Origin: a virus
IMG/VR virus record: IMGVR_UViG_3300029305_006221
Span: 64,001-128,000 of that record
Length of the DNA stretch: 64,000 bases
Reading direction: 5' to 3' (one strand)
A program made the translations under genes and the position numbers. A model generated the notes under the pieces. It was not told where the DNA came from and did not search any database. It was given only the letters and a program-made list of their open reading frames with translations. Numbering within the stretch: the stretch's first letter is position 1; each line of letters opens with the position of its first letter. Shown one piece after another: positions 1 to 64,000 of this stretch.

Positions 1-110
1 TATGGAATTACATAACCGCCAATCTCTTTGGCTCTTTTTTCCGCCTCTTTTTTATTGGTAAACAAATCCTCAAAAGCGCAAGTATAATCTTCACATACTA
101 CATAGACTTT
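1..110 (-). CDS. hypothetical small protein. N-terminal part only; the ORF runs off the window start
   Basis: ATG at 110-108 preceded by an AGGAGAAG RBS. Reads MKVYVVCEDYTCAFEDLFTNKKEAEKRAKEIGGYVIP with no stop before position 1. Confidence 0.4.
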
Positions 111-140
111 CATTTTTTCTTCTCCTTATATTTTTTATGA

Positions 141-161
141 GAGAGGGCTTTGCGCCCTCTC
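141..161. other. GC-rich inverted repeat GAGAGGGC-TTTGC-GCCCTCTC that overlaps the TGA stop of the 160..513 gene
   Basis: Perfect 8-bp stem. Same core as the hairpin at 778-797. One of a family of GGGCGC/GCGCCC hairpins between early genes. Confidence 0.5.
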
Positions 162-513
162 AATAAGTGTCATAGCCAAGTATCTCAGCGGTTTCTCCGT
201 CTACAAGACCAAGAAATATTGCATTGTCAAAGTTGTCATCAGCAATCTCTTGACATTTTGCTATAAAGTCTTCCATTTCTTCTCCGTCTTCTTTCTTGAG
301 TTCTACAAAGAAGACTTCTCCGCTTTCTTCGTCTACAAAGTTGCTATCAAGCCACTCGCCAACCTCTGTGATATCCCATATTGCTTTGTTTGTGTCTAAC
401 ATTGTTTTTACCTCTCTTTTATGTATTTGTATCAAGAGCAAGTTGTCTGTCTGCTCTAAACTACTCAATGGTTTCGGGTATCTCAACCGTGCGTTCTCCG
501 AGTTTTCGTTCAT
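160..513 (-). CDS. hypothetical acidic protein, 117 aa
   Basis: Intact ORF with no in-frame TAG. Sits directly downstream of the consensus promoter at 546-574. Confidence 0.6.
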   Translation of the reverse strand: MNENSENARLRYPKPLSSLEQTDNLLLIQIHKREVKTMLDTNKAIWDITEVGEWLDSNFVDEESGEVFFVELKKEDGEEMEDFIAKCQEIADDNFDNAIFLGLVDGETAEILGYDTY

Positions 514-545
514 CGTTTCCGAGCCTTGCTCTTGATTACATACAT

Positions 546-574
546 ATTATATCATAAATAAATCTATTTGTCAA
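546..574 (-). promoter_or_regulatory. sigma-70 consensus promoter (TTGACA-17-TATAAT) on the minus strand
   Basis: Minus strand reads cacTTGACAaatagatttatttatgaTATAATatg. -35 = plus 569-574, -10 = plus 546-551, spacer 17 nt. Confidence 0.7.
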
Positions 575-610
575 GTGTTTTTGCAAAAGTTTTTTTGAAA
601 TATCGAACAA

Positions 611-728
611 GTTTACAAAAGGTTCATAATTTAATAGTAGGTGTTAAACTATTGCCTTTACGGGTAACAAATTTGAAATGAATGGTTCATAATTTTGTGT
701 AAAAAAGTTTACAAACTGTTCACAATTG
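611..728. repeat. cluster of operator-like repeats GTTTACAAA-n3-GTTCA(C/T)AATT upstream of the promoter at 546-574
   Basis: Three copies: 611-632 GTTTACAAAAGGTTCATAATTT, 684-696 GGTTCATAATTTT, 707-728 GTTTACAAACTGTTCACAATTG. Related copies at 1425-1455 and 1963-2054. Confidence 0.5.
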
Positions 729-761
729 CGCAAAGCGGCTCGCGCGCGATTGTGTGCGAGC

Positions 762-797
762 CGGCAAAGAAAAGAAGAGGGCGCAAAGCCCTCTATA
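762..797 (-). terminator. rho-independent terminator on the minus strand
   Basis: Minus strand reads AGAGGGCTTTGCGCCCTCT then TCTTTTCTTTGCC, immediately after the stop of the 798..974 gene. Confidence 0.6.
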
Positions 798-974
798 TTA
801 GTTTATCGCTTGAATACAAACTACATCATCTGATGTTTCGTATATTTCAACGTCAGGATTGTCTGTTGAAGTCTTGACCTCTACATATCCGACATAGCCA
901 CTCATAACCTCAAGCATAATAGGTGCGTCTTGAGGCATTTCTTCAAGTTTCTTTATAAGTTCTCTTACTGTCAT
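798..974 (-). CDS. hypothetical small protein, 58 aa. Below the 60-aa cut-off of the ORF track
   Basis: AGGAAAGGAGA RBS, then ATG at 974. Reads MTVRELIKKLEEMPQDAPIMLEVMSGYVGYVEVKTSTDNPDVEIYETSDDVVCIQAIN and ends at TAA. Confidence 0.45.
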   Translation of the reverse strand: MTVRELIKKLEEMPQDAPIMLEVMSGYVGYVEVKTSTDNPDVEIYETSDDVVCIQAIN

Positions 975-1003
975 ATGTATCTCCTTTCCTTATGGGGATT
1001 GCC

Positions 1004-1279
1004 TTAGCAATCCCCCGTGTAGCAACCCATATAGGGGTCAAAGCCGCTCTCATCAGCTTCATCGACGAAATCATCGTCCCACGCATCATTATAGATGAGG
1101 CTATTGGCGCCGTGGTCATAGATGATTTGCGCCATAGCGGTTGCGCGCTCTTTGTCGAGCATATCGTCTGCAACAAGGTCAACAAGTTGCGCGATTGCGA
1201 TAGTGTGAATATCCTCAAAGCCGAATTCCTGAACCGCCAAGTTCTGACAGTTATGAAGAGTAAGTTTGGTGTAGTCCAT
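1004..1279 (-). CDS. hypothetical acidic protein, about 91 aa. The ORF track shows 1004..1321
   Basis: An internal ATG at 1279 has a good AAGAGGT RBS. Asp/Glu-rich. The overlapping ORFs 943..1218(-) and 992..1417(+) are judged spurious. Confidence 0.5.
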   Translation of the reverse strand: MDYTKLTLHNCQNLAVQEFGFEDIHTIAIAQLVDLVADDMLDKERATAMAQIIYDHGANSLIYNDAWDDDFVDEADESGFDPYMGCYTGDC

Positions 1280-1385
1280 AGTGTACCTCTTGATTATGTA
1301 TTCAGTAAAAGAGCCTTGCAAGGTAGGAGTGCATATTGCGAGGGTGCTTTTTCAACCCTTATCTCCTCTCTCTTACTGTACCATT

Positions 1386-1414
1386 ATTATATCACATATC
1401 GGGATAGAAGTCAA
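1386..1414 (-). promoter_or_regulatory. sigma-70 consensus promoter (TTGACT-17-TATAAT) on the minus strand
   Basis: Minus strand reads ctaTTGACTtctatcccgatatgtgaTATAATaatgg. -35 = plus 1409-1414, -10 = plus 1386-1391. Confidence 0.7.
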
Positions 1415-1424
1415 TAGGCAGAAT

Positions 1425-1455
1425 GCACAAACTTTCAATCAAATATTTGTGTAAC
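1425..1455. repeat. operator-like repeat of the same family as 611-728, in inverted orientation
   Basis: Plus strand GCACAAACTTTCAATCAAATATTTGTGTAAC. Its reverse complement contains GTTACACAAAT and AAAGTTTGTGC. Confidence 0.4.
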
Positions 1456-1475
1456 CTATACAAATCGCGTAAAAC

Positions 1476-1535
1476 GTCGCGCCACGACCGCCGGCGCGAC
1501 GGCGAAAGGAAAAGCGCCTTGATGCTGCAAGGCGC
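1476..1535 (-). terminator. two rho-independent terminators in tandem on the minus strand, closing the GC-rich ncRNA
   Basis: Minus strand GCGCCTTG-cagcat-CAAGGCGC then TTTTCCTTTC (plus 1504-1535). Then GTCGCGCC-ggcggtcgt-GGCGCGAC then GTTTT (plus 1473-1500). Confidence 0.65.
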
Positions 1536-1899
1536 TTTATAGTCTACCTCTTGCAGGAGGACAGGAGGTAAGCCATCTGCAAGAGGTTGGTCATATGCTC
1601 GAATGAGGGTGGTTATACGCTACCTACCAAAACGCTCCCGACTATATGCCGTAGGCTCGGGTTATTGGTCGTGGTTTATGGAGAGCCACGCTCCGCTCCG
1701 ATATTGAACACAAGCCCTCGGAGTGGGGTAGGGTAGTCGTTGTTCGCCCCTTCGCTACCAATAGGGGGCGGCTACTTTGCAGTTGCCAAGCTGGACGGTG
1801 TTATCGACTATCCCAACTGTCGGTCAAGGGGCGGTCAGCCGTTACTCTCGTGTGGATTGGGTGCGATTGTCGAGGTCTGTCGCTCCGCTCTCCCTTTGA
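1504..1899 (-). ncRNA. unidentified structured GC-rich non-coding RNA, about 400 nt
   Basis: A GC-rich island sharply bounded within an AT-rich genome. No ORF apart from a spurious 62-aa one. Transcribed on the minus strand from the perfect extended -10 promoter at 1907-1935 and closed by tandem terminators. Long-range complementarity GGGAGAGCGGAGCG (5' end) with CGGAGCGGAGCGUGGCUCUCC, and an 11-bp stem ACCTCTTGCAG/CTGCAAGAGGT. No match I can recognise to tRNA, tmRNA, RNase P, 6S, group I or hammerhead motifs. Confidence 0.6.
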
Positions 1900-1906
1900 C
1901 ACTTAT

Positions 1907-1935
1907 ATTATACCACAATGGATACTAAATGTCAA
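1907..1935 (-). promoter_or_regulatory. sigma-70 consensus promoter with extended -10 (TTGACA-17-TGgTATAAT) on the minus strand, driving the ncRNA
   Basis: Minus strand reads cctaTTGACAtttagtatccattgtggTATAATataagtg. -35 = plus 1930-1935, -10 = plus 1907-1912, TGn at plus 1913-1915. Confidence 0.75.
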
Positions 1936-1962
1936 TAGGTTTTATAAATTTCTTTATGAATT

Positions 1963-2054
1963 TTTTGTAAACAGTATATGAATATTGGGATAAGTTTTGT
2001 TCATAAAATATTTACAATTTGGAAACAAATAATTTACAAATCGTTCACAAATTG
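1963..2054. repeat. cluster of operator-like repeats of the GTTTACAAA / GTTCACAA family upstream of the ncRNA promoter
   Basis: 1963-1985 TTTTGTAAACAGTATATGAAT (inverted copy), 1994-2020 GTTTTGTTCATAAAATATTTACAATTT, 2031-2054 AATTTACAAATCGTTCACAAATTG. Confidence 0.5.
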
Positions 2055-2109
2055 CTTTAGCGGCGCGTCGCGGGGGATGACGCGCCGCGCAGTCAATATT
2101 AAGCGGATA

Positions 2110-2129
2110 AGGGCGCACTCAGGCGCCCT
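2110..2129. other. GC-rich hairpin AGGGCGC-actca-GGCGCCCT with the TGA stop of the 2119..2439 gene in its loop
   Basis: Member of the hairpin family at 141-161, 778-797, 2656-2675 and 3119-3137. Confidence 0.45.
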
Positions 2130-2439
2130 CGTCATCAAGCTGTGACTCTATGAATGGTATAATAGTTTTAAGTATCTCAACCTCTTTGGCGGTCAACCCT
2201 ATAATATCATAGTAGGCTATCACTTCCCCAATATCCTTATAGATAGGATATACACTTGGGGGCAGATATTTATTAACCTCAATATATGGCTCACTGTCGC
2301 TGTCTCCCCACATTCTGCGCCCTTCTTTATCGTATATGGCGAGGACGTCACCAAAGTATCTTGCAAGGTATTCTGCCCACTGTGTAAACTCATTTTCGAT
2401 ATGTATTCTTTTCATTTGTTTAATTCTCCTTATACTCAA
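2119..2439 (-). CDS. hypothetical protein, 106 aa
   Basis: Intact ORF with no TAG. Confidence 0.55.
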   Translation of the reverse strand: MSIRRIKQMKRIHIENEFTQWAEYLARYFGDVLAIYDKEGRRMWGDSDSEPYIEVNKYLPPSVYPIYKDIGEVIAYYDIIGLTAKEVEILKTIIPFIESQLDDEGA

Positions 2440-2665
2440 ATTTAACTGTTACCTTTGTATAACCGTATTGCTCTAAGTGTCGAGGGGTTAGCGCCCTACT
2501 CTTGCATAATGACAGTATGGCGCGCTCTTGATAATACTTCTTATTTGCAATATAATCCTCTATGCTTTGTATCTCTACTCTGCGGGTAAGGGGTTGGCGC
2601 CCCTTATCGCTTAATAATATTATTCTTGCATATAACATAATCCTACCTCTTGAGTAGGGGCTCAT
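2420..2665 (-). CDS. hypothetical protein, 81 aa
   Basis: Its ATG (2665-2663) overlaps the TGA stop (2664-2662) of the upstream small ORF as ATGA. The overlap suggests translational coupling. Confidence 0.5.
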   Translation of the reverse strand: MSPYSRGRIMLYARIILLSDKGRQPLTRRVEIQSIEDYIANKKYYQERAILSLCKSRALTPRHLEQYGYTKVTVKFEYKEN

Positions 2666-2770
2666 TTGAGCCCCTTATGATATTTGTATTCTTGATATAT
2701 GGATATTACTATTGTCGGAATACTTGCAATGCCTATAACCAATATAAAACCCAACATTTCACCTAACATT
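2662..2770 (-). CDS. small hydrophobic peptide, 35 aa. Below the ORF-track cut-off
   Basis: GAAGGGAG RBS, then ATG at 2770. Reads MLGEMLGFILVIGIASIPTIVISIYQEYKYHKGLK. Its stop lies in the loop of the GC hairpin at 2656-2675. Confidence 0.35.
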
Positions 2771-2788
2771 GTTATATACTCCCTTCTT

Positions 2789-3094
2789 TTAAAATGTATT
2801 TGTAAATGCGTCAACACTTAATTCCACAGGTTTGTCGAATGAGTGCATATATATTTTAATTATTATAATGTCTCCCCTATTCCAGTCTTTTGTTATTTCA
2901 TAGCCGTGTTCATTCATAAGCTCGGTAAGATATTCATTGCTTGTTAAGAGGTCAAGCAACGTATTTTTATATGAGTAAACAGTTAAGGTATTATCATAAG
3001 AAATACCATACGCATATTTTTCAGATACTAAAACTGCTGTTGTGTTATAAGTGCAAAAATATTCATTGTTAAAGATTTTTACTGTTTTTTTCAT
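2789..3094 (-). CDS. hypothetical protein, 101 aa
   Basis: Intact ORF. RBS AAAAGGGGGAT upstream of ATG 3094. Confidence 0.55.
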   Translation of the reverse strand: MKKTVKIFNNEYFCTYNTTAVLVSEKYAYGISYDNTLTVYSYKNTLLDLLTSNEYLTELMNEHGYEITKDWNRGDIIIIKIYMHSFDKPVELSVDAFTNTF

Positions 3095-3125
3095 TTTTAA
3101 ATCCCCCTTTTATATAGCGGGGCGC

Positions 3126-3308
3126 TTATTGCGCCCCTATTAACTTTTGAGTGTTACCGATATTCGCTTTATATTCAAAGTATAGCGCCATTTCATCAAG
3201 CTCCTCATCTGTTGGAATATGTGGCTTTAATTCGTTTTCTAACTCTTGCAACGCTATCTCAAACTCAAGCTCTCTTTTATTGTCTATGTATCTGTCAATA
3301 ACTACCAT
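3126..3308 (-). CDS. hypothetical protein, 60 aa
   Basis: Intact ORF. Its TAA stop lies in the loop of the GGGGCGC-ttatt-GCGCCCC hairpin at 3119-3137. Confidence 0.5.
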   Translation of the reverse strand: MVVIDRYIDNKRELEFEIALQELENELKPHIPTDEELDEMALYFEYKANIGNTQKLIGAQ

Positions 3309-3311
3309 TAT

Positions 3312-3566
3312 TTAATCCCCCCTTGTATCAAACTCATCTTGAACATTATTAAAAAAGTATTCAACATTATTGACGTCAATTCTGTAATACTCACAAAACT
3401 CTTTTCTTGCTTGTTCGTCGGTGTTTAGCTTGTGGAGTCTTGCGTTATGGTTTTCTATATTATCAGAACCGTAACAAGCTAAAAAAGTATAGTGTTCTTG
3501 TTCCCAGCTTGTGCCTTTGTTATAAACGACGGGCTTTTTAAGTTTGTAGCATATTGTGTTAGCCAT
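3312..3566 (-). CDS. hypothetical protein, about 84 aa. The ORF track shows 3312..3614
   Basis: The internal ATG at 3566 (MANTICYKL...) is preceded by an AAAAAGGGGAT RBS. The 16 codons upstream are a poly-A read-through artefact. Confidence 0.45.
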   Translation of the reverse strand: MANTICYKLKKPVVYNKGTSWEQEHYTFLACYGSDNIENHNARLHKLNTDEQARKEFCEYYRIDVNNVEYFFNNVQDEFDTRGD

Positions 3567-3626
3567 TTTTTTTATCCCCTTTTTATTTTTTCTTTTTTTT
3601 GTTAAAGTGACCATTTTTAGATATTG

Positions 3627-3776
3627 TTAATTTATTGCAACCAATATCCATTCTTTACAGTCGCAACCATTGTTTTTCATTGCTTCCCATACATTAATAC
3701 CTTTAATGTGTTTTACTGTTCCATTGTACTTGTTTGCAATTCTGAAAGTTAAAAGATTGTTGTTTGTGTTCATCAT
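3627..3776 (-). CDS. hypothetical small Cys-containing protein, about 49 aa. The ORF track shows 3627..3878
   Basis: Internal ATGATG at 3776 with an AGAGAGGTAAAAAA RBS. The upstream part is a poly-A/poly-Lys artefact. Confidence 0.4.
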   Translation of the reverse strand: MMNTNNNLLTFRIANKYNGTVKHIKGINVWEAMKNNGCDCKEWILVAIN

Positions 3777-4077
3777 TTTTTTACCTCTCTTTTCTTTTTT
3801 TGTTTTTTGCTTGACTCTCTCAAGCTCTGTAAATATTATACCACTTTTAAAAATAATTGCAAGAGGTAAAATGCACAAAGTTTAAAATTTTTTTAGGTAT
3901 TTTTTTGTGCGTTTTGCCAAGACTACACAGAGATATTGGTAACATTTGGAAATGGTAAAAAATGGGAGGCTTTCAGGATAAATTTTCCAGAAATTGCCAA
4001 TACCCCTTTGCTCACGAAAACTCTCTCCTAGAAAATTCTTTTTATTCTAAAAAACGAAAATCATCCCCATTTCATCA

Positions 4078-4104
4078 AAAAAGAGGGATTTTAAATCCCT
4101 CTTT
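4078..4104. terminator. bidirectional hairpin terminator AAGAGGGATTT-taa-AATCCCTCTT
   Basis: Perfect palindrome with a T-run on the minus strand after the stop of the 4146..4457 gene. Confidence 0.55.
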
Positions 4105-4145
4105 CTCTTTTCTCATATTCACTCTATTTTTTACCCATGCGTATA

Positions 4146-4457
4146 TTAACCGCCAATTCGATCGTTTACGCACTCTCCCAAATCAAATAGATGCCAAACA
4201 TAAGGCCCATGTGTTAAACTTCCTATAAACTCCACTTGGCGCCCATTGCTTTTACTATACACGTTATCAAGCGGCCACCCTGTTCCTACACAAGCAACCA
4301 TGCGCGCGACCTTTGGCGCATTAGTGTTTACTCTTGCCCAAAAACACATATTATCTGCAGGATCCAATCCAAAGCTAACAATCTGCGCGCCCTCTGGCAA
4401 ATAATATTCCTGATTAATAATATTAGGCTCAACATTATATTTCCAAATACTATACAT
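4146..4457 (-). CDS. hypothetical protein, 103 aa. Last gene of the leftward early block
   Basis: Intact ORF with no TAG. Divergent from the late-operon promoter at 4529-4557. Confidence 0.6.
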   Translation of the reverse strand: MYSIWKYNVEPNIINQEYYLPEGAQIVSFGLDPADNMCFWARVNTNAPKVARMVACVGTGWPLDNVYSKSNGRQVEFIGSLTHGPYVWHLFDLGECVNDRIGG

Positions 4458-4528
4458 TTTTAAATCTCCTTTTTATTTTTATTATAACATTATTTTTTCT
4501 TAAAGTCAATCTAAAATACCACACTTTC

Positions 4529-4557
4529 TTGACAGGCGCAAAAAATTTTGGTATAAT
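4529..4557 (+). promoter_or_regulatory. sigma-70 consensus promoter (TTGACA-17-TATAAT) at the head of the rightward operon
   Basis: cTTGACAggcgcaaaaaattttggTATAATtta. -35 = 4529-4534, -10 = 4552-4557. Confidence 0.75.
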
Positions 4558-4589
4558 TTATTTAAAGATAGATGAAAGGAGCCAATAAC

Positions 4590-5759
4590 TTGGATTACGA
4601 TAATACTCAAGACCTTTTGGACATAGAAGACGAAGACTCGGCTCCTAACCAAGAGGCAGATATAATTGAAGACTAGATTGCGGCAGAGGATATTGAACAA
4701 ACTCTGCATTTAGACTATACTTTAAAAACTTGCGAAGAGCGCGCCGGTCTTGTTAATAAGATCGTAGAGCAAACTCCGGCGCAGAATCTTACAAATCGTT
4801 ATTTAGAAATATTAGGCGATTATATAATGGGCGGCATTACAAAAGAAGAAAAGAAGGGGCGCCAATACCTTACTACAAACCGCCTTATAACCATTAATAA
4901 GCGCGAAACCTCATACGAAGGATTAGCAGAAAAACTTGAAAATGGTGAAGATGGTATTTATAATTTAATCACTGATAATAAAAATATGTTTTTTCAATTA
5001 AAAGATCCTATTTCAGAGCGGGATATTGAAGAAATTCCTGGATTAAAAGAGCTGCGCGAAGAGATTGAAAAAGTAGAGGCGGCATGTAAAAGCGCCCGTG
5101 GCAAGAGAAAATATCTGTTAAAAAAACAATTAATTGAAATGCGTAAAGATCAATATATATTACGAAGTTCGGTGCGCCAGCCTGTGGTTGCGGCACCCTG
5201 CGCCAAAGGAGTAAATAAAATTGATTTGCACGTAGAATATTGGTTAGATGAAAATAGAATTCCACAAAGTAAAGGTGTAATATCTTTTTTTGATCCTAAG
5301 CATATTTCTGCAATTATGTGCAATTATAATGGATTAAAACTTGCTGTTAAAGATAAATTTTCTAGCGATTTTTATTTTCTTATGCTGGATTTTGATGAGC
5401 TATTGGACAAGGCGCTTAACAATGAACCTATATTTCGCGATATTGTCAATATGAAGTTTGATGGGATTCAGAATATTGATATACAAAAATATTTATTAAA
5501 AACATATAATAAAACCTACACCGTAGAATATATTTCAAACCTATGGCGCAATAAAATACCTAAATTAATAGCACAACAGGCGCAAATCGATTATGTTATA
5601 AAATACTATTAGTCACATAAAGGCGCCCGTTGGAAAAAATGTTCTTGTTGTGGGGTAACTAAACCCGCTCATACTTATTTCTATTCTAAAAATAGCAGTT
5701 CTAAAGATGGATGGTATAGTATGTGTAAAAAATGTCGTAATGCAAAGAATAAAAAATAA
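4590..5759 (+). CDS. hypothetical protein with a C-terminal zinc ribbon (CSCCG...CKKC), 389 aa with TAG as sense
   Basis: AAAGGAG RBS, then TTG at 4590 (ATG at 4572 also in frame). The frame is open to TAA 5757-5759 through two in-frame TAG codons (4683, 5610). This joins ORF-track ORF 4827..5612 to the downstream Cys-rich tail. Confidence 0.55.
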
Positions 5760-5845
5760 TTTAAACATATTATAAAAATTATTATAATAATATTTTTAAT
5801 TCTCTATAGAATAAATTATTTAATTAGAAAGGAGAATAAAATTGA

Positions 5846-7066
5846 ATGGCAACTTGTTTTTGTGATAAGTGTCAAAAGACAATGGATGAAGGATAGTTTT
5901 ATACCTATCATGATGGAACTAAAACTGAACTTTGTAAAAAATGTATGACACTTCATATTAATAATTTTGATGAGTCTACTTTTGTTTGGCTTTTAGAAAA
6001 AATGGATGTTCCTTACGTTCCTGGTGAATGGAATAGATTACGAGACAACGCAATGGCAAAAGCGAATGATGATCCTCGTAAATTAAATGGCATGTCTGTC
6101 TTTGGAAAATATTTATCTAAAATGAAACTGAAACAATTTAAAGATGCGCGCTGGGCGGATAGTGAGCGCCTATAGGCAGAGGCTGCGCAGAAAAAAGCTG
6201 CATCTGATGCAGAACTAGCAGAATTGGACGCAATGTATCAAGAGCAGTATGATAAAGGGGAAATTTCAGAAGCTTAGTATAGAACATTAGTAAGCACCAC
6301 TGCGCGAAATGCTAATTTTTATTCAAAGGCGCCATCTATAGCTTAGCCGATTGCGCCTGATACCAACTTTTTTGATGAAAATCAATTCTTAGATGATTCT
6401 GAGATCCCAGACCCCGCCGCGTCTTTAACATAGGAAGATAAAATAGCAATGGCTGTAAAATGGGGAAAGCTATACAAACCAAATGAATGGGTTATTCTTG
6501 AAACAGATTATACTAAAATGAAAAAATCATTTGATATTCAAGATGCGGACTCTGAAAATACCTTAATCCTTCTTTGTAAAACTAATTTAAAAGCTAATCA
6601 AGCTATTGACTGTGGAGATATTGAAGGTTATCAAAAACTTGCGAAAGTGGCAGAATCTTTGCGTAAAAGCGCAAAATTTACCGCTCAATAGAATAAAGAG
6701 GAAAAAGGAGATTTTGTTGACTCTGTTGGTGAATTAATAGCGTTATGCGAAAGAGATGGTTTTATTCCTAGATTCGCTACAGATATTCCTCAAGATAAAG
6801 TAGATATGACTTTAAAAGATATGAATGAATATGTGCGCAAATTGGTTACTCAAGACCTTGGTTTCGGACAGCAAATAGAAGATTCTTTAAAAAAGATTAT
6901 GCTTCAAAATGAAATGAATAAAGAGGCGGAAGAGCGTCAAATGGAAGAGGGCGACGATTATGATCCATATGCGCCAAATGAATTGGCTGATGAAGATTTA
7001 ATTGATTATTATGATGAAATTATGAGTCAAAAAATACAAGATAAAAATATTTATACTGAGGTATAA
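5846..7066 (+). CDS. hypothetical protein with an N-terminal zinc ribbon (CFCDKC...CKKC), 406 aa. Possibly a terminase small subunit or DNA-binding protein
   Basis: AAAGGAG RBS, then ATG 5846 with an in-frame TGA just upstream. Open to TAA 7064-7066 through about 7 in-frame TAG codons. Joins ORF-track ORFs 5945, 6449 and 6806, all in frame 2. Sits immediately upstream of terL. Confidence 0.55.
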
Positions 7067-7069
7067 GAT

Positions 7070-8815
7070 ATGGCGCTACAAGATTTATTAGACCTTACTC
7101 TTGATAGAGGTCAACAAAAAATAGGCTTATCAGAAGAACGCGTTAGGGCGCAATTACCTATAGTCCGCCAGTATGTTGCCTATTGGCGTGAATATCCAGA
7201 TATGTTTGTAGAGTTTCTTTGTGGTCCTAACCCAGAAAATTTTTAGCTTTTCTTTTATTAGCGTCTTTTCCTTAGAGCAGTGATGCGTCATAGATATGCC
7301 TATGCGACGTTTCCAAGAGCCTATTCAAAGAGCTTTTTATCAGTTCTTGTATTGATGCTTAGATGTATTTTATATCCAGGTAGTCATTTATTCGTCACTA
7401 CGGGCGGAAAAGAGCAAGCAGCAGGAATTGCTAAAGAGAAAAGTGATGAACTTTGCAAGCTAATTCCAGGCTTGCGAAACGAGTTAGATATGACAAGAGG
7501 TAAGACTAAAACAAGTAAAGATAACATTGAATTAATATTTAAAAATGGTTCAAAACTTGATATTATGGCAGCGCGCCAGTCTTCGAGAGGTAAGCGTGCT
7601 ACTGGCGGACTTATGGAGGAGTGTATCTTAATTGACTAGACGCTACTGAATGAAGTAATAATTCCCACCCTTAATGTCGACAGGCGATTGGCAGATGGTA
7701 GTCGTATAGAATCGGAAACTGTAAATAAGAGCTAGATCTACGTAACAACAGCGGGTTGGAAAAACAGCTTCGCATATGAAAAACTTATAGAGCTTCTTAT
7801 CCGTTAGATTATATACCCTGATGAAGCCGTTGTTATGGGCGGAACCTGGCGTATTCCAGTTATGGAAAAGCTACTGAAAAAGAGTTTTATTGATGAGCTA
7901 AAGCTTGACGGAACATATAATGATGCATCGTTCTCAAGAGAGTATGAGTCTGAGTGGAGCGGCGATGCTGAGAATGCATTTTTCTCAGCTGAAAAATTTG
8001 ATAAGCACAGGTCGCGCCTATTGCCCGAGTATGAGTATTCAGGCAAAATCTCAAAGAATGGATACTATGTCTTAGGTGTCGACGTAGGTAGATTTAAATG
8101 TACAACCGAGGTTTGTGTATTTAAGGTCTCGCCCCAGGCGCAAGGCGCCGCTATTAAGTCACTTGTTAATCTCTACTCTTATGAAGCAGAGGACTTTGAA
8201 GCACAAGCGATTAAGATTAAAAAATTATTTTACAAATATCGCGCGCGAGTAGCGGCAATCGACGCCAATGGTCTTGGCGCAGGATTAATAGACTTTATGA
8301 CCAAGGCGCAAGAGGATCCTGAATCAGGTGAGTACTTACCTCCTTTTGGAGTGGCTGGAGGAACTTCAGATGAATTCAATGAGCAATATAAGAAGATTAA
8401 AGGCGCAGGAGTGGAAGAGGATGCTATGTATTTAATTAAGGCTAATGCACCTATTAACACAGAAGCTCATACCTATGTACAAACCTAGCTTGTTGGTGGT
8501 AAAATTTAGTTCCTAATTGATGAAGTTACGGCTAAGAACAAGCTTATGACAACCAAGGTGGGACAGGAGATGGATGCTGATAAGCGTGCAGAATATTTAA
8601 AGCCATTTACTTTAACCACTATTTTGCGTGAGCAGCTTTTAAACCTTGTAGAAGACAACGAAGGAACTAATATTATTCTAAAACAATCTTCTCGTAGTAT
8701 TCCTAAGGATAAGTTTTCTGCTTTTGAGTATGGTTTGTATTATATTAAACAAGAAGAAGAGCGATCTAAAAAGAGAAAAAAGAGAAATATATCTCAAATG
8801 ATGTTCTACTCATAA
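7070..8815 (+). CDS. terL: terminase large subunit, 581 aa with 7 TAG codons read as sense
   Basis: MALQDLLDLTLDRGQQKIG... continues through TAG into ORF-track ORFs 7280, 7835 and 8546, all in frame 2. ATPase and nuclease regions typical of large terminases. No TAA or TGA until 8813-8815. Confidence 0.8.
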
Positions 8816-8889
8816 CTAAAATTTTAGGACATTTTTTAATAAAATCGTTATTACAATTTTTATATAACAATAGTAAAGGAGTGAGAAGT

Positions 8890-9246
8890 ATGAAAGCAAG
8901 TCGAGGAGAAATTAAAATATATGATATTTTAACAGCTGAAGGAGTTTCTTTTAAAGAAGAATATTCTTTTCCCGATCTTGTCAGTCATTCTAAAACACCA
9001 CTTCGTTTTGACTTTGCAGTGCTCGACGATGAGGGTGAGGTTGATTTTTTAATTGAGTTTCAAGGAATTCAACATTATGAACCCAAGTCTAAATTTGGTG
9101 GAATCGCTGGATTACGCACTTAGCAGTATTATGATATGCTTAAGAGGGAATACTGTAAAAAACACCGTATTCCCTTAGTTATAATTCCTTATACAGATGA
9201 AAGTATTATAACCTATGATTATATCTTTACTGCCGCGGGTTATTGA
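8890..9246 (+). CDS. DUF559/Vsr-like (PD-(D/E)xK) endonuclease-domain protein, 118 aa. Free-standing homing-endonuclease-like gene between terL and portal
   Basis: AAAGGAG RBS, then ATG 8890. Motif RFDFAVLDDEGEVDFLIEFQGIQHY. One in-frame TAG (9121). Ends at TGA 9244-9246. Confidence 0.5.
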
Positions 9247-9271
9247 CAAAGTTTAAAATTTAAAATATAAT
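9243..9271 (+). promoter_or_regulatory. sigma-70 consensus promoter (TTGACA-17-TATAAT) upstream of portal
   Basis: taTTGACAaagtttaaaatttaaaaTATAATatt. -35 = 9243-9248, -10 = 9266-9271. Confidence 0.7.
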
Positions 9272-9298
9272 ATTAGAAGAAAGAAGAGGTGCTTAAAC

Positions 9299-10891
9299 TT
9301 GGACAGAATGGAAGAAATTCGTAAAAAAGGTTTTGACATGAGCACCCCAAGAAGTATCCCAGTCGAAGGAAATGTTATCCCAGAAATGGAATATGCTAAA
9401 ATGAAAGTTGGAATTAAATCTCTTAATGATGCGGTTATGAATTTAGGCGCATATAAGAAAATTAATCCACAAATGACTAAAGAAAATATTCTGCAGGCGA
9501 TAGCGCGCGGAGATATTGAAACTATGCGAAGCGCCTCAGAGTTTTACTTTAAAATTAGTGGTATTTATTCTAGACTTTGTAAACATTTAGCTAATTTTTA
9601 TAGATATGACTGGACAATTACTCCTTTTACTCCATCAGATAAAGTTACACCAGATAAAATAATTGACGGCTTTAATAAAAGTAGTTATTATTTAAATGAA
9701 TTTGGAGTAAAAGAATTTTTTAGTGAAGTAGCTTTAAAAGTAATGCGCAGAGGATGCTATTATGGATATATTATTCAAGATGGCGATACGGCGCAAATTT
9801 AGGAGCTATTGCCTAAATACTGTAGAGTAAGATATAGCATTAAAGGTAGACCTGCAGTAGAATTCAATATGAAATTCTTTGATGATGAATTTAAAAATGT
9901 TGATTATCGAATGAGAGTCTTGGCAATGTGGCCAAAAGACTTTTAGAAAGGTTATATTGCTTTTAAAGAGGGAAAATTGATACCCGATTTTCCTGGGGAT
10001 ACAGCGGGATGGTATTTGCTTGATATTGAGCATACTTTTAAATTTAATATTAATAATGAAGATTATCCGCCTTTTGTTTCGGTAATTCCACATATTATAG
10101 ATTTGGATGCTGCACAAGAGTTAGATAGAAAAAGAATGGCGTAGAAACTATTAAAAATTATCATTCAAAAAATGCCATTAGATAAAAATGGTGAATTGAT
10201 ATTTGATGTGGATGAAGCGCAAGAACTTCATAATAATGCAGTTAAGATGCTGGGCAAAGCAATTGGTATTGACGTACTTACAACTTTTGCAGATGTTGAA
10301 GTTGCAGATATGGCAGATACTCAAGCCGCAGCAAGTATGGATGAATTGGAAAAAGTTGAAAGATCTGTTTACAATGAATCTGGTACTGCACAAAATTTAT
10401 TTAATACTGATGGCAATATTGCGTTAGAAAAAAGTATTCTTGATGATGAGGCAAATATTTATGGACTCATTCTTCAATTTGAAACATTTTTAAATTATCT
10501 TATTAAACCTTTTAATAAAAATCCAAAAAAGTTGTATTATAAAGTAAATATACTTCCTACAACTATTTATAATTATAAAGATATGTCAAAACTTTATAAA
10601 GAACTTAGCGCAACTGGTGGCTCAAAACTACTTTCAAGTGTTGCTTTAGGGCAGTCTCAAGCTGGTGTAATTGCAACTGCTAAGTTTGAAAATGAAGTTC
10701 TTGATGTAACTGGATTATTCACTTCTAAATAGGCGCAAGAAGAACATAAGGCTAAGATATAGCCTGCTAACACCTAGCCTTCAGGCGCACAATAGGATAA
10801 ACCTGTTGAAAAAAAGAAAACCGGTCGTCCAGAAAAAGCGGATGATCAAAAGTCTGAAAAGACTATTCAAAACAGAGAAGCTATGAGCTGA
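9299..10891 (+). CDS. portal protein, 530 aa with about 8 TAG codons read as sense
   Basis: TTG start at 9299 (next in-frame ATG at 9308). ORF-track ORFs 9299..9802 and 10172..10732 are joined in frame 2 through TAGs. Ends at TGA 10889-10891. Size and position (after terL, before scaffold and capsid) fit a portal. Confidence 0.6.
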
Positions 10892-10907
10892 GGAGAGGAG
10901 AAACATT

Positions 10908-12314
10908 ATGCACAAATCTGTTGCAACGATAAACTCTCCTGAGTTTATCAACTTAACCCCACTTGATATCAATCCTCTTATGAGCGCTTGCGAAATCAAG
11001 GTTCTTTATATTGGTGAAAATAGGAATAGATCCTATATTACCAAAGAAGTAGCCACAGATATGGCGAAAACGCTTAGAGGCGCGCCAATTGTTGGCTATT
11101 ATAAAGAAGAAAAAGAAGATTTTCGAGATCATGGAAAAGAAGTCATCATTGATGATGAGGGTATCAAGTTTAATTGCAAAACTGTTCCTTACGGTTTTGT
11201 AGCTCCAGATGCAAAGGTATGGTTCCAAGAGTTCCAAGATACCAATGATTTTGGAGAAAATATTTTGAGAGAATATCTAATGACTACTGGATATTTGTGG
11301 ACTGGTCAATTTGAAGAATGTAAGTCTGCCGTTGAGAGTGATGGCAAGCCGCAATCAATGGAATTAGATGAAGATTCTTTACAAGGACACTGGGAAACAA
11401 ATACTCGTGGCATGGATTTCTTTATTATAAATGACGCAATTTTTTCAAAACTTTGCATTTTAGGTGATGACATTAAGCCTTGTTTTGAGGGAGCTAGTGT
11501 AACAGCACTAAATGTTAGTGCGTCTTTTACTAAAGTTGATGATAACTTTAGACAAACATTATTTACGATGATGCAGGATTTAAAAACTGCATTAGAAGGA
11601 GGTCAGCAAATGATAGACACAATCGTCGATCCTGTTGTTGTCGAAGAGCCGGTTGTTGAGCCTGCTGCAGAACCTGTAGTTGAGTCAGTAACTGAGCCCA
11701 TTGATGGCGCAGAACCTTCATCTGCTGCATCTGAAGAGCCTGTTGTTGAAGAAGCGCCTATCGCTGTTGAAGAACCGGTAGCTGAGCCTGTTGCTGAGGA
11801 GCCTGTAGCTGAACCAGCGGTTGAGCCAGAGCCTATTGTAGAACCTACTCCAATAGATCCTGAACCAACTCCCGCGCCTTCTATTGAAGAACAGTATACG
11901 GCATTGCAAGAAACTCTTGAAACAGTAAGAGCTGAATATTCTGCTCTTGAGTCTCAGTATAGTGAGCTTCAATCTAGATACACAGAGCTTGAAACTGCAC
12001 ATGCAGAACTTGTTGAATTTAAAAGACAAAGTGACGATGCAAAGAAAGATGAAATGATTAATAAATTCTATATGCTTAGCGATGAAGATAAGGCAGAAGT
12101 CATTTCTAACAAAGCTAATTACACTGTAGAAGATATTGAAGAAAAACTTTCTGTAATTTGTTTCAGAAAAAAGGTCAATTTTGATTTAGAGGATTCCTCT
12201 AAAAATAATAATAAAATAGAGCAGCCAGCTGTGACATTTAATGTGTCTGATCCTGGTGCTTCAAAACCTGAGTGGCTTATTGCAGTTGAAAATGTAATGG
12301 CTAAAAATATTTAA
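10908..12314 (+). CDS. scaffolding-like or minor head protein with a Glu/Pro/Val-rich repeat linker and a C-terminal coiled coil, 468 aa
   Basis: Intact ORF with no TAG. Repeats of the EPVVEPAAEPVVE type followed by heptad-like ALESQYSELQSRYTELE. Confidence 0.5.
   Translation: MHKSVATINSPEFINLTPLDINPLMSACEIKVLYIGENRNRSYITKEVATDMAKTLRGAPIVGYYKEEKEDFRDHGKEVIIDDEGIKFNCKTVPYGFVAPDAKVWFQEFQDTNDFGENILREYLMTTGYLWTGQFEECKSAVESDGKPQSMELDEDSLQGHWETNTRGMDFFIINDAIFSKLCILGDDIKPCFEGASVTALNVSASFTKVDDNFRQTLFTMMQDLKTALEGGQQMIDTIVDPVVVEEPVVEPAAEPVVESVTEPIDGAEPSSAASEEPVVEEAPIAVEEPVAEPVAEEPVAEPAVEPEPIVEPTPIDPEPTPAPSIEEQYTALQETLETVRAEYSALESQYSELQSRYTELETAHAELVEFKRQSDDAKKDEMINKFYMLSDEDKAEVISNKANYTVEDIEEKLSVICFRKKVNFDLEDSSKNNNKIEQPAVTFNVSDPGASKPEWLIAVENVMAKNI
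11627..11880 (+). repeat. imperfect tandem ~15-nt coding repeats (GAGCCTGTTGTTGAA-like) encoding the EP(V/A)VE linker
   Basis: Visible as reiterated gagcctgt(t/a)g(t/c)tga(a/g) units. Confidence 0.6.
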
Positions 12315-12338
12315 GTTTAATTAAGGAGGACATATAGC

Positions 12339-12869
12339 ATGGCTACTATTAAGCGTATTGGATTTGGTCAGGTAGAGCCTAACCATCTATCCGCTCAAAG
12401 AAACGGTCAGGTTTACGCATCTCTCCCTTGTAACAAGGATATTAAGATCCTTGAGAATGGTCAGTTCGTAAAATATGACTATGCTACAAACGGTGGCGAA
12501 ATTAACTTTACTGGCAAGGGCGAGTGGATGCTCGTTATGAATGAAGTAAAGCTTTATGATGATTCTTGGAGAGAGTCTTACAAGGATTTTGCTCTTCAAG
12601 CTGATAATTTTAATGGTGGTGTAATGGCGCCAAGAGTTCTTAAGACTATGCCTGGTGACATTTATACTACAAACTGCCTTGAGGGCGCAAATACCTCTGG
12701 CAAGGCTGTTTTTGAAGGTACTGAGGAAATCGACGTTGGTACTGAGCTTAAGATCAATGATGAAGGATTCCTTTCTACTGCAGGAACTAGCGATATCGTA
12801 TTCCAAGTTGTTAAAGTTTACACAATGCCTGACGGTCAACAGGGCGTTAAGGTAATGCGTATTAAATAA
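12339..12869 (+). CDS. head protein, possibly a decoration or minor capsid protein, 176 aa
   Basis: Intact ORF with no TAG. Strong AAGGAGG RBS. Lies between the scaffold-like gene and the major capsid gene. Confidence 0.45.
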   Translation: MATIKRIGFGQVEPNHLSAQRNGQVYASLPCNKDIKILENGQFVKYDYATNGGEINFTGKGEWMLVMNEVKLYDDSWRESYKDFALQADNFNGGVMAPRVLKTMPGDIYTTNCLEGANTSGKAVFEGTEEIDVGTELKINDEGFLSTAGTSDIVFQVVKVYTMPDGQQGVKVMRIK

Positions 12870-12886
12870 TAAGGGAGGGAATAATA

Positions 12887-13939
12887 ATGGCATTAAATAG
12901 AAATAGTTTATTTACATTAGCACACAAAGTTGCTGACGCTAATCCTTCTGCTCCCGTTGCTTATTCTTTCGAGAATAAGAACTATAGTTATGCAGATCTT
13001 GATAACACTCTTCGTGAAGAGCTTAATAGTCTTATTGGAACGTATGCTCTTTGGAGAGAGAATCACAATATTGTATTCGCACTTATGGAGGAAATTATCA
13101 CAGATAAGCTTCCTGCTAAGGTAATGCAGCAATATGGCGCATTTGCTGAAGTTAAAACATATAGACAAGGCGAAAAACCAATCTTTACACAGAAGATCAC
13201 AGAAGCTTCTCGCAGACGTGCAAAGCAGTTTATTGCAATGCCTGCAGGACTTGCTGGTCGTTACGAAGTATTCAAACTTGATGGACGTAGCTACGAAGTT
13301 AAGACTTCTGCTATGGCTGCTGCTTGTCAGATCGCTATCGAGGAATATCTTGATGGACGTGTTGACATGGCTACTCTTATCGACATCGTTATGGAAGGTA
13401 TGGATGATAGAATCTATGCTGAGATAGCAAGTTGTCTAATTGCTGCTGTTGATACAATTCAGCCTGCAAACAAGTTTGAAGGCGCAAGTTTCATCGAAGC
13501 TGAAATGGATTCTCTTCTTGCCGTAGCTGACTCTTATGGAAATGGTAGATCTACAATTTATTGCACTTTTGAGTTTGCTTCGCAAATGCTTCCTGATAAT
13601 GCTTGGGAAAAGGGCAAGATGTCTGACTCTATGAAGGACGAGTACTGGGCAAATGGTAGACTTGCAGGTTATAAGGGTCACCAAGTAATTGTTCTTCGCC
13701 AGTCTTATGTTGACGAGACCAACTCGAAGAAAGTTATTGATCCTGCATACGCATGGATTATTCCTGGCGGAGCTGAGAAGCCTATTAAGATTGCCTTTGA
13801 AGGCGATACAATGATTAAAGAAGAGGACAATGACGACTGGTCTAAGAGCATCCATTTCTATAAGAAAGTCGGAGTTGCCACAATGATTAATAATGATATT
13901 TGTGTTTATAAGAACACATCTCTCACTATTGATAGATAA
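12887..13939 (+). CDS. major capsid protein, 350 aa
   Basis: Intact ORF with no TAG. GGGAGGG RBS. Typical size and position. Followed by a strong terminator. Confidence 0.6.
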   Translation: MALNRNSLFTLAHKVADANPSAPVAYSFENKNYSYADLDNTLREELNSLIGTYALWRENHNIVFALMEEIITDKLPAKVMQQYGAFAEVKTYRQGEKPIFTQKITEASRRRAKQFIAMPAGLAGRYEVFKLDGRSYEVKTSAMAAACQIAIEEYLDGRVDMATLIDIVMEGMDDRIYAEIASCLIAAVDTIQPANKFEGASFIEAEMDSLLAVADSYGNGRSTIYCTFEFASQMLPDNAWEKGKMSDSMKDEYWANGRLAGYKGHQVIVLRQSYVDETNSKKVIDPAYAWIIPGGAEKPIKIAFEGDTMIKEEDNDDWSKSIHFYKKVGVATMINNDICVYKNTSLTIDR

Positions 13940-13959
13940 TTAATAAACTGAACTTTAAC

Positions 13960-13995
13960 GAGGGAAGTGAAGGAAACTTCCTTCCCTCTTAATTT
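13960..13995 (+). terminator. rho-independent terminator after the capsid gene
   Basis: GAGGGAAG-tgaaggaaacttc-CTTCCCTC then TTAATTT. Confidence 0.6.
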
Positions 13996-14022
13996 CAAAA
14001 GGAGATAAAAGGAGATTATTAT

Positions 14023-14598
14023 ATGATAGCTAACACAGATAAAATTAGAGTTGAAAATAGGGCTAATGCAATTGTTGCATATGTAGTTCCAGAGTCTAAT
14101 ATAATTAGACGTTTTGTTCCAGGAGAAACTAAAGAGATTACTATGAATGAATTGCGCCAAGCTGTTCAAATACCTGGAATTTATCGTTTAATTGAAAGCA
14201 ATTTAATTATTCACAGTAAGGAAGCGGCTGATGAACTTCTTCCTGGAGTAGAGCCTGAGTATTTTTATAATGCAAAAGATGTAGATTATCTACTTGAGCG
14301 CGCAACCCTTGATCAATTAAGAGATGCTCTTGATTTTGCGCCTGAAGGCGTTGTTGAACTTATTAAGGAAAGAGCTGTAAAAACTAAACTTAATGACGTT
14401 CGTAAAAGAGAAATTATTCTTGAGCAAACTAATTTCGATGTAACAAAAGCAATAGAAATTCAACATCTAAGTGAAACAGAAATAAAAACAGAAACTAGAA
14501 CAAGACGTGCTGCGCCTTTGACAGAAGAGGCTCAAAATAACGAGCCTGAGATGCCGGTTAGACGCGCTGCCGCACCTAAATATACCGTTATAAAATAA
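14023..14598 (+). CDS. hypothetical head-associated protein, 191 aa
   Basis: Intact ORF with no TAG. Ends at TAA 14596-14598. Confidence 0.5.
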   Translation: MIANTDKIRVENRANAIVAYVVPESNIIRRFVPGETKEITMNELRQAVQIPGIYRLIESNLIIHSKEAADELLPGVEPEYFYNAKDVDYLLERATLDQLRDALDFAPEGVVELIKERAVKTKLNDVRKREIILEQTNFDVTKAIEIQHLSETEIKTETRTRRAAPLTEEAQNNEPEMPVRRAAAPKYTVIK

Positions 14599-14615
14599 AA
14601 ATAGGAGGTGTTATT

Positions 14616-15092
14616 ATGCCAATAGCATCAACACCTTTTTCCGCAGTATATGATAAATTTTTATCAAAAGTAACTGATGATATGTATATGGAGCTTACTG
14701 TTGAAGAAACTAACAATCTTCTTTTTGAGTTGCTTCAAAGTGCATTACCTTGGTTTGAGTTTCCACGTGTAGATTTGAGTGCTAGAACTGATACTGAATT
14801 TTTAGTTTAGCTATCAGAAGAAGAGCTGAATATTATTGCTACTTATATGATTGTTGAATGGATGGGTCAATAGTTAGCAACTATTGAATTAATTCGAATG
14901 AAATATAGCGGTAGTGATTTTAAGTTTACATCTTAGGCAAATCATATGCATAAGCTTAAAGATTTGCAAAAAGAATATGAAAGAAAAGGATTTCATTTAC
15001 AAAGATTATACAAGCGGAGAAAAGCAGATAGTAAAGGTATTATGAGATCTACTTTTGGTAGTATTATGGAGTCTTCTTTTAAGGGGGACTAA
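14616..15092 (+). CDS. head-tail connector or adaptor-like protein, 158 aa with 3 TAG read as sense
   Basis: AGGAGG RBS, then ATG 14616. Open through TAG at 14808, 14871 and 14934 to TAA 15090-15092. Confidence 0.45.
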
Positions 15093-15095
15093 TTA

Positions 15096-15407
15096 ATGAT
15101 ACTAAAATATGGATTTGATATAGAATTAGAGGCGATTAAAGCCAATCTTGCTCGTCTTACTAATTAGATATATAAGTTATTGCCATTACGCGAAGAGGGA
15201 CATGATTGGCAAAAACCTCTTGAAACGATAATGGAAGAGCTTGCAGGAATGGATAGGTTATTTCTCGATCAATAGTCTAATCTTTATAAATTAACCTGTA
15301 AGTTAGAAGGATTGTTTTCCCTTGAAGCAAAAAGTGATTTTATGCTATATCGCGGAGTTATTTTTGAATGCTTGGGAATAATAGGAGAATTATAGAAATG
15401 TCTTTGA
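15096..15407 (+). CDS. hypothetical structural protein, 103 aa with 3 TAG
   Basis: ATG 15096 four nt after the upstream stop. Ends at TGA 15405-15407. Confidence 0.4.
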
Positions 15408-16342
15408 ATAATTTGAAAGCTAGACTTAATTATTATGGCGGCAAGTAGTAGGTAGATCGAATGATTGAGGATAAAGAGCGTAGTTTTAGAAATTCTCTAT
15501 GGCGCGCTTATCAATCAGCCACTGCAGTATTACAAGATGGTAGAGAGTTTAGATGTTTAATAAATCCAAATAAACTTAGCATGGAACTAGATGATAAAAT
15601 GTTGTCTATTCCATTTAAAGATATATGTTTAAATAAGGCGCCGGGCGCCGATGGTAAAACTTCAGTTGCCAAAGAAGATATAGGAGTAAAATGTGGAGAT
15701 GTTATTACTTGGAAAGAAAATAATACACATTGGATCGTGTATTCATAGTATTTACAAGAAGTAGCATATTTCAGAGGACTAATGAGAGAATGTGAGAATG
15801 AGCCATTAACTATTAATGGTAAAGATTATTACTATTATCTTAAAGGACCTGATGAAAAAGGTATCGATTGGCAAAAAACTAAGCATTTTGTTTTTAATGA
15901 ACTTAATTATAATATAGAAATTTATATTTCTAATGATTAGATAACAAATTAGTTCTTTCAAAGATTTAAAAAATGTAATATAAAAGGAAAACCTTATGAA
16001 GTATAGGCAGTAGATAGACTTACTACAGAAGGTATTTTAACAATTTACTTAAAAGAAGATTTTGGCAATAATTGGGAGCAAACAGATATTATTGAAGAGC
16101 CAGATGATTCTTTAATTATTGGTCCTAAAGAAGTTTATCCTTTTGATATAGTTTCATATTCTATTCAAGATTAGAGTGATGGAACTTGGTCGATTAGTAA
16201 TAAACGAGCGTCAATTATTGAATAGGATGGTTCTTTTGTAAAAATTGAAATCATCACTGGAAAAAGTGGAGATTTTAGTTTAATATATAAAAAAGACGGT
16301 ATTGAAGATATTGTAAAAAATATTAAAATACTATCATTGTGA
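15398..16342 (+). CDS. hypothetical structural protein, 314 aa with about 8 TAG
   Basis: ATG 15398 overlaps the upstream gene. Frame 2 is open through ORF-track ORF 15461..15748 to TGA 16340-16342. Confidence 0.45.
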
Positions 16343-16359
16343 GATAAAAGGAGCGTATT

Positions 16360-16944
16360 ATGAAGAGAGATTTAGTTTTAACATAGCCTATTACATCTTC
16401 ATTTTTATCTTGTGAAAAAGACACTGAATTGATATTGCGAAAACTTTTTGTTGAAAGCAGACCTTATAGCGATATTTTAAAAAGATTATTAGTGCTACCG
16501 GTTAAAGATTGTATTAGTAATTTTGAAAATATTGAATATAAGCAAAAAATTGATTCTATGTCCGTAGCAAAGCTAAGAGAAGATGGATATATAGTTCTTG
16601 AACCTCGTCTACCTTTTTACGAACATGAAGAAATAAAGTCTTATATTATATTAAGTTTTGATCATTTTACACCTAACGCAAACAATCCTGAATTTAGAGA
16701 TTGTACTGTAAATTTTGATATTATATGTCATACCAAGCATTGGGATTTAGGAAATTTTCAAATGCGTCCTTTAAAGATAGCTGGCTATATAGATGGTATT
16801 TTAAATAGAAGCAAGCTTTCTGGAATAGGAGAGTTTAATTTTCTAGGATGTAAAGAATTAGTTATTAATCAAGACTTTTCTGGATATTTATTATCATATA
16901 GGGCTATTCATGGATCAGATGACTAGATAATAAATGAAAAATAA
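16360..16944 (+). CDS. hypothetical structural protein, 194 aa with 2 TAG
   Basis: AAAAGGAG RBS, then ATG 16360. Includes ORF-track ORF 16429..16926. Ends at TAA 16942-16944. Confidence 0.5.
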
Positions 16945-17683
16945 TTTACTTTTACTCTCTGGAGCAGATATCCCTTTTATCGAAGGTACCGCAACAATTC
17001 ATTAGCCCACTATTTATGAAATTTCATTAATTGGAGAAGAAGCATTATTTTCAGGCTGTGAATTATTACGGTTTTCAAAAGATATATTATCAACTGAGGA
17101 CAAAACTAGATTATCTAATTATACAGATTTTAATATATTAATGTCAATAATGAATGATAACAGTGCCTCAGTTAAATCTAATGTATCTGATGCAAAACAA
17201 GTATTATAGTTAATTTTTCCGCAATATGAAGTAGTGATTAATCAAAAAGAAATTTTACTACTTGATGTAAATGATAAATTTACGCTATGTGGACAAATTA
17301 ATGATATTAATTTTCTTTAGTTTAAAGAAGTCATTTCAGAGATATTTTGTTTGAAATAGACTTCTTCTACACAAGATTATAATGTGTAGGGAGAATTAGC
17401 GAAAAAGATTGCAGAAAAGTTTAAACGCAGACAACAATAGCTTGCCGAGTTATCTCCAAAGTCTGATAAAAAAATCTCAATCTTTAGTAGATATATTTCT
17501 ATACTAACAGTTGGAGAGCATAAAGATATGAATTCTTTTATGAAGTACACTGTTTATCAACTTTTTGACGAGTTCTAGCGTTTTTAGCTTAAAATGGGTT
17601 ATGATATTTATTTTAAAGCGCGAATGGCTGGGGCAAAAGATATGAAAGAGCCTGAAGATTGGATGAAAGACATCCATGAATAA
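16934..17683 (+). CDS. hypothetical structural protein, 249 aa with about 8 TAG
   Basis: ATG 16934 overlaps the upstream stop. Frame 2 is open to TAA 17681-17683. Confidence 0.45.
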
Positions 17684-17732
17684 GGTTTATAGTATTTTAC
17701 TTAAAAAATAACTTTAAGGAGGACACAAACAT

Positions 17733-18635
17733 ATGAAGTTTGGTGTACGCGAAATATGCGATGTCGTATTTAAGGCTAAAGCAAAAGTCAAAATTGGTGG
17801 AATTGAGTTCCAACCTGGACAACCTGTTCTTTATATTGACTCTGCTAAGACATCTACAATTGAGGGCGCAGCTACTACAGTATATGCTCAGGGTGGCCGC
17901 GGAAATACTCGTTTAATTGCTTGGGAAGGCGAAAAAACTCTTACATTTACTGTTGAAGATGCACTTCTTTCTCCTATGGGATTTGCAATTCTTTCTGGAG
18001 CTGGTCTTTTAAAAGGAACAGATGCAGAGAAGGTAAATGTTCATACCACAACTATGGCTTATGCAGATGATGATGGTAAGATTGATCTTGCTGATGCTCT
18101 TGGCGCAGATAGCTTTAGTTCTGATCCAGATGCGAAGATTTATGTTCTTCCTGTTGCAGCAGATGGATCTTTAAATGGTAAACCTGTTCTTGGTGTTAAA
18201 GGAGAGGAAGCAGATGCTAAAACTGTTACTGCTACTGGCGTAAAGGGAGCTTGTTTTGTAGATTATTATATTGAGAAGACAAGCGATAAGGTTTCTGAGC
18301 TTCAAATAGATGCGGAAAACTTTGCTGGTTACTACTACGTAGAGGCTAGTACGCTCTTTAGACGTCAAGACAATGGTAAGGATATGCCTGCTGAAATTAC
18401 ATTCCCTAATGTTAAGATTCAGTCTAACTTTACATTCTCTATGGCTTCTACGGGAGATCCTTCAACATTTACATTCACAATGGATGCAATGCCTGGATAT
18501 ACCTATTTTGAACCTACTCGTAAAGTTCTTTGCGCAATTCAGATCGTTGAAGATACTTCTGATATCGAGGATATTAAGACAGTATTCCCTGTTAATAGTG
18601 AAGATAACTTTGCAGACGATAACTCAATAGTATAA
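17733..18635 (+). CDS. major tail protein (tail tube), 300 aa
   Basis: Intact ORF with no TAG. AAGGAGG RBS. Followed by a strong terminator and then by genes leading into the tape measure. Confidence 0.55.
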   Translation: MKFGVREICDVVFKAKAKVKIGGIEFQPGQPVLYIDSAKTSTIEGAATTVYAQGGRGNTRLIAWEGEKTLTFTVEDALLSPMGFAILSGAGLLKGTDAEKVNVHTTTMAYADDDGKIDLADALGADSFSSDPDAKIYVLPVAADGSLNGKPVLGVKGEEADAKTVTATGVKGACFVDYYIEKTSDKVSELQIDAENFAGYYYVEASTLFRRQDNGKDMPAEITFPNVKIQSNFTFSMASTGDPSTFTFTMDAMPGYTYFEPTRKVLCAIQIVEDTSDIEDIKTVFPVNSEDNFADDNSIV

Positions 18636-18659
18636 TTATTAAATAATTAATGGTAGGAA

Positions 18660-18689
18660 GGCGGCGCCAATCGGTGCCGCCTTTTATTT
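18660..18689 (+). terminator. rho-independent terminator after the major tail gene
   Basis: GGCGGCGCC-aatc-GGTGCCGCC then TTTTATTT. Confidence 0.7.
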
Positions 18690-18701
18690 AAGGAGGTAAA
18701 A

Positions 18702-20381
18702 ATGAGTGCATTAAGTGATTACATTCATTTACATAGAGAAAACTATTTAGAGCATGGTACTTTTAGAAATACCGATAATAATAGTAATGATGGAAAAGAA
18801 GCTTTTTAGAGGTTTGCTAATCAAATTTAGAATCGTGCAACTCATTATTTAAATGATGAAACAAGATTGCGTTAGCTTGAAGAAACTTTTAATGAAGAAA
18901 GAAAAAGAAAAATAGAAGCTTTAAAAATTTTAGCTAAAACTCCTGCAGACTATACTAAGTTTATTGAAGCTGTTTTAAAAGCAGCAGAGCTAAAAAAATT
19001 TAATCCAAATGATATAGCAAAATGGCTCACAGTAAATGAAAACAATAATACTTTAAAATTAAATGAAATTTTTGAAAAAGCAGATACAACACAAAGAATT
19101 ACAATTCCTAATATTTCTAGTAAAATTAATTTTTCTTATATCGATACTCTTTTATCTCATATAAAGATTGGTCATCAAATGATAAAAATGCTACAAGATT
19201 AGAATACAAAAAATCTTTTAAGAGATAGATTAAATTTTTTAGCTGCTTCTTTATATCGTATAAAATAGCAGGCTTTAAAAGAAGGAAATAGTTTACGATC
19301 TTTTTATTCAATTAACGATAATAAAATTACTGGTTTATTAGGAGAAGGACAAGTTTTTTTAGACAAAGGTAAAGTAGCAATAAGCGCACCTATGAATAGA
19401 ATTATTAATAATGAAATTATTTCAATTTCTAAAACCGCAAGACTAAGTTCTGTTATGAGTAATATCTTGGGAGCAACAGAAGAAGTTCTGGGAACAATTG
19501 GCGCACCGCTTTTATAGGATATAGCAAATGAAACAATGGATGGGTTTTTAAACAATATAAAATATATATTGAATAATTAGAATATTACTAAAGGCTAGTC
19601 CACTTCATCTATGAACTTTAAAATAGATGATATTGTTTTTAATAAATACGAATTACAAAAAGATAAATATAAAAATTATGTTACAAAACTTGCTGATGGC
19701 ACTCTTACATTGGAGTTAAATTATGATACTAAAAACAAAGCTGACTTTTCTATAAGTGTAGATGGCAATAATATAGGGGTAAGTTCAAAAGCTATTGATT
19801 TAAGTAAAACAGGATACACTAATAAAAAAGGAGAGTATATTCCCGCATAGGTAACTTTACAAAGTGGAACTAATTTATTGGCTTACTTATTAAAAGCCCA
19901 AGAAATTATAGATAAAACTGGAACCCATTTTTTAAATGCTTATGCGACAGGATCCTTAACCGATGAAGCAGACAAGGCCTTAACTATCTTCTTGGTCTAT
20001 ACTGCATTAACAGGAGATATTCTAAAAAAAGAAGGCAATGCTGGATTACTATATATTTATGATACCAGTAATAAATTACCTGATGGTAGTAATAGGGTTC
20101 ATTTTTTTAGCATTGGTTCAATTATATAGTCATTATTAAAAAATGAAAATCCAGAAGATGTGGTATTATTTTCTCCGTCTTTGCAAAGTATATCTTAGGA
20201 ATTACAAAAAGCAAACGAAGAAGTAGATCCAAAAGACTGGGAGTTAGAAGAGAAGAGTAAGATTGGCGCAGCAATTTCTGCTCGTCATACAAAAGTCTTA
20301 GGAGAAGCTAGATTAACAATTTTAAGTATAGCTTTAACTAATGATCATATAAGAAGTTTAATTAATAATAAAATTACTTGA
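18702..20381 (+). CDS. hypothetical tail protein, 559 aa if all 11 in-frame TAG are read as sense
   Basis: AAGGAGG RBS, then ATG 18702. Frame 0 is free of TAA and TGA up to TGA 20379-20381. Joins ORF-track ORFs 19611 and 19878. Confidence 0.45.
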
Positions 20382-20406
20382 CTTCTTAAAAATTTTTTAT
20401 TATAAT
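20378..20406 (+). promoter_or_regulatory. sigma-70 consensus promoter (TTGACT-17-TATAAT)
   Basis: acTTGACTtcttaaaaattttttatTATAATata. -35 = 20378-20383, -10 = 20401-20406. Confidence 0.65.
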
Positions 20407-20447
20407 ATAATTAAGAAAACTAAGTCGAGATAAAAGGAGATAATAAT

Positions 20448-20981
20448 ATGAATTTTACAGAAATGAATTTATCTATTAATAATAATGTTAATACTATTAA
20501 TTTTAATGATAATATTATTATTAATGTATTAAATTATTTACCAATTAAAGATAAGAATGACCTTATTTCAATAGCTCTTTAGAATAGCGAAGAGAATGGA
20601 GTATATAATTTAATTAAATTACATATGTATTTTAATATGTATTTAACTATACTTTATACAGATATTGAATTTGATAATGAAATGCTTGAAAATAATATGG
20701 ATGAAGTTTATAATATTCTTAAGAGTGCTGGCATTATTGATGCAGTTAGAAATGCTATTCCTGAAAGCGAGCTTACTTATCTTGAGTCAACTCTTGATCA
20801 AACAATGTGGAATAAAATGAATCACAAGAATACCTTGGCTTCCGTTATCAATAATTTTATTGAGAATTTGCCAGTTAATGCGGAGACTGCTAAGGGTATT
20901 ATAGAGAACTTTGATCCTGCACAATTTCAAAAAATAATGGAATTTGTTCAAGCGGCGAATGGAAATAGACCTATTAATTAA
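20448..20981 (+). CDS. possible tail assembly chaperone, 177 aa with 1 TAG
   Basis: AAAAGGAG RBS, then ATG 20448. Includes ORF-track ORF 20625..20981. Lies directly upstream of the tape-measure gene. Confidence 0.4.
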
Positions 20982-21084
20982 TTGGACTAAATAAGAAAAT
21001 ATATTTACCCTTATTATTATATTAATAATAAGGGTATTTCTATAGGTATGGAAATACAAAAGAGAAACAAGGAGGAATATTTAA

Positions 21085-24000
21085 ATGGCTAATTAGGGAA
21101 GAATTACTTTTGGCATTGGTTTTAATGTAGATTAGTCTGGTTTAAATTAGCTTAAGGCTTCTTTAGCAAGTTTATAGAATATGCAAACTAGAGATTTAGT
21201 AAATGTAGATTCTAAAGGGAAAGCATAGGCTAAATTACGTGAAATTAAAGAAATGGCTGGCCAAGTAGAAGCTGCTCTTTAGCAAAGTTTTAACCCTGCA
21301 TTAAACACCTATAATATTGATACTTTTAAAAAGAAATTAAATGAAAATGTAGGAACTTTATCTTAGGTAAAAGCAAAAATGGCAGAGGCTGGCGCTGAAG
21401 GTACAATAGCGTTTAGAAATTTAGCTACTGCAATTTCTTCAACGAAATTACCTTTAAGAGAATCTCATGATTTACTTAAGGCAATGGGCACCACCTTAAT
21501 GAACACTGTAAAATGGAGTATTGCATCAAATGCAATTAATACTGTAACAGGTTCTGTTCAAAAAGCTTGGAGCTATACAAAGTAGCTTGATGAATCATTA
21601 AATAATATAATGATAGTAACCGATAAAAGCGCGGATTCGATGGCATAGTTTGCGCGCTAGGCAAATAAAGCCGCAAAAGAGTTAGGTAAAAGCACTAGAG
21701 ATTATACGGATGCTTCTCTTATTTACTATCAATAGGGTCTTGATGATGCATAGGTAAAATCTAGAACCGAAACGACATTAAAGGCGGCAAACGTAACGGG
21801 TTAGTCTGCAGATGTTGTATCTGAATAGTTAACTGCCGTTTGGAATGGTTACAAGGTATAGGCGCAAGAAGCTGAGTTATATGTAGATAAACTTGCGGCC
21901 GTTGCTGCAACTACGGCGGCCGACCTTGAAGAACTTTCAACTGGTATGTCAAAAGTTGCTTCTGCAGCTAATACAATGGGAGTAGATATTGACCAGTTAA
22001 ATGCAATGTTAGCAACTGCTGTTTCTGTAACGCGTCAGGCGCCTGAGTCAGTTGGTACTGCATTTAAAACTGTATTTGCGCGTATTGGCGATATTGAAGC
22101 TGGCATAAGCGATGAAGCTACTCTTGGTGAGTATACGAAATAGATGCAATCAATGGGTATAAATGTCCTTGATACAAATGGCAAACTTCGTGATCAAGGA
22201 GACGTAATTGAGGAAATTGGTAATAAATGGAATCAAATGTCTCGTGAGCAACAAATTGCTCTTTCTCAGACTATGGCTGGTACCAGACAATATAATAATC
22301 TTTTAGCGCTGTTTGATAACTGGAATATGTATGAGCAAGCAATGAAAACCTCTGTAAATGCAGCTGGAACATTGCAGAAACAATAGGACACTTATATGGA
22401 ATCTATTGAAGCGCATATGGAGCAACTTAGAACTGCCGGCGAGCGCGTTTATCAAGCATTGTTAGATCCTGATAGTGCCAATGACTTACTTGATGTATTA
22501 ACTGAAATAGTTGATAAATTTGGTAGCTTTATAGAGTCTATTGGCGGCGGTGGTAATTTATTGATGTCGCTTATTCCTATTTTAACTAGAGTATTTTCAG
22601 GTTCTATTGCAACAGGCTTAACAACTTTTGTAACAAACCTTAAAAATGCAGGCCAAGAAGCAACAACATTAAAATCGGTGCTCTAGGGGATAAATGAAAT
22701 AGGATCCTTAGACAGTTTGACCGAAGCTGATAAAAAAATTAATGATTTAAGACGCACTTTGGTGCTTTTGCGACAACAAGGTGTTATAACAATAGAAGAA
22801 TTTAATTCAATGTCTGCAAGTGTTACAGAGTATGGAGATGCGATTTCAGAAATTGAAAGAAAAAAAGAAAATAGAGAAAAAACTAAAGATAGATTAGGAG
22901 TTTTAACAGATGCAGGCTTAGCAGAAAAAGGTAATCATAATATAGCTAAAGATAAAGCGAAAAGAGAAAAATATTTCGACAGAGTCTATACTTTTGGAGA
23001 TGAGTTAAGCTCCAAAGGATTATCGGAAGAAGCCATTAAATCTTCTATCGGAGATAAAAACGCAGCTCTTGCAAAGAGTGGTGCAGCAAATGCTTATAAA
23101 GAAATTAATGACGCATTGATTTCAATTAAAAATAATATAGATGATATTGATAATAAAAATAAAGAATTTACTAAGGGTATTTAGACCACTATTGCTAATT
23201 AGGAAAAATATAGTAGAACCATTATAGATTCTAAGCGATAGTTTGAGAAACTTGTGGAAAAAACAGAATCTTTAAAAACTTTTTACACTGATACGACTGA
23301 AGGAAAAAAATTTGAAAATTATGAAGCTAGAATTTCTAAATTATTATCAAAAGAACATCTTGACTCTGAAGAAATGGCGATATTGCAAAAATTGCAAAAT
23401 GAATATAGTAGTTTTATTAACAGTCATTTACAAGAAGTGTCGTCTTTAGGCAGTAAAGAGGAACTAGAATCTATTGATATTAAAATTAAAGAATTAACTG
23501 CTTCATCAAATAAGTTTAAACAGTCTATTGAAGATATAAATAAAGCTCATAGTAATCAAGAAGATTAGATTGAAAAAATTAAGTCGAAGTTTGAAGAACT
23601 TGATAAAGAAGCTAAAAAATTAGAAGATGCAAATTTACTTGGCGGAGCAAGCAGAGGAGATTTAACTAAAAGAGCTAATAGCATTAGAAATTTACTTGAT
23701 GACACTAGTAAAAGAGGAGAGCTCTTAAAAGATCCAGAAAAATTATCACATTTATATGAAGAATATGAGGCGACACTGCAAAAAGCAATAGCAGAAGGTA
23801 GAAAAGAAGTTAAAAATTTATCTACTGATATAGATAAGGGTATAACTGATGGAGTTGGAAAAGCAAAGGCTCAAGCAGAAGGTCTTGGAGAGGCTTTAAG
23901 AAATGCTCTTTCAAAAGCTTAGCTAGAGTTAAAGATAAAATAGTTTGTTAATTTAACTTCCAATATTGCAATGGCTGGTAATGCACTTCGAAATTTAATT

Positions 24001-27000
24001 AATTTAGGAGACATTTGGAATAATCAAGATTTAGAACTAGGGGAAAAAATATTTTAGACAATAACCAATGTAGGCTCCTCTTTAAGTATGCTTCTTCCTA
24101 CCATTACAATGATAACAGCTGCAATTTCTAAGAAAACTGCTGCAACTACTGCTTCAACAGGCGCTACAGCCGCTTCTGCGATAACTGATATGTTTTATGC
24201 TAAAACACAGGACGAAGTTACCGAAGAAATGACTGACTAGGCATTTTGGTTAAAATCACTAAAAAGTCTTTAGAACGATCTTAATGATGAACAGAGAAAA
24301 GCAATTGCAAACACATTGAAGGAAGCTGCGGCAAGAAAAAAGAATAATGAAGAGCTTGCTAAAGAAGCTTTGCTTAAAGATACTGAGCAAAATATAAACG
24401 ATAATAAAAAATCTTTTAATCTCTTTAAATCAAAAAAAGCTCCAACAACAGCAGCAGGTAAAGTTTTAAATGTTGGTGGAGGCGCCTTAGCGGCGGCCGC
24501 CGCAGCATATATAGGAGCAACTTTAACTTCTAAGCTTGTTACCTCTTTGTATGATTAGCAAGAAGCCAATTTTAAAGCGGCTTCAGAAGCAGCAAAATAG
24601 GCCGAGTCTAATTTAAACAAAGTAACCGAAGCCTATGACAATTTATCAAATTCACTTTCTAATATTTCTTCTTTAAAGGATTCTTTAAAGGATTTAACAG
24701 AAGGTAGTGTTGAATGGGAAAAAGCGGTTGCTGATATTAATGCTGAAACTAGGTAGCTTATTGAAACATACCCAGAAATAGCTAAAAATGGCTATTATGA
24801 AAATGGAGTATTAACCCTAGACTCAGAAAGTTAGTTAAAAGTTGAAAGAGAATTGTTAAACCAAAGATATAAAGCTCAAAACTCTAAAATAGTAGCAGAT
24901 GAGACTAAATAGGCAGCAGAAATTGCTGCAAAACAAGAAAGTCTTGCAGGCGAGCTTAATTATTTGAATGAACTTTCAGAATTGGGGACTGGGGCAACAG
25001 TAGCAATTTCTCTTGCGCTGGGTGGTATTTTTGGGTTAGCAACTGGTGGATTAGCAGTTCCAATTATTGCTGGATTAGGACTTGGAGCCTTTGGAGGAGG
25101 ATTTTCTACATACCTTGAAGAAGAAGAAGAAAATGATACAGAAGAGGCTTTAATAAAAGTAGTAAACAAATTAGCAGAGTCAGAAGAGAAAGACTTAAAT
25201 GGATATTTACAGAATAGCTCTAAGCATCTCGCAGAATTGTTAGACAAGAATGTTGAAGAGTTAACAAATGCAGAAAGAGCCTTATTGAGTAATACCAGTG
25301 AAATAAATGCTTTAGCTTAGGAGATAAGAAAAGCAAATGAGTTAAAGCTCATGCAAGATACTGAGTTTTATCGTCAAAGATATTTGTCTCAAGGATATTC
25401 TGTAGAAGATGCGGCTGCAATGGGAGGTATGACTGCATCAGCTACCGATTATGCTGCAGAAGAAGAGGCGATAAGTAAACGCGCCGAATAGATAATGAAA
25501 AAGAAGGGGAATAATAAAGATCTCATTATCTAGTGGGCAGAATCTTAGGGAATTACTTTAACCAAGGACGATATTAAAGAAACAGGCGGAGCTAATTTTA
25601 AATATAAAAACGCTAATGGCGAATGGGTATCAATGAGCTATGAAACAATAGCTCGCCAATAGGCCACCACAGAAGTAAAAAATACTGCCTCTAGTGAAGT
25701 AAATGCATTAGAATACAAGAAATAGCTTAACGCAATTGTAAAAGGTATTTCTTTAGAAGGAACAGATATTTTAAAATCACTTTTGGCTTCTAATAAAGAA
25801 ATTTTAGCTGAAAATATTGAAGAGTTTAATAATGCCACTATTGATGAACTACAAAAGATATGGGAAAGGGCTGATGAATTAAATTTATCAAGTGAGGCAA
25901 AAAAAGCGCTTGGAAAAACTATTGAGGAAGCTAAAATATATTAGGAAAATATTGCCACAGTAGAAAACTGGGGTGAAAGCACTTATGATGCTATTAATAA
26001 GATTTTCAATGATAATGGCGAATGGTCTAACATTTGGAATAATTTTAGTGCCTCTTAGATTAGAGCTTTTGGTAAAGCATTAACTAAAATCGAATTATTC
26101 GGTGGAAAACAAGCAGCTAAAGCAGCAGAGTCTATATTTAGTAAGATGACTGATGCAGATGCAGAATCTGTGCTTACTAATATGAACTGGGAATCAGAGA
26201 CTTTACTTGCAGACTTTTCTGCAGAAATGGAAAAAGTTGGTAAAGTTTTAGATTATACTAGTGGAGAAGGTTTTGCGATTGCGTATGCTTTATCTCGTGC
26301 TAATGATTAGATGGTGATTTCCAAGGAAGCGTGGAAAGAAACTGCAAGCATTCTTGAGTCATTAAATGAAGAGCAAGCATCGTTAGATATGGATAATTAT
26401 TAGCATCTTATTGAGATGTATGGAACAGCTATCTCTAAGTATTTTACTCAAATGGAAGATGGCACTTATAGATTGATAACTGCCTCTACTGATTTTGCTA
26501 AGACTATTGATGACTTGGAAGAAAGAAAAATAGAAGCAGCTATTAAGACTGAAATTGAGTCTATTAGGACTTTTGACGAAGAGTATGATAAAATTTTAAA
26601 TGATTTTGTTTTTAATACGATACCTGATTCCGACGATGGAATTTCTGCTTCTAAAATTAAAACGCTTGATGAAATAATTAAGGTAAAAGGATATGAAAAT
26701 GCTAGTTTAACAGGAAAAGATCTTAATAAAACTGAAGGTTTTTCTGAATCACAAACTCATGCGGTGTTATAGGGAGCACTTACTCTTGATGAATATAAAG
26801 GATTAAATAAAGTAATAGATTTTGTTTATACTAAAACATATGGCGATAACTGGCGAGATAATGGTGATGCTTGGAATGATATGACGGAATAGGTTGGCGG
26901 AAAGAATTTTATCATTGATTTAGACCCCGCTGGAGATTCAACATCATTTACTTATGATGAATTACAATAGGAATTTACAGAAGAAGAAATAAAAAAATGG

Positions 27001-30000
27001 TTTAAAAATACGACATCATCTGGAGGATATTATGCAAATAATGTTGAAGCTAACTATGCACAGCTTACTAACGCAATCGCTAATCAAGCAGCCAAAGAAC
27101 GAAATGAAGCTCTTGGAGTCGATAATAAATATGTAAAAAAATCTGATATTGCTCAATGGTTATATTAGTTATCTGCTATTGGCGCGTTAAATAGTGAGCT
27201 TTATACCAAATATTCACAAGAATTAGACGGACTTCCCCCAGAGTCGGAATCATTAAAAGTGCCAGAAGATGGTGGAGATTGCGCTTTTGTTGCTGATGTT
27301 AAAAAAGACCTTGAATCAAGTGATGTTAAACCAGATACTGAAAAATTAAACGAATATATTGATCAGTGGATTAGAAGCGCAGATTCTCAAGAAGAGTTTG
27401 ATGAACGAGTAGCAGAAGCTCAAGGACTAGCTTCAACAGTTTTAGGAGACGAGTTTGATGAAAAAGCCTTTAAAGATACGGTAAAAGAATTACAAATTTC
27501 ATTAGGAGTAAAACTCGAAACTAAGGCGCTTGAAAACTTCAAAACTGAGATGGATCAAATCTCTAATTTAATTTCTAATTTAGATAGTAAACTATCACAC
27601 TTATCATCTGTGGCAGATTCCTTGTATGGACAAGATAGACTAGATTATATTGAGGAATAGAATAAGGTTATTCAACAATAGATAAAGCTTCTTGAACGTC
27701 AAGCTAAGATTGAGTAGCTAGAACTCAATAGGCAAAGAACGTTTACCCCTGGAGAAAACAACACTACTTATGAGGCTGCGTTAAAAGATCTTGCTCGATT
27801 AGCAGGCTATGCAAATGCTGATATTATGAGTGAAGCTGAGCTTTGGAACGCACTCGGTATTACAGATGTAACAACTCAAGAAGGTGCTTAGAATTCTCTT
27901 TTAAATATAAGAGAAATGTTTGCTCAGCGTGGAATAGCTGCTGATGAAAATCTTAATAAGTTATACCTTGCAGCGATTGGTAATCTAGAAACTATTTTGG
28001 AGCCAGTTACTTCTGGAAAAACAAAGTATGCTATAGATGAAAAGAAAGCTCAAGAGTTAGCTAATAATCTTGTTAGTTTTGAACATAAAATTGAATTTAC
28101 TTTAGATGAAGGTGAATTAAAAAGAGAGTTTGAGGCACTAAAACGAGAAGTATTTATTGATGAAGAAGATTTTTCAGAAATAACTAAATCTTATATTACA
28201 GATTATCAAACCGCAATTAGTGATCTTACAACTATTGAAGATGCTCTTAAAGAAATTGATAGTTTAAACATTTCTGCAGAAGCAAAGCTTGAGAAAAGAA
28301 AAGAATTAACTTCTCAATACGGAGAAAAGTTAAAAGAGATTTAGTAGATTGAAGAATCTATTGATCAATAGAGACTTGCAGCTTTAAATAAAATTTCTGA
28401 GGGATATGAAAAACAAATTTCTTATCTTGAAGAAATTAATGGTCTTTTAGATACTCAAAGAAGCATGATAGAGCTTATTTATGGCGAAGATGCGTATGAG
28501 ATGTTAAATTCTTATTATAGTTCTTCTCTTGATAATGCATTAGCTATTCAAGAAAGCACTCAATAGAGATTTGCAGCAGCTGCTTCAAACTATAGCAGAA
28601 TTAACGATACTACAATGAGTGACGAAGAACGCGAAGCTATTATTGAAGAATATACTGCAGCAGGACAGGCAAGCGCAGAAGCGATGTATTCGGTAATGGA
28701 AGCGCGCCGTGATAAATATCTGAATGATACAGAGATTGCTATAAAGAATTTTAATAAGAGTGTTTATGGTAGTTTAGATACAGAGCTATTTACCAGTGAA
28801 TGGGATTGGACTAAATCTCAAATGGATAAATACTATGATTCTGTATAGAGCTTGTTCGAAAAAGATAAACTTGCTGTTCAATTTGATACTGCGGCTAATG
28901 AAGCTACTTCACTTCGTGCACAAGAGCAGATTAATAAACTTAAGAGAGAAGAATTGGCGCAACTTGAAGAAATTGAGAAATTAAGTGAGTATGATGTGCA
29001 ACATGCACAAAAGAAGCTTGATATCCTTTAGGCCGAAATTGCGCTTCGTGAAGCTCAAGAGAATAAAACTCAAATGCGCTTAATGAGGGGCGCAGATGGC
29101 TCTTATAGTTATCAATATGTTGCTGATTAGGCGGCAATTGTTGAAGCTTAGAATAAACTAACAGAAGCTCAAGATGCTTTATATAATATGGAACTAGATG
29201 AATACACTTCTTCTATTGATGAATTTTAGGGCGCAATGTAGGATTTAGCGGATGTAATTCGCAAATTCGGAGAAGATGGTATTTACACCACAGAAGAATT
29301 AGCATTGATTGAGAAGCGTAAAAAAGAAATTTAGAATTTAGCAGAGAGAAGCATAAGAATTAGAACCAATGTTTTTGAATCTGCTGAGTTAGCGGCTTCA
29401 ACTTTTGGTAAAGATCTTTCTGAGCTGACCCAAGGAACTGTTCTTTAGATGACTAAAGATATCGATGCTATTATTAATGAGGTAGCAAAAAATGGTATTG
29501 ATAATAGTTATCAAAGTTTAATGGATACAATGCTTACTATTTCTAATAAATATTTAGATAAATAGAAAACTGGAGCAGAAGAATTGGCCACTGTAATTGG
29601 TTCTGCTGATCCAAGTTCTGGATTAATCGGCTCTTATTAGACATTATCAGAAAAATAGGATGCGGTTATTAAACAATATTAGACTGAATATTCAGAGGTA
29701 TCTATTCTTGCTGGACAATATGATATCCTTAAAGCTTCTCTTGAGCGAGTTAGGGATATGTATATTGCAATTGCAAACGCAAGAAAATTAAGCAATAAAG
29801 AAGAGGAAGAAGAGATTTCTGGACCTGGTCCTGACAATACTAGAACTGGTGGACTACGAAAAACTAATAAAACAAGTAGTGAGGTTGCTAGTTTATTTAA
29901 TCAAGAAGTTTATTTGTATTCAGAAAGAAGCCGATTCGATGAAGAGGGAAATAGAGTAGCAAGCTGGAGAACAGGAAATATTCATACCTATAATAGTTCT

Positions 30001-30588
30001 GGTGAATTAGATATTATTACTGTTTCTGATCATACTGGTAAAGATATGAAGAACACTAAATATACGGTTATAAGTTCAGATATATGGACAGATGCAGAAG
30101 GTTGGGGATATGTGCAAGTGCGAGATAAAGATGGAGAAATTTTTTATCTTCCAATTGAATTTTTAAAAAATGAGAATAAGAATTCAGAGAACGGCCATTG
30201 GGCAGTATTAAATTCTGGATTATTTGATGGTCTAGAAAAATATGATACTGGTGGATACACTGGTGAATGGGGCACAGATGGTCGTATGGCAATGCTTCAT
30301 GAAAAGGAATTGGTTCTTAATAAAAAAGATACTGAGAATTTCTTAGACGCACTTTCAATTCTTCGTGAGCTTAACCTTTCAATGATGGCGCAAATCGGCC
30401 GCTTTGGAATGCCATTTAGCAATTCACAAAATTCTATCTTATAGCAATTAGCTTCTCAACCAATTGAGCAAAATGTTACAATTCAAGCAGAGTTCCCGAA
30501 TGCGACAGACAAAGATGAGATTAAAGAGGCGTTTAATGACCTTATTAATCTAGCTACTTAGTATGTGCATTAGGATGATAAATTTTAA
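21085..30588 (+). CDS. tail tape measure protein, 3167 aa with dozens of TAG codons read as sense
   Basis: AAGGAGG RBS, then ATG 21085. Thirteen ORF-track fragments from 21379 to 29758, all in frame 1, are joined only by TAG. No in-frame TAA or TGA until TAA 30586-30588 across the inter-fragment gaps I checked by hand (23568-24316, 24558-24964, 25320-26416). TP901-family core motif IGNKWNQMSREQQIALSQTMAGTRQYNNLLALFDNW at about 22200. Long Ala/Gly-rich and coiled-coil regions. Confidence 0.8.
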
Positions 30589-30593
30589 TAATA

Positions 30594-30620
30594 AGAGGGT
30601 GGGTTTCACCCACCCTCTTA
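30594..30620 (+). terminator. strong hairpin AGAGGGTGGG-tttca-CCCACCCTCT immediately after the tape-measure gene. Weak T-tail
   Basis: Shares its GGGTGGG/CCCACCC core with the terminator at 43707-43736. Confidence 0.5.
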
Positions 30621-30642
30621 AAGAGAGAAAAGGAGAGATAAT

Positions 30643-33600
30643 ATGAGTAATATAGTTGAAAATTTATTTTCAGCGGTTGATATTCAAATTGATAGTAAAT
30701 TGCGCCAAACGGACTATACGCGCACCATAATAGGAACTGTCATTGGATGCATTGACCCAGAATAGCGTATTTATAAGATAAACTATCAAGATACTATATT
30801 TGAAGCTTAGGCGCCGACTGGAGAATATGGTAAAGATGAGAAAGTTAAGATACTTACCACCAATGTTGAAGATGAGTCACTTAAAGTGATTGTTGGGCGC
30901 ACCTCAGTTAGTGATTTAACCACTTTAAAAGAGAGCTCTTTATATACCTCTTTAGGCTCTTCTATTGTAGAGGATAATGAAGAGGATGATATTGTTGAAT
31001 ATACTCTTTCTGATTCTAAAACAATACTTTATGAAAAAGGCGAGTCTAATAACCTTTTGAAAGTGAATGAGACTTTATTAGAAAAGCATCTTAAAGAGTC
31101 TATGATGTTTTCTATTGGCGCAGAAGTTTTAGCTGAACTAAGTTCTGGAAGTATAGATTTAGTTTTTGAATTAAGTTACAAAGGATAGCTTGTTAAATCT
31201 GCTGTAAAAATAGAAATTACTCAAAATAGCTTTGATTTTAAATCTTATCAAAGTTATTTTAAAGATTATGAATTTGATACTATTGAATCTATTTATTTGG
31301 AAAAAATAAATGAATTATCTAATTCAGAAGTATTAAAAATTAAAAATATAACCTTTAATATTATAAAAGAAAACGAAAGTGCCAATCGTATGTAGGCGGT
31401 TATCCATGGATATGAAGGAGATACTCTTCACGATAAAGTAGAGCAGATTACGATTGAGGCAAGAATGATGTAGGGCGCCACTTTTATAGATCCTGATTTA
31501 TGTGGTTTTTAGTGGTATATTGAGGATCCTTGGGAAGAGAGCGGCTGGAAAAAATTGGAAACGGCGCGCTGGTAGAGACCTATTGTATAGCTTACTTCAG
31601 AAGATATATATTATTCTCCAATGAAATATAAGGTAGAAATTACTTATGGAGAAATGATTTTTGAAGCTAATACTATTTTAAAGAATTTAACCCCTTCTTA
31701 TTCTGGTTTATATATCTCATAGCAAACAGTAGACTCTTATGAAAAAGTTCTTATTGCAATGAATGAAAATGAAAAAGAGTGTCAATATAAATGGGAACAC
31801 ATAGATGTTTATGGTCAAAAAGACACATCCTATTCTACTGAACAATAGATATCAGTGTTCTTAGATAGTAATTATAATCTTTGGAAATGCCATTACAGAG
31901 ATGGTGACAAGTATATTGGATATGCTTCTATAGTTATTAATAATGATGATTTATTATACTTGCCTGAATAGACTGTGGAATTCGCTTTTAGCGATAATGA
32001 AGATCATGCACCTTTTGATGGACCTTGGGCACCTCGTATAGGAGAAATAAGTAATATTGATAAACCAATACTTTGGAAGCGAGTTACTAAAAATATAGAA
32101 GAAGGTAAAAATACAATAGTAATAAGTTCGTGTAAAGAAAGAAATATTGCTTATATAGAGACTAAACAACAAGATCTTTATCGTATTTGGAGAGTATATT
32201 ATACTAATGGTTTTATTGAATATAATGATATGTTAATTTCAGAATAGGATGATGGATACTAGTATATTCTCTATGGAGAGAAAGATGGGTTGATTGATAT
32301 TGATAAGAAAAAAGAAGCAACTTTAGAATCGGATATAAATACTGATTATCCATATCTCTGTTATGAAAAAACAAATACTGAAACAAGGATGGTATTAGCA
32401 AAACTAGGAACCGCTGACTATACTGGAATTCCTTCATTAACCTTCTATTGGATTGGTAATAATTATCCTTATGTAGGAGTTGAAAATAGCAAGGTTTATT
32501 TTGGGAAGCCTGATAAAGAATATGACGTATGGACGACAGAGGCTTTAGAAATTGATAATGAATATAAAAATAGATATAGAACTGAATGTCCTTATAACTA
32601 GCTTGGTAAGCTACACTATAACGAAAATACTAAAGATTGGAGTAATTTCGTTTTAGATGGTAACTATTCAGTAGATGGTCTTCCAGGAGCGCCCGGCGCG
32701 CCAGGAGAGCCCGGTAAAGCCGCTAAAAGCTTTCGATTAAAAACGGATGCTTTAATTTATAAAAAATCTTCTCCAGAATATATTGCTTTTTCAATAGAAA
32801 TAAGCGGATATGAAACTTCTGAATGGGAAATTAAAGCGGAAGTTCTTAAGGATAGCATTTGGACATCTGTAAATGATTTGGGTTTTGGAATAGTTTTAAA
32901 TCCAGATTCTAAAATTTTAACATTAGAGCATATTTCATCATTATATTCTGAAATTCGCTGCACTGCAGAATTAACCTCCAAAGAAGCGGTTGATGTTGTT
33001 ACACTTACTCGAATTGAAGATGGAGAAGCTGGTTTTAATGTTATTATTTCTAATCCGAATATTATTTTTGATAAAATTAATAATACTGCAATAGAAGTTG
33101 CAGATATTGAAGTATACCAAGGGAAAGAAAAAATTGAATGCTATGACACTAAGCCTATAACAAACGATTCTTCTAAGCGCTATGTCGCAGTAGTATCAAA
33201 CAAATATCAAAAAGAAAGTTTAAATAAACCTGACAATGCTTTAATTTAGAATTTAGTATTTTAGAAATCAGCGCCAGAAGAAGAAAAGTTGACAGCAATG
33301 ATTTCTAACCCAGGCGAGTCAGGTAAATATTATTTGCAAATTGAGATATATGATAACACAATTGTAGCAAACGAAGGATCTGTCCCAGAAATAATCTTGG
33401 ACTCTAGTATTAATTGTTTGGTTATCGATAATGGTCTTCGAATTAATATTTATAGTGAAAACTACTCTTTTTAGAATGCAGAAAAAAAATCAGTTCCTTT
33501 AGAGATTGCTGTTTAGCAAGGTCTTGCAACAGTAGTAGATAGGACAGGCACAATTTTAACAAATGTTGGCTATGAATTTTAGTTTTTTCAAGAAGGTTAT

Positions 33601-35592
33601 ATTACAAAAGATGGAGAGGAAGTAAAGGATGAGACCTTTATTTAGAATATCCTAACAAAGCAAGAAGGAGCCTATTATCAAATAGAGAATCCTTGGGGAT
33701 TAGGGCTAGAGTTAGAATATACCATTTATAAGATTAAATTAAATTTTATGATTTATCTTGATGGAAAACAAATTGGAGAGAATATTTAGTGGATTTATAT
33801 CTATTATAATACAAAAGGGGAAAATTCTATTCCTTATTTAGAACTAAGCTCTTCTAATGAAACAATAATGATTGATGAAAGCTTTAATCCTATTAATAGT
33901 TTTGTTAATTATTTTAATTATTATATCAATGAAGAAAAGCAAATAATAGATATTGAAAGGTTGTCAATTTCTCCCAAATCTAATGATACCTGGGCTTATG
34001 AATATAAAAAGCTGGGCAATGATCAAGTAATTTTCACATTGTTAGATTTTCCAAAATATAACGGTGCGGAATAGTTGTTTAATATAATATATACCCCTGA
34101 AACTGGAAATCCAGTAAGAGGAATGTTTACTTTAAGAGTAGCGTAGAAAGATTTTTAGTATTAGATACTTTTTAATGAACACCCTAATGGTATTATTGAT
34201 ACAACAAATTCAAAAGCAACTGATATCTTTTTAGAAACCATATCTATAAGTTTTAAAGATGATGAAAACATATAGCAGGTTTACACTACTCCCGATTCAT
34301 TACCAAGTGGGTATTAGTTATCTTACCTAAAAAATAATGAAGAAGAAGTTATTTTTACAGGAAATGAAGAATTTTCTGTAGAACTAGGATTAACAGATAC
34401 AGTAATATTTAATTTTAAAAAATTAGATACTTCTTATGGAAATTTAATAATTTTATCAAAAACATTAAGAAGTATTTTTAATGGATCAGAACTAACTACT
34501 TATAAGGCTTTTAATACTTTGACCAATAATGGAGAAAATACTGGTATCATTTATTTAGCTAAAAATCTTGTAACAGATGGGGGAGATTATGATATTGAAG
34601 ATATGAATGGATCAAAGTATCGATATGTTCAAGTATACCCTCGTCCTATTTTTGAAGATTTTGACGGGTCTAATAAATTCTCTACCATTCCAAATGATAT
34701 TGGAGGAATAGGTATTCTTTATAATGCAGATTCTGTTGAGCTTTTTATTAATGCAAGTATGATTAAAACTGGAATTCTTAATGCAGACCTGATTAGTGCA
34801 GGAGCAATAAAGATTGGAGATAAATTCTATGCTAATGCAGATAAAACAGCGATTGATCCAGAAGTAAAAATAGGTGGTTTTAAAGTTGCAGAGACCTATT
34901 TATATTCAGGAGAACGCACCAGTGTATGGGATACTCAAGCAGAGGGCGCATATTTTGGAACTAACGGAATTTCAGTTGGAAGTGGATCCTCTGGTATGAC
35001 TGCCTCTTTTGCAGTTGACACAACAGATAAAGGCATTGTTGGAGGATGGTATTTTACTGGATAGGGTTTTTAGACTAAAGATGTATATAATCAAACTTAT
35101 GCAAATTAGTCTAGCTCTATTGATGCATTTGGGCTTGGACCGGCGCCAAGCGATCAATCAAAAGGATATTATATTTTAAACGACGGAACTGCATTTTTAA
35201 AATATCTATTATTAGAAGAATATGCTGTAACAAGTTCTGATGAAAAATATAAAAATTCTATTTCTGCTAATTTAGAAAAATATTCTATTTTATTTGATTA
35301 GCTACAGCCAGTTAGTTATAAATATAATAAAGATGAATCATAGTAGACTCATTTTGGTTTTACAGTATAGAAAACACAATAGGCTTTCTCAAAAGCTAAC
35401 TTAAATTCATAGGACTTTGCTATTGTGCAATGTTCAAACGATATAAATGGTTTAGTGTATACTGAATTCATTGCACTTAATACCTATGAAATTTAGAAAC
35501 TTAAGAAATAGGTTTCTGAATTAGAAACTCAAAACAGCAAATTGGAAGAACGTATTGCTGCACTTGAAAAAATTATTATCAATTCTAATTAA
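30643..35592 (+). CDS. giant multidomain tail protein (distal tail, tail-associated or fibre type), 1649 aa with a short collagen-like G-x-y run and a C-terminal coiled coil
   Basis: AAAGGAGAG RBS, then ATG 30643. Frame 1 is continuous through ORF-track ORFs 30886, 31975, 32290, 32878, 33289, 33868 and 34519 via TAG only. GLPGAPGAPGEPGKA at about 32680-32725. Ends at TAA 35590-35592. Confidence 0.55.
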
Positions 35593-35680
35593 TTGATTTT
35601 AAATAAAAATAATATAATTATAGGAGTTAAGAAGTGCTATATTTCTTAACTCCTAGTATTGGAAGACAGGAGGATATATA

Positions 35681-36010
35681 ATGGTAATTCAAAAAAACCT
35701 GAACTTTGTTTCAAATACTACAATTCCTGTTTTATCAAAGACATTTATTAATGCTTCAGGAGACGTATTATCTTTAGAGATAAAGGGTAATGGAGTTATT
35801 TACATTGATGGGCGCCTATAGGATGACTCAGATTGGTTCTCAATTGCGGGAATCAATTTAAGTGATTTTTCAGTGTCTAAAGATGGATTCACTAAACCTG
35901 GACTTTATGAGATAGGCGTCATTGGCATTAGACAACTTCGCGCGCGTGTTGAGGCTGTTCAAGACAATGTCTCTGTTCATGGTTAGATAATCAGCTCGGA
36001 GGAAACTTGA
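35681..36010 (+). CDS. hypothetical tail protein, 109 aa with 2 TAG
   Basis: GGAGGA RBS, then ATG 35681. Ends at TGA 36008-36010. Confidence 0.45.
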
Positions 36011-36011
36011 T

Positions 36012-36896
36012 ATGGCGATAGATACGATTGCAAGAGGCTTAGCCACTTCTATTTATGGGCCAGACGGCAGAATTGCCGCAAATAAAATGCCTAAAGTTGA
36101 AATTACAGATACTACTGGATTCACTTCGATAGGTAAGTTAACAGATCCTAATTTAGTTGCTGGTAAAACCTCAGAGGAAATTTTATTAATGATGCTCTTT
36201 GGTATCGTAACGCCTGCGCTTAAGGCGCCTAGCGTGCGCCTCGTATTAAATGAAGAAATTTCTTATTTAATAGTTGGAGAAAAGAAGACTATTAATGGAG
36301 TTGTTTAGTTTGATCGAGGATCGATTGAACCAGCTTATGGCACATCTGGCAAGCGCGCAGGTCTTCCTACTTCTTATCAGGTAAATGAAAGTGCTTATTC
36401 ATCAAATGATTTATCACTTTCTTTTTCTATTGATATAATTCCCGTTCCTGGAGAGAATATTCTTTCTTACGCAGTATTTTATAACGCCGGAGAATAGCCT
36501 CTTAATAGTATTGGTTAGCCTTTTGAGGCGCCATTGCCTGCAGGAATGGTATCTGGATCAATTTCTGTTGATGGGGTTTATTAGCTTTATTCGGCCGACC
36601 ACGTCCCAATGAGTTTTAATTGGTTTGAAGATACTGATGGAGAAGGATATCAATCGATTTTCTTATCTGAAGGAAGCGGAACAAAGCAAGCTTTCGCGCT
36701 CGATTCAAGTGTTTCTGTTATAGGCTTTAAAGCTATTGATCCTATTACGAAAGAATGGATTTGGTTAGGCGGAGAAGGACCAGAAGTTTCACTATCTTTC
36801 TTTGATATTGCAGAAGACAAAGAAAAAAATCGTAAAATCTATACTCATAACTATTTTACAGTTGGAGAAAGAGAATTACGAATTTATGTAGCTTAA
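36012..36896 (+). CDS. hypothetical tail protein, 294 aa with 4 TAG
   Basis: Joins ORF-track ORFs 36012..36308 and 36609..36896 in frame 0. Confidence 0.5.
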
Positions 36897-36907
36897 GGAG
36901 GTAAAAT

Positions 36908-37453
36908 ATGGCTAGATATAAAGGTATTTTTAAGGCTGCCGCAAACTACGAGCCATAGATTGCTGCACCTTTTGATGCAAGAATGTTAGTTGATGCGAAA
37001 GCAGATCTAACAGATAGGAGCATTTGGCAATAGAGTAATGGAGATGTCTGGGTTTACTCAGGCATGATCGTAGCTGTTGCGAATGATGAAAATAGCGAAA
37101 ATAATGGCATTTATATGCTATTAAATAGCGCGCGCTTTGAAGAAGAGTCATCTTGGCGAAAGATGTCAGATGATAGTAGTATTGCCGCGCTTGATGCTGC
37201 TATTAAAGAATTACAAGAACAGATTAAGAATATTGAAATCTCTGGAGAAGGTAGTGTATCTATTGAAGTAGATACAATGGATGATCTTCCTAAAATTGGA
37301 GATAGCGATACTACTTATTATGTTAAAGAAAACTTAAGTATCCAAAGATGGAACGAAGCTACACAATCTTATTTAGCTTTTGGCGGATAGGGTAGCGCGC
37401 CTGAATTGGATATAAAAATTATTTACGGAGGAAATGCAAATGTCACAGATTAA
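36908..37453 (+). CDS. hypothetical tail protein, 181 aa with 3 TAG
   Basis: AAGGAGG RBS, then ATG 36908. Includes ORF-track ORF 37064..37390. Ends at TAA 37451-37453. Confidence 0.45.
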
Positions 37454-38786
37454 TACTAGAATTGTATTAAGAAATGATACCAAGGCGAATTGGGAAGCAG
37501 TCAAAGATACTGCTACTCTTAAACCTGGTGAGTTTGGTGTTGAGACCGATACTGGTTTATTCAAAATCGGTAAAGAAAAGTCTGAAGGGGTTCTTTGCAC
37601 TTGGGCAGAACTTGAGTATGCAAATGATATTCCTGAGATTGATCTTTCTGACGTAACCAACGATGTTCAAGTCGTTGAAGGCACTATTGACAATCTTGTT
37701 GCTGGCAAGGTTGTTGGAGATATGGGTATTGTTAAAACTCCTCTTTATGAAGGAGCTACAACTTATACCTACACAGCTTATGTATGGAATGGCGAAGCAT
37801 GGGCGGCAATGGATGGAAACTACAATGCAGCTAATGTTTATTTTGACCAAGATTTAACTTATACTACTTCCGTAGGTGCGCTTAAACTTGCAAGCGGAAA
37901 GAACTCTGATACTTATGCGGCTAAGGGTAAATCTTTAGAGGAAGTTATTAGACGTATTATGGCAGAGACTATTGCGCCTACAATTACCCAGGCTTCCTAT
38001 GGAATGAGCGCAAGCTACACTGCAGATAATGGCACTGAGGTTGGTAGTAAAATCACTGCTCTTAAGTGGGATGGTACATTTACAGATGGTAGCTATAGCT
38101 ATGGTAGATCTTCTACTGCAGATGGTGGCGCTGGCAATGTTTCTACAACAAAAGGTGCAGGATGTACTGCAACTTATTCAATGGAATGTGATCAAGCTGG
38201 AACTACATCAACCCCTGCTACAGTAGATGGAACTTGGACTCTTACAACTCCTTTCTAGATAACTTCTACTTCAGAAGCTACTGTTGGTAAGATTACAACT
38301 CATTGTGTTATTAGTGATGCTAAATATTGGCCTATTAATAATATAAATGAAGTTGTCGATGGTAAGCTTAGTGGCAAGACTGTTGATAAGGAAAGCACTG
38401 TTAAAGTTACTGGATTCCGTGGATGGTTCTGCGGCTGGAAGAATGGAACAAACGCACTTGCTGATCCTACTGCTATTACAAGTGATCAAGTTCGTGCACT
38501 TACTAAGAAAAATGGCTCTTGGGAGAGCTCAATGAATGTATCACAAATGAAACAGATGTTCTTCTTGGCGCCTGCTGGTAAGGGTTATAAACCTGCTATT
38601 AAAGACTCTAAGACAGACGCGCCTCAGACAGTTGAAGGACCTGTTACAGTATATGTAAAGGGTGCTAATAACTATGTAGCTGCAGGTGATGAGACCACTA
38701 ATGGCGGTATGGCTTATGATATGTGGTATGTAAACAACGCAGCTGCTGCTTCTGGTAGCGCTACGCTTAATATAACAAAGGCTTAA
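37434..38786 (+). CDS. tail fibre protein with a HylP/tail-fibre-type N-terminal domain, 450 aa with 1 TAG
   Basis: N-terminus MSQINTRIVLRNDTKANWEAVKDTATLKPGEFGVETDTGLFKIGKE. ORF-track ORFs 37434..38258 and 38532..38786 are joined in frame 0. Confidence 0.6.
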
Positions 38787-38799
38787 GGAGGAATAAATA

Positions 38800-41691
38800 A
38801 TGTCGATTAGAGATGATTTTTTTGCGGCTCAAGCTAAGGCTTCTTTATGGGACGTAGCCGTCTCGATAAAGAGAGGTAATCCGCTTCCTCTTGATGCGAA
38901 TTCGGTATTCAAGGCTTACGGAACAGTAGGCGGAGCAGATTACGCTGGTTCATTACTTGAATATGTAACCGATAATCCTGTTGCTTATCCTGGTCAGATT
39001 TGCGCAGTTGTAGGAGCAGACGCTACTACTATTTATTACTTAGACCAAAATCTTGCTATTCAACCCGTTGGAATTATTCCTACTGGCGATGGTAAATCTA
39101 TTGATGTTGCTGAGGGTGGAGAAATTTCTCTTCATGGTTTTGGCGATTTAACCGCTTCTCACGTTGGATACCTTCCTCGTGTAAAGAAAGTTGTAGATGT
39201 AGCTGCGGCTGAGGATGTTGAAGAGGTATTTCATCTTGAAATTGAATGGGCGCCTGTTTCCGCGATCGTTGAAGGTGATGGTAATAGCGTAACTGAGGTT
39301 GCTGCTGGTTGCCCTTGCATTAACGTTGAAGATAAGGCAGAGGAAGATTTTGAAGGTCATAAATATGAAATTTCTCTTAACCTTTCTGCCGAAGAAGGCA
39401 ATATCCTTAAGGAAAAAGAAGACGGACTTTATGCAGAGGTTATTATTCCTGATGTCCCTGAGTATGCTGTAAAAGCAGATGAAAGAGCTGAAGGCGCGAC
39501 TGAAACTACTTATCACTTAACAAAAGACGGTACCAATGTTGATGTTGCAATTGTAGTTCCTGATGCTTATAATGATGAGGCGCTTGCAGGACGCGTTGGC
39601 GCACTTGAAGGAAAAGTAGATACTGGCGATAAGAAAGTTAGTGTTTATGTTGCTGAGCAAATTGCAAATGCAGAAGTCGGTAAATTAACAAAGATTATTA
39701 TTGATTCTGTTACTGAAGATGGCAAGGTAGTAATTGATGGAGAGACAACTGACCCTATTGAGCATATTATCTATATGCTTAAGGTTGAATCTGCTACTGG
39801 CGACATGTATAAGGAATACATGGTTATTGGCGGAGAGCTTGTTCAAACTGGCGACACAACTACAGATTTAAGCGGATATGTTACTAAGACTACTAAGATT
39901 AATGGTAAGGCGCTTGAAAGTGATATTACACTTGAATCTGATGATATTAACGTTTCAGAAAATGCTGAAACTCCAAATGCATTTGAAGGCTAGACACTTA
40001 CACAAGCTCTTAATTCTCTTTCTGAGACTGCCAATACGGCAAATAGCAAAACTGCTGAAGATATTATTGTTGAGACTGAGTCTAATGGAACTATAAAAGA
40101 TGCGATTGTTGCATTAAAAAATTCTACTATTAATGGAAAAACATTTAACGATAATCTTGGTATCGGCTCCATTTGGAGTGAAGATTAGACTAATGGAGTA
40201 ATTCTTTACGGAACGGATATTACAGTTGACGAAAACAATGATACTCGTACTATTGCAAAAGCTATCGAAGATGCAGAAGGAGCCGTTGAAACTTTAGCAA
40301 CAAATGTTGAAAGAGACTATGCCAAGAAAGCGACTACTCTGGCTGGTTATGGTATAACAGATGCTTATACTAAAACTGAAATTGATAATAAGATCGGTAC
40401 TCCTGGAGTTCCTGAGCTTAAAGATGGTGAAGGCAATACTACTCAAGAAGCTGTAGATGGTACAGGTATCTTTGCTTCTGCGTACTCTAAAGCAGAAGTT
40501 AATGCATTGCTTGATGCAGTAAGCGGAGGATCTTCTGAAACTGCCGCATCTGTTAAGAGACAATTGGATGAATATAAGACATCTAATAATGAACGCGTTT
40601 CGAATATTGAAAACCAGGTTGGTCATGATGTAAATGGTGAAACTCCTGCAACAGGACTCTTCCTTGAAGTAGATCAGGCGCGCGCTCAGGCTGATACAGC
40701 GCTTAATAATGCGCAAGCTGCTAACCAAGCAGTAACTCAACTTGCTGAAGGTCAGGTTGCAACAAATAAGTCCAATATTGAAAATCTTCAGGCACTTGTC
40801 GGTGCAATTGGAGACGGAAAAGATACCACTCTCGCAGGAAAGATTGGCGCCCTTGAGGCACACGATCAAGCTCATACTGCAGAATTTAATCTTCTTTCTG
40901 GTAAGGTAAATCAAAATAGTGAGGACATTGGTAAGAGAGCTCTTGCAGATAATGTTTATACAAAGGGTGAAGTTGATGCTAAACTTGTTCCTCTTGCACT
41001 TGCGGCAAATGTATATAGCAAGACTGACGCAGATGATAAGTTCCTTGCAAAAGCTGACGCGTATGATGATACTGCAGTTAGAGGTTTAATTACAGCTGAA
41101 GAAAACCGTGCTAAGGGAGAAGAAAATAAGCTTCAATTAGCAATAGATCATATCTATAAGGCTGGAAATGAAGAGCTTGGAACTCAAGATGAAGGTCTTC
41201 TTGCAACTGCTATTGACGATATTAAACAAAATAGTGCAAATATTACTACGCTTGTTGGCGCCGATCAAGCAAAATCAGTAAGAACAATTGCTCAAGAAGA
41301 GATTGCTTCTCAACTTGCAACAGCACCTGAAGCATTCGATACTCTACTTGAAATGGCGGAATGGCTCGGCACTCATAGCACAGATGCAGTTAATATGGAT
41401 AACCGTATTAAGGCTAATGAGGATAAGCTCGTTGGTATCGGCGGAGAAGATTAGCCTGCTACCGTACTCGATGCCATTAGAGCTGCTGAGTACACTCTTC
41501 CCGTAGCAACAGCTGAAGCACTTGGTGGTATCAAGTCTGCGGCTGATGTTGATGGCGTAGCAGTTGTTAATACGGTTTATGTAGCTAACGACGGTAAGGC
41601 AGATGTTAAGGCAATTAGTACTGATATTCTTGTTAACGGCGAGGCTGAACTCGTCCTTAATGGTGGTAATGCAGCAGGCGCAACAGCTTGA
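38800..41691 (+). CDS. long fibrous tail fibre protein, 963 aa with 3 TAG. Extended coiled-coil and Ala-rich regions
   Basis: AAGGAGG RBS, then ATG 38800. ORF-track ORFs 38800..39993 and 40507..41454 are joined in frame 1. Ends at TGA 41689-41691. Confidence 0.6.
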
Positions 41692-41794
41692 TTGTAAACA
41701 CCTAATATAAACAATAACAGGCGCCTTTGGGCAACCCTGGGCGCCTGATAACCATAAATTAAAAAATTTTAATTACGAAAAGGAGAAAATTATT

Positions 41795-43693
41795 ATGGCA
41801 TTTGCTGATAATATTCTTAATGTAAGACTTCAACTTAAGTATGACTCTCTTGAAAATTGGGCAAGAGAAAATCCCCTTCTTAAAGCCGGTGAGGTTGCGA
41901 TTGCATATCTTCCTCCTAAGGGCAATGGAGAAGCTCCTGCTGCTACTTCTGAAGCAGTATTAATGAAGGTTGGTCCTGGTAACTTTAACAGTCTTCCTTT
42001 CACAAGCGCTCTTGCAGCTGATGTTTATGGATGGGCTAAGGAGAACGAACTTAAGTTCTCTAAAGCAGGCACAGGTAATGTTGTTTCTGGCATCGAATGG
42101 GACGCTACTCTTAATGGAAACAAGGGTGGTATTAAATTTACGACTGCTTCTGTTGCAACCTCTGAAGGATTAGAAGAAGTTCAAAATGATATCGCTGCAA
42201 TTGAAAAAGATATTTCTGATAATCGCGCAGCTTGGGCAAAGGATGATAATACAACTTATACTTTTGCTAAATCTGCAGATGGCAAGGGAATTACAATTAC
42301 TCCTTCTGAAGGTAATGGTTCTACAATTTCTTTTGCTTTCTTAACGCAAGCAGAAATTGAAGCTCTTAATTATCTTGTAAAAGCAGATATTACAACCGGT
42401 AGTGCTAATGGTACAATCGCTGTTGAAGGTGCTGATGTTGCAGTTAAGGGTCTCCAGGACGCTGCTTATACCACAGTATCTGCGCTTAATGCAACAGCTA
42501 AGGGATATGCTGATGCAGTTGAAGCTAAGATTCCTACCGAACTTGGCGTTATGTCTGTTGCTGAAGGTAATGATACAATCACTATTGGTGGTACAGCTGC
42601 TAATCCCACTATTGTGGTAACAGCGAATAAGTTTGATGCATACGGTGCAGCAGCGGCAGTTCAAACTGGTGTTGAAAATGGAACAGTTAAAGCTAAAGTT
42701 GCAGAAACGGCAGATAAAGTTGCCAACTCTTTAACTGTAGGTAGTAAAACTTATAATGGTTCTGAAGCAATTTCAATTACTGCAGCAGACCTTGGCTTAT
42801 CCAATGCTCTTCACTTTGTTGGCACATCTTATCCTTCAAACCCTGTCGCAGGTGATGTAGTTCTTGATGGTAATAAGGAATATGTTTATGATGGCTCTAA
42901 GTGGATTGAACTTGGAGATGAAAGTAGTCATGCTTTGAATACCATCACTATCACTGGAACAGATGGTCTTGAAGGCGGAGGTAATCTTACTGAAAATAGA
43001 ACTTTAAAAATTGCGGATAGCGGTGTAACTACTGTTAAGATTGCAAATGATGCAGTAACCGCTGATAAACTCGCCGATGCTATTAATACAGATATCGCCA
43101 AAGGTGTAACTGCTCATGGCTGGGGTAACCATGCCAATGCAGGTTATGCTAAGACTGCTGATCTTGGTGATCTTGCAACTCTTGATACAATTACTTCTGA
43201 AAAAGTAACTGATTTTGAAAATGCCGTCAACAACACTAACATAGGCGGAACTAATGAGGGTGTAACTGTTGCTAGCGGCCTTAACAATGCTCTTGACAGA
43301 GTTACTACTCTTGAAAGCAACAAGGTTGATAAGACAACTACTGTAAACGGTAAGGCACTTTCTGAGAGCATAAATATTTATGCAGAAAATATTCATGTTG
43401 AGTCTGATTCAGTTATGGATAGAGGCGTTACAGTTTATGACTCTCTTGAGGCAATTGCTAAAACAACGATTAATGGTGAAACAATTCTTGAAAACTTTAG
43501 TGCTGGTGATTATGCTACATCTAGACAGTTTGTTCTTAATGGTGAAACTCTTAAGATGTCTGGAACAGATACAACAACTCTTAATGCGGCAATTACTGCT
43601 CGTCAGACAGAGGCTCAGGTTAATGCTCTTATCGAGGCAGCACTTGGCGCAATTACAACAATTAACTGTGGTTCTTCTACAGAGGTTATATAA
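41795..43693 (+). CDS. tail fibre protein with a HylP-type N-terminal domain, 632 aa with no TAG
   Basis: Intact ORF. N-terminus MAFADNILNVRLQLKYDSLENWARENPLLKAGEVAIAY. Confidence 0.6.
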   Translation: MAFADNILNVRLQLKYDSLENWARENPLLKAGEVAIAYLPPKGNGEAPAATSEAVLMKVGPGNFNSLPFTSALAADVYGWAKENELKFSKAGTGNVVSGIEWDATLNGNKGGIKFTTASVATSEGLEEVQNDIAAIEKDISDNRAAWAKDDNTTYTFAKSADGKGITITPSEGNGSTISFAFLTQAEIEALNYLVKADITTGSANGTIAVEGADVAVKGLQDAAYTTVSALNATAKGYADAVEAKIPTELGVMSVAEGNDTITIGGTAANPTIVVTANKFDAYGAAAAVQTGVENGTVKAKVAETADKVANSLTVGSKTYNGSEAISITAADLGLSNALHFVGTSYPSNPVAGDVVLDGNKEYVYDGSKWIELGDESSHALNTITITGTDGLEGGGNLTENRTLKIADSGVTTVKIANDAVTADKLADAINTDIAKGVTAHGWGNHANAGYAKTADLGDLATLDTITSEKVTDFENAVNNTNIGGTNEGVTVASGLNNALDRVTTLESNKVDKTTTVNGKALSESINIYAENIHVESDSVMDRGVTVYDSLEAIAKTTINGETILENFSAGDYATSRQFVLNGETLKMSGTDTTTLNAAITARQTEAQVNALIEAALGAITTINCGSSTEVI

Positions 43694-43706
43694 TTAAATA
43701 CACATA

Positions 43707-43736
43707 AGGGTGGGTAATTCTACCCACCCTCTTTTA
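43707..43736 (+). terminator. rho-independent terminator
   Basis: AGGGTGGGTA-attc-TACCCACCCT then CTTTT. Confidence 0.7.
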
Positions 43737-43800
43737 AAAGCCACTTGAGTTTGAAAGTGATAACTCAAGAATTTAATACTTGAAAAGGAGATAGTATATT

Positions 43801-44589
43801 ATGGCTACAACTGAAGCATTAAAATTTCGTATTGTGCATAAGCACGATACCGAAGAGAATTGGCTTAAAGCCACAAACTTTATCCCTAAGCAGGGAGAAA
43901 TAATTATTTATGATATTGACGCGAATTACAATTATGAGCGTTTTAAAATAGGTGATGGCACTAGTAATGTAAATGCATTGCCTTTTGCTAATAATGGTTC
44001 TAGTGAAACTACAGAAATATATGGAGACGCTCCAAATCTTCCTCTTTTAGATGAGCAAACTTATGACCAAGCTTGTATTGTTCCATTAAAAATTAGGGTT
44101 AAAAACAATACTATTAATTATAGCGGTACTGGAAATCTTCCTTATTACCAGTATTTTGATAGAACTTTAGAAGTACCCGCATACACTATGGAAGGAACCT
44201 TTTACTCAGAGACCTTTACCGTTAGTAATTATTCTGGAGGAATGGAAGATACGACTACTTATACTGTTAGTATAACTTTTAATAGAGGAAATTGGACGAT
44301 TAATAATGATTCTAATGGTATAATTACCTTTTTAATGGATGAAGAATTAACAACGGTAGGCGCAGGTAGGGCGCTAAGAGAAACATCCGATAGATTTAGT
44401 GTTACGACAGCATGGGATGGATCAAATGATGTTCCAGCTATTAAGGTAGGTAATACAGTTCTTACCGAAACAAAACTTAGTCAATTAATTGCGTACATTG
44501 ATGGTTTAGCAAGCGGTGATCCTGCAGTAGTTGAACCTATTGCGCAGAACTATCTTGACACGACAGTAGCAGAGGAGGCGACTTGGTAA
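43801..44589 (+). CDS. tail fibre or receptor-binding protein with a HylP-type N-terminal domain, 262 aa with no TAG
   Basis: Intact ORF. N-terminus MATTEALKFRIVHKHDTEENWLKATNFIPKQGEIIIYDID. Confidence 0.55.
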   Translation: MATTEALKFRIVHKHDTEENWLKATNFIPKQGEIIIYDIDANYNYERFKIGDGTSNVNALPFANNGSSETTEIYGDAPNLPLLDEQTYDQACIVPLKIRVKNNTINYSGTGNLPYYQYFDRTLEVPAYTMEGTFYSETFTVSNYSGGMEDTTTYTVSITFNRGNWTINNDSNGIITFLMDEELTTVGAGRALRETSDRFSVTTAWDGSNDVPAIKVGNTVLTETKLSQLIAYIDGLASGDPAVVEPIAQNYLDTTVAEEATW

Positions 44590-45689
44590 TGGGATTTAAT
44601 GAAAAAATGACTACATTAGCAGATGAAGTGAGAACGCTAAGTGGCGCTACTGAGGAAAAGAGTCTTGATGATTTAATATCTGATACTACTGCGGCTAATA
44701 GTGAGGTTGATGCGCAGACCGAGTTAATTGAACAGATTATGACTGCGCTTGATGGTAAGGCTGGCGGCTCAGGAGGAACAGTTCTTCCTACTCTTGATAA
44801 TCCTGCAAGTGCTACAGACATTCTTAGTGGAAAAGAAGCTATTGATGGTGAAGGTAATAAGATTACTGGTTCAATTGCTACTAAAACATCAAGTGATTTA
44901 ACTGCAAGCGGTTCTACGGTTACGGTTCCCGCAGGATATTATGCAAGTAACGCAAGTAAGTCTGTAGCTACTGTTACTCAAGCAACTCCTACAGTGTCGG
45001 TTAGCGCCAGTGGTTTAATTACAGCAAGTGCCACACAGAGCGCGGGATATGTAGCTTCAGGAACTAAGAGTGGAACTAAACAATTGACCACTAAAACAGC
45101 GACCACTTATACTCCTACTACTTCGAATCAAACAATATCAAGTGGAATTTATTTAACTGGCACTCAGACTATTAAAGGCGATGCAAATCTTAAAGCTGAA
45201 AATATTGCTTCTGGAGTTAGCATTTTTGGAGTAGCTGGAACTCATAGCGGAAGTGAAAATCTTGATACTGAATTAACTGAACAAGAAAGTTTAATTTCAG
45301 AGTTAAGCACTATCTTAGATAGTAAAGCAAGCGGAGGCTCTGGTGGAGGGAGCATAGAGACTTGCACTGTAACTATAAGCAGCAATTCATCATTTAATGG
45401 TATTTGGATTATATTTTATAATTCTTTAGAAAATAATTCCATTATAGGAAAAAAAAGTGACTTCCTTCTTAATTCTACATCTACAATAACTGTTAATGCG
45501 CTACAAGGCTCTGTAATTACCATAGTTGCTTTCGACATAGGGGTTTTTAACGACTATGGTATGAGTAATTGTAGTGTTTCCAATGGAGGCAATTTGTTAC
45601 ATGTGATGCAAGATTCTGTAAATATTGTAAATGTCGGTCTTGTAATCCAACTACCAAATGAAAACGATTGTACTATAACCTGTAGTTAA
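44583..45689 (+). CDS. receptor-binding-protein paralogue A, 368 aa with no TAG. Contains GGSGG linkers
   Basis: Intact ORF. The module ATQATPTVSVSASGLITASATQSAGYVASGTKSGTKQL...TIKGDANL is paralogous to the 46096..47151 gene. Confidence 0.5.
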   Translation: MVMGFNEKMTTLADEVRTLSGATEEKSLDDLISDTTAANSEVDAQTELIEQIMTALDGKAGGSGGTVLPTLDNPASATDILSGKEAIDGEGNKITGSIATKTSSDLTASGSTVTVPAGYYASNASKSVATVTQATPTVSVSASGLITASATQSAGYVASGTKSGTKQLTTKTATTYTPTTSNQTISSGIYLTGTQTIKGDANLKAENIASGVSIFGVAGTHSGSENLDTELTEQESLISELSTILDSKASGGSGGGSIETCTVTISSNSSFNGIWIIFYNSLENNSIIGKKSDFLLNSTSTITVNALQGSVITIVAFDIGVFNDYGMSNCSVSNGGNLLHVMQDSVNIVNVGLVIQLPNENDCTITCS

Positions 45690-45707
45690 TAAGGAGGTAA
45701 ATAAATA

Positions 45708-46076
45708 ATGTCAAATAAAACAAGATTACAAACAAATAACACCAACCTCCAAGCACTTATAGATAAGGCAAACGCACTTCCTGATGCTGGCGGAGGTTCT
45801 GGCGGAGGAGGAGACTTGGAAACTTGTACTCTTACATTATCCAGTATGGGCGTACCCACGGGCGACGAAATAGTTTATTATATAGATGACACTTTAACGC
45901 TTCAACAATCTAGTTTTCCCGCCTTTAGACAGAGTAAATCTGTAATCGTTATGAAAAATAGTATAATTTTTGTTGAATATGCGTCTGAGATCTCTGGAAG
46001 CATCGCTTCAATTGGTACTGGTACAAGTCATCAAGGATTTTTTATTTCGGGTGATGCAACTTTATCGAAAGGATAA
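45708..46076 (+). CDS. receptor-binding-protein paralogue B (short), 122 aa with no TAG
   Basis: N-terminus MSNKTRLQTNNTNLQALIDKANALPDAGGGSGGGG resembles the N-terminus of 46096..47151. Confidence 0.5.
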   Translation: MSNKTRLQTNNTNLQALIDKANALPDAGGGSGGGGDLETCTLTLSSMGVPTGDEIVYYIDDTLTLQQSSFPAFRQSKSVIVMKNSIIFVEYASEISGSIASIGTGTSHQGFFISGDATLSKG

Positions 46077-46095
46077 TGTAAAGGGGGATTAACAA

Positions 46096-47151
46096 ATGTC
46101 AAATTATAATACGCAATTACAAGCAAACAATTCCTCTTTGGAGGAAATTATAACACAGCTTAATGAGTTGCCCGATGTGGGAGGTACCGACCCTATTCTT
46201 CAAGATAAAACAGTAACTCCTTCAACGAGTCAGCAAACGGTAACTGCAGATAGCGGATATGATGGATTAGATACGGTAACTGTTAATGCAATGCCTACGG
46301 CTACACAGGCAACACCGAGTATTACTGTTAATTCAAGTGGACTGATTACTGCAACTGCAACTCAGACTGCTGGTTATGTGGCGGCAGGTACTAAATCTGC
46401 AACTAAACAGTTAGCATTTCAAGCTGCGCAAACCATTATCCCTGGTACAACTAATCAGACAATTGCATCTGGACAGTATTTAACTGGGGTGCAAACTATT
46501 AAAGGCGATGCTAATTTAGTAGCGAGCAATATCGTAAGTGGCAAGAGTATTTTTGGAGTGGTTGGTACTGCTAATAGTGGAGGTGGAAGTAGTGGCGGAG
46601 ATACAAGTGCAGAAGATGGACTAGTAACTAGAACTTTGACGACTTATACAAATGATAGAGTAACAACTATTGGAAATTATGCGTTTTATTCTTGCTCAAG
46701 CCTTACAAGCGTAAGTTTTCCACAATGTACAACTATTGGAGACTATGCGTTTCGATATTGCTCAAGCCTTACAACTGTAAATTTTCCAGCGGTTACAACT
46801 ATTGGTGCTTCTGCCTTTGTAGGTTGTTTAAAACTTGCGGGAGTGAGCTTTCCAGCAGTTACAGCTATTAACCTCGCTGCATTCCAAAACTGTTCAAACC
46901 TTACGACTGTAAGTTTTCCAAAAATTACAAATATTAGTTCTTACGCATTCCTACGTTGTTCAAAACTTGCTTCTATTTATCTTGCTGCATCTACAGTATG
47001 TTTTTTAGAAGGCTCAGACGCTTTTTCACAAACTAGTATCTGGTCAAACAAAGGCTCAATCTTCGTTCCGGCCTCCTTACTTGCTTCTTATAAAGCTGCA
47101 ACTAACTGGGTTTTCTTTTCAAATAGAATTTTTTCATATAACTTCACATAA
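46096..47151 (+). CDS. receptor-binding-protein paralogue C with a C-terminal BspA-type leucine-rich repeat domain, 351 aa with no TAG
   Basis: Intact ORF. Five or more tandem LRR units of the type TIG(N/D)YAF..CS.LT.V.FP. Shared module with 44583..45689. Confidence 0.55.
   Translation: MSNYNTQLQANNSSLEEIITQLNELPDVGGTDPILQDKTVTPSTSQQTVTADSGYDGLDTVTVNAMPTATQATPSITVNSSGLITATATQTAGYVAAGTKSATKQLAFQAAQTIIPGTTNQTIASGQYLTGVQTIKGDANLVASNIVSGKSIFGVVGTANSGGGSSGGDTSAEDGLVTRTLTTYTNDRVTTIGNYAFYSCSSLTSVSFPQCTTIGDYAFRYCSSLTTVNFPAVTTIGASAFVGCLKLAGVSFPAVTAINLAAFQNCSNLTTVSFPKITNISSYAFLRCSKLASIYLAASTVCFLEGSDAFSQTSIWSNKGSIFVPASLLASYKAATNWVFFSNRIFSYNFT
46680..46960 (+). repeat. tandem ~69-nt coding repeats encoding the BspA-like LRR units
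   Basis: Reiterated ...tgctcaagccttacaa(g/c)(c/t)gtaa(g/a)ttttcca.. units. Confidence 0.6.
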
Positions 47152-47183
47152 TATTTAAAAGAGATAAAAGGAGATAAAAGGAA

Positions 47184-48164
47184 ATGAAATTACAAATTTT
47201 AGTACCTCAGTATAAAGAAACGGAAGATATTATTAAACCATTACTTGATAGTATTGAGGTTCAACAAAATGTAAACCTAAAAGAAGATGTTGGTGTCATT
47301 ATAGTAAATGATGGCACTGATGTCCATCTATCAGAAGACTTCTTTAAGAGATATTCTTTCCCAATTGAGTATCATCTCAATGAACATAAAGGTGTTTCTG
47401 CAACTCGTAATGCTTGTCTTGATAAAGCAACTGCAGATTATGTAATGTTCTGTGATGCAGATGATATGTTCTACAATGCTTGCGGCTTATACATCATCTT
47501 CCGTGAAATAGAGAATGGTGGCTTTGATAGTTTAGTATCTGCATTCATTGAAGAGTCTCATATTCCAGATACTAAAGAACCGCTTTATATCAATCACGAT
47601 ATGGATTCTACTTTTGTGCATGGAAAAGTGCATCGTAGACAATACCTTATTGATAATAATATTCGTTGGAATGATAAGTTGACGATTCACGAGGATAGTT
47701 ATTTTAATTGTCTATGTCAGAGACTTGCAAAAGAGTTGAAGTATTCTCAGACTTCATTCTATTTGTGGCGTTGGCGCGATGCTTCGGTTTGCCGCCATGA
47801 TCCAAAGTATATTTTAAAAACCTATAACAATATGCTTGATAGTAATGATGCTCTTGTAACTCAATTCTTAAATCGCAAGAGAAAAGAGGATGCTCAATTC
47901 TATGTAGTAGGCATGATTTATGATGCATATTTCACAATGAATAAAGACGAGTGGCTAAATCAAGAGAATAAAAATTATCGTTATGCAACGGAGAGACGCT
48001 TTAAGGAGTATTGGCTAAAGTATAAAAAGTTGCATGATGAAATTCCTCAAGATATAAAAGCTCAGATTATTATGGGAATTAAGAATCGGATGTATGCTGA
48101 AGGTATGGTACTTGAAACGCTTACTTTTAACGAGTGGATTAAGCAAGTTGAAGCAATGGTGTAA
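47184..48164 (+). CDS. family-2 (GT-A fold) glycosyltransferase, 326 aa with no TAG
   Basis: Motifs VGVIIVNDGTD, CDADD (DxD) and ATRNACL. AAAGGAG RBS. Confidence 0.7.
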   Translation: MKLQILVPQYKETEDIIKPLLDSIEVQQNVNLKEDVGVIIVNDGTDVHLSEDFFKRYSFPIEYHLNEHKGVSATRNACLDKATADYVMFCDADDMFYNACGLYIIFREIENGGFDSLVSAFIEESHIPDTKEPLYINHDMDSTFVHGKVHRRQYLIDNNIRWNDKLTIHEDSYFNCLCQRLAKELKYSQTSFYLWRWRDASVCRHDPKYILKTYNNMLDSNDALVTQFLNRKRKEDAQFYVVGMIYDAYFTMNKDEWLNQENKNYRYATERRFKEYWLKYKKLHDEIPQDIKAQIIMGIKNRMYAEGMVLETLTFNEWIKQVEAMV

Positions 48165-48205
48165 AAACAAGATTTAACAGAACCCCAATTTTTTACAATG
48201 GAGGG

Positions 48206-48520
48206 ATGATAATGACTACAACTATTATATTATTGATAATAACGTCCATTTTTAACATAATTGATTATTGCCAAACAGCATACGCCATAGGACTTTTTGG
48301 ACTTGGCGTTGAGCTCAATCCAATAGGGCGCCTTATGTTTGCAGCCGATTGTGGATGGCTAAAATTAATTATTATGCCAATTTTATTGTTAGCTCTTGGC
48401 CTTATTATTAAAGCTGATAAGAGGCTGTCTTGGGAGGCTTGGCTTGTGACAATATTGTATCTTATAGTTATTATAAATAATTTTTATATGTTAATACGAG
48501 CGGGAGTATTTTTCTTCTAA
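48206..48520 (+). CDS. small polytopic membrane protein, 104 aa with 3-4 predicted TM helices. GtrA/flippase-like or holin-like
   Basis: Hydrophobic segments IILLIITSIFNII, IIMPILLLALGLII and LVTILYLIVIINNFYML. Immediately downstream of the GT2 gene. Confidence 0.45.
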   Translation: MIMTTTIILLIITSIFNIIDYCQTAYAIGLFGLGVELNPIGRLMFAADCGWLKLIIMPILLLALGLIIKADKRLSWEAWLVTILYLIVIINNFYMLIRAGVFFF

Positions 48521-48550
48521 AATAAAAATTCTATATTGGAGGATTAGATT

Positions 48551-48670
48551 ATGATGTGTTTTACCTGTCCTATATGTATCGCTTGTGCGATTATTACAGC
48601 AGTTTCTACTATGACTATGGGCGCCTTATGTGCGTGCTATAAGCATTTGAAGAAGAAAAACAAAGTATAA
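48551..48670 (+). CDS. small Cys-rich single-pass membrane peptide, 39 aa
   Basis: GGAGGA RBS. Reads MMCFTCPICIACAIITAVSTMTMGALCACYKHLKKKNKV. Followed by a terminator. Confidence 0.35.
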   Translation: MMCFTCPICIACAIITAVSTMTMGALCACYKHLKKKNKV

Positions 48671-48687
48671 TCAAGCTATGTTTCAGA

Positions 48688-48722
48688 TAGCAGGCCTTAG
48701 CCGCCTGCTATCTATTTTATTT
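48688..48722 (+). terminator. rho-independent terminator
   Basis: TAGCAGGC-cttagcc-GCCTGCTA then TCTATTTTATTTAATTT. Confidence 0.6.
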
Positions 48723-48787
48723 AATTTATTTATAACATTTTTTATATATAAATAGAAAACATTTATGCAAAGGAGGATTTGACAACA

Positions 48788-49282
48788 ATGGTCGAATTAT
48801 TAACAACCTATGGTGTGACTGGCATCATTGTTATTTTACTTATAGCTATTCCATCCATAGTTAATTTTATCTCTTGGTGTAAAAAGCTTTGGAAACAAAG
48901 ATAGGCTTTTGCACAAGAGAATGAACAAAGGGGATATCAGGAAGGTGTTGAAGCTGAAGAAGAGCAATTTGAAAAAAGTAAACTTGAAGAAAGAGTTAAA
49001 AAAATGGAATCTGATATCGTTGATTTAAAGGTAATTGTTTCTCAATAGAAAGAATTAATTGAGCAATTGACAGAGTCAGATATGCTTAATACTAAAGCTT
49101 GGATAAAAGAGCAACATGAAAAGTGGATTGCGCTTCAATGCATTGACAGCTAGAGTTTAGACCTGATTTTACAGCGCTATAAAATATATAATAAAGAAGG
49201 CGGCAATGGATGGGCGAAAAAAATGGTAGAAGAGATTAGTGCACTTCCTACTATTACTGTAATCCCAGTTCATAAAGACTGA
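48788..49282 (+). CDS. protein with an N-terminal TM helix followed by a coiled coil, 164 aa with 3 TAG. Holin-like or a lysis regulator
   Basis: AAAGGAGGA RBS, then ATG 48788. TM segment GVTGIIVILLIAIPSIVNFISW. Ends at TGA 49280-49282. Confidence 0.4.
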
Positions 49283-49319
49283 TATAAAGAATTTATAAAG
49301 AGATAAAAGGAGTGATTAT

Positions 49320-51005
49320 ATGATAGATACAAAAATTTTGTATCCTCCAATAATAGATGAAACATATTCTTGCACTAGCAGTATCGTTCCTATTGAATTT
49401 TTGCATACTGTTAATGTCGACACAGGTCGAATAATAGTAAAATTATAGACGTGGAATAAAGACGAAAACAAATGGGAAACCAATATTGCGTTATAGAACG
49501 TATCTAATAATAGTATAACCTTGCAAGATGGTAAAATAAGAATTTAGGCAATAACTATTGCGAAAAACTAGGATATTTCAGATGTATAGCAATGGCTTGA
49601 AGATTCCAATAACAAGCAATATCATTCAGTATGGAGTGATACTATAGAAAAGATTATTATCGACGGAATATATCTTGCTGGAGAAAATTATATGCCAGCT
49701 GATTCAACTCTTGATATATCTTCTTATTTATCAAATTAGGTGGAAGGATTAACTGATGTGCTCTATCAAGAGATTTCATTATATTCATATGCAGAAGACA
49801 AGTATCTAATTGAACCAGAAACTCGATACTATGAAGCAGAAGTCTGGACACATGTTTTAGATACTACTCCAATTGATAAAATGGAATATCTCTTTAAGAT
49901 AATGAGAAAATATGTGGCAAAATCAGGCTTTACTTTATCAAATACAACAACATGGTCGGAATATCCCGGAGAATGGTCACCAGAGAGTGAAGTAGCAAAA
50001 AAAGCAGAACAAGAATTAGATACTCTTAGCTTTATTAGTAAAATACAAAAATTTTATAGCTCTCCCTATGGGTCTGGTCAATACGGCGATATTTCTGGGA
50101 TAATAAGCTTTATATCTAATAATATTAAATTTTCATCTATGAGATTTACATGGAATGAAGGTGGATCAGATTTAATCAAAGAGCTATATTATGATAATAC
50201 AATGGTTTATTATTATCATAATGCGTTTGGGACAACTGGAGAAATTGAGGAATATTGGATTGATGATACTTTTAAATCTATTGAAATTATTATCCCTTCA
50301 GATAATGAAGAGTTAACTCAATGGATTAAAGAAAATACTTATACGAATAAATTTTCTTTAGTAAGAAAAAATATACTTACAAATAAAATTGAGAGAGTTG
50401 CAAAAAACGTTAATGACTATATAGATAAAACACTTGAAATAGGTGTTCCTTATGAGTATTACTATAAAGAAAATGGCATTACTACTAAAGAATTAATATG
50501 TATTGATTATGATCATATGGTTCTTTGTACTAAAGATAAATCATTGCGTATTTAGTATGATCCAAAAGTATCTGGGTTAAAGAGAAATAGTATAGATAAG
50601 TTAACTCCAACTTTAGGCGCACGTTATCCCAAGGTAATGAGAAATGGTATTTAGGATTATAGAAGTTTTACTATAAATGGTTTAATAACACTTGGATTTA
50701 ATGATGAAGGAAATGAAGACTTTATTTCTACTGGGTTGAAAGAGCAATATTAGGCGGCTAACCTTGACCCTAAGGCGCTTGATTTTGCACTTGAAAAGAA
50801 TTTTAGAGACAATGTATTAGAATTCTTATATTCTCCTGATGTAAAACTTTTCAAATCTGCCCCAGAAGGAAATATTTTTGTTTATTTAACAAATATTTCT
50901 TTAACACCAAAAGAAGAGTTAGGTAGAATGATTTATTCATTTTCAGCTTTAGCTACTGAAGTAGCAGAAGCAAACGGTGTATCTTATCAAAAATACTTCT
51001 CTTAA
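49320..51005 (+). CDS. hypothetical structural protein (baseplate or tail type), 561 aa with about 9 TAG
   Basis: AAAAGGAG RBS, then ATG 49320. Frame 0 joins ORF-track ORF 49740..50555. Ends at TAA 51003-51005. Confidence 0.5.
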
Positions 51006-51019
51006 TAAAGGAGGGTATT

Positions 51020-52888
51020 ATGAGATATTATTATAATAAAGATATTTTAAACTATATAGACTCTTTATTAATTAAAGAATAGTATGTAAGACTTACTATT
51101 TTAAATGATAAAGATATTCCTTTAAAAAGTATCTCTGGATTGGCGACAGGAGGAAGTATCAATGTTAATGCAAAATCAGTGGTTAGACGAACTGGTTCCG
51201 TTTCACTTATTTCTATTGCTAATGATCCAGATGATGCAATTGCGCACGTGACCGATATTGAGAATCTTATATCAATTAATAAAAGGGTGAAGATAGAGAT
51301 TGGTTTGCGCAATACAGATAATCAATATTTAGATTATGATTACTTTTGGTTTAATCAAGGTGTTTTTGTAATTAAAAGCGCATCGGTATCAAACAACGCT
51401 TAGAATATTTCTATTTCAGTTTCTATAAGTGATAAAATGTCGTTGCTTAATGGAGATTGCGGCGGACGCTTCACAAGTGCACTCATACACTCGCCTATTG
51501 CTGTTGAAAACGGTGATGAAGAGCCTGTTTTATTTACTACTTTAATTCATGAATTGGTAAGTGAAATGGGTGGTATACCAGAAGATAAAATAATGATAGA
51601 AGATATTGAAGATGAATTTAAAGCTGTTGTAAGATGGACTGGTTTAGGAAATATTTTTATGATTCCTATCGAAAATGATAGATATAAATTAACTTCTATT
51701 CCTCAAGAAGGAGCTTTACTGTTTAAAAACCAAGAGAATTTAGGATATAAAAAAGAAAAGTTTACTTATCCTGGAACTCTTGAATCTAAAGCTGGAGAAA
51801 CAGTAACTTCAGTATTAGACAAGATTAAAAACGCTCTAGGTAATTATGAATATTACTTTGATGAAAATGGTATATTTCATTTTAAAGAAATCAAAAACTA
51901 TTTGAATGAAGGTAGTTCTATTGACGATTTAAATGAAGCTATTAATGAAAAGTATTTAAAGAATTTATCTAATGGTAAAGTGGAATATTCTTTTGAAAAC
52001 AATGCTTTAATTACGTCTTACAATAACTCACCTCAATATACAAATATTAAAAATGATATTATTATTTGGGGAAAGGCTGAAGATAAATAGGCGCCAGTGA
52101 GATATCATTTGATTATAGATACTCCTCCAGAGGAGCGAGACTGGTTTACTATTGATGATGTAGAGATTGACTATCTTGGCAATATCAAAGCAAAAAAAGT
52201 GACTAGATATTCTGCCAATGATAAACCTGAAAATGCAATTAAAGCATCTAACTGGCAATAGCAATATTATTTAAGCATTATTGCAGATAGTATTCAAACC
52301 AATCTTGCTAAAGAGTTTAAAGAAGAGTTCCCTAAGATATTTGATATTGGCTTTAATGGCGCGACGGCAAATGGAAAAACAGGATGGAAATATACTCTTA
52401 GTTCTAGTTCTATAAAATATTTCTTAGATATGCTAGATCCTAAATCTTTAGTTGGAGACAATATGATTAAGGATATGTCTGCTGAAAAGATAGGATAGAG
52501 AAATACAGTTATAAACGATAATGCTGTAAATTGTGTTTTTGAACCTAAGTTTGATGAAGTATTGTTTATTAATGAAGATGATGCTGCTCCAGTTGGTAAA
52601 AAATATATTGTTTTAACAGACGATATTAAGAATTATGTTTCAATAGGAGTAGCTTAGGTTTCTGCTTATGAAACTGTGCGCTCGGCGCTTCATACTTATA
52701 CAAGTTATGCAAATACAGTTTCTTTATAGACAATTCCCGTTTATCACTTAAAACCAAATTCAAGAATTTACATTAAAGACGATAATAGTGATATAGATGG
52801 AGAGTTTATGATAAACTCTATTACCATTCCTCTTGATGCAAGTGGTATGATGAATATTAGTGCTTCTAAAGCAGATGAACGAATATAA
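51020..52888 (+). CDS. hypothetical structural protein, 622 aa with about 8 TAG
   Basis: AAGGAGGG RBS, then ATG 51020. Frame 2 joins ORF-track ORFs 51140 and 51437. Ends at TAA 52886-52888. Confidence 0.5.
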
Positions 52889-52896
52889 AAAATAAA

Positions 52897-52923
52897 AAGA
52901 ACTCAGCGATGAGTTCTTTTTTT
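52897..52923 (+). terminator. rho-independent terminator. First of two ending the structural operon
   Basis: AAGAACTCA-gcga-TGAGTTCTT then TTTTT. Confidence 0.75.
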
Positions 52924-52972
52924 ATTGAAAGAAATAAAATATTAAAATTTTGAATAAAAATAGAAAAAATGA

Positions 52973-53003
52973 AGTTCTCATCATATTGATGAGAACTTTT
53001 TTT
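52973..53003 (+). terminator. rho-independent terminator. Second of the tandem pair
   Basis: AGTTCTCATCA-tatt-TGATGAGAACT then TTTTTT. Confidence 0.75.
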
Positions 53004-53099
53004 ATTACCTGCTAAATTTCAAAATTTATATCAAAATTTAATAAAAGCACTATTTAAATTTTCATATAATCTTGAACAAGAGTGAAAGGAGAATAAAAA

Positions 53100-53564
53100 A
53101 TGAATATGTTCAATAATCTACCTCAGTAGGCGCCAGCGTATTATTATGCGCCACAAACTTATCAAAGACAAGCTTCTTAGGTGGCAGAGATGACTGCTCC
53201 AGTTTAGCCAACCTACACGCAGCCTTTGATGATGCAACCAAATTATATTAAAGGTCGCCCAGTAGTTTCAATCGATGAAGCAAGAGCTAGTTAGATTGAT
53301 TTAGATGGCTCGCTCTATGTTTTTCCAGATCTGGGAAATAAGAAAATTTATACCAAACAGATAAATATGGATGGAACTGCGGCTTTTAATATTTTTGAAT
53401 TAAGCGGCGCCGGAGCCGATTAGAGCGCCTCGACTCCAGTATACGTTACTAAAGATGAGCTTGATGAAATATTAGCCAGATTTAAAGAAAGCTTAGTCTA
53501 GGAAAAGAATACTGAAGCTGGTCCCGCGCCTAAGCCACAAACTGTAAAAACATTTAATCTATAA
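53100..53564 (+). CDS. hypothetical protein with a Q/P/Y-rich low-complexity N-terminus, 154 aa with 6 TAG
   Basis: GGAGAA RBS, then ATG 53100. Frame 0 is open to TAA 53562-53564. Confidence 0.4.
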
Positions 53565-53575
53565 GGAGGTATATA

Positions 53576-53824
53576 ATGGCTTATAATGTAGATCCTGCAT
53601 ACTTATTAATGCAAATGCGTCAGGGTAAAAATCCTGAGCAACTTATGATTGATATTCTTGAAGGAGAAGCTTCACAGAACCCAATCATTGGCAACCTATT
53701 AACTATGGCAAAAGATAATCGTACGGCAGATATAGAAAAATTTGCGCGTAATCTTGCTAAGGAGTAGGGTATTGATTTCGATAAAGAATTCAGTAGATTC
53801 AAAAAGCAGTATTTTGGACTCTGA
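53576..53824 (+). CDS. hypothetical small protein, 82 aa with 1 TAG
   Basis: AAGGAGG RBS, then ATG 53576. Ends at TGA 53822-53824. Confidence 0.4.
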
Positions 53825-53861
53825 TTCTAAATAAATATTTTTTTATAAAGGAGGACATAAT

Positions 53862-53969
53862 ATGTTCAACACTTCAAACGGATATTCATTATCCGACATC
53901 GCTGCTGTAACAGGTGGCAACAGAGGAAACGGAGGATTCGGAGACGGCTTTGGAGAGAATGGATGGTAA
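53862..53969 (+). CDS. Gly-rich small peptide, 35 aa, with a double-glycine-leader-like N-terminus
   Basis: AAAGGAGGA RBS. Reads MFNTSNGYSLSDIAAVTGG then NRGNGGFGDGFGENGW. The LS..(D/E)(I/L)..V.GG pattern resembles class II bacteriocin/microcin leaders. Confidence 0.3.
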   Translation: MFNTSNGYSLSDIAAVTGGNRGNGGFGDGFGENGW

Positions 53970-54150
53970 ACCGATCTGCCATCTTTAAATCGCGGAATTA
54001 AGCTGGAACCCTGAAATGGGAATCAGAACCGAAGGCTATACTAAGTATAGTCAGGGGCAACGCATAGCGGGTGAAAAGATATAATCCCGCCACGAGGCCG
54101 CGACTATTAAAATTTTTTGGAAAAATTAATAGAAAAGATATGCTGACCTA

Positions 54151-54179
54151 TTACAAATAACAAGTAATAGAACTATAAG
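54151..54179 (+). promoter_or_regulatory. candidate promoter TTACAA-17-TATAAG
   Basis: ctaTTACAAataacaagtaatagaacTATAAGata. Sits 22 nt upstream of ATG 54201. Confidence 0.35.
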
Positions 54180-54200
54180 ATAAAAAGCTTATAGGATAAC

Positions 54201-54973
54201 ATGAAGGGATCATTCTTCTTTTCCTATTCACTGGATGGGGAAGAAACGGCTGGGGCAATGGAGGTTCCGAAGGAGGAAGTGGATACGTTCTTAATCCCTA
54301 CTTCTATGGATTTGGCTCTAGTTCGGGCGCTTGTGCAACTAAAGACGACGTTCGCGCGGCTGTTGATCAGCAAACCCTTATTTCTAAACTTGATAACCAA
54401 ACCTACGGTCTCGCTGATAGCACTTATTCATTAAGTAATGCTATCACATCTGGATTCCATGGAGTAGATAATGCAATCTGTACTCTTGGATACCAAAATC
54501 AGGCAGGCTTTACCGCACTTGGTAATCAACTTGCACAATGCTGCTGCGACACTCGTGCCGCTATCGCAGACGTAAAAACTCAGGGTGTAATTAACACTAA
54601 TGCCCTATCTAGCCAGTTAGCGGCTTGCTGCTGTGACATTGAGAAGGCTAATATGGAAAACCGTTTTGCTGCTCAAACCTATAATTGCAACACGCTTCAG
54701 GCTATTGACAAACTTGGTGATAGAATCATTGACTTCATGACGCAAGATAAGATCGCTTCTCTTACTGCGGAGAATCAATCTCTTAAGTTTGCGGCATCTC
54801 AAGCAAATCAGAATGCATTTATCACTGCTAACCAAGAGGCTCAAACAGCAGAACTTATTCGTAGACTTGGCAGAGATTGCCCAATTCCTGCGTATGTAGT
54901 TCCAAATCCTAATTGCTGCTATACCCCTCAGGTTCAGATCGCATCTTCTAACTGCGGCTGCGGTTGCTTCTAA
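54201..54973 (+). CDS. Cys-rich, Gly-rich secreted-like protein (CCCD repeats, C-terminal NCGCGCF), about 258 aa. The start codon and the body are in different frames
   Basis: ATG 54201 with an AGGAT RBS is in frame 0. The clearly coding frame is frame 2, stop-free from 54200 to TAA 54971-54973, and includes ORF-track ORF 54653..54973. That frame has no ATG, GTG or TTG before 54653. The two frames meet around the T4 run at 54218-54221. Confidence 0.4.
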
Positions 54974-54998
54974 TCTAAGAATGGAGGCTTGAAAAAGA

Positions 54999-55418
54999 AT
55001 GGAATTAATTGCTAATGCTTTACAAACAGTTGGTGCTGGCGAAAATGTTCAGTTTACAGATGAAGTTGTTAGTGGATGTAACTCGATTCTCCATCGAGCA
55101 GGAAGTGGCTTAATTACCTTGCGCGGCATTACCAATCAGTGTCGCGCAAGATTCAAGGTTTTCTTTAGCGGAAATATTGCTATTCCTGCAGATGGAACCG
55201 TAGAAGCCATTTCAATTGCCATCTCGGTAAATGGAGAGGCTATTGCTTCAACAACTATGATTCAAACTCCTGCTGCGGTAGAGGAATTTGCAAATGTGGC
55301 TAGCGCAGCTTATATTGATGTTCCAGCAGGTTGCTGCATTTCTGTTGCAGCAAGAAACACAAGTACACAAGATATCGATGTACAAAACGCAAATTTAATC
55401 ATAGAAAGGGTGGCATAA
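54999..55418 (+). CDS. BclA C-terminal-domain-like (C1q/TNF-fold) protein, 139 aa
   Basis: Intact ORF. Ends in NANLIIERVA (compare BclA ending ...SIIIEKVA). Internal ISIAISVNGEAIA resembles BclA LTIQVNGVPV. Confidence 0.5.
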   Translation: MELIANALQTVGAGENVQFTDEVVSGCNSILHRAGSGLITLRGITNQCRARFKVFFSGNIAIPADGTVEAISIAISVNGEAIASTTMIQTPAAVEEFANVASAAYIDVPAGCCISVAARNTSTQDIDVQNANLIIERVA

Positions 55419-55419
55419 T

Positions 55420-56124
55420 ATGGAAAATTTAAAGAAAATGAAAGAATGTCTTATTGGCGTTGCTGAAGGACAAGTTTATGGAAACCTTGAAAAAGTCAAT
55501 GCTGAAGAGCTTGGCGAAGTAATGGATATGATTAAAGACCTTTCTGAAGCTGTTTACTATTGCACTATAACAGAATCAATGGAAAAGCAAGCTAATGAAG
55601 AAAAAGGCAGTATGCCTATGTATTATTCTCCATACCCAGCAGAAATGTATGATCCTCGTTATGATGAGAGATATTATCCTGGCACTATGTATGCGCAAGG
55701 CGGCAATAGTGGTGGCAGAGGCTCTTCATCAAATGGTGGTAACGGCGGTCGTTCTTCTGGTGGAAACAATGCTCGCGGAGGCGGCACTAGAGGATATATG
55801 GATGGAATGATCAGACGCTATGATGACGGACAAACATCCTACTCTATGTATAATGATGGAGGAGCTTCTTCATATTCTATGTATCATGAACCTATGCCCT
55901 ATATTTATAGAGACGGTATGATGCAGGACCCAAGACATGCAATGATGCGCGACCCTAAAGAAGGAAGAAGCGGTGAGCGCCGCAAGATGTATATGGAAGG
56001 AAAAGGACATCATGACAAGTCCAAACAAATGCAGGAACTTGAATCTTATATGCAAGAGCTTGCAAATGATATGACTGAAATGATTCAAGATGCATCTCCA
56101 GAAGAGAAACAACTTCTTCAATAG
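55420..56124 (+). CDS. Tyr/Gly/Met-rich low-complexity protein, 234 aa. Spore-coat-like composition
   Basis: Intact ORF. Reads ...MYYSPYPAEMYDPRYDERYYPGTMYAQGGNSGGRGSSSNGGNGGRSSGGNNARGGGTRGYMDG... Confidence 0.5.
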   Translation: MENLKKMKECLIGVAEGQVYGNLEKVNAEELGEVMDMIKDLSEAVYYCTITESMEKQANEEKGSMPMYYSPYPAEMYDPRYDERYYPGTMYAQGGNSGGRGSSSNGGNGGRSSGGNNARGGGTRGYMDGMIRRYDDGQTSYSMYNDGGASSYSMYHEPMPYIYRDGMMQDPRHAMMRDPKEGRSGERRKMYMEGKGHHDKSKQMQELESYMQELANDMTEMIQDASPEEKQLLQ

Positions 56125-56156
56125 AAGATCTCTATGTTAGCATCTAAAGTAAAATA

Positions 56157-56480
56157 ATGTTTACTATTAATGGAGAATATTGGTAGATAGTTTTAGTTTA
56201 TCCATACGACGTTGCACTTTTAATGCCAAATGGTAGATATGCTTTAGGAGCGTGTAATGATACTACTAAAACTATCTATATCAGTAATGCGCTTCATAGT
56301 GAGATGTTTGAGCAGGTATTGTGTCATGAATTAGTACATGCCTCAATGTTTGCGTATAATGTCCTGTTAGAGCACGATGAAGAGGAGTTAATTGCAGAAA
56401 TTATTTCTGTGTTTGGAGAGGAGATTATAGACATTACTGATATGATGTTTGAAAGAATAAAAAGAGGAAGATATAGATAA
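56157..56480 (+). CDS. ImmA/IrrE-family-like zinc metallopeptidase (HEXXH) small protein, 107 aa with 1 TAG
   Basis: ATG 56157. An in-frame TAG at 56184 joins it to ORF-track ORF 56223..56480. Motif TIYISNALHSEMFEQVLCHELVHA. Confidence 0.45.
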
Positions 56481-56495
56481 TATATCTTCCTCTTT
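56461..56495. terminator. bidirectional palindromic terminator between two convergent genes
   Basis: AAAGAGGAAGATATA-gataa-TATATCTTCCTCTTT, with the TAA of the ImmA-like gene in its loop. Confidence 0.6.
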
Positions 56496-56498
56496 TGT

Positions 56499-57008
56499 TT
56501 ACCATTCCAAAGCTGCGGTATAATCTTTTTCTTTTTTAGGATTAAGATAGGCATGGCCTATGCATACGGCATCTGCTATATCATCATTGGTTAAAGATAG
56601 ATTATATGTTTTATTTGCGAAATCAATATCTTTTTGCTTTTTCTATTCTCGTTTAGAGCTGCGTCCATCTTCTATGCCACATACTGAGCGCCAAGAGCTA
56701 GGATAAATCATTTCAATCTATACCTCTGGATGTTTATCGTGCATTTCAATATGAATTAATGCCTATAAATACATTAATGCACGAAATGTATTTGTGTTTT
56801 TACTATGATCTGGAATAACTTCTTCCATTACAATCTAATTAATTCCTAGCTAATCTACGACAGCTAGAATATTGTCCACCATTTTATGTATTCTTTTATA
56901 TAGATCTGTAGATGAAGAGGTAATACAAGCCTATCCAATTAATTCTTTATCTTTAAAAATTGCAATTCCTGTTGCTTTAGTTGAAGCATCTAATGCCAAT
57001 AAGTACAT
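56499..57008 (-). CDS. RuvC-like Holliday-junction resolvase, 169 aa with 6 TAG read as sense. Absent from the ORF track
   Basis: GGAGGTG RBS, then ATG at 57008. Reads MYLLALDASTKATGIAIFKDKELIG(TAG)ACITSS... The LALDASTKATGIAIF segment resembles the RuvC catalytic N-terminal motif. No TAA or TGA until 56501-56499. Confidence 0.65.
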
Positions 57009-57050
57009 AAATGCACCTCCATTCTGGATATATTATATTTTAAATTTTTT

Positions 57051-57087
57051 AAAAAATCAAAAAGAGCGAGATTTAATCTCGCTCTTT
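57051..57087 (-). terminator. rho-independent palindromic terminator after dut
   Basis: AAAGAGCGAGAT-tta-ATCTCGCTCTTT then TTGATTTTTT on the minus strand. Confidence 0.7.
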
Positions 57088-57090
57088 AAA

Positions 57091-57576
57091 TTATTTATTT
57101 CCACTTGACCCAAAGCCACCATCTGCTCGAGCAGTAGTTCCAATTGATTTTACTTCGTTAAATTCAACACGTAAGAAAGGTTGAACAATTAGTTGCGCAA
57201 TACGTTCACCATGTTCTATTACTTGCATTTCATCAGAATCATTTTTAAGAGCCACTATGACGGCGCCTCTATAGTCTGCATCAATGATGCCAACAGTGTT
57301 TGCTAATACAAGACCTCTTTTTGTTGCCATTCCGCTTCGTGGATAGATTGCGCCAAAGGTGCCCCGAGGCAGCGCAATAGCAATGCCTGTAGAAATTTTT
57401 TTATAGGTGTGAGGTGGAATTACAATCTTATCTAATCCTTCTAGGTCAGCATGAAGATCCCAACCAGCTGCCTGTTCACTTCCTCTCACCGGCGCCTGTG
57501 CAGTAGATGTAAGCTTTACAAAATCGATTTCATTAGCGGGCTTCGGAGTAACTATATATCCATTTTTTATATTCAT
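57091..57576 (-). CDS. dut: dUTP diphosphatase (dUTPase), 161 aa
   Basis: Motifs AAGWDLHA, RSGMATKRGLVLANTVGIIDADYRG and FGSSG. Confidence 0.85.
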   Translation of the reverse strand: MNIKNGYIVTPKPANEIDFVKLTSTAQAPVRGSEQAAGWDLHADLEGLDKIVIPPHTYKKISTGIAIALPRGTFGAIYPRSGMATKRGLVLANTVGIIDADYRGAVIVALKNDSDEMQVIEHGERIAQLIVQPFLRVEFNEVKSIGTTARADGGFGSSGNK

Positions 57577-57578
57577 AA

Positions 57579-57830
57579 TTAAAACGCTCCTATCTTATAT
57601 TCTACTGAGGCTTCACCACAGGGTTGCTTAGGATCATCAAATCCTTTCACCAAGGTGACTATATAATATTCGTCTACTATTTCACCTTTTTGCTTTCTTT
57701 CTTTTTTTACAGAGGAATATTTTACAAGAATATAGCGTCCATCTGCTTTTGCTGCATTGATAAGCTCTGCCGCTTCATGCTCAGTATCTGCACGATGTTC
57801 TTCTGTTGTTTTTATTAGATATTTTCCCAT
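57579..57830 (-). CDS. hypothetical protein, 83 aa
   Basis: Intact ORF with no TAG. Confidence 0.5.
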   Translation of the reverse strand: MGKYLIKTTEEHRADTEHEAAELINAAKADGRYILVKYSSVKKERKQKGEIVDEYYIVTLVKGFDDPKQPCGEASVEYKIGAF

Positions 57831-57841
57831 ACACCTTCTCC

Positions 57842-58102
57842 TTAAACATATTTAAAAATAAGTTCCGTTTTTTCATAATCATTTATCTGTGCGTTTTTTA
57901 ACATATGCTCTATTCCTTCCATATAAAGGCGAGAACCTGATAAATCAATATGATTAATATTATAATTTTTTAGCAATGCAAAAACGACATCTTCTAAATT
58001 TTCTATTTGTATTCCTATTGACTCTACTTTCTTCCCATCTACATAAGCGTAAACATATTGAAAGGGTCCAACAGGCTCTCCACGAATTATAAGTTTATTC
58101 AT
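57842..58102 (-). CDS. hypothetical protein, about 86 aa. The ORF track shows 57842..58174
   Basis: The internal ATG at 58102 is preceded by a GAGGAGGA RBS. The longer version would overlap the upstream gene by 62 nt. Confidence 0.45.
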   Translation of the reverse strand: MNKLIIRGEPVGPFQYVYAYVDGKKVESIGIQIENLEDVVFALLKNYNINHIDLSGSRLYMEGIEHMLKNAQINDYEKTELIFKYV

Positions 58103-58112
58103 ATTATCCTCC

Positions 58113-58544
58113 TCAATACTCAAGCACTGCTTCACCATATGGGAAAAGGTAATAAGCAAAACATCCTTCAACAAGATCTTTAATCCAAAACTCCCATACT
58201 CCGTCTGGCTGTAATTCGGCTGAAAGTAAAGTTCCGCGGTTTGTTAAACATTCTATAATATCAAAGGCTGCGTCCATTACCATTTTATCTTGTGGTATTT
58301 TCCAAGAATTGGTTTTATCAAGATTAAATAGAGTATAATCTCTGCGCTCGTGACAGAGTAGCATAAAATATTTTTGTGCAAATAATTCTATGAGCCAGTT
58401 TTTAAGAGCGGTTTCAGTATTCATAATTTCATTATCTGTTAAAGCAATTTCTTTTTCCATAAGTTGCTTATTCATATCATAGAGATTTCCAAGAGCAACT
58501 TCAGAAGTTTTCTTTGGAATTTTATCTTCATAATTGGCTTTCAT
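58113..58544 (-). CDS. hypothetical protein, 143 aa
   Basis: Intact ORF downstream of the promoter at 58578-58606. Confidence 0.5.
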   Translation of the reverse strand: MKANYEDKIPKKTSEVALGNLYDMNKQLMEKEIALTDNEIMNTETALKNWLIELFAQKYFMLLCHERRDYTLFNLDKTNSWKIPQDKMVMDAAFDIIECLTNRGTLLSAELQPDGVWEFWIKDLVEGCFAYYLFPYGEAVLEY

Positions 58545-58577
58545 TAACTTTTCTTCTCCTTATCACTTTATAAAATA

Positions 58578-58606
58578 ATTATAACTTAATTTTTTATAAA
58601 ATTCAA
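58578..58606 (-). promoter_or_regulatory. sigma-70 near-consensus promoter (TTGAAT-17-TATAAT) on the minus strand
   Basis: Minus strand reads agaTTGAATtttataaaaaattaagtTATAATtat. Confidence 0.6.
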
Positions 58607-58797
58607 TCTTCTACTTTAATATATAAGCCACAGTTACATATCGTTCCTTTTGGCGCTTCACGAAATTCTTTACACATACATAAAGTATCTTGATTTCTAA
58701 AAGGCTCCAATACACAAGGGCAATGACCTTGAGATGCACGAATTGATGCGCGTATTTCCTGCGCAAGTTCTTCGCTTGCATATTTTTGAATTTTCAT
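58603..58797 (-). CDS. small triple-CxC protein (CPC...CMC...CNC), 64 aa. Resembles the ferredoxin-thioredoxin reductase catalytic subunit
   Basis: Reads ...QGHCPCVLEPFRNQDTLCMCKEFREAPKGTICNCGLY. The FTR catalytic chain has CPC/CPC/CHC at similar spacing. Confidence 0.35.
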   Translation of the reverse strand: MKIQKYASEELAQEIRASIRASQGHCPCVLEPFRNQDTLCMCKEFREAPKGTICNCGLYIKVED

Positions 58798-59279
58798 TAG
58801 CTAATCCTTTCTGCATATTGATTTGGACTAGCAAGTTTTACTCCAAGTATATCATCAAAGTGAGATTCCATATCTGGAATATAGCGTCCAAATTTTACAA
58901 TAATATTTGAAAAATGTTTTAATTGATTTAATTGATCTTCAATCTCATCATCATAATATCCTGTGTAAATAACAACATCATCTTCTATTAAATAACATTC
59001 TCTAAAAACAAAGAGAAAGTCATATAAGTCTTCAAAGGTATCAAAAGGCTCCAATCCTTGAAATACTATTGCATGTGTAAACGGAGTCTTTTGATATAGC
59101 TCAATAATAGAGTCTATTGAATAATCAAGAGTTGGCATATTTGCCAATGTACTATTTTGACACACTGGCATGCCGCATTCTCGATCACATTTAAAACCTT
59201 TGCAATAAGGAGTTTCTATTGTTAAAGAAGGAATTTTATAATTAACGAAATCTTCTGTTATAATTCCTTTGACTTTCAT
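58797..59279 (-). CDS. nrdG: anaerobic ribonucleotide reductase activating protein (small radical-SAM NrdG type), 160 aa
   Basis: Cys cluster YCKGFKCDRECGMPVC. Overlaps the nrdD stop. Typical nrdD-nrdG arrangement. Confidence 0.65.
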   Translation of the reverse strand: MKVKGIITEDFVNYKIPSLTIETPYCKGFKCDRECGMPVCQNSTLANMPTLDYSIDSIIELYQKTPFTHAIVFQGLEPFDTFEDLYDFLFVFRECYLIEDDVVIYTGYYDDEIEDQLNQLKHFSNIIVKFGRYIPDMESHFDDILGVKLASPNQYAERIS

Positions 59280-62200
59280 TTTTTATTTACTGGCTCCCAT
59301 TTTCTCATTTTATATTCATTTGTGCGCTCTTTTGACCAAGTTTTAATCGGTGTATAAAAGCCTACAATTCTTGTATATTCGGTTTCAACTGGACGACCAC
59401 AAACGGGGCATTCGTGACCATAAAACGCATGATTATTATCGCAAGCTTGGATTTTAGTATTAAAAGCAAAATATGTTACTCCAGCATCAGAAATATAGTT
59501 AACCATTTCCCAAGCTTTATCAAAATTGTCAAATGGAGCATCAATATTGGCGTGAAGAATTGAACCTCCATTGCAGTAGCCATCAAACTCCGCGGCAATT
59601 CTAACACGTTCCGCAAGAGTAGTTTGAATACCAAGAGGAATAAATTGATTGCCATATAAAGGAAGATCAAAGATATCAGAATCTGGATAGAAGAATTTAT
59701 CTTTACGCATTAGTTTGGCGGCGGCTGACTCTCCAGGGATCTGCTCTGTGTTAATATGATAGTCGGCACTCATATCTTCAATAAACTGATCAGCAACCTC
59801 ACGCATCGTTTGGAAAATTCTCTGACCAAGCGAAGACGCTTCTTCTGTATAGTATACATTTCCAAAATCATCTGTGCGAGTATAGCCAAAGCGCTTCATT
59901 GTTTCATAAACGCCAATAAAGCCAATAGTGTTATAGAGATGTTCAAAATCTACAAGCCCCATAGAGAAATTGGGGAGAAGTCCTTTTTCAACATTACGAC
60001 GAATAATATTTCTAACACAATGAAGAGCCTGAAGATTAAGTAAAGTGCGCTTTCTTAATTCCATTAGATATTCAAATTCACTATTCGTATCAAGCGCCAG
60101 GCGCGCAAGATTAATAGTAGATACTTTTACAGAACCAACTTTAAGCGCAGTACCTCCGATACTATTAAAATAACCCAGATCCTTAATATCGCTCTTTAAA
60201 CGGCAACAGTTGGAAAGTGAAGTCACAGAGTCATCAATAAACAAGTTACTATCTGACCAACGCATGTTATGCTTTACGGCCCAGCGCGCAAATTCCTCAT
60301 CTTGGAACTCTCCATCTTGTTTTAGCAAAGAGATTGAAAGCACTGGGAAAGTAAACATATTATGAGATCTAATTTCTGCAACTTCTTCCATGTACCATTT
60401 TTGAAACTCAATAATATCCTCTTCATAGTCAATCATAAAGCTGCCATCGGGAAATTCGCTACCGCCAAATAATGCTTCATAATAGGGGCGATCAAATACA
60501 CTTGTGTTAGTAAAAGCGCTTTGCGAACCATCACGAACATAAGGCTGATTTACGGCGTAGACAAAACGCTGAAAGTTCTGGCGCGCATATTTTTCAGCAT
60601 TGCCACTTGAAGCTAAGCCAAGGTAATCAGACTCAACGTCTTTATGCCAAAAATACCACATATAAGGAATAAGGTTAGGCAAACCGACGGCGCCTGATGA
60701 ACGATTAGATGCATAACTAATATATTCTTTAACGAAGTCTACAAAAGTTGTTAAATGTTTTGCAGGTTCGGGATTAAATGGAGCTCCTATAAAATAAAGT
60801 CCTTTTTCGGCTAAATCTTTTAGATCATAAGCAAAACAGTTATGAGATAGAATATTATTACAAATAAAATGACCTGTTTCTGTTGTTAAGTCATATACCT
60901 CAGGGCATTCATCAATATACTCTGAGTTATCAATAATTGAAACCCATCCATAGTTGTATTCATATTGTTTATTTTTAAAATTGCCTTTTCGAGTTAAAGG
61001 CGTATATTTTTCTTGAATTTTAACGCTTCCAATGTTTAAAAAATATTCCTCATTTGTAAGAGTAAAGCCGATACCGAACATTGGTAGCTTTTGTTCAAAG
61101 CTTCCAATTCTATTATATCTAAATGGTGTTCTATCTCCTACAAAGATTCCTTTTGAGTGCAAATACATGCTTAACTGGCGACAAAGAACTTCTGAAGCAA
61201 TACGGATATGACAATGTCTATTCTTATATCCATCAATAGTACCATCTCCATCAATCATTCCTGCAATAACCCCATCCATAAAATCTGATGGTAATTGCAT
61301 AAAATAAGAAGGCAAACATTTATTAACAGAAGTTTGTTTATTGAATAAAGAAATTAACCATTTTTGGAATTCACTGTTGTGCAGATAAAATTTTCTATCT
61401 CCACTTTCTGCAAAAGGAATTTCATGAGTATTTAAAATTTGTCTCATTTTCTCTGCTTGAATAGAATTTAATTTTTGTGCTATAACAAATTGTCTATTAT
61501 TTATAACATTGCCTTCAGATAAGGCCATGCCAGTGACCCATCCTAAATCTTTTAATTGATTTTGTTTAAAAGGCAATTCGCAATTGAATGAGCAAGAGGG
61601 TTGAATGGTAAAGACACGATATTCATCATTTACATCTTTTGCAGGAATGTCGCCACAATCTGTAATAATAGGATGGTCTTCAGTTACAATTTGCGATAAA
61701 CCATTTGCTAACTTAATAAAACGCATAGACTTATTATTTGTGTGTTTAACTGCGCGAGTAACCTTAGTCCAACATTTTTCTCCAGTTTCTTCATTAATAT
61801 CAAGTACCTCAATATTTTTTGGAAATAATGCTTTTTGCTCAATAGATACATCATAACGCTCTTCTGCTTCGGTATCCATTGCAAGAATATTGTCATATAA
61901 CTCTTTTAAAGCAAAAGTATATTCACGGTGTATTCTATCTCTTACTGTTACAAGCTCTTCACCTTTATAACAGTAGTGTTTAAAAGTGCTAGTATCAGCA
62001 TCATGCATGTAAAGCTGTCCTACCCATTCAGATTTTAACCATTCATTGGCTGTTTTAAATCCAAACTCTTTTTGCATTTCATAATGAATTTTATTATATG
62101 CCAATAATTTTCTATGTGGTTTTGGCATTTCATTAAGAAGTGTTACTATATCTTTTTTACTGACGTTACTATTGCCATCAATACTCGCATCCGCAACTAC

Positions 62201-62350
62201 TTTGGTATCAATAAAATTATCAATAAAATCAACATAGCTCAATTGATTATCGTCAAAGCCATTGAGTCTAGCAATATCTGTTCCATATTCAGCCTAAAGC
62301 TTATTATAGGCTGTGGTAAAATTCTTTTTTAGTCTAACATTAATGTCCAT
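59276..62350 (-). CDS. nrdD: anaerobic ribonucleoside-triphosphate reductase with an intein, 1024 aa from ATG 62350. One in-frame TAG at codon 19. The ORF track starts at TTG 62242
   Basis: Extein motifs LYMHDADTSTFKHY / CFAYDLKDL, and a C-terminal Zn ribbon and glycyl-radical region (CPVCG, RIVGFYTP). Upstream of TTG 62242 the frame stays open through TAG 62296-62294 to ATG 62350. That ATG overlaps the nrdH stop (ATGGACATTAATG). Encoded N-terminus MDINVRLKKNFTTAYNKL(TAG)AEYGTDIARLNGFDDNQ. Confidence 0.85.
60839..61972 (-). mobile_element. intein (378 aa) with a LAGLIDADG homing-endonuclease domain, inserted in nrdD
   Basis: N-terminal Cys (CYKGEELVTV), block B TEDHPIIT, LAGLIDADG-like motifs LGWVTGMALSEGNV and GVIAGMIDGDGTIDG, C-terminal ILSHN followed by +1 Cys. 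The extein junction HY|CFAYDL matches the conserved NrdD N-terminal region. Confidence 0.7.
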
Positions 62351-62573
62351 TTGGGTGCTCCTTTATCCAGTTATTTATCCATTTAATAGCGTTTGGTCCA
62401 ACAAAGGCTCCAACTTCTGTAACTAAAACAGGAGCTCCTTGATATCCAAGTGCTATAATAGCATCTATATCCTCAATATGAGTATATTGAATTCCTGCTG
62501 CGTCCATCTTCATTTTAAGAACTTTGCATTGAGGACACCCAGGCTTTGAGTAGAAAGTAAATTTCATTGTCAT
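62340..62573 (-). CDS. nrdH: NrdH-like glutaredoxin, 77 aa
   Basis: CPQC redox motif at the N-terminus. Adjacent to nrdD. Confidence 0.65.
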   Translation of the reverse strand: MTMKFTFYSKPGCPQCKVLKMKMDAAGIQYTHIEDIDAIIALGYQGAPVLVTEVGAFVGPNAIKWINNWIKEHPNGH

Positions 62574-62626
62574 TTTCTCCTTATCATTTGATTTTGCGTT
62601 TATATATAAAAATTATTATAAATAAA

Positions 62627-63295
62627 TTATTCAGCACTGCCCTCAATATCAGTTGATTCAGCTTTTTTCGACATTGAGCTCTCCCAGCGCTTAATGGTCT
62701 CGAACTGAGTATCTACATCGAGTGTCTGCCACATTGTTTCAAATTCTTCAATGCAACTATTGCAGTCTTCTAAAAGGTCAAGACTTGTGCCATCATAATT
62801 TTCAATATTATATCTATCAAAATCAAGGTCTGCAAAATCTTTTTCATCAGTAAAGTAGCGCCTGCACATTTCTGCACAATCGGGATATTCTTCTCTATTA
62901 AGATATCGCATTAATCGCTGCTTATCAGGCGCCACTATTTCAAATACTTTAACATTAAGGCGAGGATCTTCAAGTAGAGCTTCAACCCCTGCAGGATTAA
63001 ATACTCCAATATTGATTTTATCTTTTGCAAGAGAATCAAGAGTGGTTCCATAAAACCAATCTCTAAACTCTGTTGCTTCAAGCATATCTCCATTAAGTAC
63101 CTTGCGTGTAAACTCATTAAGTGAAATAAAGTGGTAATCTACTCCTTCTACTTCCCCCTCTCGCGCTGGACGTGTCGTGCAGCTAACAATAGGGTGAAAC
63201 ATGAGAGGGTGTAATTCGCAAGTTGCCTTTTGAATTGAATCTTTACCTGCGCCCGCTTTTCCAATGAGCGCGACTACTTGATATTTATTTTCCAT
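62627..63295 (-). CDS. guanylate-kinase-like nucleotide kinase, 222 aa
   Basis: P-loop IGKAGAGKDS and the guanylate-kinase signature CTTRPAREGEVEGVDYHFIS. Confidence 0.55.
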   Translation of the reverse strand: MENKYQVVALIGKAGAGKDSIQKATCELHPLMFHPIVSCTTRPAREGEVEGVDYHFISLNEFTRKVLNGDMLEATEFRDWFYGTTLDSLAKDKINIGVFNPAGVEALLEDPRLNVKVFEIVAPDKQRLMRYLNREEYPDCAEMCRRYFTDEKDFADLDFDRYNIENYDGTSLDLLEDCNSCIEEFETMWQTLDVDTQFETIKRWESSMSKKAESTDIEGSAE

Positions 63296-63467
63296 TTTTA
63301 TTTTCTCCTTTTGTAAATTTTCTTATCCAAGCTTTATATTCTTCTTGAGCTTGAACGAGATATTTTAAAATAATATCTCGTTCAATACTGCTATCTGTTC
63401 CTACTAAAATATGATACATAAACTCATTTTCATAAGTCTCTTCTGTATAGTTTTTTTGTATCATCAT
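63285..63467 (-). CDS. hypothetical small protein, 60 aa
   Basis: Intact ORF overlapping both neighbours by a few nt. Confidence 0.4.
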   Translation of the reverse strand: MMIQKNYTEETYENEFMYHILVGTDSSIERDIILKYLVQAQEEYKAWIRKFTKGENKNGK

Positions 63468-64000
63468 TCTTCTGCATCAACCCTTTCATGATTTAATTCC
63501 ATATTACGTCCATCGTTGCATAGAGTAATTTGGTAAACACTGTGTGTTGGAGTATGTTTATAGGTCTTTACTACAAACTGGTCTCCTCTGCGATAACCTG
63601 TGAACATAAGAAGATTTCCACGTTTAAACCATCCGCGCTCAACTATTTTTTTTGTCCCATCTTCTTGTTTTTCAGATATTTGTTTCTTAAATTTTGCATA
63701 TTGATCTTTTGTAAGTTTAACTGTTACAACTCCATTTGGAGTGAGTAAAGTTAAAGAAGCTTTATTATCATTCTTTGCGATTACAGTTCCAATAATTTTA
63801 TGCGTTTTCCAAATCGGAATCTGCTGACCATTTCGCTTAAAGTAGTAATCAACTTCTGGCTCTTCTGGAAGCGCAAAGAAGTTTGAAATACCATACTTAT
63901 GAGTGTCAACATTTGCTAACTCGTGCTCATGGTAATAGAAACATAAAGATTCCATTTCCCAAGAGGATAAAGATCCTTGAGCATATTTATTCCAAGTATC
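63464..64000 (-). CDS. C-terminal part of a larger protein whose ORF continues beyond the window end
   Basis: No stop upstream of ATG 63955 out to position 64000 (…DTWNKYAQGSLSSWEMES…). No in-frame TAG. Replication-module context. Confidence 0.45.
   Translation of the reverse strand, partial: DTWNKYAQGSLSSWEMESLCFYYHEHELANVDTHKYGISNFFALPEEPEVDYYFKRNGQQIPIWKTHKIIGTVIAKNDNKASLTLLTPNGVVTVKLTKDQYAKFKKQISEKQEDGTKKIVERGWFKRGNLLMFTGYRRGDQFVVKTYKHTPTHSVYQITLCNDGRNMELNHERVDAEE

Follow-up and report, generated by a model that had tools for sequence, protein, structure and literature searches.

The ~135-kb Firmicute siphophage Bacillus phage SPbeta carries a short operator, SPBRE, at about ten of its early promoters, which is bound by the master repressor MrpR/YopR and was predicted in silico long before this binder was found (PMC10516654). 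In phages phi29 and Nf, 0A boxes (TGTCGAA, 3-bp spacer, 10-bp period) are bound by the host response regulator Spo0A, and early transcription is repressed (PMC2731898). The WalR/VicR box of the OmpR/PhoB family has the form TGTWAH-N5-TGTWAH (PMC4168254), and the Rex operator the form TTGTGAA-W4-TTCACAA (PMC2883068). PeSL cassettes, in which a terminator and early-promoter module recurs among small, variable early genes, are documented for T4-type phages (PMC2839356, PMC4122927).

The window (the whole 64-kb stretch of DNA that was analyzed) contains three minus-strand promoters, P1, P2 and P3, and a short repeat that we call motif 1. Its unit is a 7-nt half-site, TT[G/A]T[G/A]AA, mostly followed by C and arranged head-to-tail with an 11-bp period; the unit GTTTACAAA-n3-GTTCACAATT proposed in a preliminary description of this DNA gives way to this direct repeat of one half-site. 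The 18-nt bipartite form TTTACAAANNGTTCAYAA, allowing at most one mismatch, has four matches in 64 kb versus 0.02 expected (0 of 100 shuffles reached four). The matches lie at 612-629, 708-725 and 2033-2050 on the plus strand and at 1954-1971 on the minus strand. With the pattern TTYAYAA-N4-TTYAYAA (at most one mismatch), ten matches were obtained in the window versus 2.83 expected, six of which sit within about 0.3 kb at P1/P3: the four TTTACAAANNGTTCAYAA matches plus 1965-1982 and 2000-2017. Five exact half-sites occur upstream of P1 (575-735; array 612-725) versus 0.2-0.30 expected (Poisson P=1.6e-5), and six to eight upstream of P3 (1936-2059; array 1954-2050) versus ~0.23 expected (Poisson P=1.7e-10), with one further half-site in the P3 array carrying a mismatch. 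Upstream of P2 (1415-1474) there are no exact motif-1 half-sites. The features of the P1 region are as follows; the GC-rich hairpins in this and the later lists, and the terminator at 1503-1539, were read from the sequence.

546-574, minus strand: promoter P1, TTGACA, 17-nt spacer with TG, TATAAT
575-611, minus strand: UP-element-like A/T-tract block (…TTTCAAAAAAACTTTTGCAAAAACAC) between the proximal repeat and the P1 -35
612-629, minus strand: motif-1 dimer, TTATGAAC-CT-TTTGTAAA on the minus strand, oriented with transcription, ending 37 nt from the P1 -35
686-692, minus strand: lone motif-1 half-site, TTATGAA on the minus strand
708-725, minus strand: motif-1 dimer, TTGTGAAC-AG-TTTGTAAA on the minus strand, ~12 nt after the GC-rich hairpin
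736-763, no strand assigned: GC-rich hairpin, stem GGCTCGC…GCGAGCC, between the upstream gene's terminator and the first repeat
776-794, minus strand: intrinsic terminator of the upstream gene (798-974)

The P1 product is an 80-aa acidic protein (160-402), reached via a structured leader of ~135 nt. The region upstream of P1 is ~95% identical between this phage and its relative L104, with flanking genes at 73-76%, and there are no substitutions inside half-sites. The dimer at 612-629 is the same in L104 except for one spacer base, and that at 708-725 is identical despite replacement of the sequence of the adjoining hairpin. The layout around this hairpin recurs at at least eight cassettes in L001, and an A/T-tract block like that at 575-611 precedes most "class A" promoters, as judged from their logo. 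P3 is organized as follows.

1503-1539, minus strand: terminator hairpin and T run ending the P3 non-coding transcript, the terminal hairpin in the fold
1575-1900, minus strand: candidate non-coding RNA, the P3 product, ~320-360 nt, conserved, GC-rich and structured
1907-1935, minus strand: promoter P3, TTGACA, 17-nt spacer with TG, TATAAT
1954-1982, plus strand: motif-1 trimer, inverted relative to transcription, TTATGAA-N4-TTGTAAA-N4-aTATGAA on the plus strand, 11-nt period
2000-2017, minus strand: motif-1 dimer, TTGTAAAT-AT-TTTATGAA on the minus strand
2033-2050, minus strand: motif-1 dimer, TTGTGAAC-GA-TTTGTAAA on the minus strand, ~9 nt after the GC-rich hairpin
2060-2088, no strand assigned: GC-rich hairpin, GCGGCGCGTC, loop, GACGCGCCGC, 100% conserved in L104

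The trimer ends 18 nt from the P3 -35, which is the canonical position among relatives, and the dimer at 2033-2050 is the best-conserved motif-1 dimer across them. No convincing ORF was found in the P3 product (1575-1900), no Rfam family matched at gathering thresholds, none at E<=5 for 1400-2000, and a tRNA search returned none. The P3-type cassette layout is kept in six phages despite sequence turnover, with the P3-type non-coding RNA lying behind a motif-1 promoter in two phages and behind a motif-2 promoter in another. Motif 2 is a second box family, seen in the window at P2.

1386-1414, minus strand: promoter P2, TTGACT, 17-nt spacer with TG, TATAAT
1424-1454, minus strand: motif-2 boxes, not motif 1, proximal TTTGTGCA at 1424-1431 and distal TTACACAAA at 1446-1454
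1475-1501, no strand assigned: GC-rich hairpin, CGTCGCGCC, 9-nt loop, GGCGCGACG, with TTTT next on the minus strand

P2 yields a 91-aa protein (1004-1279). Its proximal box sits 9 nt from the -35; TTGTGCA clusters (motif 2) show gaps of 9-10 nt. The preliminary description had listed at least seven bipartite copies immediately upstream of three promoters with perfect -35/-10 elements. The elements are perfect at P1 and P3 (TTGACA-17-TATAAT) and near-exact at P2 (TTGACT-17-TATAAT). Four of the copies (611-632, 707-728, 1994-2020 and 2031-2054) correspond to the dimers and a fifth (1963-1985) is part of the trimer at 1954-1982; the copy at 684-696 is present as a lone half-site rather than a bipartite one, and that at 1425-1455 is made up of the two motif-2 boxes. 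Only P1 and P3 therefore carry motif 1, and the copies are upstream but less immediately than described, the nearest being 18 nt (P3) and 37 nt (P1) from the -35.

Within the 20-kb early region of this phage, only 2 of 23 consensus promoters have motif 1, indicating that it is not a general early-gene switch here. An IMG/VR pattern scan returned 118 loci, most of which are single chance matches and only about a dozen relatives. Of the 157 consensus promoters in 13 non-redundant related phage loci, 57 are preceded by a motif-1 dimer at most 70 nt upstream, compared with 3 downstream and 7.4 in random windows as controls. Distances from half-site to -35 form an 11-bp ladder in which each orientation has its own preferred register: inverted half-sites at 8-9 nt (20 cases), 18-20 (32) and 29-31 (14), and direct half-sites at 15-16 nt (10 cases) and 26-27 (10). 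In the 185 dimers (at most one mismatch) found in 140 kb from 12 related loci, conservation is strong at the T, G/A and A positions, each half-site is followed by a C, and the spacers vary. Up to five consecutive units at the 11-bp period occur in L051. Strain variants L002-L010 are too similar for footprinting, and megablast of positions 1-6000 against the INPHARED phage collection gave no match. A scan of bacterial and archaeal genomes with a 350-aa protein (12887-13939, possibly capsid) gave two phage-like contigs in MAGs, one from Eubacteriales and one from a rumen "Methanobrevibacter" RUG, whose flanks stop short of the early region.

The complete code-15 phage Phass-1 (136 kb) is of similar habitat and clade to this phage. 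It has 47 consensus promoters with only two, chance-level, motif matches, and its complete genome has no member of the winged-helix family considered below; given both absences, it served as a negative control.

We conclude that the sites exist, are non-random, have been conserved among related phages and hold stereospecific positions with respect to the -35. Because the fixed promoter distances are kept in related phages, a regulatory protein very probably docks at the repeats. Our main reading, with a probability of roughly 0.6, is that they are regulatory arrays that bind a protein and are coupled to the promoters beside them. The preliminary description had likewise read the repeats as multiple operators, and the enrichment in the window together with recurrence in a dozen related phage genomes at phased -35 distances upholds that putative assignment. 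It had also offered a host nucleoid protein as binder, which the conserved G and C positions and strict spacing make unlikely for a non-specific protein of this kind, and a lysis/lysogeny switch, of which nothing found gives any sign.

One alternative dispenses with a dedicated protein: phased A-tracts could bend the DNA or act as a UP-like alpha-CTD contact that boosts strong promoters. Class A promoters of these phages indeed have simple phased A/T tracts at the corresponding position, the repeat unit holds AAA(C)AA/TTT runs at the 11-bp period, and the motif is found in both orientations at helically phased positions. However, the G/A alternatives at two positions and the C after the half-site are conserved amid A/T-rich DNA, only 15 of 370 half-sites are the pure-A/T variant TATAAA, each orientation keeps its own register, distal arrays lie 100-170 nt upstream and out of UP-element reach, and at P1 a separate UP-like block stands between motif and -35. 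We regard this alternative as improbable, and a UP element (alpha-CTD site), a purely A/T-rich tract at about -40 to -60, was rejected as the identity of motif 1 itself because G and C positions are conserved.

The repeats sit in modular cassettes ordered as follows: terminator, GC-rich hairpin, boxes, in some cases a UP-like tract, and -35/-10. This layout recurs between small, variable early genes, and the early regions in this clade are shuffled terminator-hairpin-operator-promoter cassettes. Such an organization resembles PeSL, in that a stem-loop terminator directly precedes an early promoter and gene-replacement breakpoints coincide with cassettes: synteny in strain variants breaks right after the P1 -10 in L007 and at the start codon in L003, and one non-coding RNA lies behind promoters of different classes depending on the phage. 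The likeness is organizational only, as host group and sequence differ, and the cassettes here additionally contain a second GC-rich hairpin and at least two families of operator-like boxes. The same breakpoints, the recurring layout, the exchanged RNA and the PeSL precedent would also fit motif 1 being passively inherited with a duplicated promoter-terminator cassette and serving at most as recombination homology. Against this, half-sites persist inside cassettes whose spacers, hairpins and flanking sequences are replaced; the number of copies, their orientation and their register change in an orderly, phased manner unlike simple duplication; and the motif is common to phages without other intergenic similarity. 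Passive inheritance is accordingly very unlikely.

Iterons and centromere-like sites typically consist of direct repeats at an 11-12-bp period to which small winged-helix or ribbon-helix-helix proteins bind (TubR/tubC, ParR/parC). A role of motif 1 in replication initiation or genome segregation, with its closeness to promoters a coincidence, would suit the 11-bp direct repeats, the TubR match described below, and a 48-aa CopG/RHH-like gene carried by relatives. It would also suit a ~400-bp region of L051 (3100-3490) with at least 20 half-sites and two GC hairpins, the nearest consensus promoter being ~300 bp or more away. Even so, the sites are spread over many cassettes rather than one locus, and a tight ladder of -35 distances is found at dozens of promoters, leaving little probability for such a role.

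Like motif 1, SPBRE is a short element that recurs at early promoters in a large phage of Firmicutes, and the window has the structural-gene families YonD_N and YonG_N in common with SPbeta. The SPBRE motif, re-derived from the SPbeta upstream regions of seven ChAP-seq targets, is AAAAAATATGTATAT, which is unlike TTRTRAA-N4-TTRTRAA, a phased direct repeat; in addition, SPBRE lies inside the -35/-10 spacer, whereas the window copies lie at least 18 nt upstream of the -35. No MrpR-like gene (tyrosine-recombinase fold) was evident in the window or L001 by Pfam listing. The 0A boxes of phi29 and Nf are also 7-bp boxes in tandem pairs or runs near strong early sigma-A Firmicute-phage promoters, one of them 26-27 bp upstream of a -35. 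Motif 1 differs in its half-site (TGT[G/A]AAC or TATGAAC), 4-bp spacer and 11-bp period, and an 0A box was rejected since no half-site matches its central CG and the spacer is 4 nt rather than 3 bp. The 7-mer TTGTGAA, the 4-nt spacer and the 18-bp length all equal those of the Rex operator; Rex sites, however, are inverted repeats while the halves here are direct, so that a symmetric Rex-type dimer would not fit. CRP/Fnr, LexA Cheo box, DnaA box, cre, SinR and IHF sites were rejected by sequence or symmetry.

In format, motif 1 resembles OmpR/PhoB-type response-regulator boxes, with hexamer direct repeats, 5-nt spacer, 11-bp period and placement upstream of the -35. A host regulator of this family (WalR-, PhoP- or ResD-like) could thus be the binder, linking a small number of early units to a physiological signal of the host. 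TGTAAA, the commonest half-site here, fits the WalR consensus exactly; 41% of half-sites match the WalR hexamer, and window copies of the form TGTGAA-N5-TGTAAA are one mismatch away. TGT[T/A/G]AA, which is the B. subtilis PhoP box in reverse complement, is matched by 57% of half-sites. Motif 1 is, moreover, common to phages whose remaining cassette elements are phage-specific, no early protein was found with a DNA-binding Pfam domain, and host Spo0A boxes at the early promoters of phi29/Nf provide a precedent (PMC2731898). On the other hand, TGTGAA and TATGAA, together 45% of half-sites, break the WalR consensus, and TATGAA (27%) fits neither WalR nor PhoP. In each dimer of the window one half, TGTGAA or TATGAA, departs from the consensus, both halves match WalR in only 18 of 185 dimers, and arrays of three to five units in both orientations are unusual for WalR. 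Consensus promoters require no activator, and Phass-1, despite its similar habitat and clade, is without the motif. We consider a host regulator unlikely, although it is the most credible of the alternatives.

A phage-encoded protein is the most likely binder of the motif-1 arrays, at chances of about even. The preliminary description had suggested that the regulator may be among the small early proteins or lie outside the window, which fits the only candidate found, a winged-helix pair encoded in L001 (17456-17851 and 18419-18853), ~6.5 and ~7.5 kb beyond the left end of the window. The family comprises 275 homologues, with 63-97% identity among the best 120 of 275, and two adjacent paralogues are present in every close relative examined, the second always behind a motif-2 promoter. 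The C-terminal domain of the candidate is a predicted winged helix (pLDDT 84) with Foldseek matches to H1/H5, ArsR, MarR, TubR and BlaI at probability ~1 and weak E-values (0.03-0.1). Pfam, PHROGs and PDB sequence searches of the early proteins gave no DNA-binding family, the replication module at 57-64 kb held no regulator, and no winged-helix homologue was seen in the ~5-15 kb covered at the motif-rich distant loci L051, L053, L062, L126 and L127. As the winged-helix fold by itself says nothing about specificity, we name this conserved early pair only tentatively as the binder.

If the repeats are regulatory arrays, copies of a sequence-specific protein would bind head-to-tail on one face of the helix, one TT[G/A]T[G/A]AA(C) half-site per 11 bp, in front of some of the sigma-A-type early promoters, beginning at about -44 and extending outward. 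The bound protein may contact or occlude RNA polymerase (alpha-CTD or sigma region 4) and so time these units; given that the core promoters already match the consensus, shut-off or tuning would be more likely than activation. In P3-type cassettes the distal array beside the hairpin points at the proximal inverted array, suggesting cooperation or looping. One winged-helix paralogue might read motif 1 and the other the TTTGTGCA boxes preceding its own gene.

To our knowledge, nothing has been described of early-gene control in large TAG-recoded phages of gut/rumen Firmicutes. For these phages, the present analysis supplies a testable cis-element with defined half-site, spacing and register, as well as a further family of boxes (TTTGTGCA), a map of the promoters in three classes and a candidate regulator family. 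As probable binding-site arrays, the motif-1 repeats would add a new case to a common type of phage control element. A wider and rather doubtful reading is that this code-15 gut/rumen phage clade sorts dozens of consensus early promoters into classes via TTRTRAAC arrays and TTTGTGCA boxes, read by an undescribed early winged-helix paralogue pair or by a host OmpR-family response regulator; this would amount to an uncharacterized timing or host-sensing circuit, with a new ~320-nt structured RNA as one output. Should the binder be phage-encoded, the arrays and their protein would form a routine though new operator/regulator pair. Should it be a host response regulator, this would be the second case, after phi29/Spo0A, of a phage reading host physiology through such boxes at its early promoters.

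The preliminary description placed three early promoters at the left end of the window, and all three are as it described:

546-574, minus strand, early promoter P1
1386-1414, minus strand, early promoter P2
1907-1935, minus strand, early promoter P3

The repeat reported upstream of them is non-random (TTTACAAANNGTTCAYAA with at most one mismatch, 4 matches versus 0.02 expected). Its real unit is not the two-part motif proposed there but a single 7-nt half-site, TT[G/A]T[G/A]AA (motif 1), directly repeated every 11 bp. The generalised dimer TTYAYAA-N4-TTYAYAA has 10 matches in 64 kb versus 2.83 expected, and six of these fall within 612-725 and 1954-2050. Five exact half-sites precede P1 and eight precede P3, where chance predicts about 0.2-0.3 each; upstream of P2 there are none, contrary to the claim that all three promoters carry the repeat. 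Six of the seven copies originally listed stand, including 684-696, a lone half-site, and 1963-1985, part of a trimer spanning 1954-1982. The seventh, 1425-1455, belongs to a second box family (motif 2), here TTTGTGCA plus a distal inverted box. The original observation is confirmed in part, and its reading as operator sites is supported in part.

Motif 2 (TTTGTGCA/TGCACAAA) occurs in the window at 1424-1454 and about 3860-3886, and at 11050-18190 in L001, a locus of the same phage reaching past the window's left end. It lies upstream of most other hairpin-type early promoters in this phage and its relatives, with proximal copies 9-10 nt from the -35 (TTTGTGCA at P2, 9 nt). Next to the hairpin, motif 2 is at times palindromic (TTGTGCA-N3-TGCACAA). 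Along the direction of transcription, the intergenic regions of P1, P2 and P3 have an identical element order: an intrinsic terminator with a T run, a GC-rich hairpin, a first box about 9-19 nt from the hairpin, further boxes and the promoter. The hairpins are as follows:

736-763, GC-rich hairpin of the P1 region
1475-1501, GC-rich hairpin of the P2 region
2060-2088, GC-rich hairpin of the P3 region

Hairpin sequences vary among cassettes and phages, and the structure is kept. A backup terminator, an insulator and a second protein's site are all possibilities; since 3-5 T directly follow most of the hairpins, backup termination is the simplest reading. Six further GC-rich hairpins in L001 each lie directly between an ordinary terminator and the boxes, and distant relatives have other GC-rich or phage-specific palindromes at the hairpin position (CCCGGGCG, GTTAGTnnnnACTAAC, TAGTAGTCTGGnAGACTACTA). 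Cassette organisation and breakpoints parallel those of the PeSL cassettes of T4-type phages (PMC2839356, PMC4122927).

No fewer than 13 additional perfect TTGACA-17-TATAAT promoters lie beyond the window in L001, within 9 kb (11100-18930), an unusually high density. Many of them have phased A/T tracts (…AAAAAATTTTTGAAAAACTTTTCAAAAACCYC) as well as a conserved transcript start (ATGTCAAGAGG…). The promoters of the window and L001 form three classes:

Class A: phased A/T tracts alone, ending CCTC before the -35; dominant logo over 156 promoters
Class B: GC hairpin plus TTTGTGCA/TGCACAAA boxes
Motif-1 class: in this phage, P1 and P3 only (2 of 23 promoters)

The window corresponds, in reverse complement, to bases 2025-66024 of a 135,988-bp JGI metagenome contig (3300031555, Ga0318466_10002506). 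The phage genome is large and siphophage-like, with SPbeta-type structural families (YonD_N, YonG_N) and a replication and nucleotide-metabolism module encoding DNA polymerase III alpha, anaerobic NrdD and dUTPase; the NrdD gene (window 59276-62242) gives a weak intein-splicing match. Its late genes are readable solely with TAG as a sense codon, which yields 22 ORFs of at least 300 aa (14,804 aa), one of them of tape-measure size (3167 aa); the standard code yields 11 (4,988 aa). TGA recoding of the window's late/structural genes gave no ORF gain, and the recoding is of the code-15 type. In window 4800-56000, plus strand, in-frame TAG is the sole interruption of late/structural genes (e.g., 21085-30588, 30622-35592, 38797-41691). 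A tRNA search of the window found none, so any suppressor tRNA is located elsewhere. The nearest deposited relative, the complete phage Phass-1 ('Caudoviricetes code 15 clade'), has three tRNA-Sup-CTA genes. Its relatives were recovered from assemblies of human gut and rumen, and one was binned into a Eubacteriales MAG. Small early genes on the minus strand, many individually equipped with a promoter and a terminator, occupy the leftmost 4.7 kb of the window and a further 9 kb or more past its left end. Two further early products (L001 11895-12227 and 19702-20022) are a homologue of PemK-type toxins and a protein whose C-terminus barely passes the Pfam threshold for SASP (small acid-soluble spore protein), the latter a hint of a spore-forming host.

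An IMG/VR pattern scan, together with look-ups via a conserved early protein, yielded about 18 distinct related loci. Strain variants (L002-L010) were uninformative for footprinting because they are too close in sequence; gene replacement breakpoints among them fall exactly after the P1 -10 and at the start codon. Across 13 non-redundant loci, a dimer lies within 70 nt upstream of 57 of 157 consensus promoters, versus 3 in downstream windows and 7.4 in random windows. Measured from the -35, the half-sites are arranged as an 11-bp ladder:

Distances of motif-1 half-sites to the -35
Inverted, gap 8-9 nt: 20 cases
Inverted, gap 18-20 nt: 32 cases
Inverted, gap 29-31 nt: 14 cases
Oriented with transcription, gap 15-16 nt: 10 cases
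Oriented with transcription, gap 26-27 nt: 10 cases

The P3-proximal trimer is inverted with an 18-nt gap, the canonical position, and the P1-proximal dimer lies 37 nt from the -35 with an UP-like block between. The longest arrays have five consecutive units (L051). In 185 dimers, T, T, T, A and A are near-invariant, two positions alternate between G and A, spacers vary and C is preferred directly after each half-site; TGTAAA (127), TATGAA (101) and TGTGAA (66) are commonest. From first dimer to -10, the P1 upstream region is about 95% identical between this phage and relative L104, versus 73-76% in flanking genes, with no half-site substitutions though the adjoining hairpin is replaced. Six phages retain the P3-type layout through sequence turnover; it runs from the hairpin through a direct dimer, a T-rich stretch, another dimer, a TCCCnTCCC block and an inverted dimer or trimer to the -35, 8-19 nt further on. 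The C-rich block between distal and proximal arrays (TTATCCCAAT in this phage, window about 1985-1995) has conserved equivalents in the P3-type cassettes of L137, L138, L139 and L142. In the complete Phass-1 genome (136 kb, 47 consensus promoters) motif 1 has 2 matches, the chance level, which indicates that it is no by-product of A/T-rich, promoter-dense phage DNA.

The P3 transcript (minus strand, window about 1540-1900) is GC-rich, about 360 nt long and ends in a terminator. It contains no convincing ORF, has no Rfam match and folds with a z-score of -2.75. Its conserved core is 1575-1900. Homologues occur in L137 (989-1350), L138 (1442-1774) and L141 (3354-3723), with nhmmer E from 1e-51 to 1e-71, and one helix has four compensatory pairs. 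We consider it a candidate for a new structured RNA of phages. The L141 homologue is placed behind a motif-2 promoter. The P1 leader (window about 403-538, minus strand) contains a ~100-nt element with a long-range closing stem (AATCAAGAGCAAG…CTTGCTCTTGAT), missing in strain variant L007, which diverges right after the -10.

No recognised DNA-binding domain was found among the early proteins of the window and L001. All-against-all ORF comparison of the related loci picked out a conserved early family with 275 database homologues, all metagenomic (63-97% identity among the 120 best-scoring of 275). In its AlphaFold model (pLDDT 84), a helical N-terminal part is joined to a predicted C-terminal winged helix resembling H1/H5, ArsR, MarR, TubR and BlaI. 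Two paralogues lie beyond the window's left end:

L001 17456-17851, early gene, winged-helix paralogue
L001 18419-18853, early gene, winged-helix paralogue

Neither belongs to a Pfam or PHROG family. They share 32% identity, and about 1 kb separates the two in each close relative examined, the second always being downstream of a motif-2 promoter; Phass-1 lacks both the family and motif 1. Conservation, the winged-helix model, the pairing, the motif-2 promoter and the Phass-1 absence make the pair candidate readers of both box families. A 48-aa CopG/RHH-like gene product of relatives is a second candidate binder.

Further comparators are the PhoP and ResD consensus sequences, TubR/tubC, ParR/parC, phi29 p4 and the phi105 operators. 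SPBRE, the SPbeta operator bound by MrpR, is a functional analogue of motif 1; identity with it was ruled out, as sequence and position tests both failed. OmpR/PhoB-type boxes have the same repeat format. The WalR consensus (PMC4168254) fits in spacing and in 41% of half-sites, but fully in only 18 of 185 dimers. Rex operators (PMC2883068) have TTGTGAA half-sites with a spacer of equal length, arranged as inverted repeats; motif 1 is direct. For control of phage early promoters by a host response regulator, the closest conceptual precedent is Spo0A, whose 0A boxes at those of phi29 and Nf (PMC2731898) differ from motif 1 in both sequence and period.

Judged by sequence, the motif-1 arrays fit sites for a regulator protein acting at the adjacent promoter, a verdict limited by the low share of the phage's own promoters with motif 1 (2/23). 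An RNA-level role is unlikely, because the sites lie between terminators and promoters and in both orientations. The regulator would bind head-to-tail along one helical face and contact RNA polymerase stereospecifically at the adjoining promoter. Tuning or shut-off is favoured over activation, since the core promoters match the consensus and carry an extended -10. Arrays of phased transcription-factor sites at early promoters of phages are an already-known kind of element, of which the present putative one is a new case.

Follow-up and report, generated by a model that had tools for sequence, protein, structure and literature searches.

Large bacterial and phage RNAs that adopt a complex fold and have no assigned function are few. 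They include OLE, GOLLD, ROOL, HEARO and raiA, each of which has led to unexpected biochemistry. Another structural RNA, the pRNA of the Firmicutes phage phi29, is made from a strong early sigma-A promoter. Among regulatory RNAs of Firmicutes, S. aureus RNAIII and RsaE/RoxS have several hairpins whose C/U-rich loops can pair with Shine-Dalgarno sequences. High abundance is reported for ROOL (PMC12286853), and GOLLD combines a conserved portion with a variable one (PMC5737381, PMC12286853).

Here we describe a locus in a 64,000-nucleotide stretch of DNA from a TAG-recoded phage (hereafter, the window). Positions 1935-1471 of the minus strand almost certainly form an independent gene whose product is a structured non-coding RNA ~400 nt long. 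The surrounding genes are small and leftward, each with its own promoter. An initial annotation had described the locus as a discrete, strongly promoted transcription unit. Our analysis found the same parts: a promoter, a GC-rich non-coding body and two terminators (Table 1). The body does form a GC-rich island; over 1501-1900, GC content is 53.5-57% (measured in 200-nt windows), compared with ~30-40% (about 35%) around it. The predicted consensus promoter is present upstream of the RNA, and the first 6 kb of the window contain two further 12/12 sites. Every homologue has a closely similar promoter (TTGAC[A/T] −35 and extended −10) in the same place. The initial transcribed sequence, GUGUCAAAGGGAGA, is invariant across the homologues of our core alignment (A5) and is GGGAAAG in L041 (homologous and related loci are given L numbers). 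The same start motif is found downstream of several other early promoters in related loci. To judge by the promoter sequence, host RNA polymerase would transcribe the RNA in large amounts early in infection.

Two tandem terminators can be read at the other end of the unit, as had been claimed. The first is GCGCCUUG-loop-CAAGGCGC followed by the U-tract UUUUCCUUU (1538-1505). The second, CGUCGCGCC-loop-GGCGCGACG, is a 9-bp GC hairpin (1500-1475) followed by UUUU (1474-1471). Hairpins of this second type also end other early units, at ~2088-2060 and ~52378-52358. The further promoter noted beyond the terminators is also present. It is homologous to the promoter directly before an MDYTKL-type gene in L001.

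Table 1. Features of the RNA gene and its boundaries, in window coordinates.
Feature	Position	Strand	Evidence
sigma-70-type promoter, TTGACA-17-TGgTATAAT, extended −10	1907..1935	-	consensus 12/12 plus TG
Transcript start and conserved initial sequence GUGUCAAAGGGAGA	1889..1902	-	+1 predicted from −10 spacing
5' domain (P1, P2, variable hairpin)	1823..1900	-	covariation in P2
P1, GUCAA-A-GGG with CCCUUGAC	1900-1892 / 1830-1823	-	92% paired, G-U-compatible changes
P2, CGGAGC with GCUGACCG	1887-1882 / 1839-1832	-	82% paired, 2 compensatory pairs
Variable A/C-rich hairpin of 5' domain	1876-1844	-	
Central domain (conserved 49-nt block, Hc1, Hc2, Hc, candidate pseudoknot)	1734..1829	-	
Hc1	1818-1812 / 1795-1789	-	one-sided, wobble-compatible changes or invariant
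Hc2	1788-1769	-	one-sided, wobble-compatible changes or invariant
Hc, loop YAUUGGUAGCGM	1767-1747	-	5/5 pairs covary (CCCC/GGGG, AGGG/CCCU, GGUC/GACC)
Candidate pseudoknot, UAGUCG (Hc1 loop) with CGACUA	CGACUA at 1739-1734	-	one-sided, wobble-compatible changes or invariant
3' half of core (Hd, He2, Hb, Hz)	1608..1723	-	compensatory pairs
Hd	1723-1696	-	2 compensatory pairs
He2, loop C[U/A][C/A]UCC	1690-1670	-	3 compensatory pairs
Hb	1661-1637	-	2 compensatory pairs
Hz, loop GUAGCGUAUAAC	1628-1608	-	1 compensatory pair
11-bp hairpin, arms 1587-1577 / 1556-1546	1546..1587	-	98.2% paired in 10 homologues, 3 compensatory pairs
Two tandem intrinsic terminators	1471..1538	-	direct sequence reading
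Next promoter, TTGACT-17-TGaTATAAT (outside the RNA; downstream cassette boundary)	1386..1414	-	11/12 plus TG

The RNA (minus) strand has no credible ORF, in agreement with the initial annotation. Public gene callers annotate the opposite strand as a protein gene, with TAG as a sense codon. Plus-strand frames are indeed open for ~110-125 codons if TAG is read through, and public collections hold 32 predicted 'proteins' from this locus family. Even so, we put the probability of a plus-strand protein gene close to nil. All three plus frames are open, which marks them as an artefact of composition, and a plus-strand reading requires frame switches among homologues. Most indels between homologues (48/63) are not multiples of three, and variable columns fall in the three phases 55, 52 and 41 times, without third-position bias. 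The plus strand has neither promoter nor RBS, and the 32 predicted 'proteins' contain no Pfam domains. What the homologues show instead is compensatory RNA pairs, together with G-U pairs that are valid on the minus strand only. The frame of a short, AUG-started ORF spanning the hairpin in the 1546-1587 region is not conserved. At least 32 'proteins' in public catalogues are thus spurious, being antisense readings of an RNA gene. Pseudo-ORFs of this kind can serve as handles for RNA homologues in collections closed to nucleotide similarity search.

We used the spurious antisense ORFs as bait in metagenome and protein databases, and located RNA modules in the collected sequences with nhmmer. Homologues were found on 20 contigs, corresponding to 16 distinct versions with the window's copy counted. 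All have the same promoter and the same orientation, on the same strand as the neighbouring genes. Among 50,697 GenBank phages, none matched the RNA at the nucleotide level, and megablast with a 10-kb structural block also returned nothing. IMG/VR, searched with pseudo-protein patterns, the conserved 3' strand pattern and flanking proteins, yielded phage relatives, none of them RNA-bearing. In GTDB genomes the pseudo-protein patterns found nothing; a single phage-like contig, from the bin of a Eubacteriales MAG, matched the 3' strand pattern. A literature search for the conserved strings, or for an RNA of this kind, found no description. All copies come from one phage clade, with a mean column identity of ~76%. 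So far, its carriers form a single group of stop-codon-recoded phages of gut or rumen type.

The family matches none of the 4227 families in Rfam 15. At gathering thresholds, there was no hit in the window or in 9 homologous loci, and ARAGORN found no tRNA gene and no tmRNA in the window. The window's copy is thus outside the known classes, as first suspected. A search of Rfam with the RNA core at E<=10, covering the RNA region of the window and three homologues, returned chance-level hits only, to unrelated families such as snoRNA and miRNA. The suggestion that the RNA might belong with GOLLD, ROOL or phi29 pRNA was rejected, since no covariance model matched. Neither ROOL (RF03087) nor GOLLD (RF01998; >800 nt, with a conserved 3' half) was hit at gathering thresholds or at E<=10; the core of the present RNA is ~300 nt and a chain of hairpins. 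The phi29-type pRNA model (RF00044) also gave no hit; the 64-kb window has a recoded ORF of 3167 codons, and the RNA is absent from L001-L004. There were zero Rfam matches at gathering thresholds to tmRNA, RNase P, 6S, SRP, group I/II introns, small ribozymes or riboswitches.

A tRNA or suppressor tRNA was discarded on the ARAGORN result and because no tRNA was hit at E<=10 over 1300-2200. In the central domain, CGAC-AGUUGGGAUA-GUCG recalls a D arm, and there is a CUGCAAG loop. However, the domain gave no tRNA hit at E<=10 and the loop triplet is variable between copies. Hence, its tRNA likeness is resemblance only. A type III antitoxin (ToxI-like) was dismissed, as neither the RNA nor its surroundings contain direct repeats. 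PemK/MazF-like genes are ~2 kb off, and are also present in loci without the RNA. Finally, a retron msr-msd or DGR template was considered. No RT domain was found among the called neighbours of 11 loci. The 64-kb window contains no second copy or repeat of the RNA region, so the DGR reading fails.

Folding of the single sequence is weakly better than that of shuffles (z = -2.5). Hence, the structural case is carried by comparative data. We aligned 12 copies of the core (A5) and 10 of the 3' hairpin (A6). The 12 aligned copies support 11 helices. The core has 59 pairs, and 95.4% of cells are paired. Changes on both sides were seen at 15 pairs, against 0-4 in slid controls and 4.7±1.5 in shuffles, a control that overstates significance for sequences as related as these (~76% mean identity, one clade). 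For the same reason, conservation of loop motifs may partly reflect short divergence. Invariant G-U pairs (e.g. columns 128/153 and 132/149) are compatible with a minus-strand transcript only, which identifies minus as the RNA strand. With covariation in both the core and the 3' hairpin, the structured RNA envisaged in the initial annotation is well founded.

In the fold, P1 closes the 5' domain, which is followed by a central domain, by four hairpins in the 3' half and, at the end, by an 11-bp hairpin. This last hairpin had been predicted and was confirmed. Conversely, a predicted pairing of 5' GGGAGAGC with GGCUCUCC, ~200 nt downstream, was not supported by covariation. We rejected it because GGCUCUCC is the loop of a well-covarying hairpin, and is variable. 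The stem around it is CGUGG/CCACG, CAGGG/CCCUG, CAUGG/CCAUG or CGCGG/CCGCG among copies, and the loop becomes CUAUCC or CAAUCC in copies with an unchanged 5' end.

The family is modular, with the 5' interior and the central domain exchanged between copies. The interior of the 5' domain is replaced wholesale in L033, L040 and L039; P1 is retained in most copies and weakened in L033/L040. Other sequence replaces the central domain in L027, L038 and L041. Within the family, conservation is widest in the 3' half of the core. This half is found in every full-length variant and is absent from L037, a short form in which the 5' domain is joined straight to a tRNA-like module. The motif GUAGCG occurs at two to three places in the RNA. 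A 49-nt block of the central domain (1829-1780) is identical in the three copies that were aligned first (the window's, L023 and L024), with high conservation in the others.

Four copies (L026, L033, L037 and L038) carry the tRNA-like module as an extra, non-decoding element; the window's own copy is without it. Against the tRNA-Sec model the module scores 15.7-21.9 bits, the gathering score being 47. It has a 4-bp/5-nt 'anticodon' arm without CUA, and a self-complementary GGUACC in the loop of the long arm. Over 20 nt, its T arm is identical to genuine tRNA-Cys and tRNA-Met genes of phages. Processing of the module by RNase P or RNase Z could set the 3' end of the upstream core.

The physical joining of some copies to this module, the conservation of the 49-nt block and the presence of several invariant loops are what might be expected of a ribozyme, or of the RNA subunit of an RNP enzyme that, for example, processes or modifies tRNA-like substrates. 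We consider this highly improbable. No ribozyme family was matched. Furthermore, L027, L038 and L041 have other sequence in place of the 49-nt block, and L037 lacks it; that copies can do without the best-conserved block does not sit easily with a catalytic core.

The RNA cassette is accessory, being missing in close relatives and having different neighbour genes in different copies. L001-L004, L021 and L022 have the two flanking genes in common with the window but not the RNA body. Downstream of the RNA, homologues have genes of at least five unrelated families. There is no conserved partner protein gene near the RNA, and the early genes that are shared also occur in loci without it. Nothing was found to link the RNA to recoding: no suppressor tRNA or release-factor gene adjoins it, close relatives of the phage do without it, and the tRNA-like module of some copies has no CUA anticodon. 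A search for antisense targets within the 64-kb window gave no match of 12 nt or longer, and chance 10-11-mers only.

This arrangement bears on whether the RNA is a cis-acting, riboswitch-like leader or attenuator with read-through into the gene at 1279-1004. That gene is on the same strand and follows the terminator hairpins, and L001 and L037 carry a different long structured leader before the same gene family. However, the RNA and the gene have two terminators and a new consensus promoter between them. We rejected a 5' leader for this reason and because the downstream gene is not constant among homologues. The L023 RNA ends with its own terminator, and Rfam gave no riboswitch or T-box hit. 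Accordingly, we see very little prospect of a cis-acting leader; the RNA probably works in trans, without acting on the downstream gene.

The apical loop of the 11-bp hairpin contains CCUCCUG (1568-1562), which resembles the anti-Shine-Dalgarno sequence. The motif is kept in 9/10 hairpins of alignment A6, and also in L025 and L041, with variable flanking loop bases. The exceptions are L032, without the motif, L023, without the hairpin, and L029 and L034, which have related C/U-rich loops only. A second UCC-containing loop is found in He2. Conservation of such a loop in a covarying hairpin, within a multi-hairpin architecture, would suit a base-pairing riboregulator in the style of RNAIII or RsaE/RoxS, with C/U-rich loops that would pair with Shine-Dalgarno regions of host or phage mRNAs and block their translation. 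The motif alone explains no specificity, however, because the majority of Shine-Dalgarno sites could pair with an exposed CCUCCUG. No transcript of the 64-kb window showed extended complementarity, the motif is missing in L023 and L032, and the ~300-nt conserved core and tRNA-like module would be left unexplained. We therefore regard a riboregulator as unlikely.

Taken as a whole, the locus is best read as a structured non-coding RNA gene of a new family, whose product is an early trans-acting decoy or scaffold. We give this reading about an even chance of being correct. The RNA would be a decoy, or a display scaffold, with hairpins that expose conserved single-stranded motifs. The exposed motifs (GUAGCG, the C/U-rich loops including CCUCCUG and, in some copies, the tRNA mimic) might titrate or occupy a host factor. 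That factor could be an RNA-binding protein, a defence or toxin ribonuclease, or the ribosome and its mRNA-binding site. An anti-defence or decoy role is plausible; a decoy or sponge mechanism specifically is a tentative proposal. A bolder, and rather doubtful, idea is that this RNA is the founding example of a modular phage 'display' RNA, abundant early, with exchangeable cassettes shuffled against host RNA-directed defences or to commandeer translation. The cassettes would be the variable 5' hairpin, the swappable central domain, the optional tRNA mimic and the anti-Shine-Dalgarno-like loop.

Being a compact and clearly delimited unit with a consensus promoter, the RNA should be easy to express and test. 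The natural domain-swap variants and the optional tRNA mimic are ready-made structure-function mutants. If the RNA is a decoy against defence, or serves ribosome takeover, it would reveal an RNA layer in phage early-gene warfare in anaerobic gut Firmicutes. A 'display' RNA, if that is what it is, would parallel at the RNA level the protein anti-defence islands of phage early regions.

The RNA shares with GOLLD and ROOL that it is phage-encoded and has no dedicated protein partner gene. GOLLD and ROOL are found near tRNAs or covalently joined to them; here, four copies have the tRNA-like module. Its conserved and variable halves recall those of GOLLD (PMC12286853). Self-complementary GGUACC in the tRNA-like module, and AUAU and CAUAUG before the 3' hairpin, would also suit a smaller analogue of these RNAs: an RNA-only, homo-oligomeric scaffold or cage, sometimes with tRNA-like cargo. 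We think such an analogue improbable. The RNA is ~300-480 nt, against ~580 nt for ROOL and >800 nt for GOLLD (half the size or less), and covariance models detect no homology, even at E<=10. It is a hairpin chain with one closing helix, whereas GOLLD and ROOL have many multistem junctions (PMC5737381 for ROOL). A brute-force scan of column pairs for additional covariation (kissing loops or pseudoknots), in which the noise from 12 sequences was too high, showed neither a conserved pair of self-complementary loops nor a covarying kissing contact in the core. Unlike GOLLD and ROOL, the RNA is so far confined to one phage clade. Abundance has been reported for ROOL; here it is predicted from the promoter only.

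The phi29 pRNA is likewise a phage-encoded structural RNA with a strong early promoter. However, it is 120-174 nt long and belongs to ~20-kb phi29-like podoviruses, whereas the genome here is at least 64 kb and has giant recoded ORFs. A packaging component would be expected throughout a lineage, and the absence of our RNA from close relatives is unlike this. RNAIII, RsaE and RoxS have similar C/U-rich apical loops, but no homology to the RNA and no counterpart of GUAGCG or the 49-nt block.

Sponges such as CsrB/RsmZ and phage RNA decoys (RNA anti-CRISPRs and pseudo-ToxI) are, like the present RNA with its predicted abundance, abundant and modular, with short repeated motifs borne on hairpins. 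It differs from them in having no GGA-loop repeats, CRISPR-repeat mimicry or tandem repeats. Its accessory distribution in the early region is as expected of counter-defence cargo. Unlike for YrlA, there was no Rfam Y-RNA hit, and no rsr or rtcB gene in the loci examined. Even so, four members of the family resemble the YrlA Y RNA and MALAT1-mascRNA in having a non-decoding tRNA-like element fused to a larger non-coding RNA.

A compact transcription unit occupies positions 1935-1471 on the minus strand of the window. The initial annotation had placed here a GC-rich island with a consensus promoter, two terminators and a second promoter restarting transcription. Each was found. The GC content of the RNA body is 53.5-57% (200-nt windows), compared with 30-40% in the surroundings. 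Only two other sites in the window's first 6 kb score 12/12 as this promoter does, and both terminators are hairpins followed by U-tracts. Every copy of the RNA has a TTGAC[A/T] −35 element, an extended −10 element and the transcript start GUGUCA[A/G]AGGGA. Several early promoters of the phage group have the start GUGUCAA[A/G]GGGA in common, whether the product is an RNA or an mRNA. This sequence suggests a common 5′-end element, perhaps a stabilising stem or promoter-proximal signal. A GC-rich terminator hairpin of the type GCCGUCGCGCC-loop-GGCGCGACG, with a U-tract, ends several transcription units of the window and also occurs in most related loci.

Features of the RNA gene, its relatives (L numbers, related phage or metagenome loci) and the window
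Feature	Position	Strand	Detail
Promoter	1935-1907	minus	perfect TTGACA-17-TATAAT with TG extension; 12/12
Shared transcript start	1902-1889; L001 4742, L012 2116, L025 7318, L027 5247, L037 1973, L041 2185		GUGUCAA[A/G]GGGA
RNA core	1902 to about 1605	minus	three parts
Terminator 1	1538-1505	minus	canonical, GCGCCUUG/CAAGGCGC + UUUUCCUUU; read from sequence
Terminator 2	1500-1471	minus	9-bp GC hairpin, U-tract; read from sequence
Next-gene promoter	1414-1386	minus	11/12
Recurring terminator hairpin	1500-1471, about 2088-2060, 52378-52358		
Antisense ‘hypothetical proteins’	1587-1928	plus	P0001-P0032
tRNA-like module	L026 8326-8242, L033 5011-4925, L037 2252-2168, L038 203-120	minus	
Second GC-rich leader	L001 4742-5000; L037 1973-1750	plus; minus	
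PemK/MazF-type gene	L026, L027, L029, L032-L036, L025, L041, also L001/L004		
TAG-containing ORFs	21085-30588, 30622-35592, other ORFs	plus	TAG read as sense
Tandem 66-nt repeats	46663-46926		four, 64-100% identity, inside plus-strand ORF
NrdD, anaerobic ribonucleoside-triphosphate reductase	59276-62242	minus	intein-like splicing domain, residues about 141-468

The island had been said to contain no credible ORF, and we agree. The RNA strand has many stop codons in all frames. On the plus strand, all three frames are open when TAG is read through; this is an effect of composition and no sign of a gene. Homologues differ by 63 indels, of which 48 would shift a reading frame; by phase, the variable columns number 55/52/41, and pseudo-ORFs stay aligned only with frame switches. 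A plus-strand protein gene was rejected on these grounds.

Nucleotide searches of GenBank phages gave no matches. The two flanking proteins, used as queries, retrieved IMG/VR phages of 100-135 kb. In these phages, the flanking genes are adjacent (~290 nt apart, compared with ~840 nt in the window), the RNA body is absent and alignment is confined to the promoter and terminator flanks. The spurious plus-strand ORFs were also used as search bait. Back-translated pseudo-ORF patterns led to two metagenome contigs (L023 and L024), and a profile of three pseudo-proteins matched 32 predicted ‘proteins’ in a collection of 5.8 billion, none with a Pfam domain. All 12 loci reached by contig look-ups from pseudo-proteins carry the RNA, with the pseudo-ORF always lying antisense to all neighbouring genes. 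Public gene catalogues hold at least 32 such antisense translations of the RNA gene (P0001-P0032). These entries are a systematic mis-annotation, which doubled as a handle to recover RNA homologues. A search pattern built on the conserved 3′ strand added L041. In total, 16 distinct versions of the RNA were found on 20 contigs, including the window copy, and other pseudo-proteins imply ~20 more. Reference genomes gave a single match, on a short phage-like contig in the bin of a Eubacteriales MAG. The RNA has no fixed protein neighbour; the cassette is accessory within the phage clade and patchily distributed.

Single-sequence folding gave modest z-scores against shuffles (−2.5 for the RNA strand, −2.8 for the opposite strand), so structure is not proven by one sequence. 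Covariation was counted using an explicit model of 59 pairs and 11 helices on 12 sequences. Paired cells amounted to 95.4%, compared with 89.5% for shuffles and 28-49% for slid controls. Fifteen pairs were changed on both sides (4.7±1.5 for shuffles, 0-4 for slid controls). Among the best-supported helices are Hc of the central domain, where five of five pairs flip (CCCC/GGGG, AGGG/CCCU, GGUC/GACC), and the 3′ hairpins He2 (CGUGG/CCACG, CAGGG/CCCUG, CAUGG/CCAUG, CGCGG/CCGCG) and Hb (CCCGA/UCGGG to CCCAC/GUGGG), together with Hd, Hz and the 5′-domain helix P2. Helix P1 (GUCAA-A-GGG with CCCUUGAC), the central helices Hc1 and Hc2, and a possible pseudoknot predicted between UAGUCG and CGACUA are compatible with the data, with invariant or wobble-type changes only. 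For the 11-bp hairpin proposed initially, ten copies give 98% pairing and three compensatory pairs. The data give no support to the proposed pairing between the 5′ end and GGCUCUCC; GGCUCUCC is the He2 loop and drifts to CUAUCC/CAAUCC, whereas the 5′ end is constant. Invariant G-U pairs identify minus as the RNA strand. From promoter to terminator, the cassette has a conserved fold.

The core comprises a P1-closed 5′ domain, with an interior hairpin bearing a variable A/C-rich loop, a central domain with a 49-nt block, and four 3′ hairpins, which are its most conserved part. The 49-nt block does not vary among the three copies aligned first, and its conservation is high in the other type-A copies. 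The 5′-domain interior hairpin is replaced outright in L033, L039 and L040. In L027, L038 and L041, a different structured sequence stands in for the whole central domain, which is missing from L037. The RNA is built from exchangeable modules. Short exposed motifs recur: GUAGCG in the Hc and Hz loops, GUAGCC in Hc2, and GGAGCG at three exposed positions. The 11-bp hairpin lies 3′ of the core in most copies, and its apical loop keeps CCUCCUG while adjoining loop bases vary. An AUG-started short frame over this hairpin is not phase-conserved; hence, what is conserved is the RNA. The hairpin's 3′ arm, CAAGAGGUAGACUAU (1554-1540), agrees at 14 of 15 positions with the next gene's ribosome-binding region, CAAGAGGUACACUAUGG (1292-1278, minus strand), a likeness that may be accidental or left over from cassette assembly.

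In four copies, an 85-nt tRNA-like module is inserted between the core and the 11-bp hairpin; the window copy is without it. The sequences of P0020, P0031 and P0032 contain the same module. P0031 leads to L038 and P0032 to L037; hence, P0020 alone implies a further contig. Its parts are an acceptor stem, a D-like arm of 6 bp, a canonical T arm and a long extra arm bearing GGUACC; a covarying 4-bp/5-nt mini-arm takes the place of the anticodon arm. Over 20 nt, the T arm matches true tRNA-Cys and tRNA-Met genes of phages exactly, the match to the tRNA-Sec model is weak (15.7-21.9 bits) and ARAGORN rejected the module. These features indicate that it is tRNA-derived yet cannot decode.

Rfam 15 (4227 families) gave no matches at gathering thresholds in the window and nine homologous loci, and none for the core at E<=10 in four separate region scans. 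Hence, within the reach of covariance models, GOLLD, ROOL, pRNA, tmRNA, RNase P, 6S, SRP, introns, known ribozymes and riboswitches are excluded. Membership of GOLLD, ROOL or phi29 pRNA, raised in the initial annotation, was not borne out. Its main call, an unclassified structured ncRNA, was right given the Rfam result and the two-sided pair changes. The RNA is a new RNA family, and no paper in the literature searched contains its conserved strings. A self-assembling RNA like GOLLD or ROOL is nonetheless a main rival reading. The RNA shares with them its phage origin, a link to tRNA and the division into conserved and variable halves (PMC5737381, PMC12286853), but homology is absent and no sign of conserved kissing loops was found. 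A leader role for the downstream gene was rejected: terminators and a fresh promoter lie in between, and across copies that gene comes from at least five families. Retron RNA and DGR templates were rejected in the absence of repeats of the region within the 64-kb window and of a reverse transcriptase among the called neighbours at 11 loci.

ORFs of the window lengthen sharply when TAG is recoded (a 3167-codon frame contains 69 in-frame TAGs and a 1656-codon frame 38), which identifies a TAG-recoded phage. ARAGORN found no tRNA genes, hence no suppressor tRNA, within the 64-kb window, and we found no evidence for the suggested role of the RNA in recoding. Positions 1-4500 resemble an early region; the small leftward genes are intact in the standard code and several have their own promoter-like sites. 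The window's promoters belong to the sigma-70 extended −10 class. The contig binned with the Eubacteriales MAG points to an anaerobic Firmicutes host. The product of the ORF with 66-nt repeats is probably a structural or adhesin-like protein that contains repeats.

A second conserved GC-rich leader, about 170-260 nt long and absent from the window, lies between an early promoter and an MDYTKL/MTTLDKA-type gene. L001 and L037 have 85% mean column identity here and at least one compensatory change (GCCGAGG...CCUCGG to GCCAAGG...CCUUGG). This leader is a candidate separate structured RNA. Early regions of the phage group also contain a PemK/MazF-type toxin gene ~2-2.5 kb downstream of the RNA position, beside a MazE-domain protein in L034. 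The gene is also present in relatives without the RNA, and the matching window position would fall beyond coordinate 1. A ToxI-like antitoxin was rejected; the RNA has no repeats and PemK/MazF-like genes are neither adjacent nor RNA-specific.

Host polymerase would make the RNA abundantly at the start of infection, and the RNA would act in trans. The best fit, tentatively, is with a display scaffold or decoy that would tie up a host factor, a reading we hold to be possible rather than probable. It draws on the short motifs repeated on hairpin loops and on the anti-Shine-Dalgarno-like loop, where a riboregulator targeting Shine-Dalgarno sequences is a main rival. The optional non-decoding tRNA mimic, the patchy distribution and the place among early genes also speak for a decoy or scaffold. 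Candidates for this factor are RNA-binding proteins, nucleases or toxins directed at tRNA or rRNA, and the mRNA-binding function of the ribosome. Clean boundaries and natural modular variants make the RNA unusually tractable for experiments. The orphan ornate phage RNAs are its nearest counterparts in kind, but are unrelated in sequence and architecture.

Follow-up and report, generated by a model that had tools for sequence, protein, structure and literature searches.

[quoted passage not shown] Code 15 is used by the crAss-like and Lak phages, and for the crAss-like phages the insertion of Gln at TAG has been confirmed by metaproteomics (Peters et al. 2022, PMC9523058). Alternatively coded phages also form the 'Agate' clade (Borges et al., bioRxiv 10.1101/2021.08.26.457843), and phAss-1 (GenBank OQ749652) has been described together with a proposed Phassvirus group (Babkin et al. 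2023, PMC10607447).

The DNA analyzed here, which we call the window, is the 64-kb stretch IMGVR_UViG_3300029305_006221:64001-128000. It spans the virion and late module of a phage with a genome of ~135 kb and also the replication genes that flank this module. A megablast search with 24.5 kb of the window against the INPHARED phages gave zero matches. The phage is tailed and of siphovirus type, and its head-tail module is probably SPbeta-like. The PHROG matches and the order of the genes are in line with this, and Pfam Yon/Yom families are seen on the orthologues in related phages; a Pfam search of the window proteins themselves returned no match for most virion proteins and no Yon/Yom family. 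The host is probably a member of the Bacillota. A scan of genomes gave matches only in MAG bins with conflicting taxonomy, from which a host could not be assigned.

Results

Between positions 4566 and 56480 of the plus strand, the coverage by ORFs of 100 amino acids or more is 95% if TAG is translated as a sense codon. It is 49% under code 11, and making TGA or TAA the sense codon instead gives 51% and 57%, respectively. This re-calling of genes was a check proposed in an earlier note on the same DNA, and its central claim, that TAG is a sense codon here, is upheld by the difference in coverage, by PHROG and Pfam matches that run full length across TAG sites, and by the retention of in-frame TAGs in independent related contigs. 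The 39 plus-strand genes contain 206 in-frame TAGs in 16,356 codons and not one in-frame TAA or TGA, where an equal density of TAA and TGA in the joined frames had been named as a sign against recoding; in the two other frames of these genes TAA and TGA together occur at 0.04 and 0.12 per codon. The chance of a 3167-codon frame free of TAA and TGA at this base composition is ~1e-80. All 53 called genes terminate as the earlier note had stated for recoded genes, at TAA (40 genes) or TGA (13 genes), and none ends at TAG. In this phage TAG never terminates translation, and termination is by TAA and TGA only.

If the TAGs were real stops, the region would be a decaying or defective element or an assembly or sequencing artefact, or its genes would yield fragments only or be subject to rare readthrough. 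The fragmentation of the genes under the standard code is in keeping with this, as is the existence of public PHROG families that match halves of the terminase large subunit (TerL). Nevertheless, the real-stop reading is already contradicted by the lack of TAA and TGA from the late codons, by full-length domain matches that span the TAGs, and by TAG sites that are common to, or swapped with Gln codons in, independent contigs from different samples, and we give it practically no weight. Conserved genes are cut in frame by TAG alone and are full length once TAG is read through. A standard-code annotation would split the terminase, portal, tape measure and tail genes, and the contig needs translation table 15; two PHROG families of 'unknown function' resemble TerL fragments arising from such broken annotation.

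The first plus-strand gene (4572-5759, 2 TAGs) matches PHROG 5767 ('sigma factor') and encodes a C-terminal zinc-ribbon/HNH-like tail; it has no Pfam match, and the putative sigma-factor role is taken solely from the PHROG label. It is followed by a YonG-like gene (5846-7066, PHROG 3314, 6 TAGs), the orthologues of which carry Pfam YonG_N, and by terL (7070-8815, 7 TAGs). An HNH/homing-endonuclease-like ORF with a single TAG (8881-9246, PHROG 559 and 9084) separates terL from the portal gene (9299-10891, PHROG 2739, E = 3.5e-67), in which we count 7 TAGs rather than the 8 given earlier. The head block (10908-14598) is TAG-free and encodes a scaffold-like (YonD-like) protein, a 176-aa protein, the YonB-like major capsid protein (12887-13939) and a 191-aa protein. 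Five head-tail connector or completion genes (14616-17683) contain 3, 3, 8, 2 and 8 TAGs. The gene for the YomU-like tail tube (17733-18635; Pfam YomU_Tube on the orthologue in relatives) is again TAG-free, and two further genes (18702-20981, 11 and 1 TAGs) lie upstream of the tape measure.

The tape measure gene (21085-30588) has 3167 codons, with 69 TAGs and no TAA or TGA, close to the ~70 TAGs first estimated. Residues 194-399 of its product match Pfam PF10145 (PhageMin_Tail) over the full length of the family (E = 1.3e-30). Next is the gene for a 1649-aa tail fibre or spike with a C-terminal Peptidase_S74 chaperone domain (30643-35592), in which we find 38 TAGs; its length and the TAG counts for terL and the RuvC-like gene described below are as first reported. 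Five tail protein genes (35681-41691) with 2, 4, 3, 1 and 3 TAGs precede a more GC-rich, TAG-free block (41795-48520), which encodes fibre-like proteins, a small membrane protein, a BspA-type LRR protein (46096-47151, Pfam LRR_5) and a GT2 glycosyltransferase (47184-48164, Pfam Glycos_transf_2). TAG-bearing late genes resume within 48788-53825, at 48788-49282 (3 TAGs), 49320-51005 (9), 51020-52888 (7) and 53100-53564 (6), with a small ORF at 53576-53825 (1). The last two plus-strand genes (55420-56480) have one TAG each.

On the minus strand, a RuvC-like Holliday junction resolvase gene (56499-57008; PHROG 159, 827 and 1770) has 6 TAGs, amounting to 86% of its Gln-type codons. The adjoining nucleotide-metabolism and replication genes (57091-64000, minus strand) encode dUTPase, NrdG, NrdD, guanylate kinase and a Pol III alpha-like protein, the last being the C terminus of a 1324-aa gene product that runs off the right edge of the window. 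NrdD contains an intein-like insert. These genes are compatible with the standard code save for one TAG, at NrdD codon 19. [quoted passage not shown]

TAG is present in 25 plus-strand genes and absent from the remaining 14 of the 39, so the wording that nearly every gene is affected 'throughout' was too strong. The TAG-free stretches of the plus strand are 10908-14598, 17733-18635, 41795-48520 and 54653-55418. The proposal that TAG use follows gene timing and not strand holds for the minus-strand RuvC-like and NrdD genes, which carry TAG, but not for the plus-strand capsid, scaffold, tube and fibre genes, which lack it.

Glutamine had been offered in the earlier note as the usual case, and alignment now supports it directly. 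Where a TAG of the window falls in a strongly conserved column (consensus at least 80%), the consensus residue is Gln in 15 of 16 columns (binomial p ~1e-20). Pooled over all aligned TAGs, 41% of the residues are Gln, against a background of 3.7%. TerL codons 64, 222 and 473 lie in invariant or near-invariant Gln columns, and Gln occupies these positions in Enterococcus phage H1 and Geobacillus virus E3, two isolates that use the standard code. Gln is likewise found opposite TAG282 of the YonG-like gene in 99/101 relatives, the TAG of the HNH-like ORF in 77/81, portal TAG168 and TAG282 in 79/81 and 81/81, TAG235 of the gene at 55420-56157 in 12/13, TAG82 of the RuvC-like gene in 17/17 and the NrdD TAG in 11/11. 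In a TerL that is 95% identical to that of the window (locus L002), TAG swaps with CAA or CAG only. As judged by sequence comparison, these data show TAG to be a glutamine codon of this phage (genetic code 15). A minority of TAGs are found in columns with another majority residue (Lys in five, Thr in one and Tyr in one).

TAG makes up 31% of the Gln-type codons of the plus-strand genes. Its share falls with the GC content of the gene (Spearman rho = -0.64) and with the share of CAG (rho = -0.76), showing that CAG is largely replaced by TAG in the AT-rich late genes.

No tRNA was detected in the window by ARAGORN or by Rfam, in agreement with the earlier failure to find a tRNA(CUA), and Rfam gave no RNA family for either the window or the 240-nt intervening sequence. 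In the closest IMG/VR relatives, with TerL identities of 89-92%, there is one tRNA(CUA) each, ~55 kb upstream of terL. It precedes a GyrB-like gene and is embedded among intact ORFs of the standard-code replication module. The carriers are IMGVR_UViG_3300029305_004519 (TerL 92%), 3300029705_000054 (89%), 3300029305_002985 and 3300029305_005988, and their tRNAs score 48-59 bits against the Rfam tRNA model (gathering score 29). Of the 80 + 80 loci fetched, the others come from more distant relatives, and at this site they showed no tRNA(CUA). The matches listed from a metagenome scan were all relatives of at most 75% identity, none of them with a tRNA(CUA). In relatives, the 20-30 kb to the right of the window contained no tRNA. 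The tRNA array is on the left side, beginning ~17 kb from the window, and in one related locus (L007) a lone tRNA-Thr is found at ~7 kb on that side. The prediction of a suppressor tRNA elsewhere in the genome is accordingly confirmed for the closest relatives. The predicted RF2-type or aminoacyl-tRNA synthetase (GlnRS) gene was not encountered in a motif search of ~100 kb of the nearest relative, and searches for release-factor (GGQ) and class I synthetase motifs gave nothing credible in all fetched loci.

From the closest relatives we infer that decoding would depend on one phage-encoded tRNA(CUA) outside the window. Suppression might instead come from the host, through an amber suppressor or an altered host code, with no phage tRNA involved; the empty 64-kb window and the recoded phages in the literature that have no detectable suppressor tRNA (PMC10607447) would fit such a scheme. 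We consider it unlikely, as a tRNA(CUA) occupies the same site in all of the closest lineages fetched over this region (4/4), and the early genes and the tRNA neighborhood wholly avoid TAG, as expected if infection starts in the standard code.

The CUA tRNAs of the relatives differ in build, with a Gln-like D-arm in one, closest similarity to tRNA-Trp in another and a long, type-II-like variable arm in the other two. Their isoacceptor identity is ambiguous, and ARAGORN by default calls every CUA tRNA 'Pyl'. These features, the five Lys-majority columns and the occurrence of TAG at Glu columns in a sister lineage are what could be cited for a different residue, such as Glu, Lys, Tyr, Trp, Ser or pyrrolysine. 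This is very improbable given the Gln consensus of the strongly conserved columns and the exchange of TAG with CAA and CAG only in near-identical genes. Pyrrolysine decoding was rejected: the T-loops of the tRNAs are canonical, these tRNAs fit the general tRNA model as tRNA-Pyl does not, TAG aligns with Gln, and no pyl-like gene is present among the annotated genes of the window. The reading of TAG as Ser, Leu or Tyr in the long-arm lineage was also rejected, since the few informative TAGs of that lineage align with Gln.

The meaning of TAG may vary among the relatives of this glutamine-recoded phage. At 60-90% protein identity the family mixes standard-code and TAG-recoded members; TAG is absent from about half of 82 related TerL genes, some relatives carry a tRNA(UCA), and within the clade of the window the suppressor tRNAs at one genomic site come in three or more different builds. 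A sister lineage (L246, L447, L448 and L463; TerL cluster of 107 members) has fixed TAGs at conserved Glu positions in TerL, a sigma-like protein and ClpP, which suggests a candidate TAG=Glu code. We found no published report of such a code in phages. The family possibly includes TGA-recoded and TAG=Glu members. A tentative and somewhat doubtful extension is that the amber meaning is not fixed within the family and that the code has changed repeatedly by the swapping of one tRNA cassette. A mixed-code family of this kind is well suited to studies of the origin of code changes.

The absence of TAG from the head and fibre blocks is non-random. In the head block none of the 39 Gln-type codons is TAG (P ~5e-7 under the pooled TAG share), and in the fibre block none of 62 is (P ~9e-11). 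Head-block genes are nearly TAG-free in recoded relatives too, and the tail tube lacks TAG in 24/24 aligned relatives. The abundant virion proteins (scaffold, capsid and tube) may avoid TAG because incomplete suppression would be costly to them; the swappable fibre block may be TAG-free through recent acquisition. Along the genes, TAG positions are uniform (KS p = 0.36), with no 5' bias of the kind that a pure translational-gate model might predict.

Discussion

The tRNA(CUA) of the relatives (G73, unpaired 1:72) sits just upstream of the GyrB-like gene among replication genes in the standard code and would therefore be transcribed with early or middle genes, its charging being left to enzymes of the host. 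Both the tRNA region and the replication genes would be readable in the standard code of the host. The terminase, portal, connectors, tape measure, tail proteins, putative late regulator and RuvC-like resolvase would need the suppressor, so that, following a hypothesis from the literature, translation of the late genes could be delayed until the tRNA accumulates. Gene timing is here assigned from gene function, and the features of the window fit the published idea of recoding as a delay of late translation without proving it. We put the probability of the explanation as a whole, a late module with TAG as Gln, a phage tRNA(CUA) from the early or middle region and delayed late translation, at roughly 0.88.

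To the known phenomenon this phage contributes proof by alignment of Gln at the codon level and the displacement of CAG by TAG in AT-rich late genes. It further contributes the keeping of the most abundant virion proteins and the fibre cassette free of TAG and, in the nearest relatives, the placement of the suppressor tRNA within a standard-code replication module.

The crAss-like and Lak phages share with the window phage the use of TAG as Gln in late genes and hosts on the standard code (PMC9523058), but these Crassvirales podoviruses and Lak megaphages belong to unrelated lineages and infect Bacteroidota. The structural kinship is probably with SPbeta (Spbetavirus), since orthologues in the relatives carry YonG_N, YonD_N, YonB, YomW, YomV and YomU_Tube, and with Enterococcus phage H1 and Geobacillus virus E3, whose TerL proteins are 43-45% identical to that of the window. 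Bacillus phage SPbeta, Enterococcus phages H1 and EF1 and Geobacillus virus E3 are similar in genome size (~135-140 kb), but use the standard code.

Similarity to phAss-1 is seen in organization. It too is a gut phage of ~135 kb with a tape measure of ~3150 aa, has TAG as Gln in terminase, portal, tape measure and tail genes, carries a large tRNA set with tRNA-Sup(CUA) on the replication-gene strand and no dedicated aminoacyl-tRNA synthetase, and is kin to SPbeta-like and Enterococcus EF1-like phages (PMC10607447). However, its TerL is 42% identical to that of the window and there is no megablast nucleotide match; the two phages therefore do not belong to the same genus. The Phassvirus genus is delimited by a nucleotide identity of ~70% or more genome-wide and by synteny including a ~1700-aa Hoc-like protein; the window lies outside these limits, and its 1649-aa protein has no detectable match in phAss-1. 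The nearest relative of the window has a single CUA tRNA, upstream of the GyrB-like gene and ~17.6 kb past the end of the main array, whereas three are reported in phAss-1 (PMC10607447), the one examined lying inside its array. The 'Agate' clade has genomes of the same size class (154 +/- 27 kb) and likewise comes from animal guts (10.1101/2021.08.26.457843); it also matches in having close relatives that use code 11, TAG or TGA recoding, concentrated in structural and lysis genes. By comparison with the description of that clade, the window phage probably belongs to it.

TAG Is a Sense Codon in the Window

All reading frames were re-derived from the raw sequence with TAA and TGA as the only stop codons. 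Once TAG was read as sense, the plus strand from 4566 to 56480 became a nearly gapless gene array. The 39 plus-strand genes (16,356 codons) contained 206 in-frame TAG codons and no in-frame TAA or TGA; in the two other frames of these genes TAA and TGA together occurred at 0.04 and 0.12 per codon. The terL gene (7070-8815) had 7 in-frame TAG codons and the minus-strand RuvC-like gene (56499-57008) had 6, as the earlier note had counted, and the figure for the portal gene (9299-10891) is corrected from 8 to 7. Also in agreement with that note, the tape-measure gene (21085-30588) formed a single 3167-codon frame in which TAG occurred 69 times and TAA and TGA never, and the gene at 30643-35592 had 1649 codons; the latter contained 38 TAG. 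The probability of a TAA/TGA-free frame of 3167 codons at the base composition of the window is ~1e-80.

ORFs of at least 100 amino acids covered 95% of the plus strand between 4566 and 56480 with TAG as a sense codon, compared with 49% under the standard code. Control reassignments of TGA or TAA to sense gave coverages of 51 and 57%, respectively. All 53 called genes ended at TAA (40 genes) or TGA (13 genes) and none at TAG, in line with what had been claimed for the recoded genes. The only TAG-terminated ORFs of the early regions were out-of-frame overlaps within larger genes. TAG recoding in the window is real, and the earlier interpretation is essentially right, with the corrections reported here.

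TAG Is Read as Glutamine

Glutamine, as in genetic code 15, had been named as the usual case. TerL has thousands of relatives, the best of which are 79-96% identical. An alternative code underlies the database translations of these relatives (the look-up returned "translates to query: no"), so that a Gln residue in them proves nothing, and the comparison was therefore carried out on DNA. Between the window and L002, a locus with a 95% identical terL gene, three TAG sites in one direction and five in the other all had CAA or CAG opposite, and four TAG were shared. When 82 related terL loci were translated anew, about half had no TAG; the invariant Gln columns 64, 116, 222, 356, 414, 473, and 499 of TerL were each occupied by TAG in one to eight of these genomes.

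The residues aligned with TAG were tabulated for all window genes with fetched relatives, giving 57 window TAG codons with at least five aligned residues. Gln made up 41% of the pooled residues against a background of 3.7%. Columns with at least 80% consensus comprised 15 Gln and 1 Lys (binomial p ~1e-20), and those with at least 60% consensus comprised 18 Gln, 5 Lys, 1 Thr, and 1 Tyr. The sole TAG among the replication-side genes, codon 19 of NrdD, aligned with Gln in 11 of 11 relatives, showing that TAG serves as sense in a gene of the replication phase. In Enterococcus phage H1 and Geobacillus virus E3, cultivated relatives that use the standard code, TerL codons 64, 222, and 473 are Gln. 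The column consensus, the exchange with CAA and CAG, and the H1 and E3 residues bear out the earlier reading and, as far as sequence comparison can show, establish that TAG encodes glutamine.

TAG Is Unevenly Distributed among Genes

TAG accounted for 31% of the Gln-type codons (TAG, CAA, and CAG) of the plus-strand genes. The share was 40-60% in genes for connector, tape-measure, and fibre proteins and peaked at 86% in the RuvC-like gene, the most heavily recoded of all; CAG was almost gone from these genes. TAG share was negatively correlated with gene GC content (rho -0.64) and CAG share (rho -0.76), a pattern that fits CAG-to-TAG transitions building up under AT pressure when a suppressor is present. 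Within genes TAG showed no positional bias, its distribution being uniform (KS p = 0.36).

Fourteen plus-strand genes had no TAG. TAG-free stretches were a head block at 10908-14598 (scaffold-like, capsid, and two other genes; 0 TAG in 39 Gln-type codons, P ~5e-7), the tube gene, a seven-gene block at 41795-48520 (0 TAG in 62 Gln-type codons, P ~9e-11), and a segment at 54653-55418. The seven-gene block has a GC content of 0.34-0.40 compared with ~0.30 in its neighbours and encodes fibre-like proteins, a BspA-type LRR protein, a GT2 glycosyltransferase, and a small membrane protein. It is probably a host-range cassette and may have been acquired recently from a standard-code phage. In the recoded relatives the head and tube genes were likewise nearly TAG-free, with 0-3 TAG-containing alignment columns versus 9-35 in neighbouring genes. 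The earlier statement that TAG is a sense codon throughout the late module thus holds for most late genes but not for the most abundant structural proteins and the probable host-range cassette, whose genes lack TAG.

Gene Content

Genes were identified by PHROG and Pfam scans, and the matches extended across TAG positions. On the plus strand, the product of 4572-5759 belongs to a PHROG family that carries the label sigma factor. Also encoded there are a YonG-like protein, TerL, an HNH-like endonuclease (8881-9246), the portal, scaffold-like, major capsid-like, connector, and tube proteins, and the tape-measure protein, in which residues 194-399 form a complete PhageMin_Tail (TP901-type) domain. 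The 1649-amino acid product of 30643-35592 is a fibre protein that bears a Peptidase_S74 chaperone domain at its C terminus. Further tail proteins, the BspA-type LRR protein, and the GT2 glycosyltransferase were also identified. Minus-strand genes encode the RuvC-like resolvase, dUTPase, NrdG, guanylate kinase, and an NrdD that bears an intein-like insert; the end of a Pol III alpha-like gene lies on this strand as well. Orthologues in the relatives matched the SPbeta families YonG_N, YonD_N, YonB, YomW, YomV, and YomU_Tube. The HNH/homing-endonuclease-like ORF lies between terL and the portal gene and has one TAG, at a conserved Gln position.

PHROG families 15503 and 24618, both of "unknown function," matched TerL residues 16-234 and 351-578, outscoring the terminase families. 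They correspond to the two halves of TerL and are probably fragments produced by standard-code gene calls on recoded phages.

The gene at 53862-54973 encodes a Gly- and Cys-rich protein of ~290 amino acids and is split by ~240 nt (about 53967-54208); no such interruption occurs in its homologue in the related locus L010 (minus strand, 905-1780). Relative to shuffled controls the insert folds with greater stability (z = -3.75); it matched no Rfam family and may be a small self-splicing intron. NrdD (59276-62350, minus strand) is 1024 amino acids long, as against 647 in relatives. The extra ~380 residues, the intein-like insert, are absent from the relatives, gave a weak match to Intein_splicing, and contain a LAGLIDADG-like motif.

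A tRNA with Anticodon CUA in Close Relatives

ARAGORN and Rfam searches of the window detected no tRNA and no other known RNA. Rightward, 20-30 kb of Pol III and helicase-type genes in the relatives contained no tRNA. Leftward, a tRNA-Thr was found ~7 kb past the window edge on a JGI contig encoding an identical copy of the protein at 160-513 of the window. The closest IMG/VR relatives have an array of ~24 tRNAs, none with a CUA anticodon, that starts ~17 kb to the left of the window.

The suppressor tRNA predicted to lie elsewhere in the genome was found in the clade ~55 kb upstream of terL, as a lone tRNA with anticodon CUA directly upstream of a 632-amino acid GyrB-like gene in close IMG/VR relatives. 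It is carried by IMGVR_UViG_3300029305_004519 (TerL 92% identical; 9 TAG in terL), by 3300029705_000054 and its sample-mates (TerL 89%; 8 TAG), and by 3300029305_002985. At the same GyrB-adjacent site in 3300029305_005988 (L450), ARAGORN mis-registered the tRNA with a four-base anticodon, and alignment shows a CUCUAAA anticodon loop. Rfam tRNA scores in the first three contigs were 48-59 bits, against a gathering threshold of 29. All four tRNAs have G73; the 1:72 pair is non-Watson-Crick in the first three and U1:A72 in 005988. The CUA tRNAs sit between intact standard-code ORFs on the same strand as the replication genes. Among 160 fetched loci (80 IMG/VR and 80 metagenome), the other GyrB-like loci, from more distant relatives, had no CUA tRNA at this site. 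We infer from the close relatives that the phage of the window would itself carry a tRNA(CUA). A motif search of ~100 kb of the nearest relative detected neither a release factor nor a class I aminoacyl-tRNA synthetase, genes that the earlier note had thought might accompany the tRNA.

The CUA tRNA comes in three builds among the close relatives. The first (76 nt; L287 9274-9349, the same as L449 19213-19288) has a D-arm, GCCAAGCGG..AAGGC, typical of tRNA-Gln. The second (75 nt; L298 9273-9347) is nearest to the phages' own tRNA-Trp, with CCA changed to CUA. The third is represented by two tRNAs of 97-99 nt with a variable arm of ~25 nt (L289 8371-8467, the same as L451 19052-19148, and L450 18221-18319); the few informative TAGs of this long-arm lineage align with Gln.

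Other tRNAs of note occur in the relatives. A UCA-anticodon tRNA of normal length lies inside the tRNA array of L450 (2200-2275), and 96-nt UCA tRNAs, called "SeC" by ARAGORN, were found on the minus strand of L330, L331, and L421 (each 176-271), L348 (499-594), and L400 (27-123). Some family members may recode TGA instead. ARAGORN also reported tRNA-like genes with irregular anticodon loops ("tgga", "ga") in relatives' arrays (L098 and L099, 13779-13869; L100, 16326-16400). Much more distant relatives, with 34-38% identity in a 349-amino acid neighbouring protein, have a single tRNA(CUA) near that gene (L452 9039-9111, L453 8841-8913, L454 10155-10227, and L457 12064-12139), indicating that amber suppressors are widespread in the wider group.

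A Sister Lineage with a Candidate TAG-to-Glu Code

A sister lineage (L246, L447, L448, and L463; TerL cluster P0121, 107 members) has a TerL 64% identical to that of the window. The loci examined were L246 2463-6608, L447 3392-7539, L448 5041-6786 and 16311-16784 (minus strand), and L463. Three independent contigs and five cluster members share seven TAGs, at identical codon positions of TerL. Of 11 conserved columns at sister-lineage TAGs in TerL and neighbouring genes, 7 were Glu and one each Gln, Lys, Cys, and Ala; the proportion of Glu at TAG sites differed from that of the window with p = 4e-5. In the lineage's ClpP-like gene, TAG stands in place of the glutamate that is conserved in the C-terminal E-[YF]-G motif of ClpP proteins with solved structures. 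No in-frame TAA codons were present in the lineage, which argues against G-to-T sequencing damage. The sister lineage is thus a candidate for a code in which TAG specifies Glu; no report of such a code in phages was found in the literature searched.

Gene order in this lineage also differs from the window. In L447 (5794-8084) and L448 (5041-7331) the minus-strand RuvC-like, dUTPase, NrdD, and Pol III genes come immediately after terL; the ~47-kb structural block found between terL and these genes in the window is located at another place in the sister genome. The family context, above all the candidate TAG-to-Glu lineage, merits separate study.

Mechanism and Comparison with Known Phages

In the window TAG is read as Gln and never as a stop, and the genes on the replication side fit the standard code. 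By analogy with the relatives, decoding would be supplied by a phage tRNA(CUA) co-located with the replication genes and charged by host enzymes. Borges et al. hypothesized that TAG-bearing genes remain incomplete until the suppressor accumulates, delaying packaging, tail assembly, and lysis (10.1101/2021.08.26.457843). TAG occurs in the first gene of the plus strand, a putative late regulator from one of the most TAG-rich families in the relatives (35 TAG columns). Its recoding, and the heaviest recoding falling on the RuvC-like resolvase, needed at packaging, fit the delay hypothesis. The TAG-free capsid, scaffold, and tube genes may reflect avoidance of yield loss under incomplete suppression.

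Relatives of the window are abundant in IMG/VR and public metagenome assemblies, and related contigs fall in MAG bins of conflicting taxonomy. The Peptidase_S74 domain matches Roseburia phage Jekyll and the ClpP of relatives resembles Butyrivibrio ClpP, weak hints of a host in the Bacillota, perhaps the Lachnospiraceae.

It is already established that gut phages recode TAG to Gln in their late genes (10.1101/2021.08.26.457843), and this has been validated by proteomics (PMC9523058); the NCBI taxonomy includes a "Caudoviricetes code 15 clade." By description, in genome size and in combining standard-code, TAG-recoded, and UCA-tRNA-bearing members, the window's family resembles the "Agate" clade defined by Borges et al. 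Nearest in architecture among genomes already described are those of phAss-1 and its relatives. phAss-1 has a 136-kb genome, a 3149-amino acid tape-measure protein, 36 tRNAs with suppressor CUA tRNAs, TAG in 41 ORFs, and no dedicated aminoacyl-tRNA synthetase (PMC10607447). The TerL proteins of phAss-1 and the window are only 42% identical, and INPHARED contained no nucleotide-level match to the window, showing that it is not a Phassvirus. Both belong to one broad SPbeta-like assemblage, in which the window represents a lineage of its own.

Follow-up and report, generated by a model that had tools for sequence, protein, structure and literature searches.

Why do some late genes of a phage that reads TAG as a codon use it freely while others never do? 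The window considered here is a 64,000-nucleotide stretch with the late operon of a gut siphophage that decodes TAG as Gln (code 15) and has a genome of about 136 kb. Its distant relatives include phAss-1 as well as SPbeta-like and Enterococcus EF1-like phages. When TAG is treated as a sense codon, ORF coverage rises from 49.9 to 80.8 kb, and a tape measure protein of 3,167 aa and a tail protein of 1,649 aa become intact. The TAG codons lie mainly opposite CAA, CAG or TAG in alignments with relatives. This implies that TAG encodes glutamine. In the late genes rich in TAG, it makes up 42% of glutamine codons (198 TAG in 10,297 codons). The original prediction gave two explanations for the TAG-free blocks within this operon, avoidance in highly expressed genes and recent import from a standard-code phage or host. 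We argue that it is partly supported. Both ideas survive, each for a different block, but the boundaries were misplaced.

The uneven use of TAG across the late operon is real, and pooled binomial and heterogeneity tests agree on this. When re-counted gene by gene, none of the four head genes has an in-frame TAG, and neither does gene 17733 or any gene from 41795 to 48670. The codon totals given earlier for the head block (about 1,200) and for the island 41795-48670 (about 2,200) are correct. One can imagine a scenario where chance or a gene-calling artefact is responsible, since some of these genes have only 6-8 glutamine codons and a lone zero count is weak evidence. However, the chance of finding no TAG, from a binomial test on glutamine codons against the TAG-dense genes, is P = 1e-11 for the head block with 17733 and P = 1e-15 for the island. 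TAG content also differs among the 36 late genes (chi2 = 107, df 35, P = 4e-9). The TAG-free genes are intact, complete ORFs under the standard code as well as under code 15, and the pattern recurs in independent relatives. An artefact of this kind is scarcely credible. In the other frames of the two TAG-free sets, TAG trinucleotides reach 0.95 and 1.20 times the expected number, so the absence is specific to the reading frame.

Table 1. Features of the window, with TAG counts as in-frame codons
Feature	Positions	Strand	Details
Candidate sigma-70 promoter	4529-4557	+	12/12 consensus matches, TG extension; head of the rightward late operon
Packaging genes with TAG	5846-10891	+	5846-7066, 6 TAG; 8890-9246, 1 TAG
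Large terminase	7070-8815	+	PHROG terminase large subunit; 7 TAG
Second sigma-70 promoter-like site	9243-9271	+	Before the portal gene
Portal	9308-10891	+	PHROG portal; 7 TAG
Scaffold-like acidic repeat protein	10908-12314	+	YonD_N family; 0 TAG/15 Gln codons
Small head-associated protein	12321-12869	+	Between scaffold-like and capsid genes; 0 TAG
Major capsid protein	12887-13939	+	YonB family (PF27364), HK97 fold; 0 TAG/10 Gln codons
Hairpin, possible attenuator	13960-13992	+	-20 kcal/mol, z -4.4; just after the capsid gene
Head-region protein	14023-14598	+	0 TAG/6 Gln codons
Five connector/head-tail genes	14616-17683	+	TAG-dense, 24 TAG/1,028 codons
Virion structural protein, probably tail tube	17733-18635	+	phrog_2729; 0 TAG/7 Gln codons; strong codon bias
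TAG-dense tail block	18702-37453	+	Includes the three features below
Tape measure protein	21085-30588	+	69 TAG
1,649-aa tail protein	30643-35592	+	38 TAG
Small fibre-base genes	35681-37453	+	9 TAG
Two proximal long-fibre genes	37434-41691	+	37434-38786 (Mtd_N N-terminal domain) and 38800-41691; TAG in 4/39 Gln codons
GGCGCC hairpin	41718-41747	+	-22 kcal/mol; no U-tract
Mosaic fibre gene	41795-43693	+	0 TAG; recombination break near 42715
Terminator-like hairpin	43707-43730	both scored	-18.2 kcal/mol, then U4; between mosaic fibre gene and cassette
Receptor-binding cassette	43801-47151	+	0 TAG/40 Gln codons; ordinary codon usage
Mtd_N-like adaptor protein	43801-44589	+	In cassette
Two partly paralogous proteins	44589-45689, 45708-46076	+	In cassette
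BspA-type LRR_5 protein	46096-47151	+	In cassette
GT2 glycosyltransferase	47184-48164	+	47184-48670 in all 0 TAG/16 Gln codons
DUF5658 membrane protein	48206-48520	+	TAG-free
39-aa membrane peptide	about 48552-48670	+	TAG-free
Intrinsic terminator closing cassette	48685-48713	+	-18.7 kcal/mol, U-rich tail
TAG-dense genes resume	48788-53564	+	25 TAG/1,501 codons
Tail proteins	49320-51005, 51020-52888	+	Conserved with recoded relative L020
Presumed early nucleotide-metabolism genes	57091-63955	leftward	TAG-free, 0/73 Gln codons

The edges of these blocks have to be redrawn. A rate of one TAG per 40-50 codons does not hold for TerL and portal, which have about one per 75-83. The long fibres at 36012-41691 had been called TAG-dense. 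This is true of 36012-37453, with 7 TAG in 475 codons. The stretch 37434-41691 is instead depleted (4 in 1,413 codons, P = 1e-5); its orthologues in the recoded phages L020, L022 and L023 have 0-2. No property changes at the GGCGCC hairpin, which had been taken for a module boundary. The shift in TAG use and codon bias begins near 37434, and the recombination break lies inside the mosaic fibre gene. The hairpin between that gene and the cassette is a better candidate terminator than the GGCGCC one, and the terminator said to close the island is real. The HylP-N domain proposed for a fibre was not found; the N-terminal domain common to the fibres is Mtd_N-like.

The identity of the capsid protein has structural evidence. 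In Foldseek its AF2 model (pLDDT 67) matches encapsulins and capsid proteins of the HK97 fold (E 4e-6, prob 1.0), with low TM-scores of 0.25-0.39. Gene 17733 had been called the major tail gene. Its product is a structural protein, and the tail label is tentative. It has weak PDB matches to tail tubes (E 0.005), its homologues in phages of the Lactococcus 949 group and of Enterococcus are annotated as 'structural protein', and further searches for a tube identity did not strengthen the assignment.

It is worth considering whether import alone could explain every TAG-free block, with the head genes and 17733 also recently derived from a standard-code genome. The TAG-free genes do have more CAG and a higher G+C (0.36-0.41 vs 0.26-0.39 in TAG-dense genes), and there are standard-code relatives within the capsid family (L006, L007 and L010). 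However, GC3 barely differs. The G+C excess is in codon positions 1 and 2, which is a matter of amino-acid composition. The head genes have about 79% nucleotide identity to L001-L005, uniform with the TAG-dense terminase and portal that flank them. This implies the head block is not a recent import. All 8 capsid orthologues examined lack TAG, recoded or standard-code, and no TAG occurs in the head genes of at least seven recoded relatives (L001-L005, L008 and phAss-1 in the capsid comparison), the most distant with 45% capsid identity. In recoded relatives TAG is also missing from most orthologues of the scaffold-like gene and of 17733. The scaffold-like gene has 5 TAG in L008 and none in L001-L007 or phAss-1, while 12321-12869 orthologues have 0-2 and those of 17733 have 0-1. 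The glutamine codons of the head genes have turned over without yielding TAG. At conserved glutamine sites in recoded relatives the head set has 27 switches between CAA and CAG vs 2 involving TAG, and the TAG-dense genes have 26 vs 102 (Fisher P = 1.5e-13 for the contrast). We consider import alone very improbable.

These comparisons suggest that long-lasting selection, probably because suppression is costly, has kept the head genes, 17733 and the proximal fibres free or nearly free of TAG. The TAG share of glutamine codons per gene falls along the main synonymous-codon axis of the window (PC1, computed without glutamine codons; rho -0.67, P = 7e-5). In phAss-1 rho is -0.76 against this axis and +0.90 against an AT-rich-codon index, and the sign is the same in all seven relatives (phAss-1, L002, L005, L008, L020, L022 and L023). 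No gene in the window is more codon-biased than the capsid gene (PC1 1.01). The head set and the fibres at 37434-41691 are indistinguishable in codon usage (chi2/df 1.05). Both depart from the TAG-dense genes (chi2/df 5.7 and 6.2) and both favour CTT, AAG, TTC, ATC and CCT. It must be noted that the correlation is loose: a modest bias goes with no TAG in the scaffold-like gene (PC1 0.25) and in 14023 (0.21), but with 7 TAG in the terminase gene (0.16). TAG use does not follow the strength of Shine-Dalgarno sites. Homologous proximal fibres of standard-code phages L027 and L028 share the CAG-rich bias. That the proximal fibres are as codon-biased as the capsid gene was unexpected.

We infer from codon bias and protein identity that the genes kept free of TAG are highly expressed. 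Strong synonymous-codon selection would purge TAG from them like other non-preferred AT-rich codons (TTA, ATA, AAA and TTT). The genes affected would be capsid, scaffold-like and accessory neighbours, 17733 and the proximal fibres between 37434 and roughly 42700. UAG decoding would probably be slower when it relies on a phage suppressor tRNA, or would have to compete with release factor 1. The cost in yield of each TAG would then be proportional to the copy number of the protein.

The distal cassette fits avoidance in highly expressed genes poorly. The mosaic fibre matches recoded relatives at 79-82% over residues 1-304, has 71% identity to standard-code phage L027 over residues 295-422, and is 100% identical to contig L026 over residues 472-632. 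L026 is an 8-kb contig, too short to tell its code. Positions 43208-46076 differ from it by 1 nucleotide in 2,869. Beyond 46076 identity drops to about 73%, and further downstream L026 has different TAG-free genes that resemble those of standard-code phage L028. The GT2 gene has 82% nucleotide identity to L027; its protein has 89% identity to L026 and to standard-code L155, its closest full-length homologue. About 27 of 36 loci with GT2 homologues are standard-code. In recoded L020 the same slot holds unrelated receptor-binding genes. GtrA was ruled out for the small membrane protein, and its family is DUF5658.

One can argue that what keeps the capsid gene free of TAG, selection linked to expression, also accounts for all of the island 41795-48670. 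The mosaic fibre gene is strongly biased (PC1 0.61, chi2/df 4.0 vs TAG-dense genes), and the slot is also TAG-poor in recoded L020 and L022 (1 of 31 and 4 of 38 glutamine codons). However, 43801-47151 is unbiased (PC1 about -0.1). Its chi2/df of 1.32 vs TAG-dense genes is within the range of control blocks, 14.5% of which are as extreme, and there is no TAG among the 54 glutamine codons of 43801-48520. Receptor-binding proteins and glycosyltransferases are normally low-copy. Homologues in recoded L168, L184 and L156 carry in-frame TAG, with 4 in the GT2 gene of L184 and 12, 5 and 5 in the LRR proteins of L168. The cassette families themselves therefore tolerate TAG, and we find it improbable that selection alone emptied the island. 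An island with codon usage like that of its neighbours had been set beforehand as an outcome counting against the original prediction, and this is what was found for 43801-47151. Such ordinary usage means there is no compositional foreignness, and the case for import rests on comparative evidence. That evidence favours recent import only for about 42.7-48.7 kb, not for the head genes or 17733, and nothing points to a bacterial donor.

Another scenario is that 43801-48670 is its own transcription unit, expressed early or from a prophage and translated without the suppressor tRNA, for example a surface-glycosylation or exclusion module. A GT2 gene with small membrane proteins recalls lysogenic-conversion modules. 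There are terminator-like hairpins on both sides (43707-43730 and 48685-48713) and weak promoter-like sites at 43751-43802. The early genes of this genome are TAG-free too, which fits a published model (bioRxiv 10.1101/2021.08.26.457843). However, the promoter match is weak (9/12), and such matches are common in AT-rich DNA (91 vs 71.5 expected). The first cassette genes encode fibre-type virion proteins, with the Mtd_N-like adaptor domain of the upstream fibres. The TAG codons in the L184 GT2 gene mean that suppression is needed there, and a DUF5658 protein is not the GtrA of such a module. We regard this scenario as unlikely.

For the distal cassette at about 42.7-48.7 kb, the sequence comparisons point to recent exchange as the cause of its lack of TAG. 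The distal fibre end and the receptor-binding/GT2 cassette would form a hypervariable slot, refilled by recombination from a gene pool mostly in standard-code phages. The incoming DNA would have had no in-frame TAG and too short a residence to gain any. We argue that two causes probably acted jointly, selection on the head genes, 17733 and the proximal fibres and recent exchange in the distal cassette.

In gut phages with a reassigned stop codon, that codon falls chiefly in late genes, both structural and lysis ones (Borges et al., bioRxiv 10.1101/2021.08.26.457843; Yutin et al. 2021, PMC7886860; Devoto et al., Lak preprint 10.1101/356790; Peters et al. 2022, PMC9523058). The Borges preprint proposes that selection raises the number of recoded stops in some gene families and lowers it in others. 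This phage resembles recoded gut phages in that TAG is glutamine, presumed early genes are TAG-free and late genes use TAG, and standard-code and recoded relatives sit side by side in one capsid family. It departs from the general pattern in having its contrast inside the late operon. Here portal, terminase, connectors and tape measure are rich in TAG, and capsid, scaffold-like, 17733 and proximal fibre genes persistently have little or none. Neither late-operon TAG depletion nor TAG-free imported cassettes are described in the recoding literature cited. The capsid genes of crAss-like phages do have in-frame stops, which served as evidence of recoding, so avoidance in capsid genes is not universal.

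A second comparison is with phAss-1 of the proposed Phassvirus group, code-15 siphophages of about 135 kb (Babkin et al. 2023, PMC10607447). The genomes are alike in size (135,988 vs 135,976 bp), in a tape measure of about 3,150 aa, in virion genes with TAG->Gln and in a homologous capsid protein (45% identity). In phAss-1, too, the head genes and the orthologue of 17733 lack TAG; the tape measure gene next to them has 110, and the receptor-binding genes vary between relatives. However, the kinship is distant, and its tail block precedes the terminase gene. It has three tRNA-Sup(CTA) genes (PMC10607447), two of which ARAGORN recovered in the 100 kb of its record scanned, but no suppressor tRNA was found in the roughly 81 kb examined here (the window and about 17 kb of flanks), nor was a release-factor gene. 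The phAss-1 paper counts TAG-containing ORFs without a gene-level pattern.

The selected genes resemble classical translational selection, where one main codon axis parts capsid-type genes from the rest and a rare or costly codon falls along it. Unlike classical codon bias, the disfavoured codon is a reassigned stop, presumably read by a suppressor tRNA of the phage, and its cost may include premature termination besides slow decoding. The cassette is like mosaic tail-fibre cassettes in its conserved N-terminal anchor, swapped distal parts and break inside a fibre gene, in a near-identical segment in another genomic context, and in the different cassettes that relatives have in the same slot. 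It is unlike the usual ones in that the exchange would cross a genetic-code boundary. Absence of TAG would then be a visible mark of a segment's source, or of how recent its arrival is. TAG here behaves as a third glutamine codon, tolerated yet disfavoured, and its uneven use is a refinement of known phage recoding rather than a new kind of system.

The window has a G+C content of 35% over its 64 kb. It corresponds to positions 2025-66024, in reverse orientation, of a 135,988-bp source contig (JGI 3300031555, Ga0318466_10002506). From about 4.5 to 54 kb the rightward genes are in fragments when translated with the standard code. If TAG is read as sense, ORF coverage grows from 49.9 to 80.8 kb, and the large terminase, the portal, a tail protein of 1,649 aa and a tape measure protein of 3,167 aa are restored. 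Conserved phage genes are interrupted by in-frame TAG and give full-length products on read-through, as is characteristic of code 15. Another mark of this code is that early or replication genes can be read in the standard code. The leftward genes at the end of the window (NrdD, dCTP deaminase/dUTPase, guanylate kinase) have 0 TAG in 73 Gln codons and can be read this way. TAG encodes glutamine, since homologues in nine relatives, some of them standard-code, mainly show CAA, CAG or TAG opposite the window's TAG positions.

Coordinates of features in the window
Coordinates	Strand	Feature	Remarks
4529-4557		Candidate promoter before first late gene	Perfect 12/12 sigma-70 consensus
7070-8815		Large terminase
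9243-9271		Candidate promoter before portal	Perfect 12/12 sigma-70 consensus
9308-10891		Portal
10908-14598		Four head genes	Scaffold-like, small head, capsid and 14023
12887-13939		Capsid
13960-13992		Stable hairpin directly 3' of capsid gene	-20 kcal/mol
17733-18635		Structural protein (17733)
21085-30588		Tape measure
37434-41691		Proximal fibres
37434-38786		Fibre-type gene	Apparent Mtd_N-like N-terminus
41718-41747		GGCGCC hairpin
41795-48670		Island	Mosaic fibre gene plus cassette
41795-43693		Mosaic fibre gene	Apparent Mtd_N-like N-terminus
43707-43730		Terminator-like hairpin
43801-48670		Cassette
43801-44589		Adaptor, fibre-type	Apparent Mtd_N-like N-terminus
46096-47151		LRR_5 protein
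54653-56480	rightward	Genes after tail block	Mostly TAG-free
56499-57008	-	RuvC-like resolvase	DUF3882 E 6e-5, RuvC E 1e-3
57091-63955	-	Nucleotide-metabolism genes
59276-62293	-	NrdD (anaerobic ribonucleotide reductase)	Carries an intein

Some features of codon use are worth recording. In the window CAG/(CAA+CAG) is 0.13 in TAG-dense genes versus 0.37-0.39 in TAG-free genes, and TAG plus CAG make up 50% of Gln codons in the former versus 37-39% in the latter. CAG seems to be largely replaced by TAG in the TAG-dense genes. The capsid gene of phAss-1, a published code-15 phage and distant relative, goes further, with 15 CAG and no CAA. The highest TAG share in the window belongs to the RuvC-like gene (6 of 7 Gln codons), which directly adjoins the TAG-free nucleotide-metabolism genes on the strand opposite to the late genes. 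The public JGI gene calls for the source contig (L029) use the standard code and are fragmented, while the ENA/Logan calls for three recoded relatives (L020, L022, L023) read through TAG. Because these calls use different codes, protein lengths are not comparable across the sources.

A contig with an identical capsid gene has the Pfam families YonB, YonD_N, YonG_N and YomW among its genes. These families are named after Bacillus SPbeta proteins. A YonB-family HK97-fold capsid protein with YonD_N, YonG_N and YomW neighbours is the arrangement of SPbeta-like and phAss-1-type phages. The 135,988-bp genome and the tape measure length also fit these related siphophages, which have genomes of about 130-140 kb and tape measures of >3,000 aa. 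A model of the capsid protein (pLDDT 67) matches HK97-fold capsid proteins with low TM-scores. The nearest described sequences by tblastn are an unannotated human-faecal contig (57%), phAss-1 (45%) and Enterococcus EF1-like phages (37%), and further matches to the capsid protein are in SPbeta-like Clostridioides and Bacillus phages. The capsid family has >7,600 database proteins. Judging by record titles, related MAG contigs come mainly from ruminant and other animal guts. phAss-1 has 135,976 bp, code 15, three suppressor tRNA genes and a tape measure protein of 3,149 aa (PMC10607447). Both phages are thus about 136 kb with code 15 and a tape measure of >3,000 aa.

ARAGORN finds no tRNA in the 64-kb window or in 13 related loci. 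The flanking contigs, about 17 kb in all, bring the coverage to about 81 of the genome's 136 kb and have no anticodon-CUA tRNA. The right-flank contig has no tRNA and the left flank has only a tRNA-Thr. A pattern built from two phAss-1 suppressor tRNAs matched 118 viral contigs, with none of this lineage among the matches listed.

The uneven use of TAG is real and highly significant. Per-gene counts bear out the original prediction that in-frame TAG is absent from the four head genes (1,191 codons), from the 17733 gene and from every gene of the island (about 2,200 codons). The rest of the late genes have 198 TAG in 10,297 codons, where TAG is 42% of Gln codons. Given Gln content, the probability of zero TAG is 1e-11 for the head set (the four head genes plus 17733) and 1e-15 for the island. 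TAG use is heterogeneous across the 36 late genes (P = 4e-9). One could suppose that the gaps arose by chance, but these statistics and replication in relatives rule that out, and we consider its probability practically nil. Out of frame, TAG is as frequent as normal in the TAG-free genes, which ties its absence to the reading frame. The same normal frequency rules out avoidance of the TAG trinucleotide per se, for example to escape restriction.

Other parts of the original prediction need correction. The proximal fibres were described as TAG-dense but are TAG-poor, with 4 TAG in 39 Gln codons, and the TAG density of terminase and portal is about half of what was claimed. The GGCGCC hairpin was proposed as a module boundary. 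It is stable and lacks a U-tract, and no property changes there. The terminator-like hairpin just after the mosaic fibre gene was overlooked. The HylP-N domain assigned to that gene has no Pfam match; the repeated N-terminal fibre domain is Mtd_N-like. The 17733 gene was labelled the major tail gene, and its tail-tube assignment remains tentative. A single-sequence AlphaFold model of its product (pLDDT 42) is unusable for this purpose, and a five-sequence profile of the protein gave only spurious matches against the PDB. Two explanations were offered for the TAG-free genes: avoidance under high expression and recent import. Both hold, but each for a separate block, and the boundaries and fibres were partly mis-described.

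The Mtd_N-like domain apparently begins three successive fibre-type genes. Pfam support is above cut-off for the 37434 gene (E 4e-7) and below it for 43801 (E 3e-3), and the resemblance in 41795 is by eye. A shared domain would suggest that these are alternative fibres with a common docking site.

The evidence converges on sustained selection as the probable reason why the head genes, the 17733 protein and the proximal fibres are TAG-free or TAG-poor. The capsid orthologue has 0 TAG in all of the recoded relatives L001-L005 (79-85% capsid identity) and in L008 (52%). TAG is also absent from the scaffold-like, 14023 and 17733 orthologues in nearly all of these six, and the portal, terminase and connector genes that flank them are rich in TAG. 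In phAss-1 five orthologues have 0 TAG, and the tape measure gene beside them has 110. Nucleotide identity to L001-L005 is about 79% for TAG-free and TAG-dense head genes alike, which means the head block is not a recent import. At conserved Gln sites between the window and recoded relatives, 27 of 29 changes in the head set are between CAA and CAG, and TAG is involved in 2. In TAG-dense genes TAG is involved in 102 of 128 changes (Fisher P = 1.5e-13). One can imagine a scenario where every TAG-free block was imported from a standard-code genome. However, the head genes contradict it with their uniform divergence, their TAG-free orthologues and their codon turnover without TAG, so we regard it as very improbable.

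Codon usage also argues for selection on these genes. We took the first principal axis of synonymous codon usage, Gln codons excluded, as a codon-bias axis. CTT, AAG, TTC, CCT and ATC are preferred, and TTA, AAA, TTT and ATA are avoided. The TAG share of Gln codons per gene correlates with this axis in the window (rho -0.67, P = 7e-5). phAss-1 shows a stronger correlation, and six further recoded loci show one of the same sign. The head set and the proximal fibres have a common usage (chi2/df 1.05) and differ from TAG-dense genes by chi2/df 5.7 and 6.2 respectively, exceeding every control block. This distinct, common usage is kept in relatives, as translational selection predicts. Shine-Dalgarno strength as an expression proxy is unrelated to TAG use (rho 0.15). 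No separate promoter or terminator lies between the TAG-containing portal gene and the downstream head genes, so different timing is an unlikely cause of their pattern. As mechanism we favour that UAG suppression may be slower or leakier than normal decoding, and its cost would then rise with the number of protein copies made.

The cassette is a different case. Codon usage in 43801-47151 is close to that of TAG-dense neighbours (chi2/df 1.32, with 14.5% of control blocks as extreme; PC1 about -0.1). Apart from Gln codons it is indistinguishable from them, and its composition is not foreign. The cassette through GT2 and DUF5658 (43801-48520) has 0 TAG in 54 Gln codons. Since its codon usage is unbiased and it still has no TAG, selection on codon bias does not explain it. 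Homologues can contain TAG: the GT2 of the recoded phage L184 has four in frame, and LRR proteins of the recoded phage L168 have 12, 5 and 5. There is no family-wide ban on TAG in the GT2 and LRR families. One might extend expression-linked selection to the whole island, but the unbiased cassette and the TAG in its homologues contradict this, and we find it improbable. A GT2 homologue in L159 was rejected as a further TAG-containing example, as both its TAG fall outside the aligned region.

The distal part of the island looks like an exchanged segment. In the mosaic fibre protein residues 1-304 match recoded relatives, residues 295-422 match the standard-code phage L027 at 71%, and residues 472-632 match an 8-kb contig, L026 (JGI 3300024270, Ga0257091_10040976), perfectly. 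Over 43208-46076 the window and L026 differ at 1 nt in 2,869. Identity falls to about 73% 3' of 46076 through the LRR_5, GT2 and DUF5658 genes. L026 then goes on into other genes, which have no TAG among their 26 Gln codons and resemble those of the standard-code phage L028. A near-identical copy is therefore found in another genomic context. In the recoded relative L020, unrelated receptor-binding genes fill this slot, which has the conserved fibre N-terminus on one side and conserved tail genes like 49320 and 51020 on the other. LRR_5 followed by GT2 occurs in the clearly standard-code L027 (GT2 82% nt identical) and L028. About 27 of the 36 loci with GT2 homologues in the genome collection are standard-code, and the closest full-length homologue among them is in standard-code L155 (89% aa). 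Cassette homologues are thus found in standard-code L027, L028, L155 and L157. Searched at the nucleotide level against GenBank phages, the island gave no match. In viral contigs the island fibre gave short motif matches only, and a back-translated search with two downstream tail proteins gave none. We conclude from the matched segments that the distal segment is probably young in this genome and would come from a pool made up mostly of standard-code phages. The exchange with L026 could have gone in either direction.

Another scenario is that the cassette is a transcription unit independent of suppression, expressed early or from a prophage. Terminator-like hairpins lie on both sides of it, and a GT2 gene with membrane proteins might resemble a conversion module. 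However, the promoter match is weak, the first cassette genes encode fibre-type virion proteins and the L184 GT2 homologue needs suppression. A Gtr-type lysogenic-conversion module in particular can be rejected: GT2 (PF00535) is present, but its neighbour is DUF5658 and there is no GtrA match. We think an independent transcription unit is unlikely, and recent exchange is the reading we keep for the cassette.

The order LRR_5 (BspA-type), GT2, small protein recurs in many standard-code and recoded phages (window 46096-48520, L026, L027, L028, L155-L157, L168). The small protein is DUF5658 in the window and L026, and CBM_5_12 is nearby in L027. This recurring order suggests that receptor-binding protein and glycosyltransferase may be functionally coupled. 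Many cassette contigs of 90-176 kb (among L155-L190) are binned in MAGs of widely different taxa: Paludibacteraceae, Methanobrevibacter, Acutalibacteraceae, Lachnospiraceae and Treponema. They look like mis-binned phage contigs, so MAG titles are unreliable as hosts.

Among the products of the genes at 54653-56480, one is Cys-rich (106 aa, ending in CGCGCF), one is of low complexity and rich in Gly, Ser, Tyr and Met, and a small one resembles HExxH metallopeptidases, with DUF6782, Peptidase_M78 and SprT-like matches below threshold. Just past the window end (2162-7250 of contig L033) a GIY-YIG endonuclease gene apparently interrupts the gene for DNA polymerase III alpha.

A recoded stop is not equivalent to the codons that it stands in for. 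The share of recoded stops among Gln codons runs from 0 to 55% within one late operon, and it follows rules. The usual model of an early/late switch gains a gradient within the late genes, which would imply a fitness cost of suppression. Gene callers that assign codes by block will take TAG-free late genes for standard-code blocks. In recoded phages, segments without TAG can serve to flag host-range cassettes that were exchanged recently. We tentatively suggest, with rather less than even confidence, that the code difference is a one-way valve for gene flow, that TAG density is a clock and that capsid-type purging reflects costly amber suppression. If so, TAG-free DNA from standard-code phages would enter a recoded phage without cost, and TAG-containing genes could not leave. 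TAG-free islands would mark recent imports, and TAG density would measure residence time. Lineage-wide purging from the most abundant virion proteins would mean that natural amber suppression stays costly, and its efficiency would be a measurable constraint on phage gene expression. If suppression is costly, adding TAG to a recoded phage's capsid gene should reduce burst size.

In the papers on recoded phages that we consulted we found no description of persistent capsid-type TAG depletion inside a recoded late operon, or of TAG-free cassettes that such phages have in common with standard-code phages. The phAss-1 paper counted TAG-containing ORFs and did not analyse their distribution (PMC10607447). 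The difference between early and late genes in recoded-stop use is already established, and a preprint proposed that selection enriches or depletes recoded stops by gene family (Borges et al., bioRxiv 10.1101/2021.08.26.457843). Capsid genes of crAss-like phages can carry recoded stops, unlike the capsid gene here, so capsid TAG avoidance is lineage-specific rather than universal. What we describe refines a phenomenon that was already known, and the phage is a new member of a group described before.
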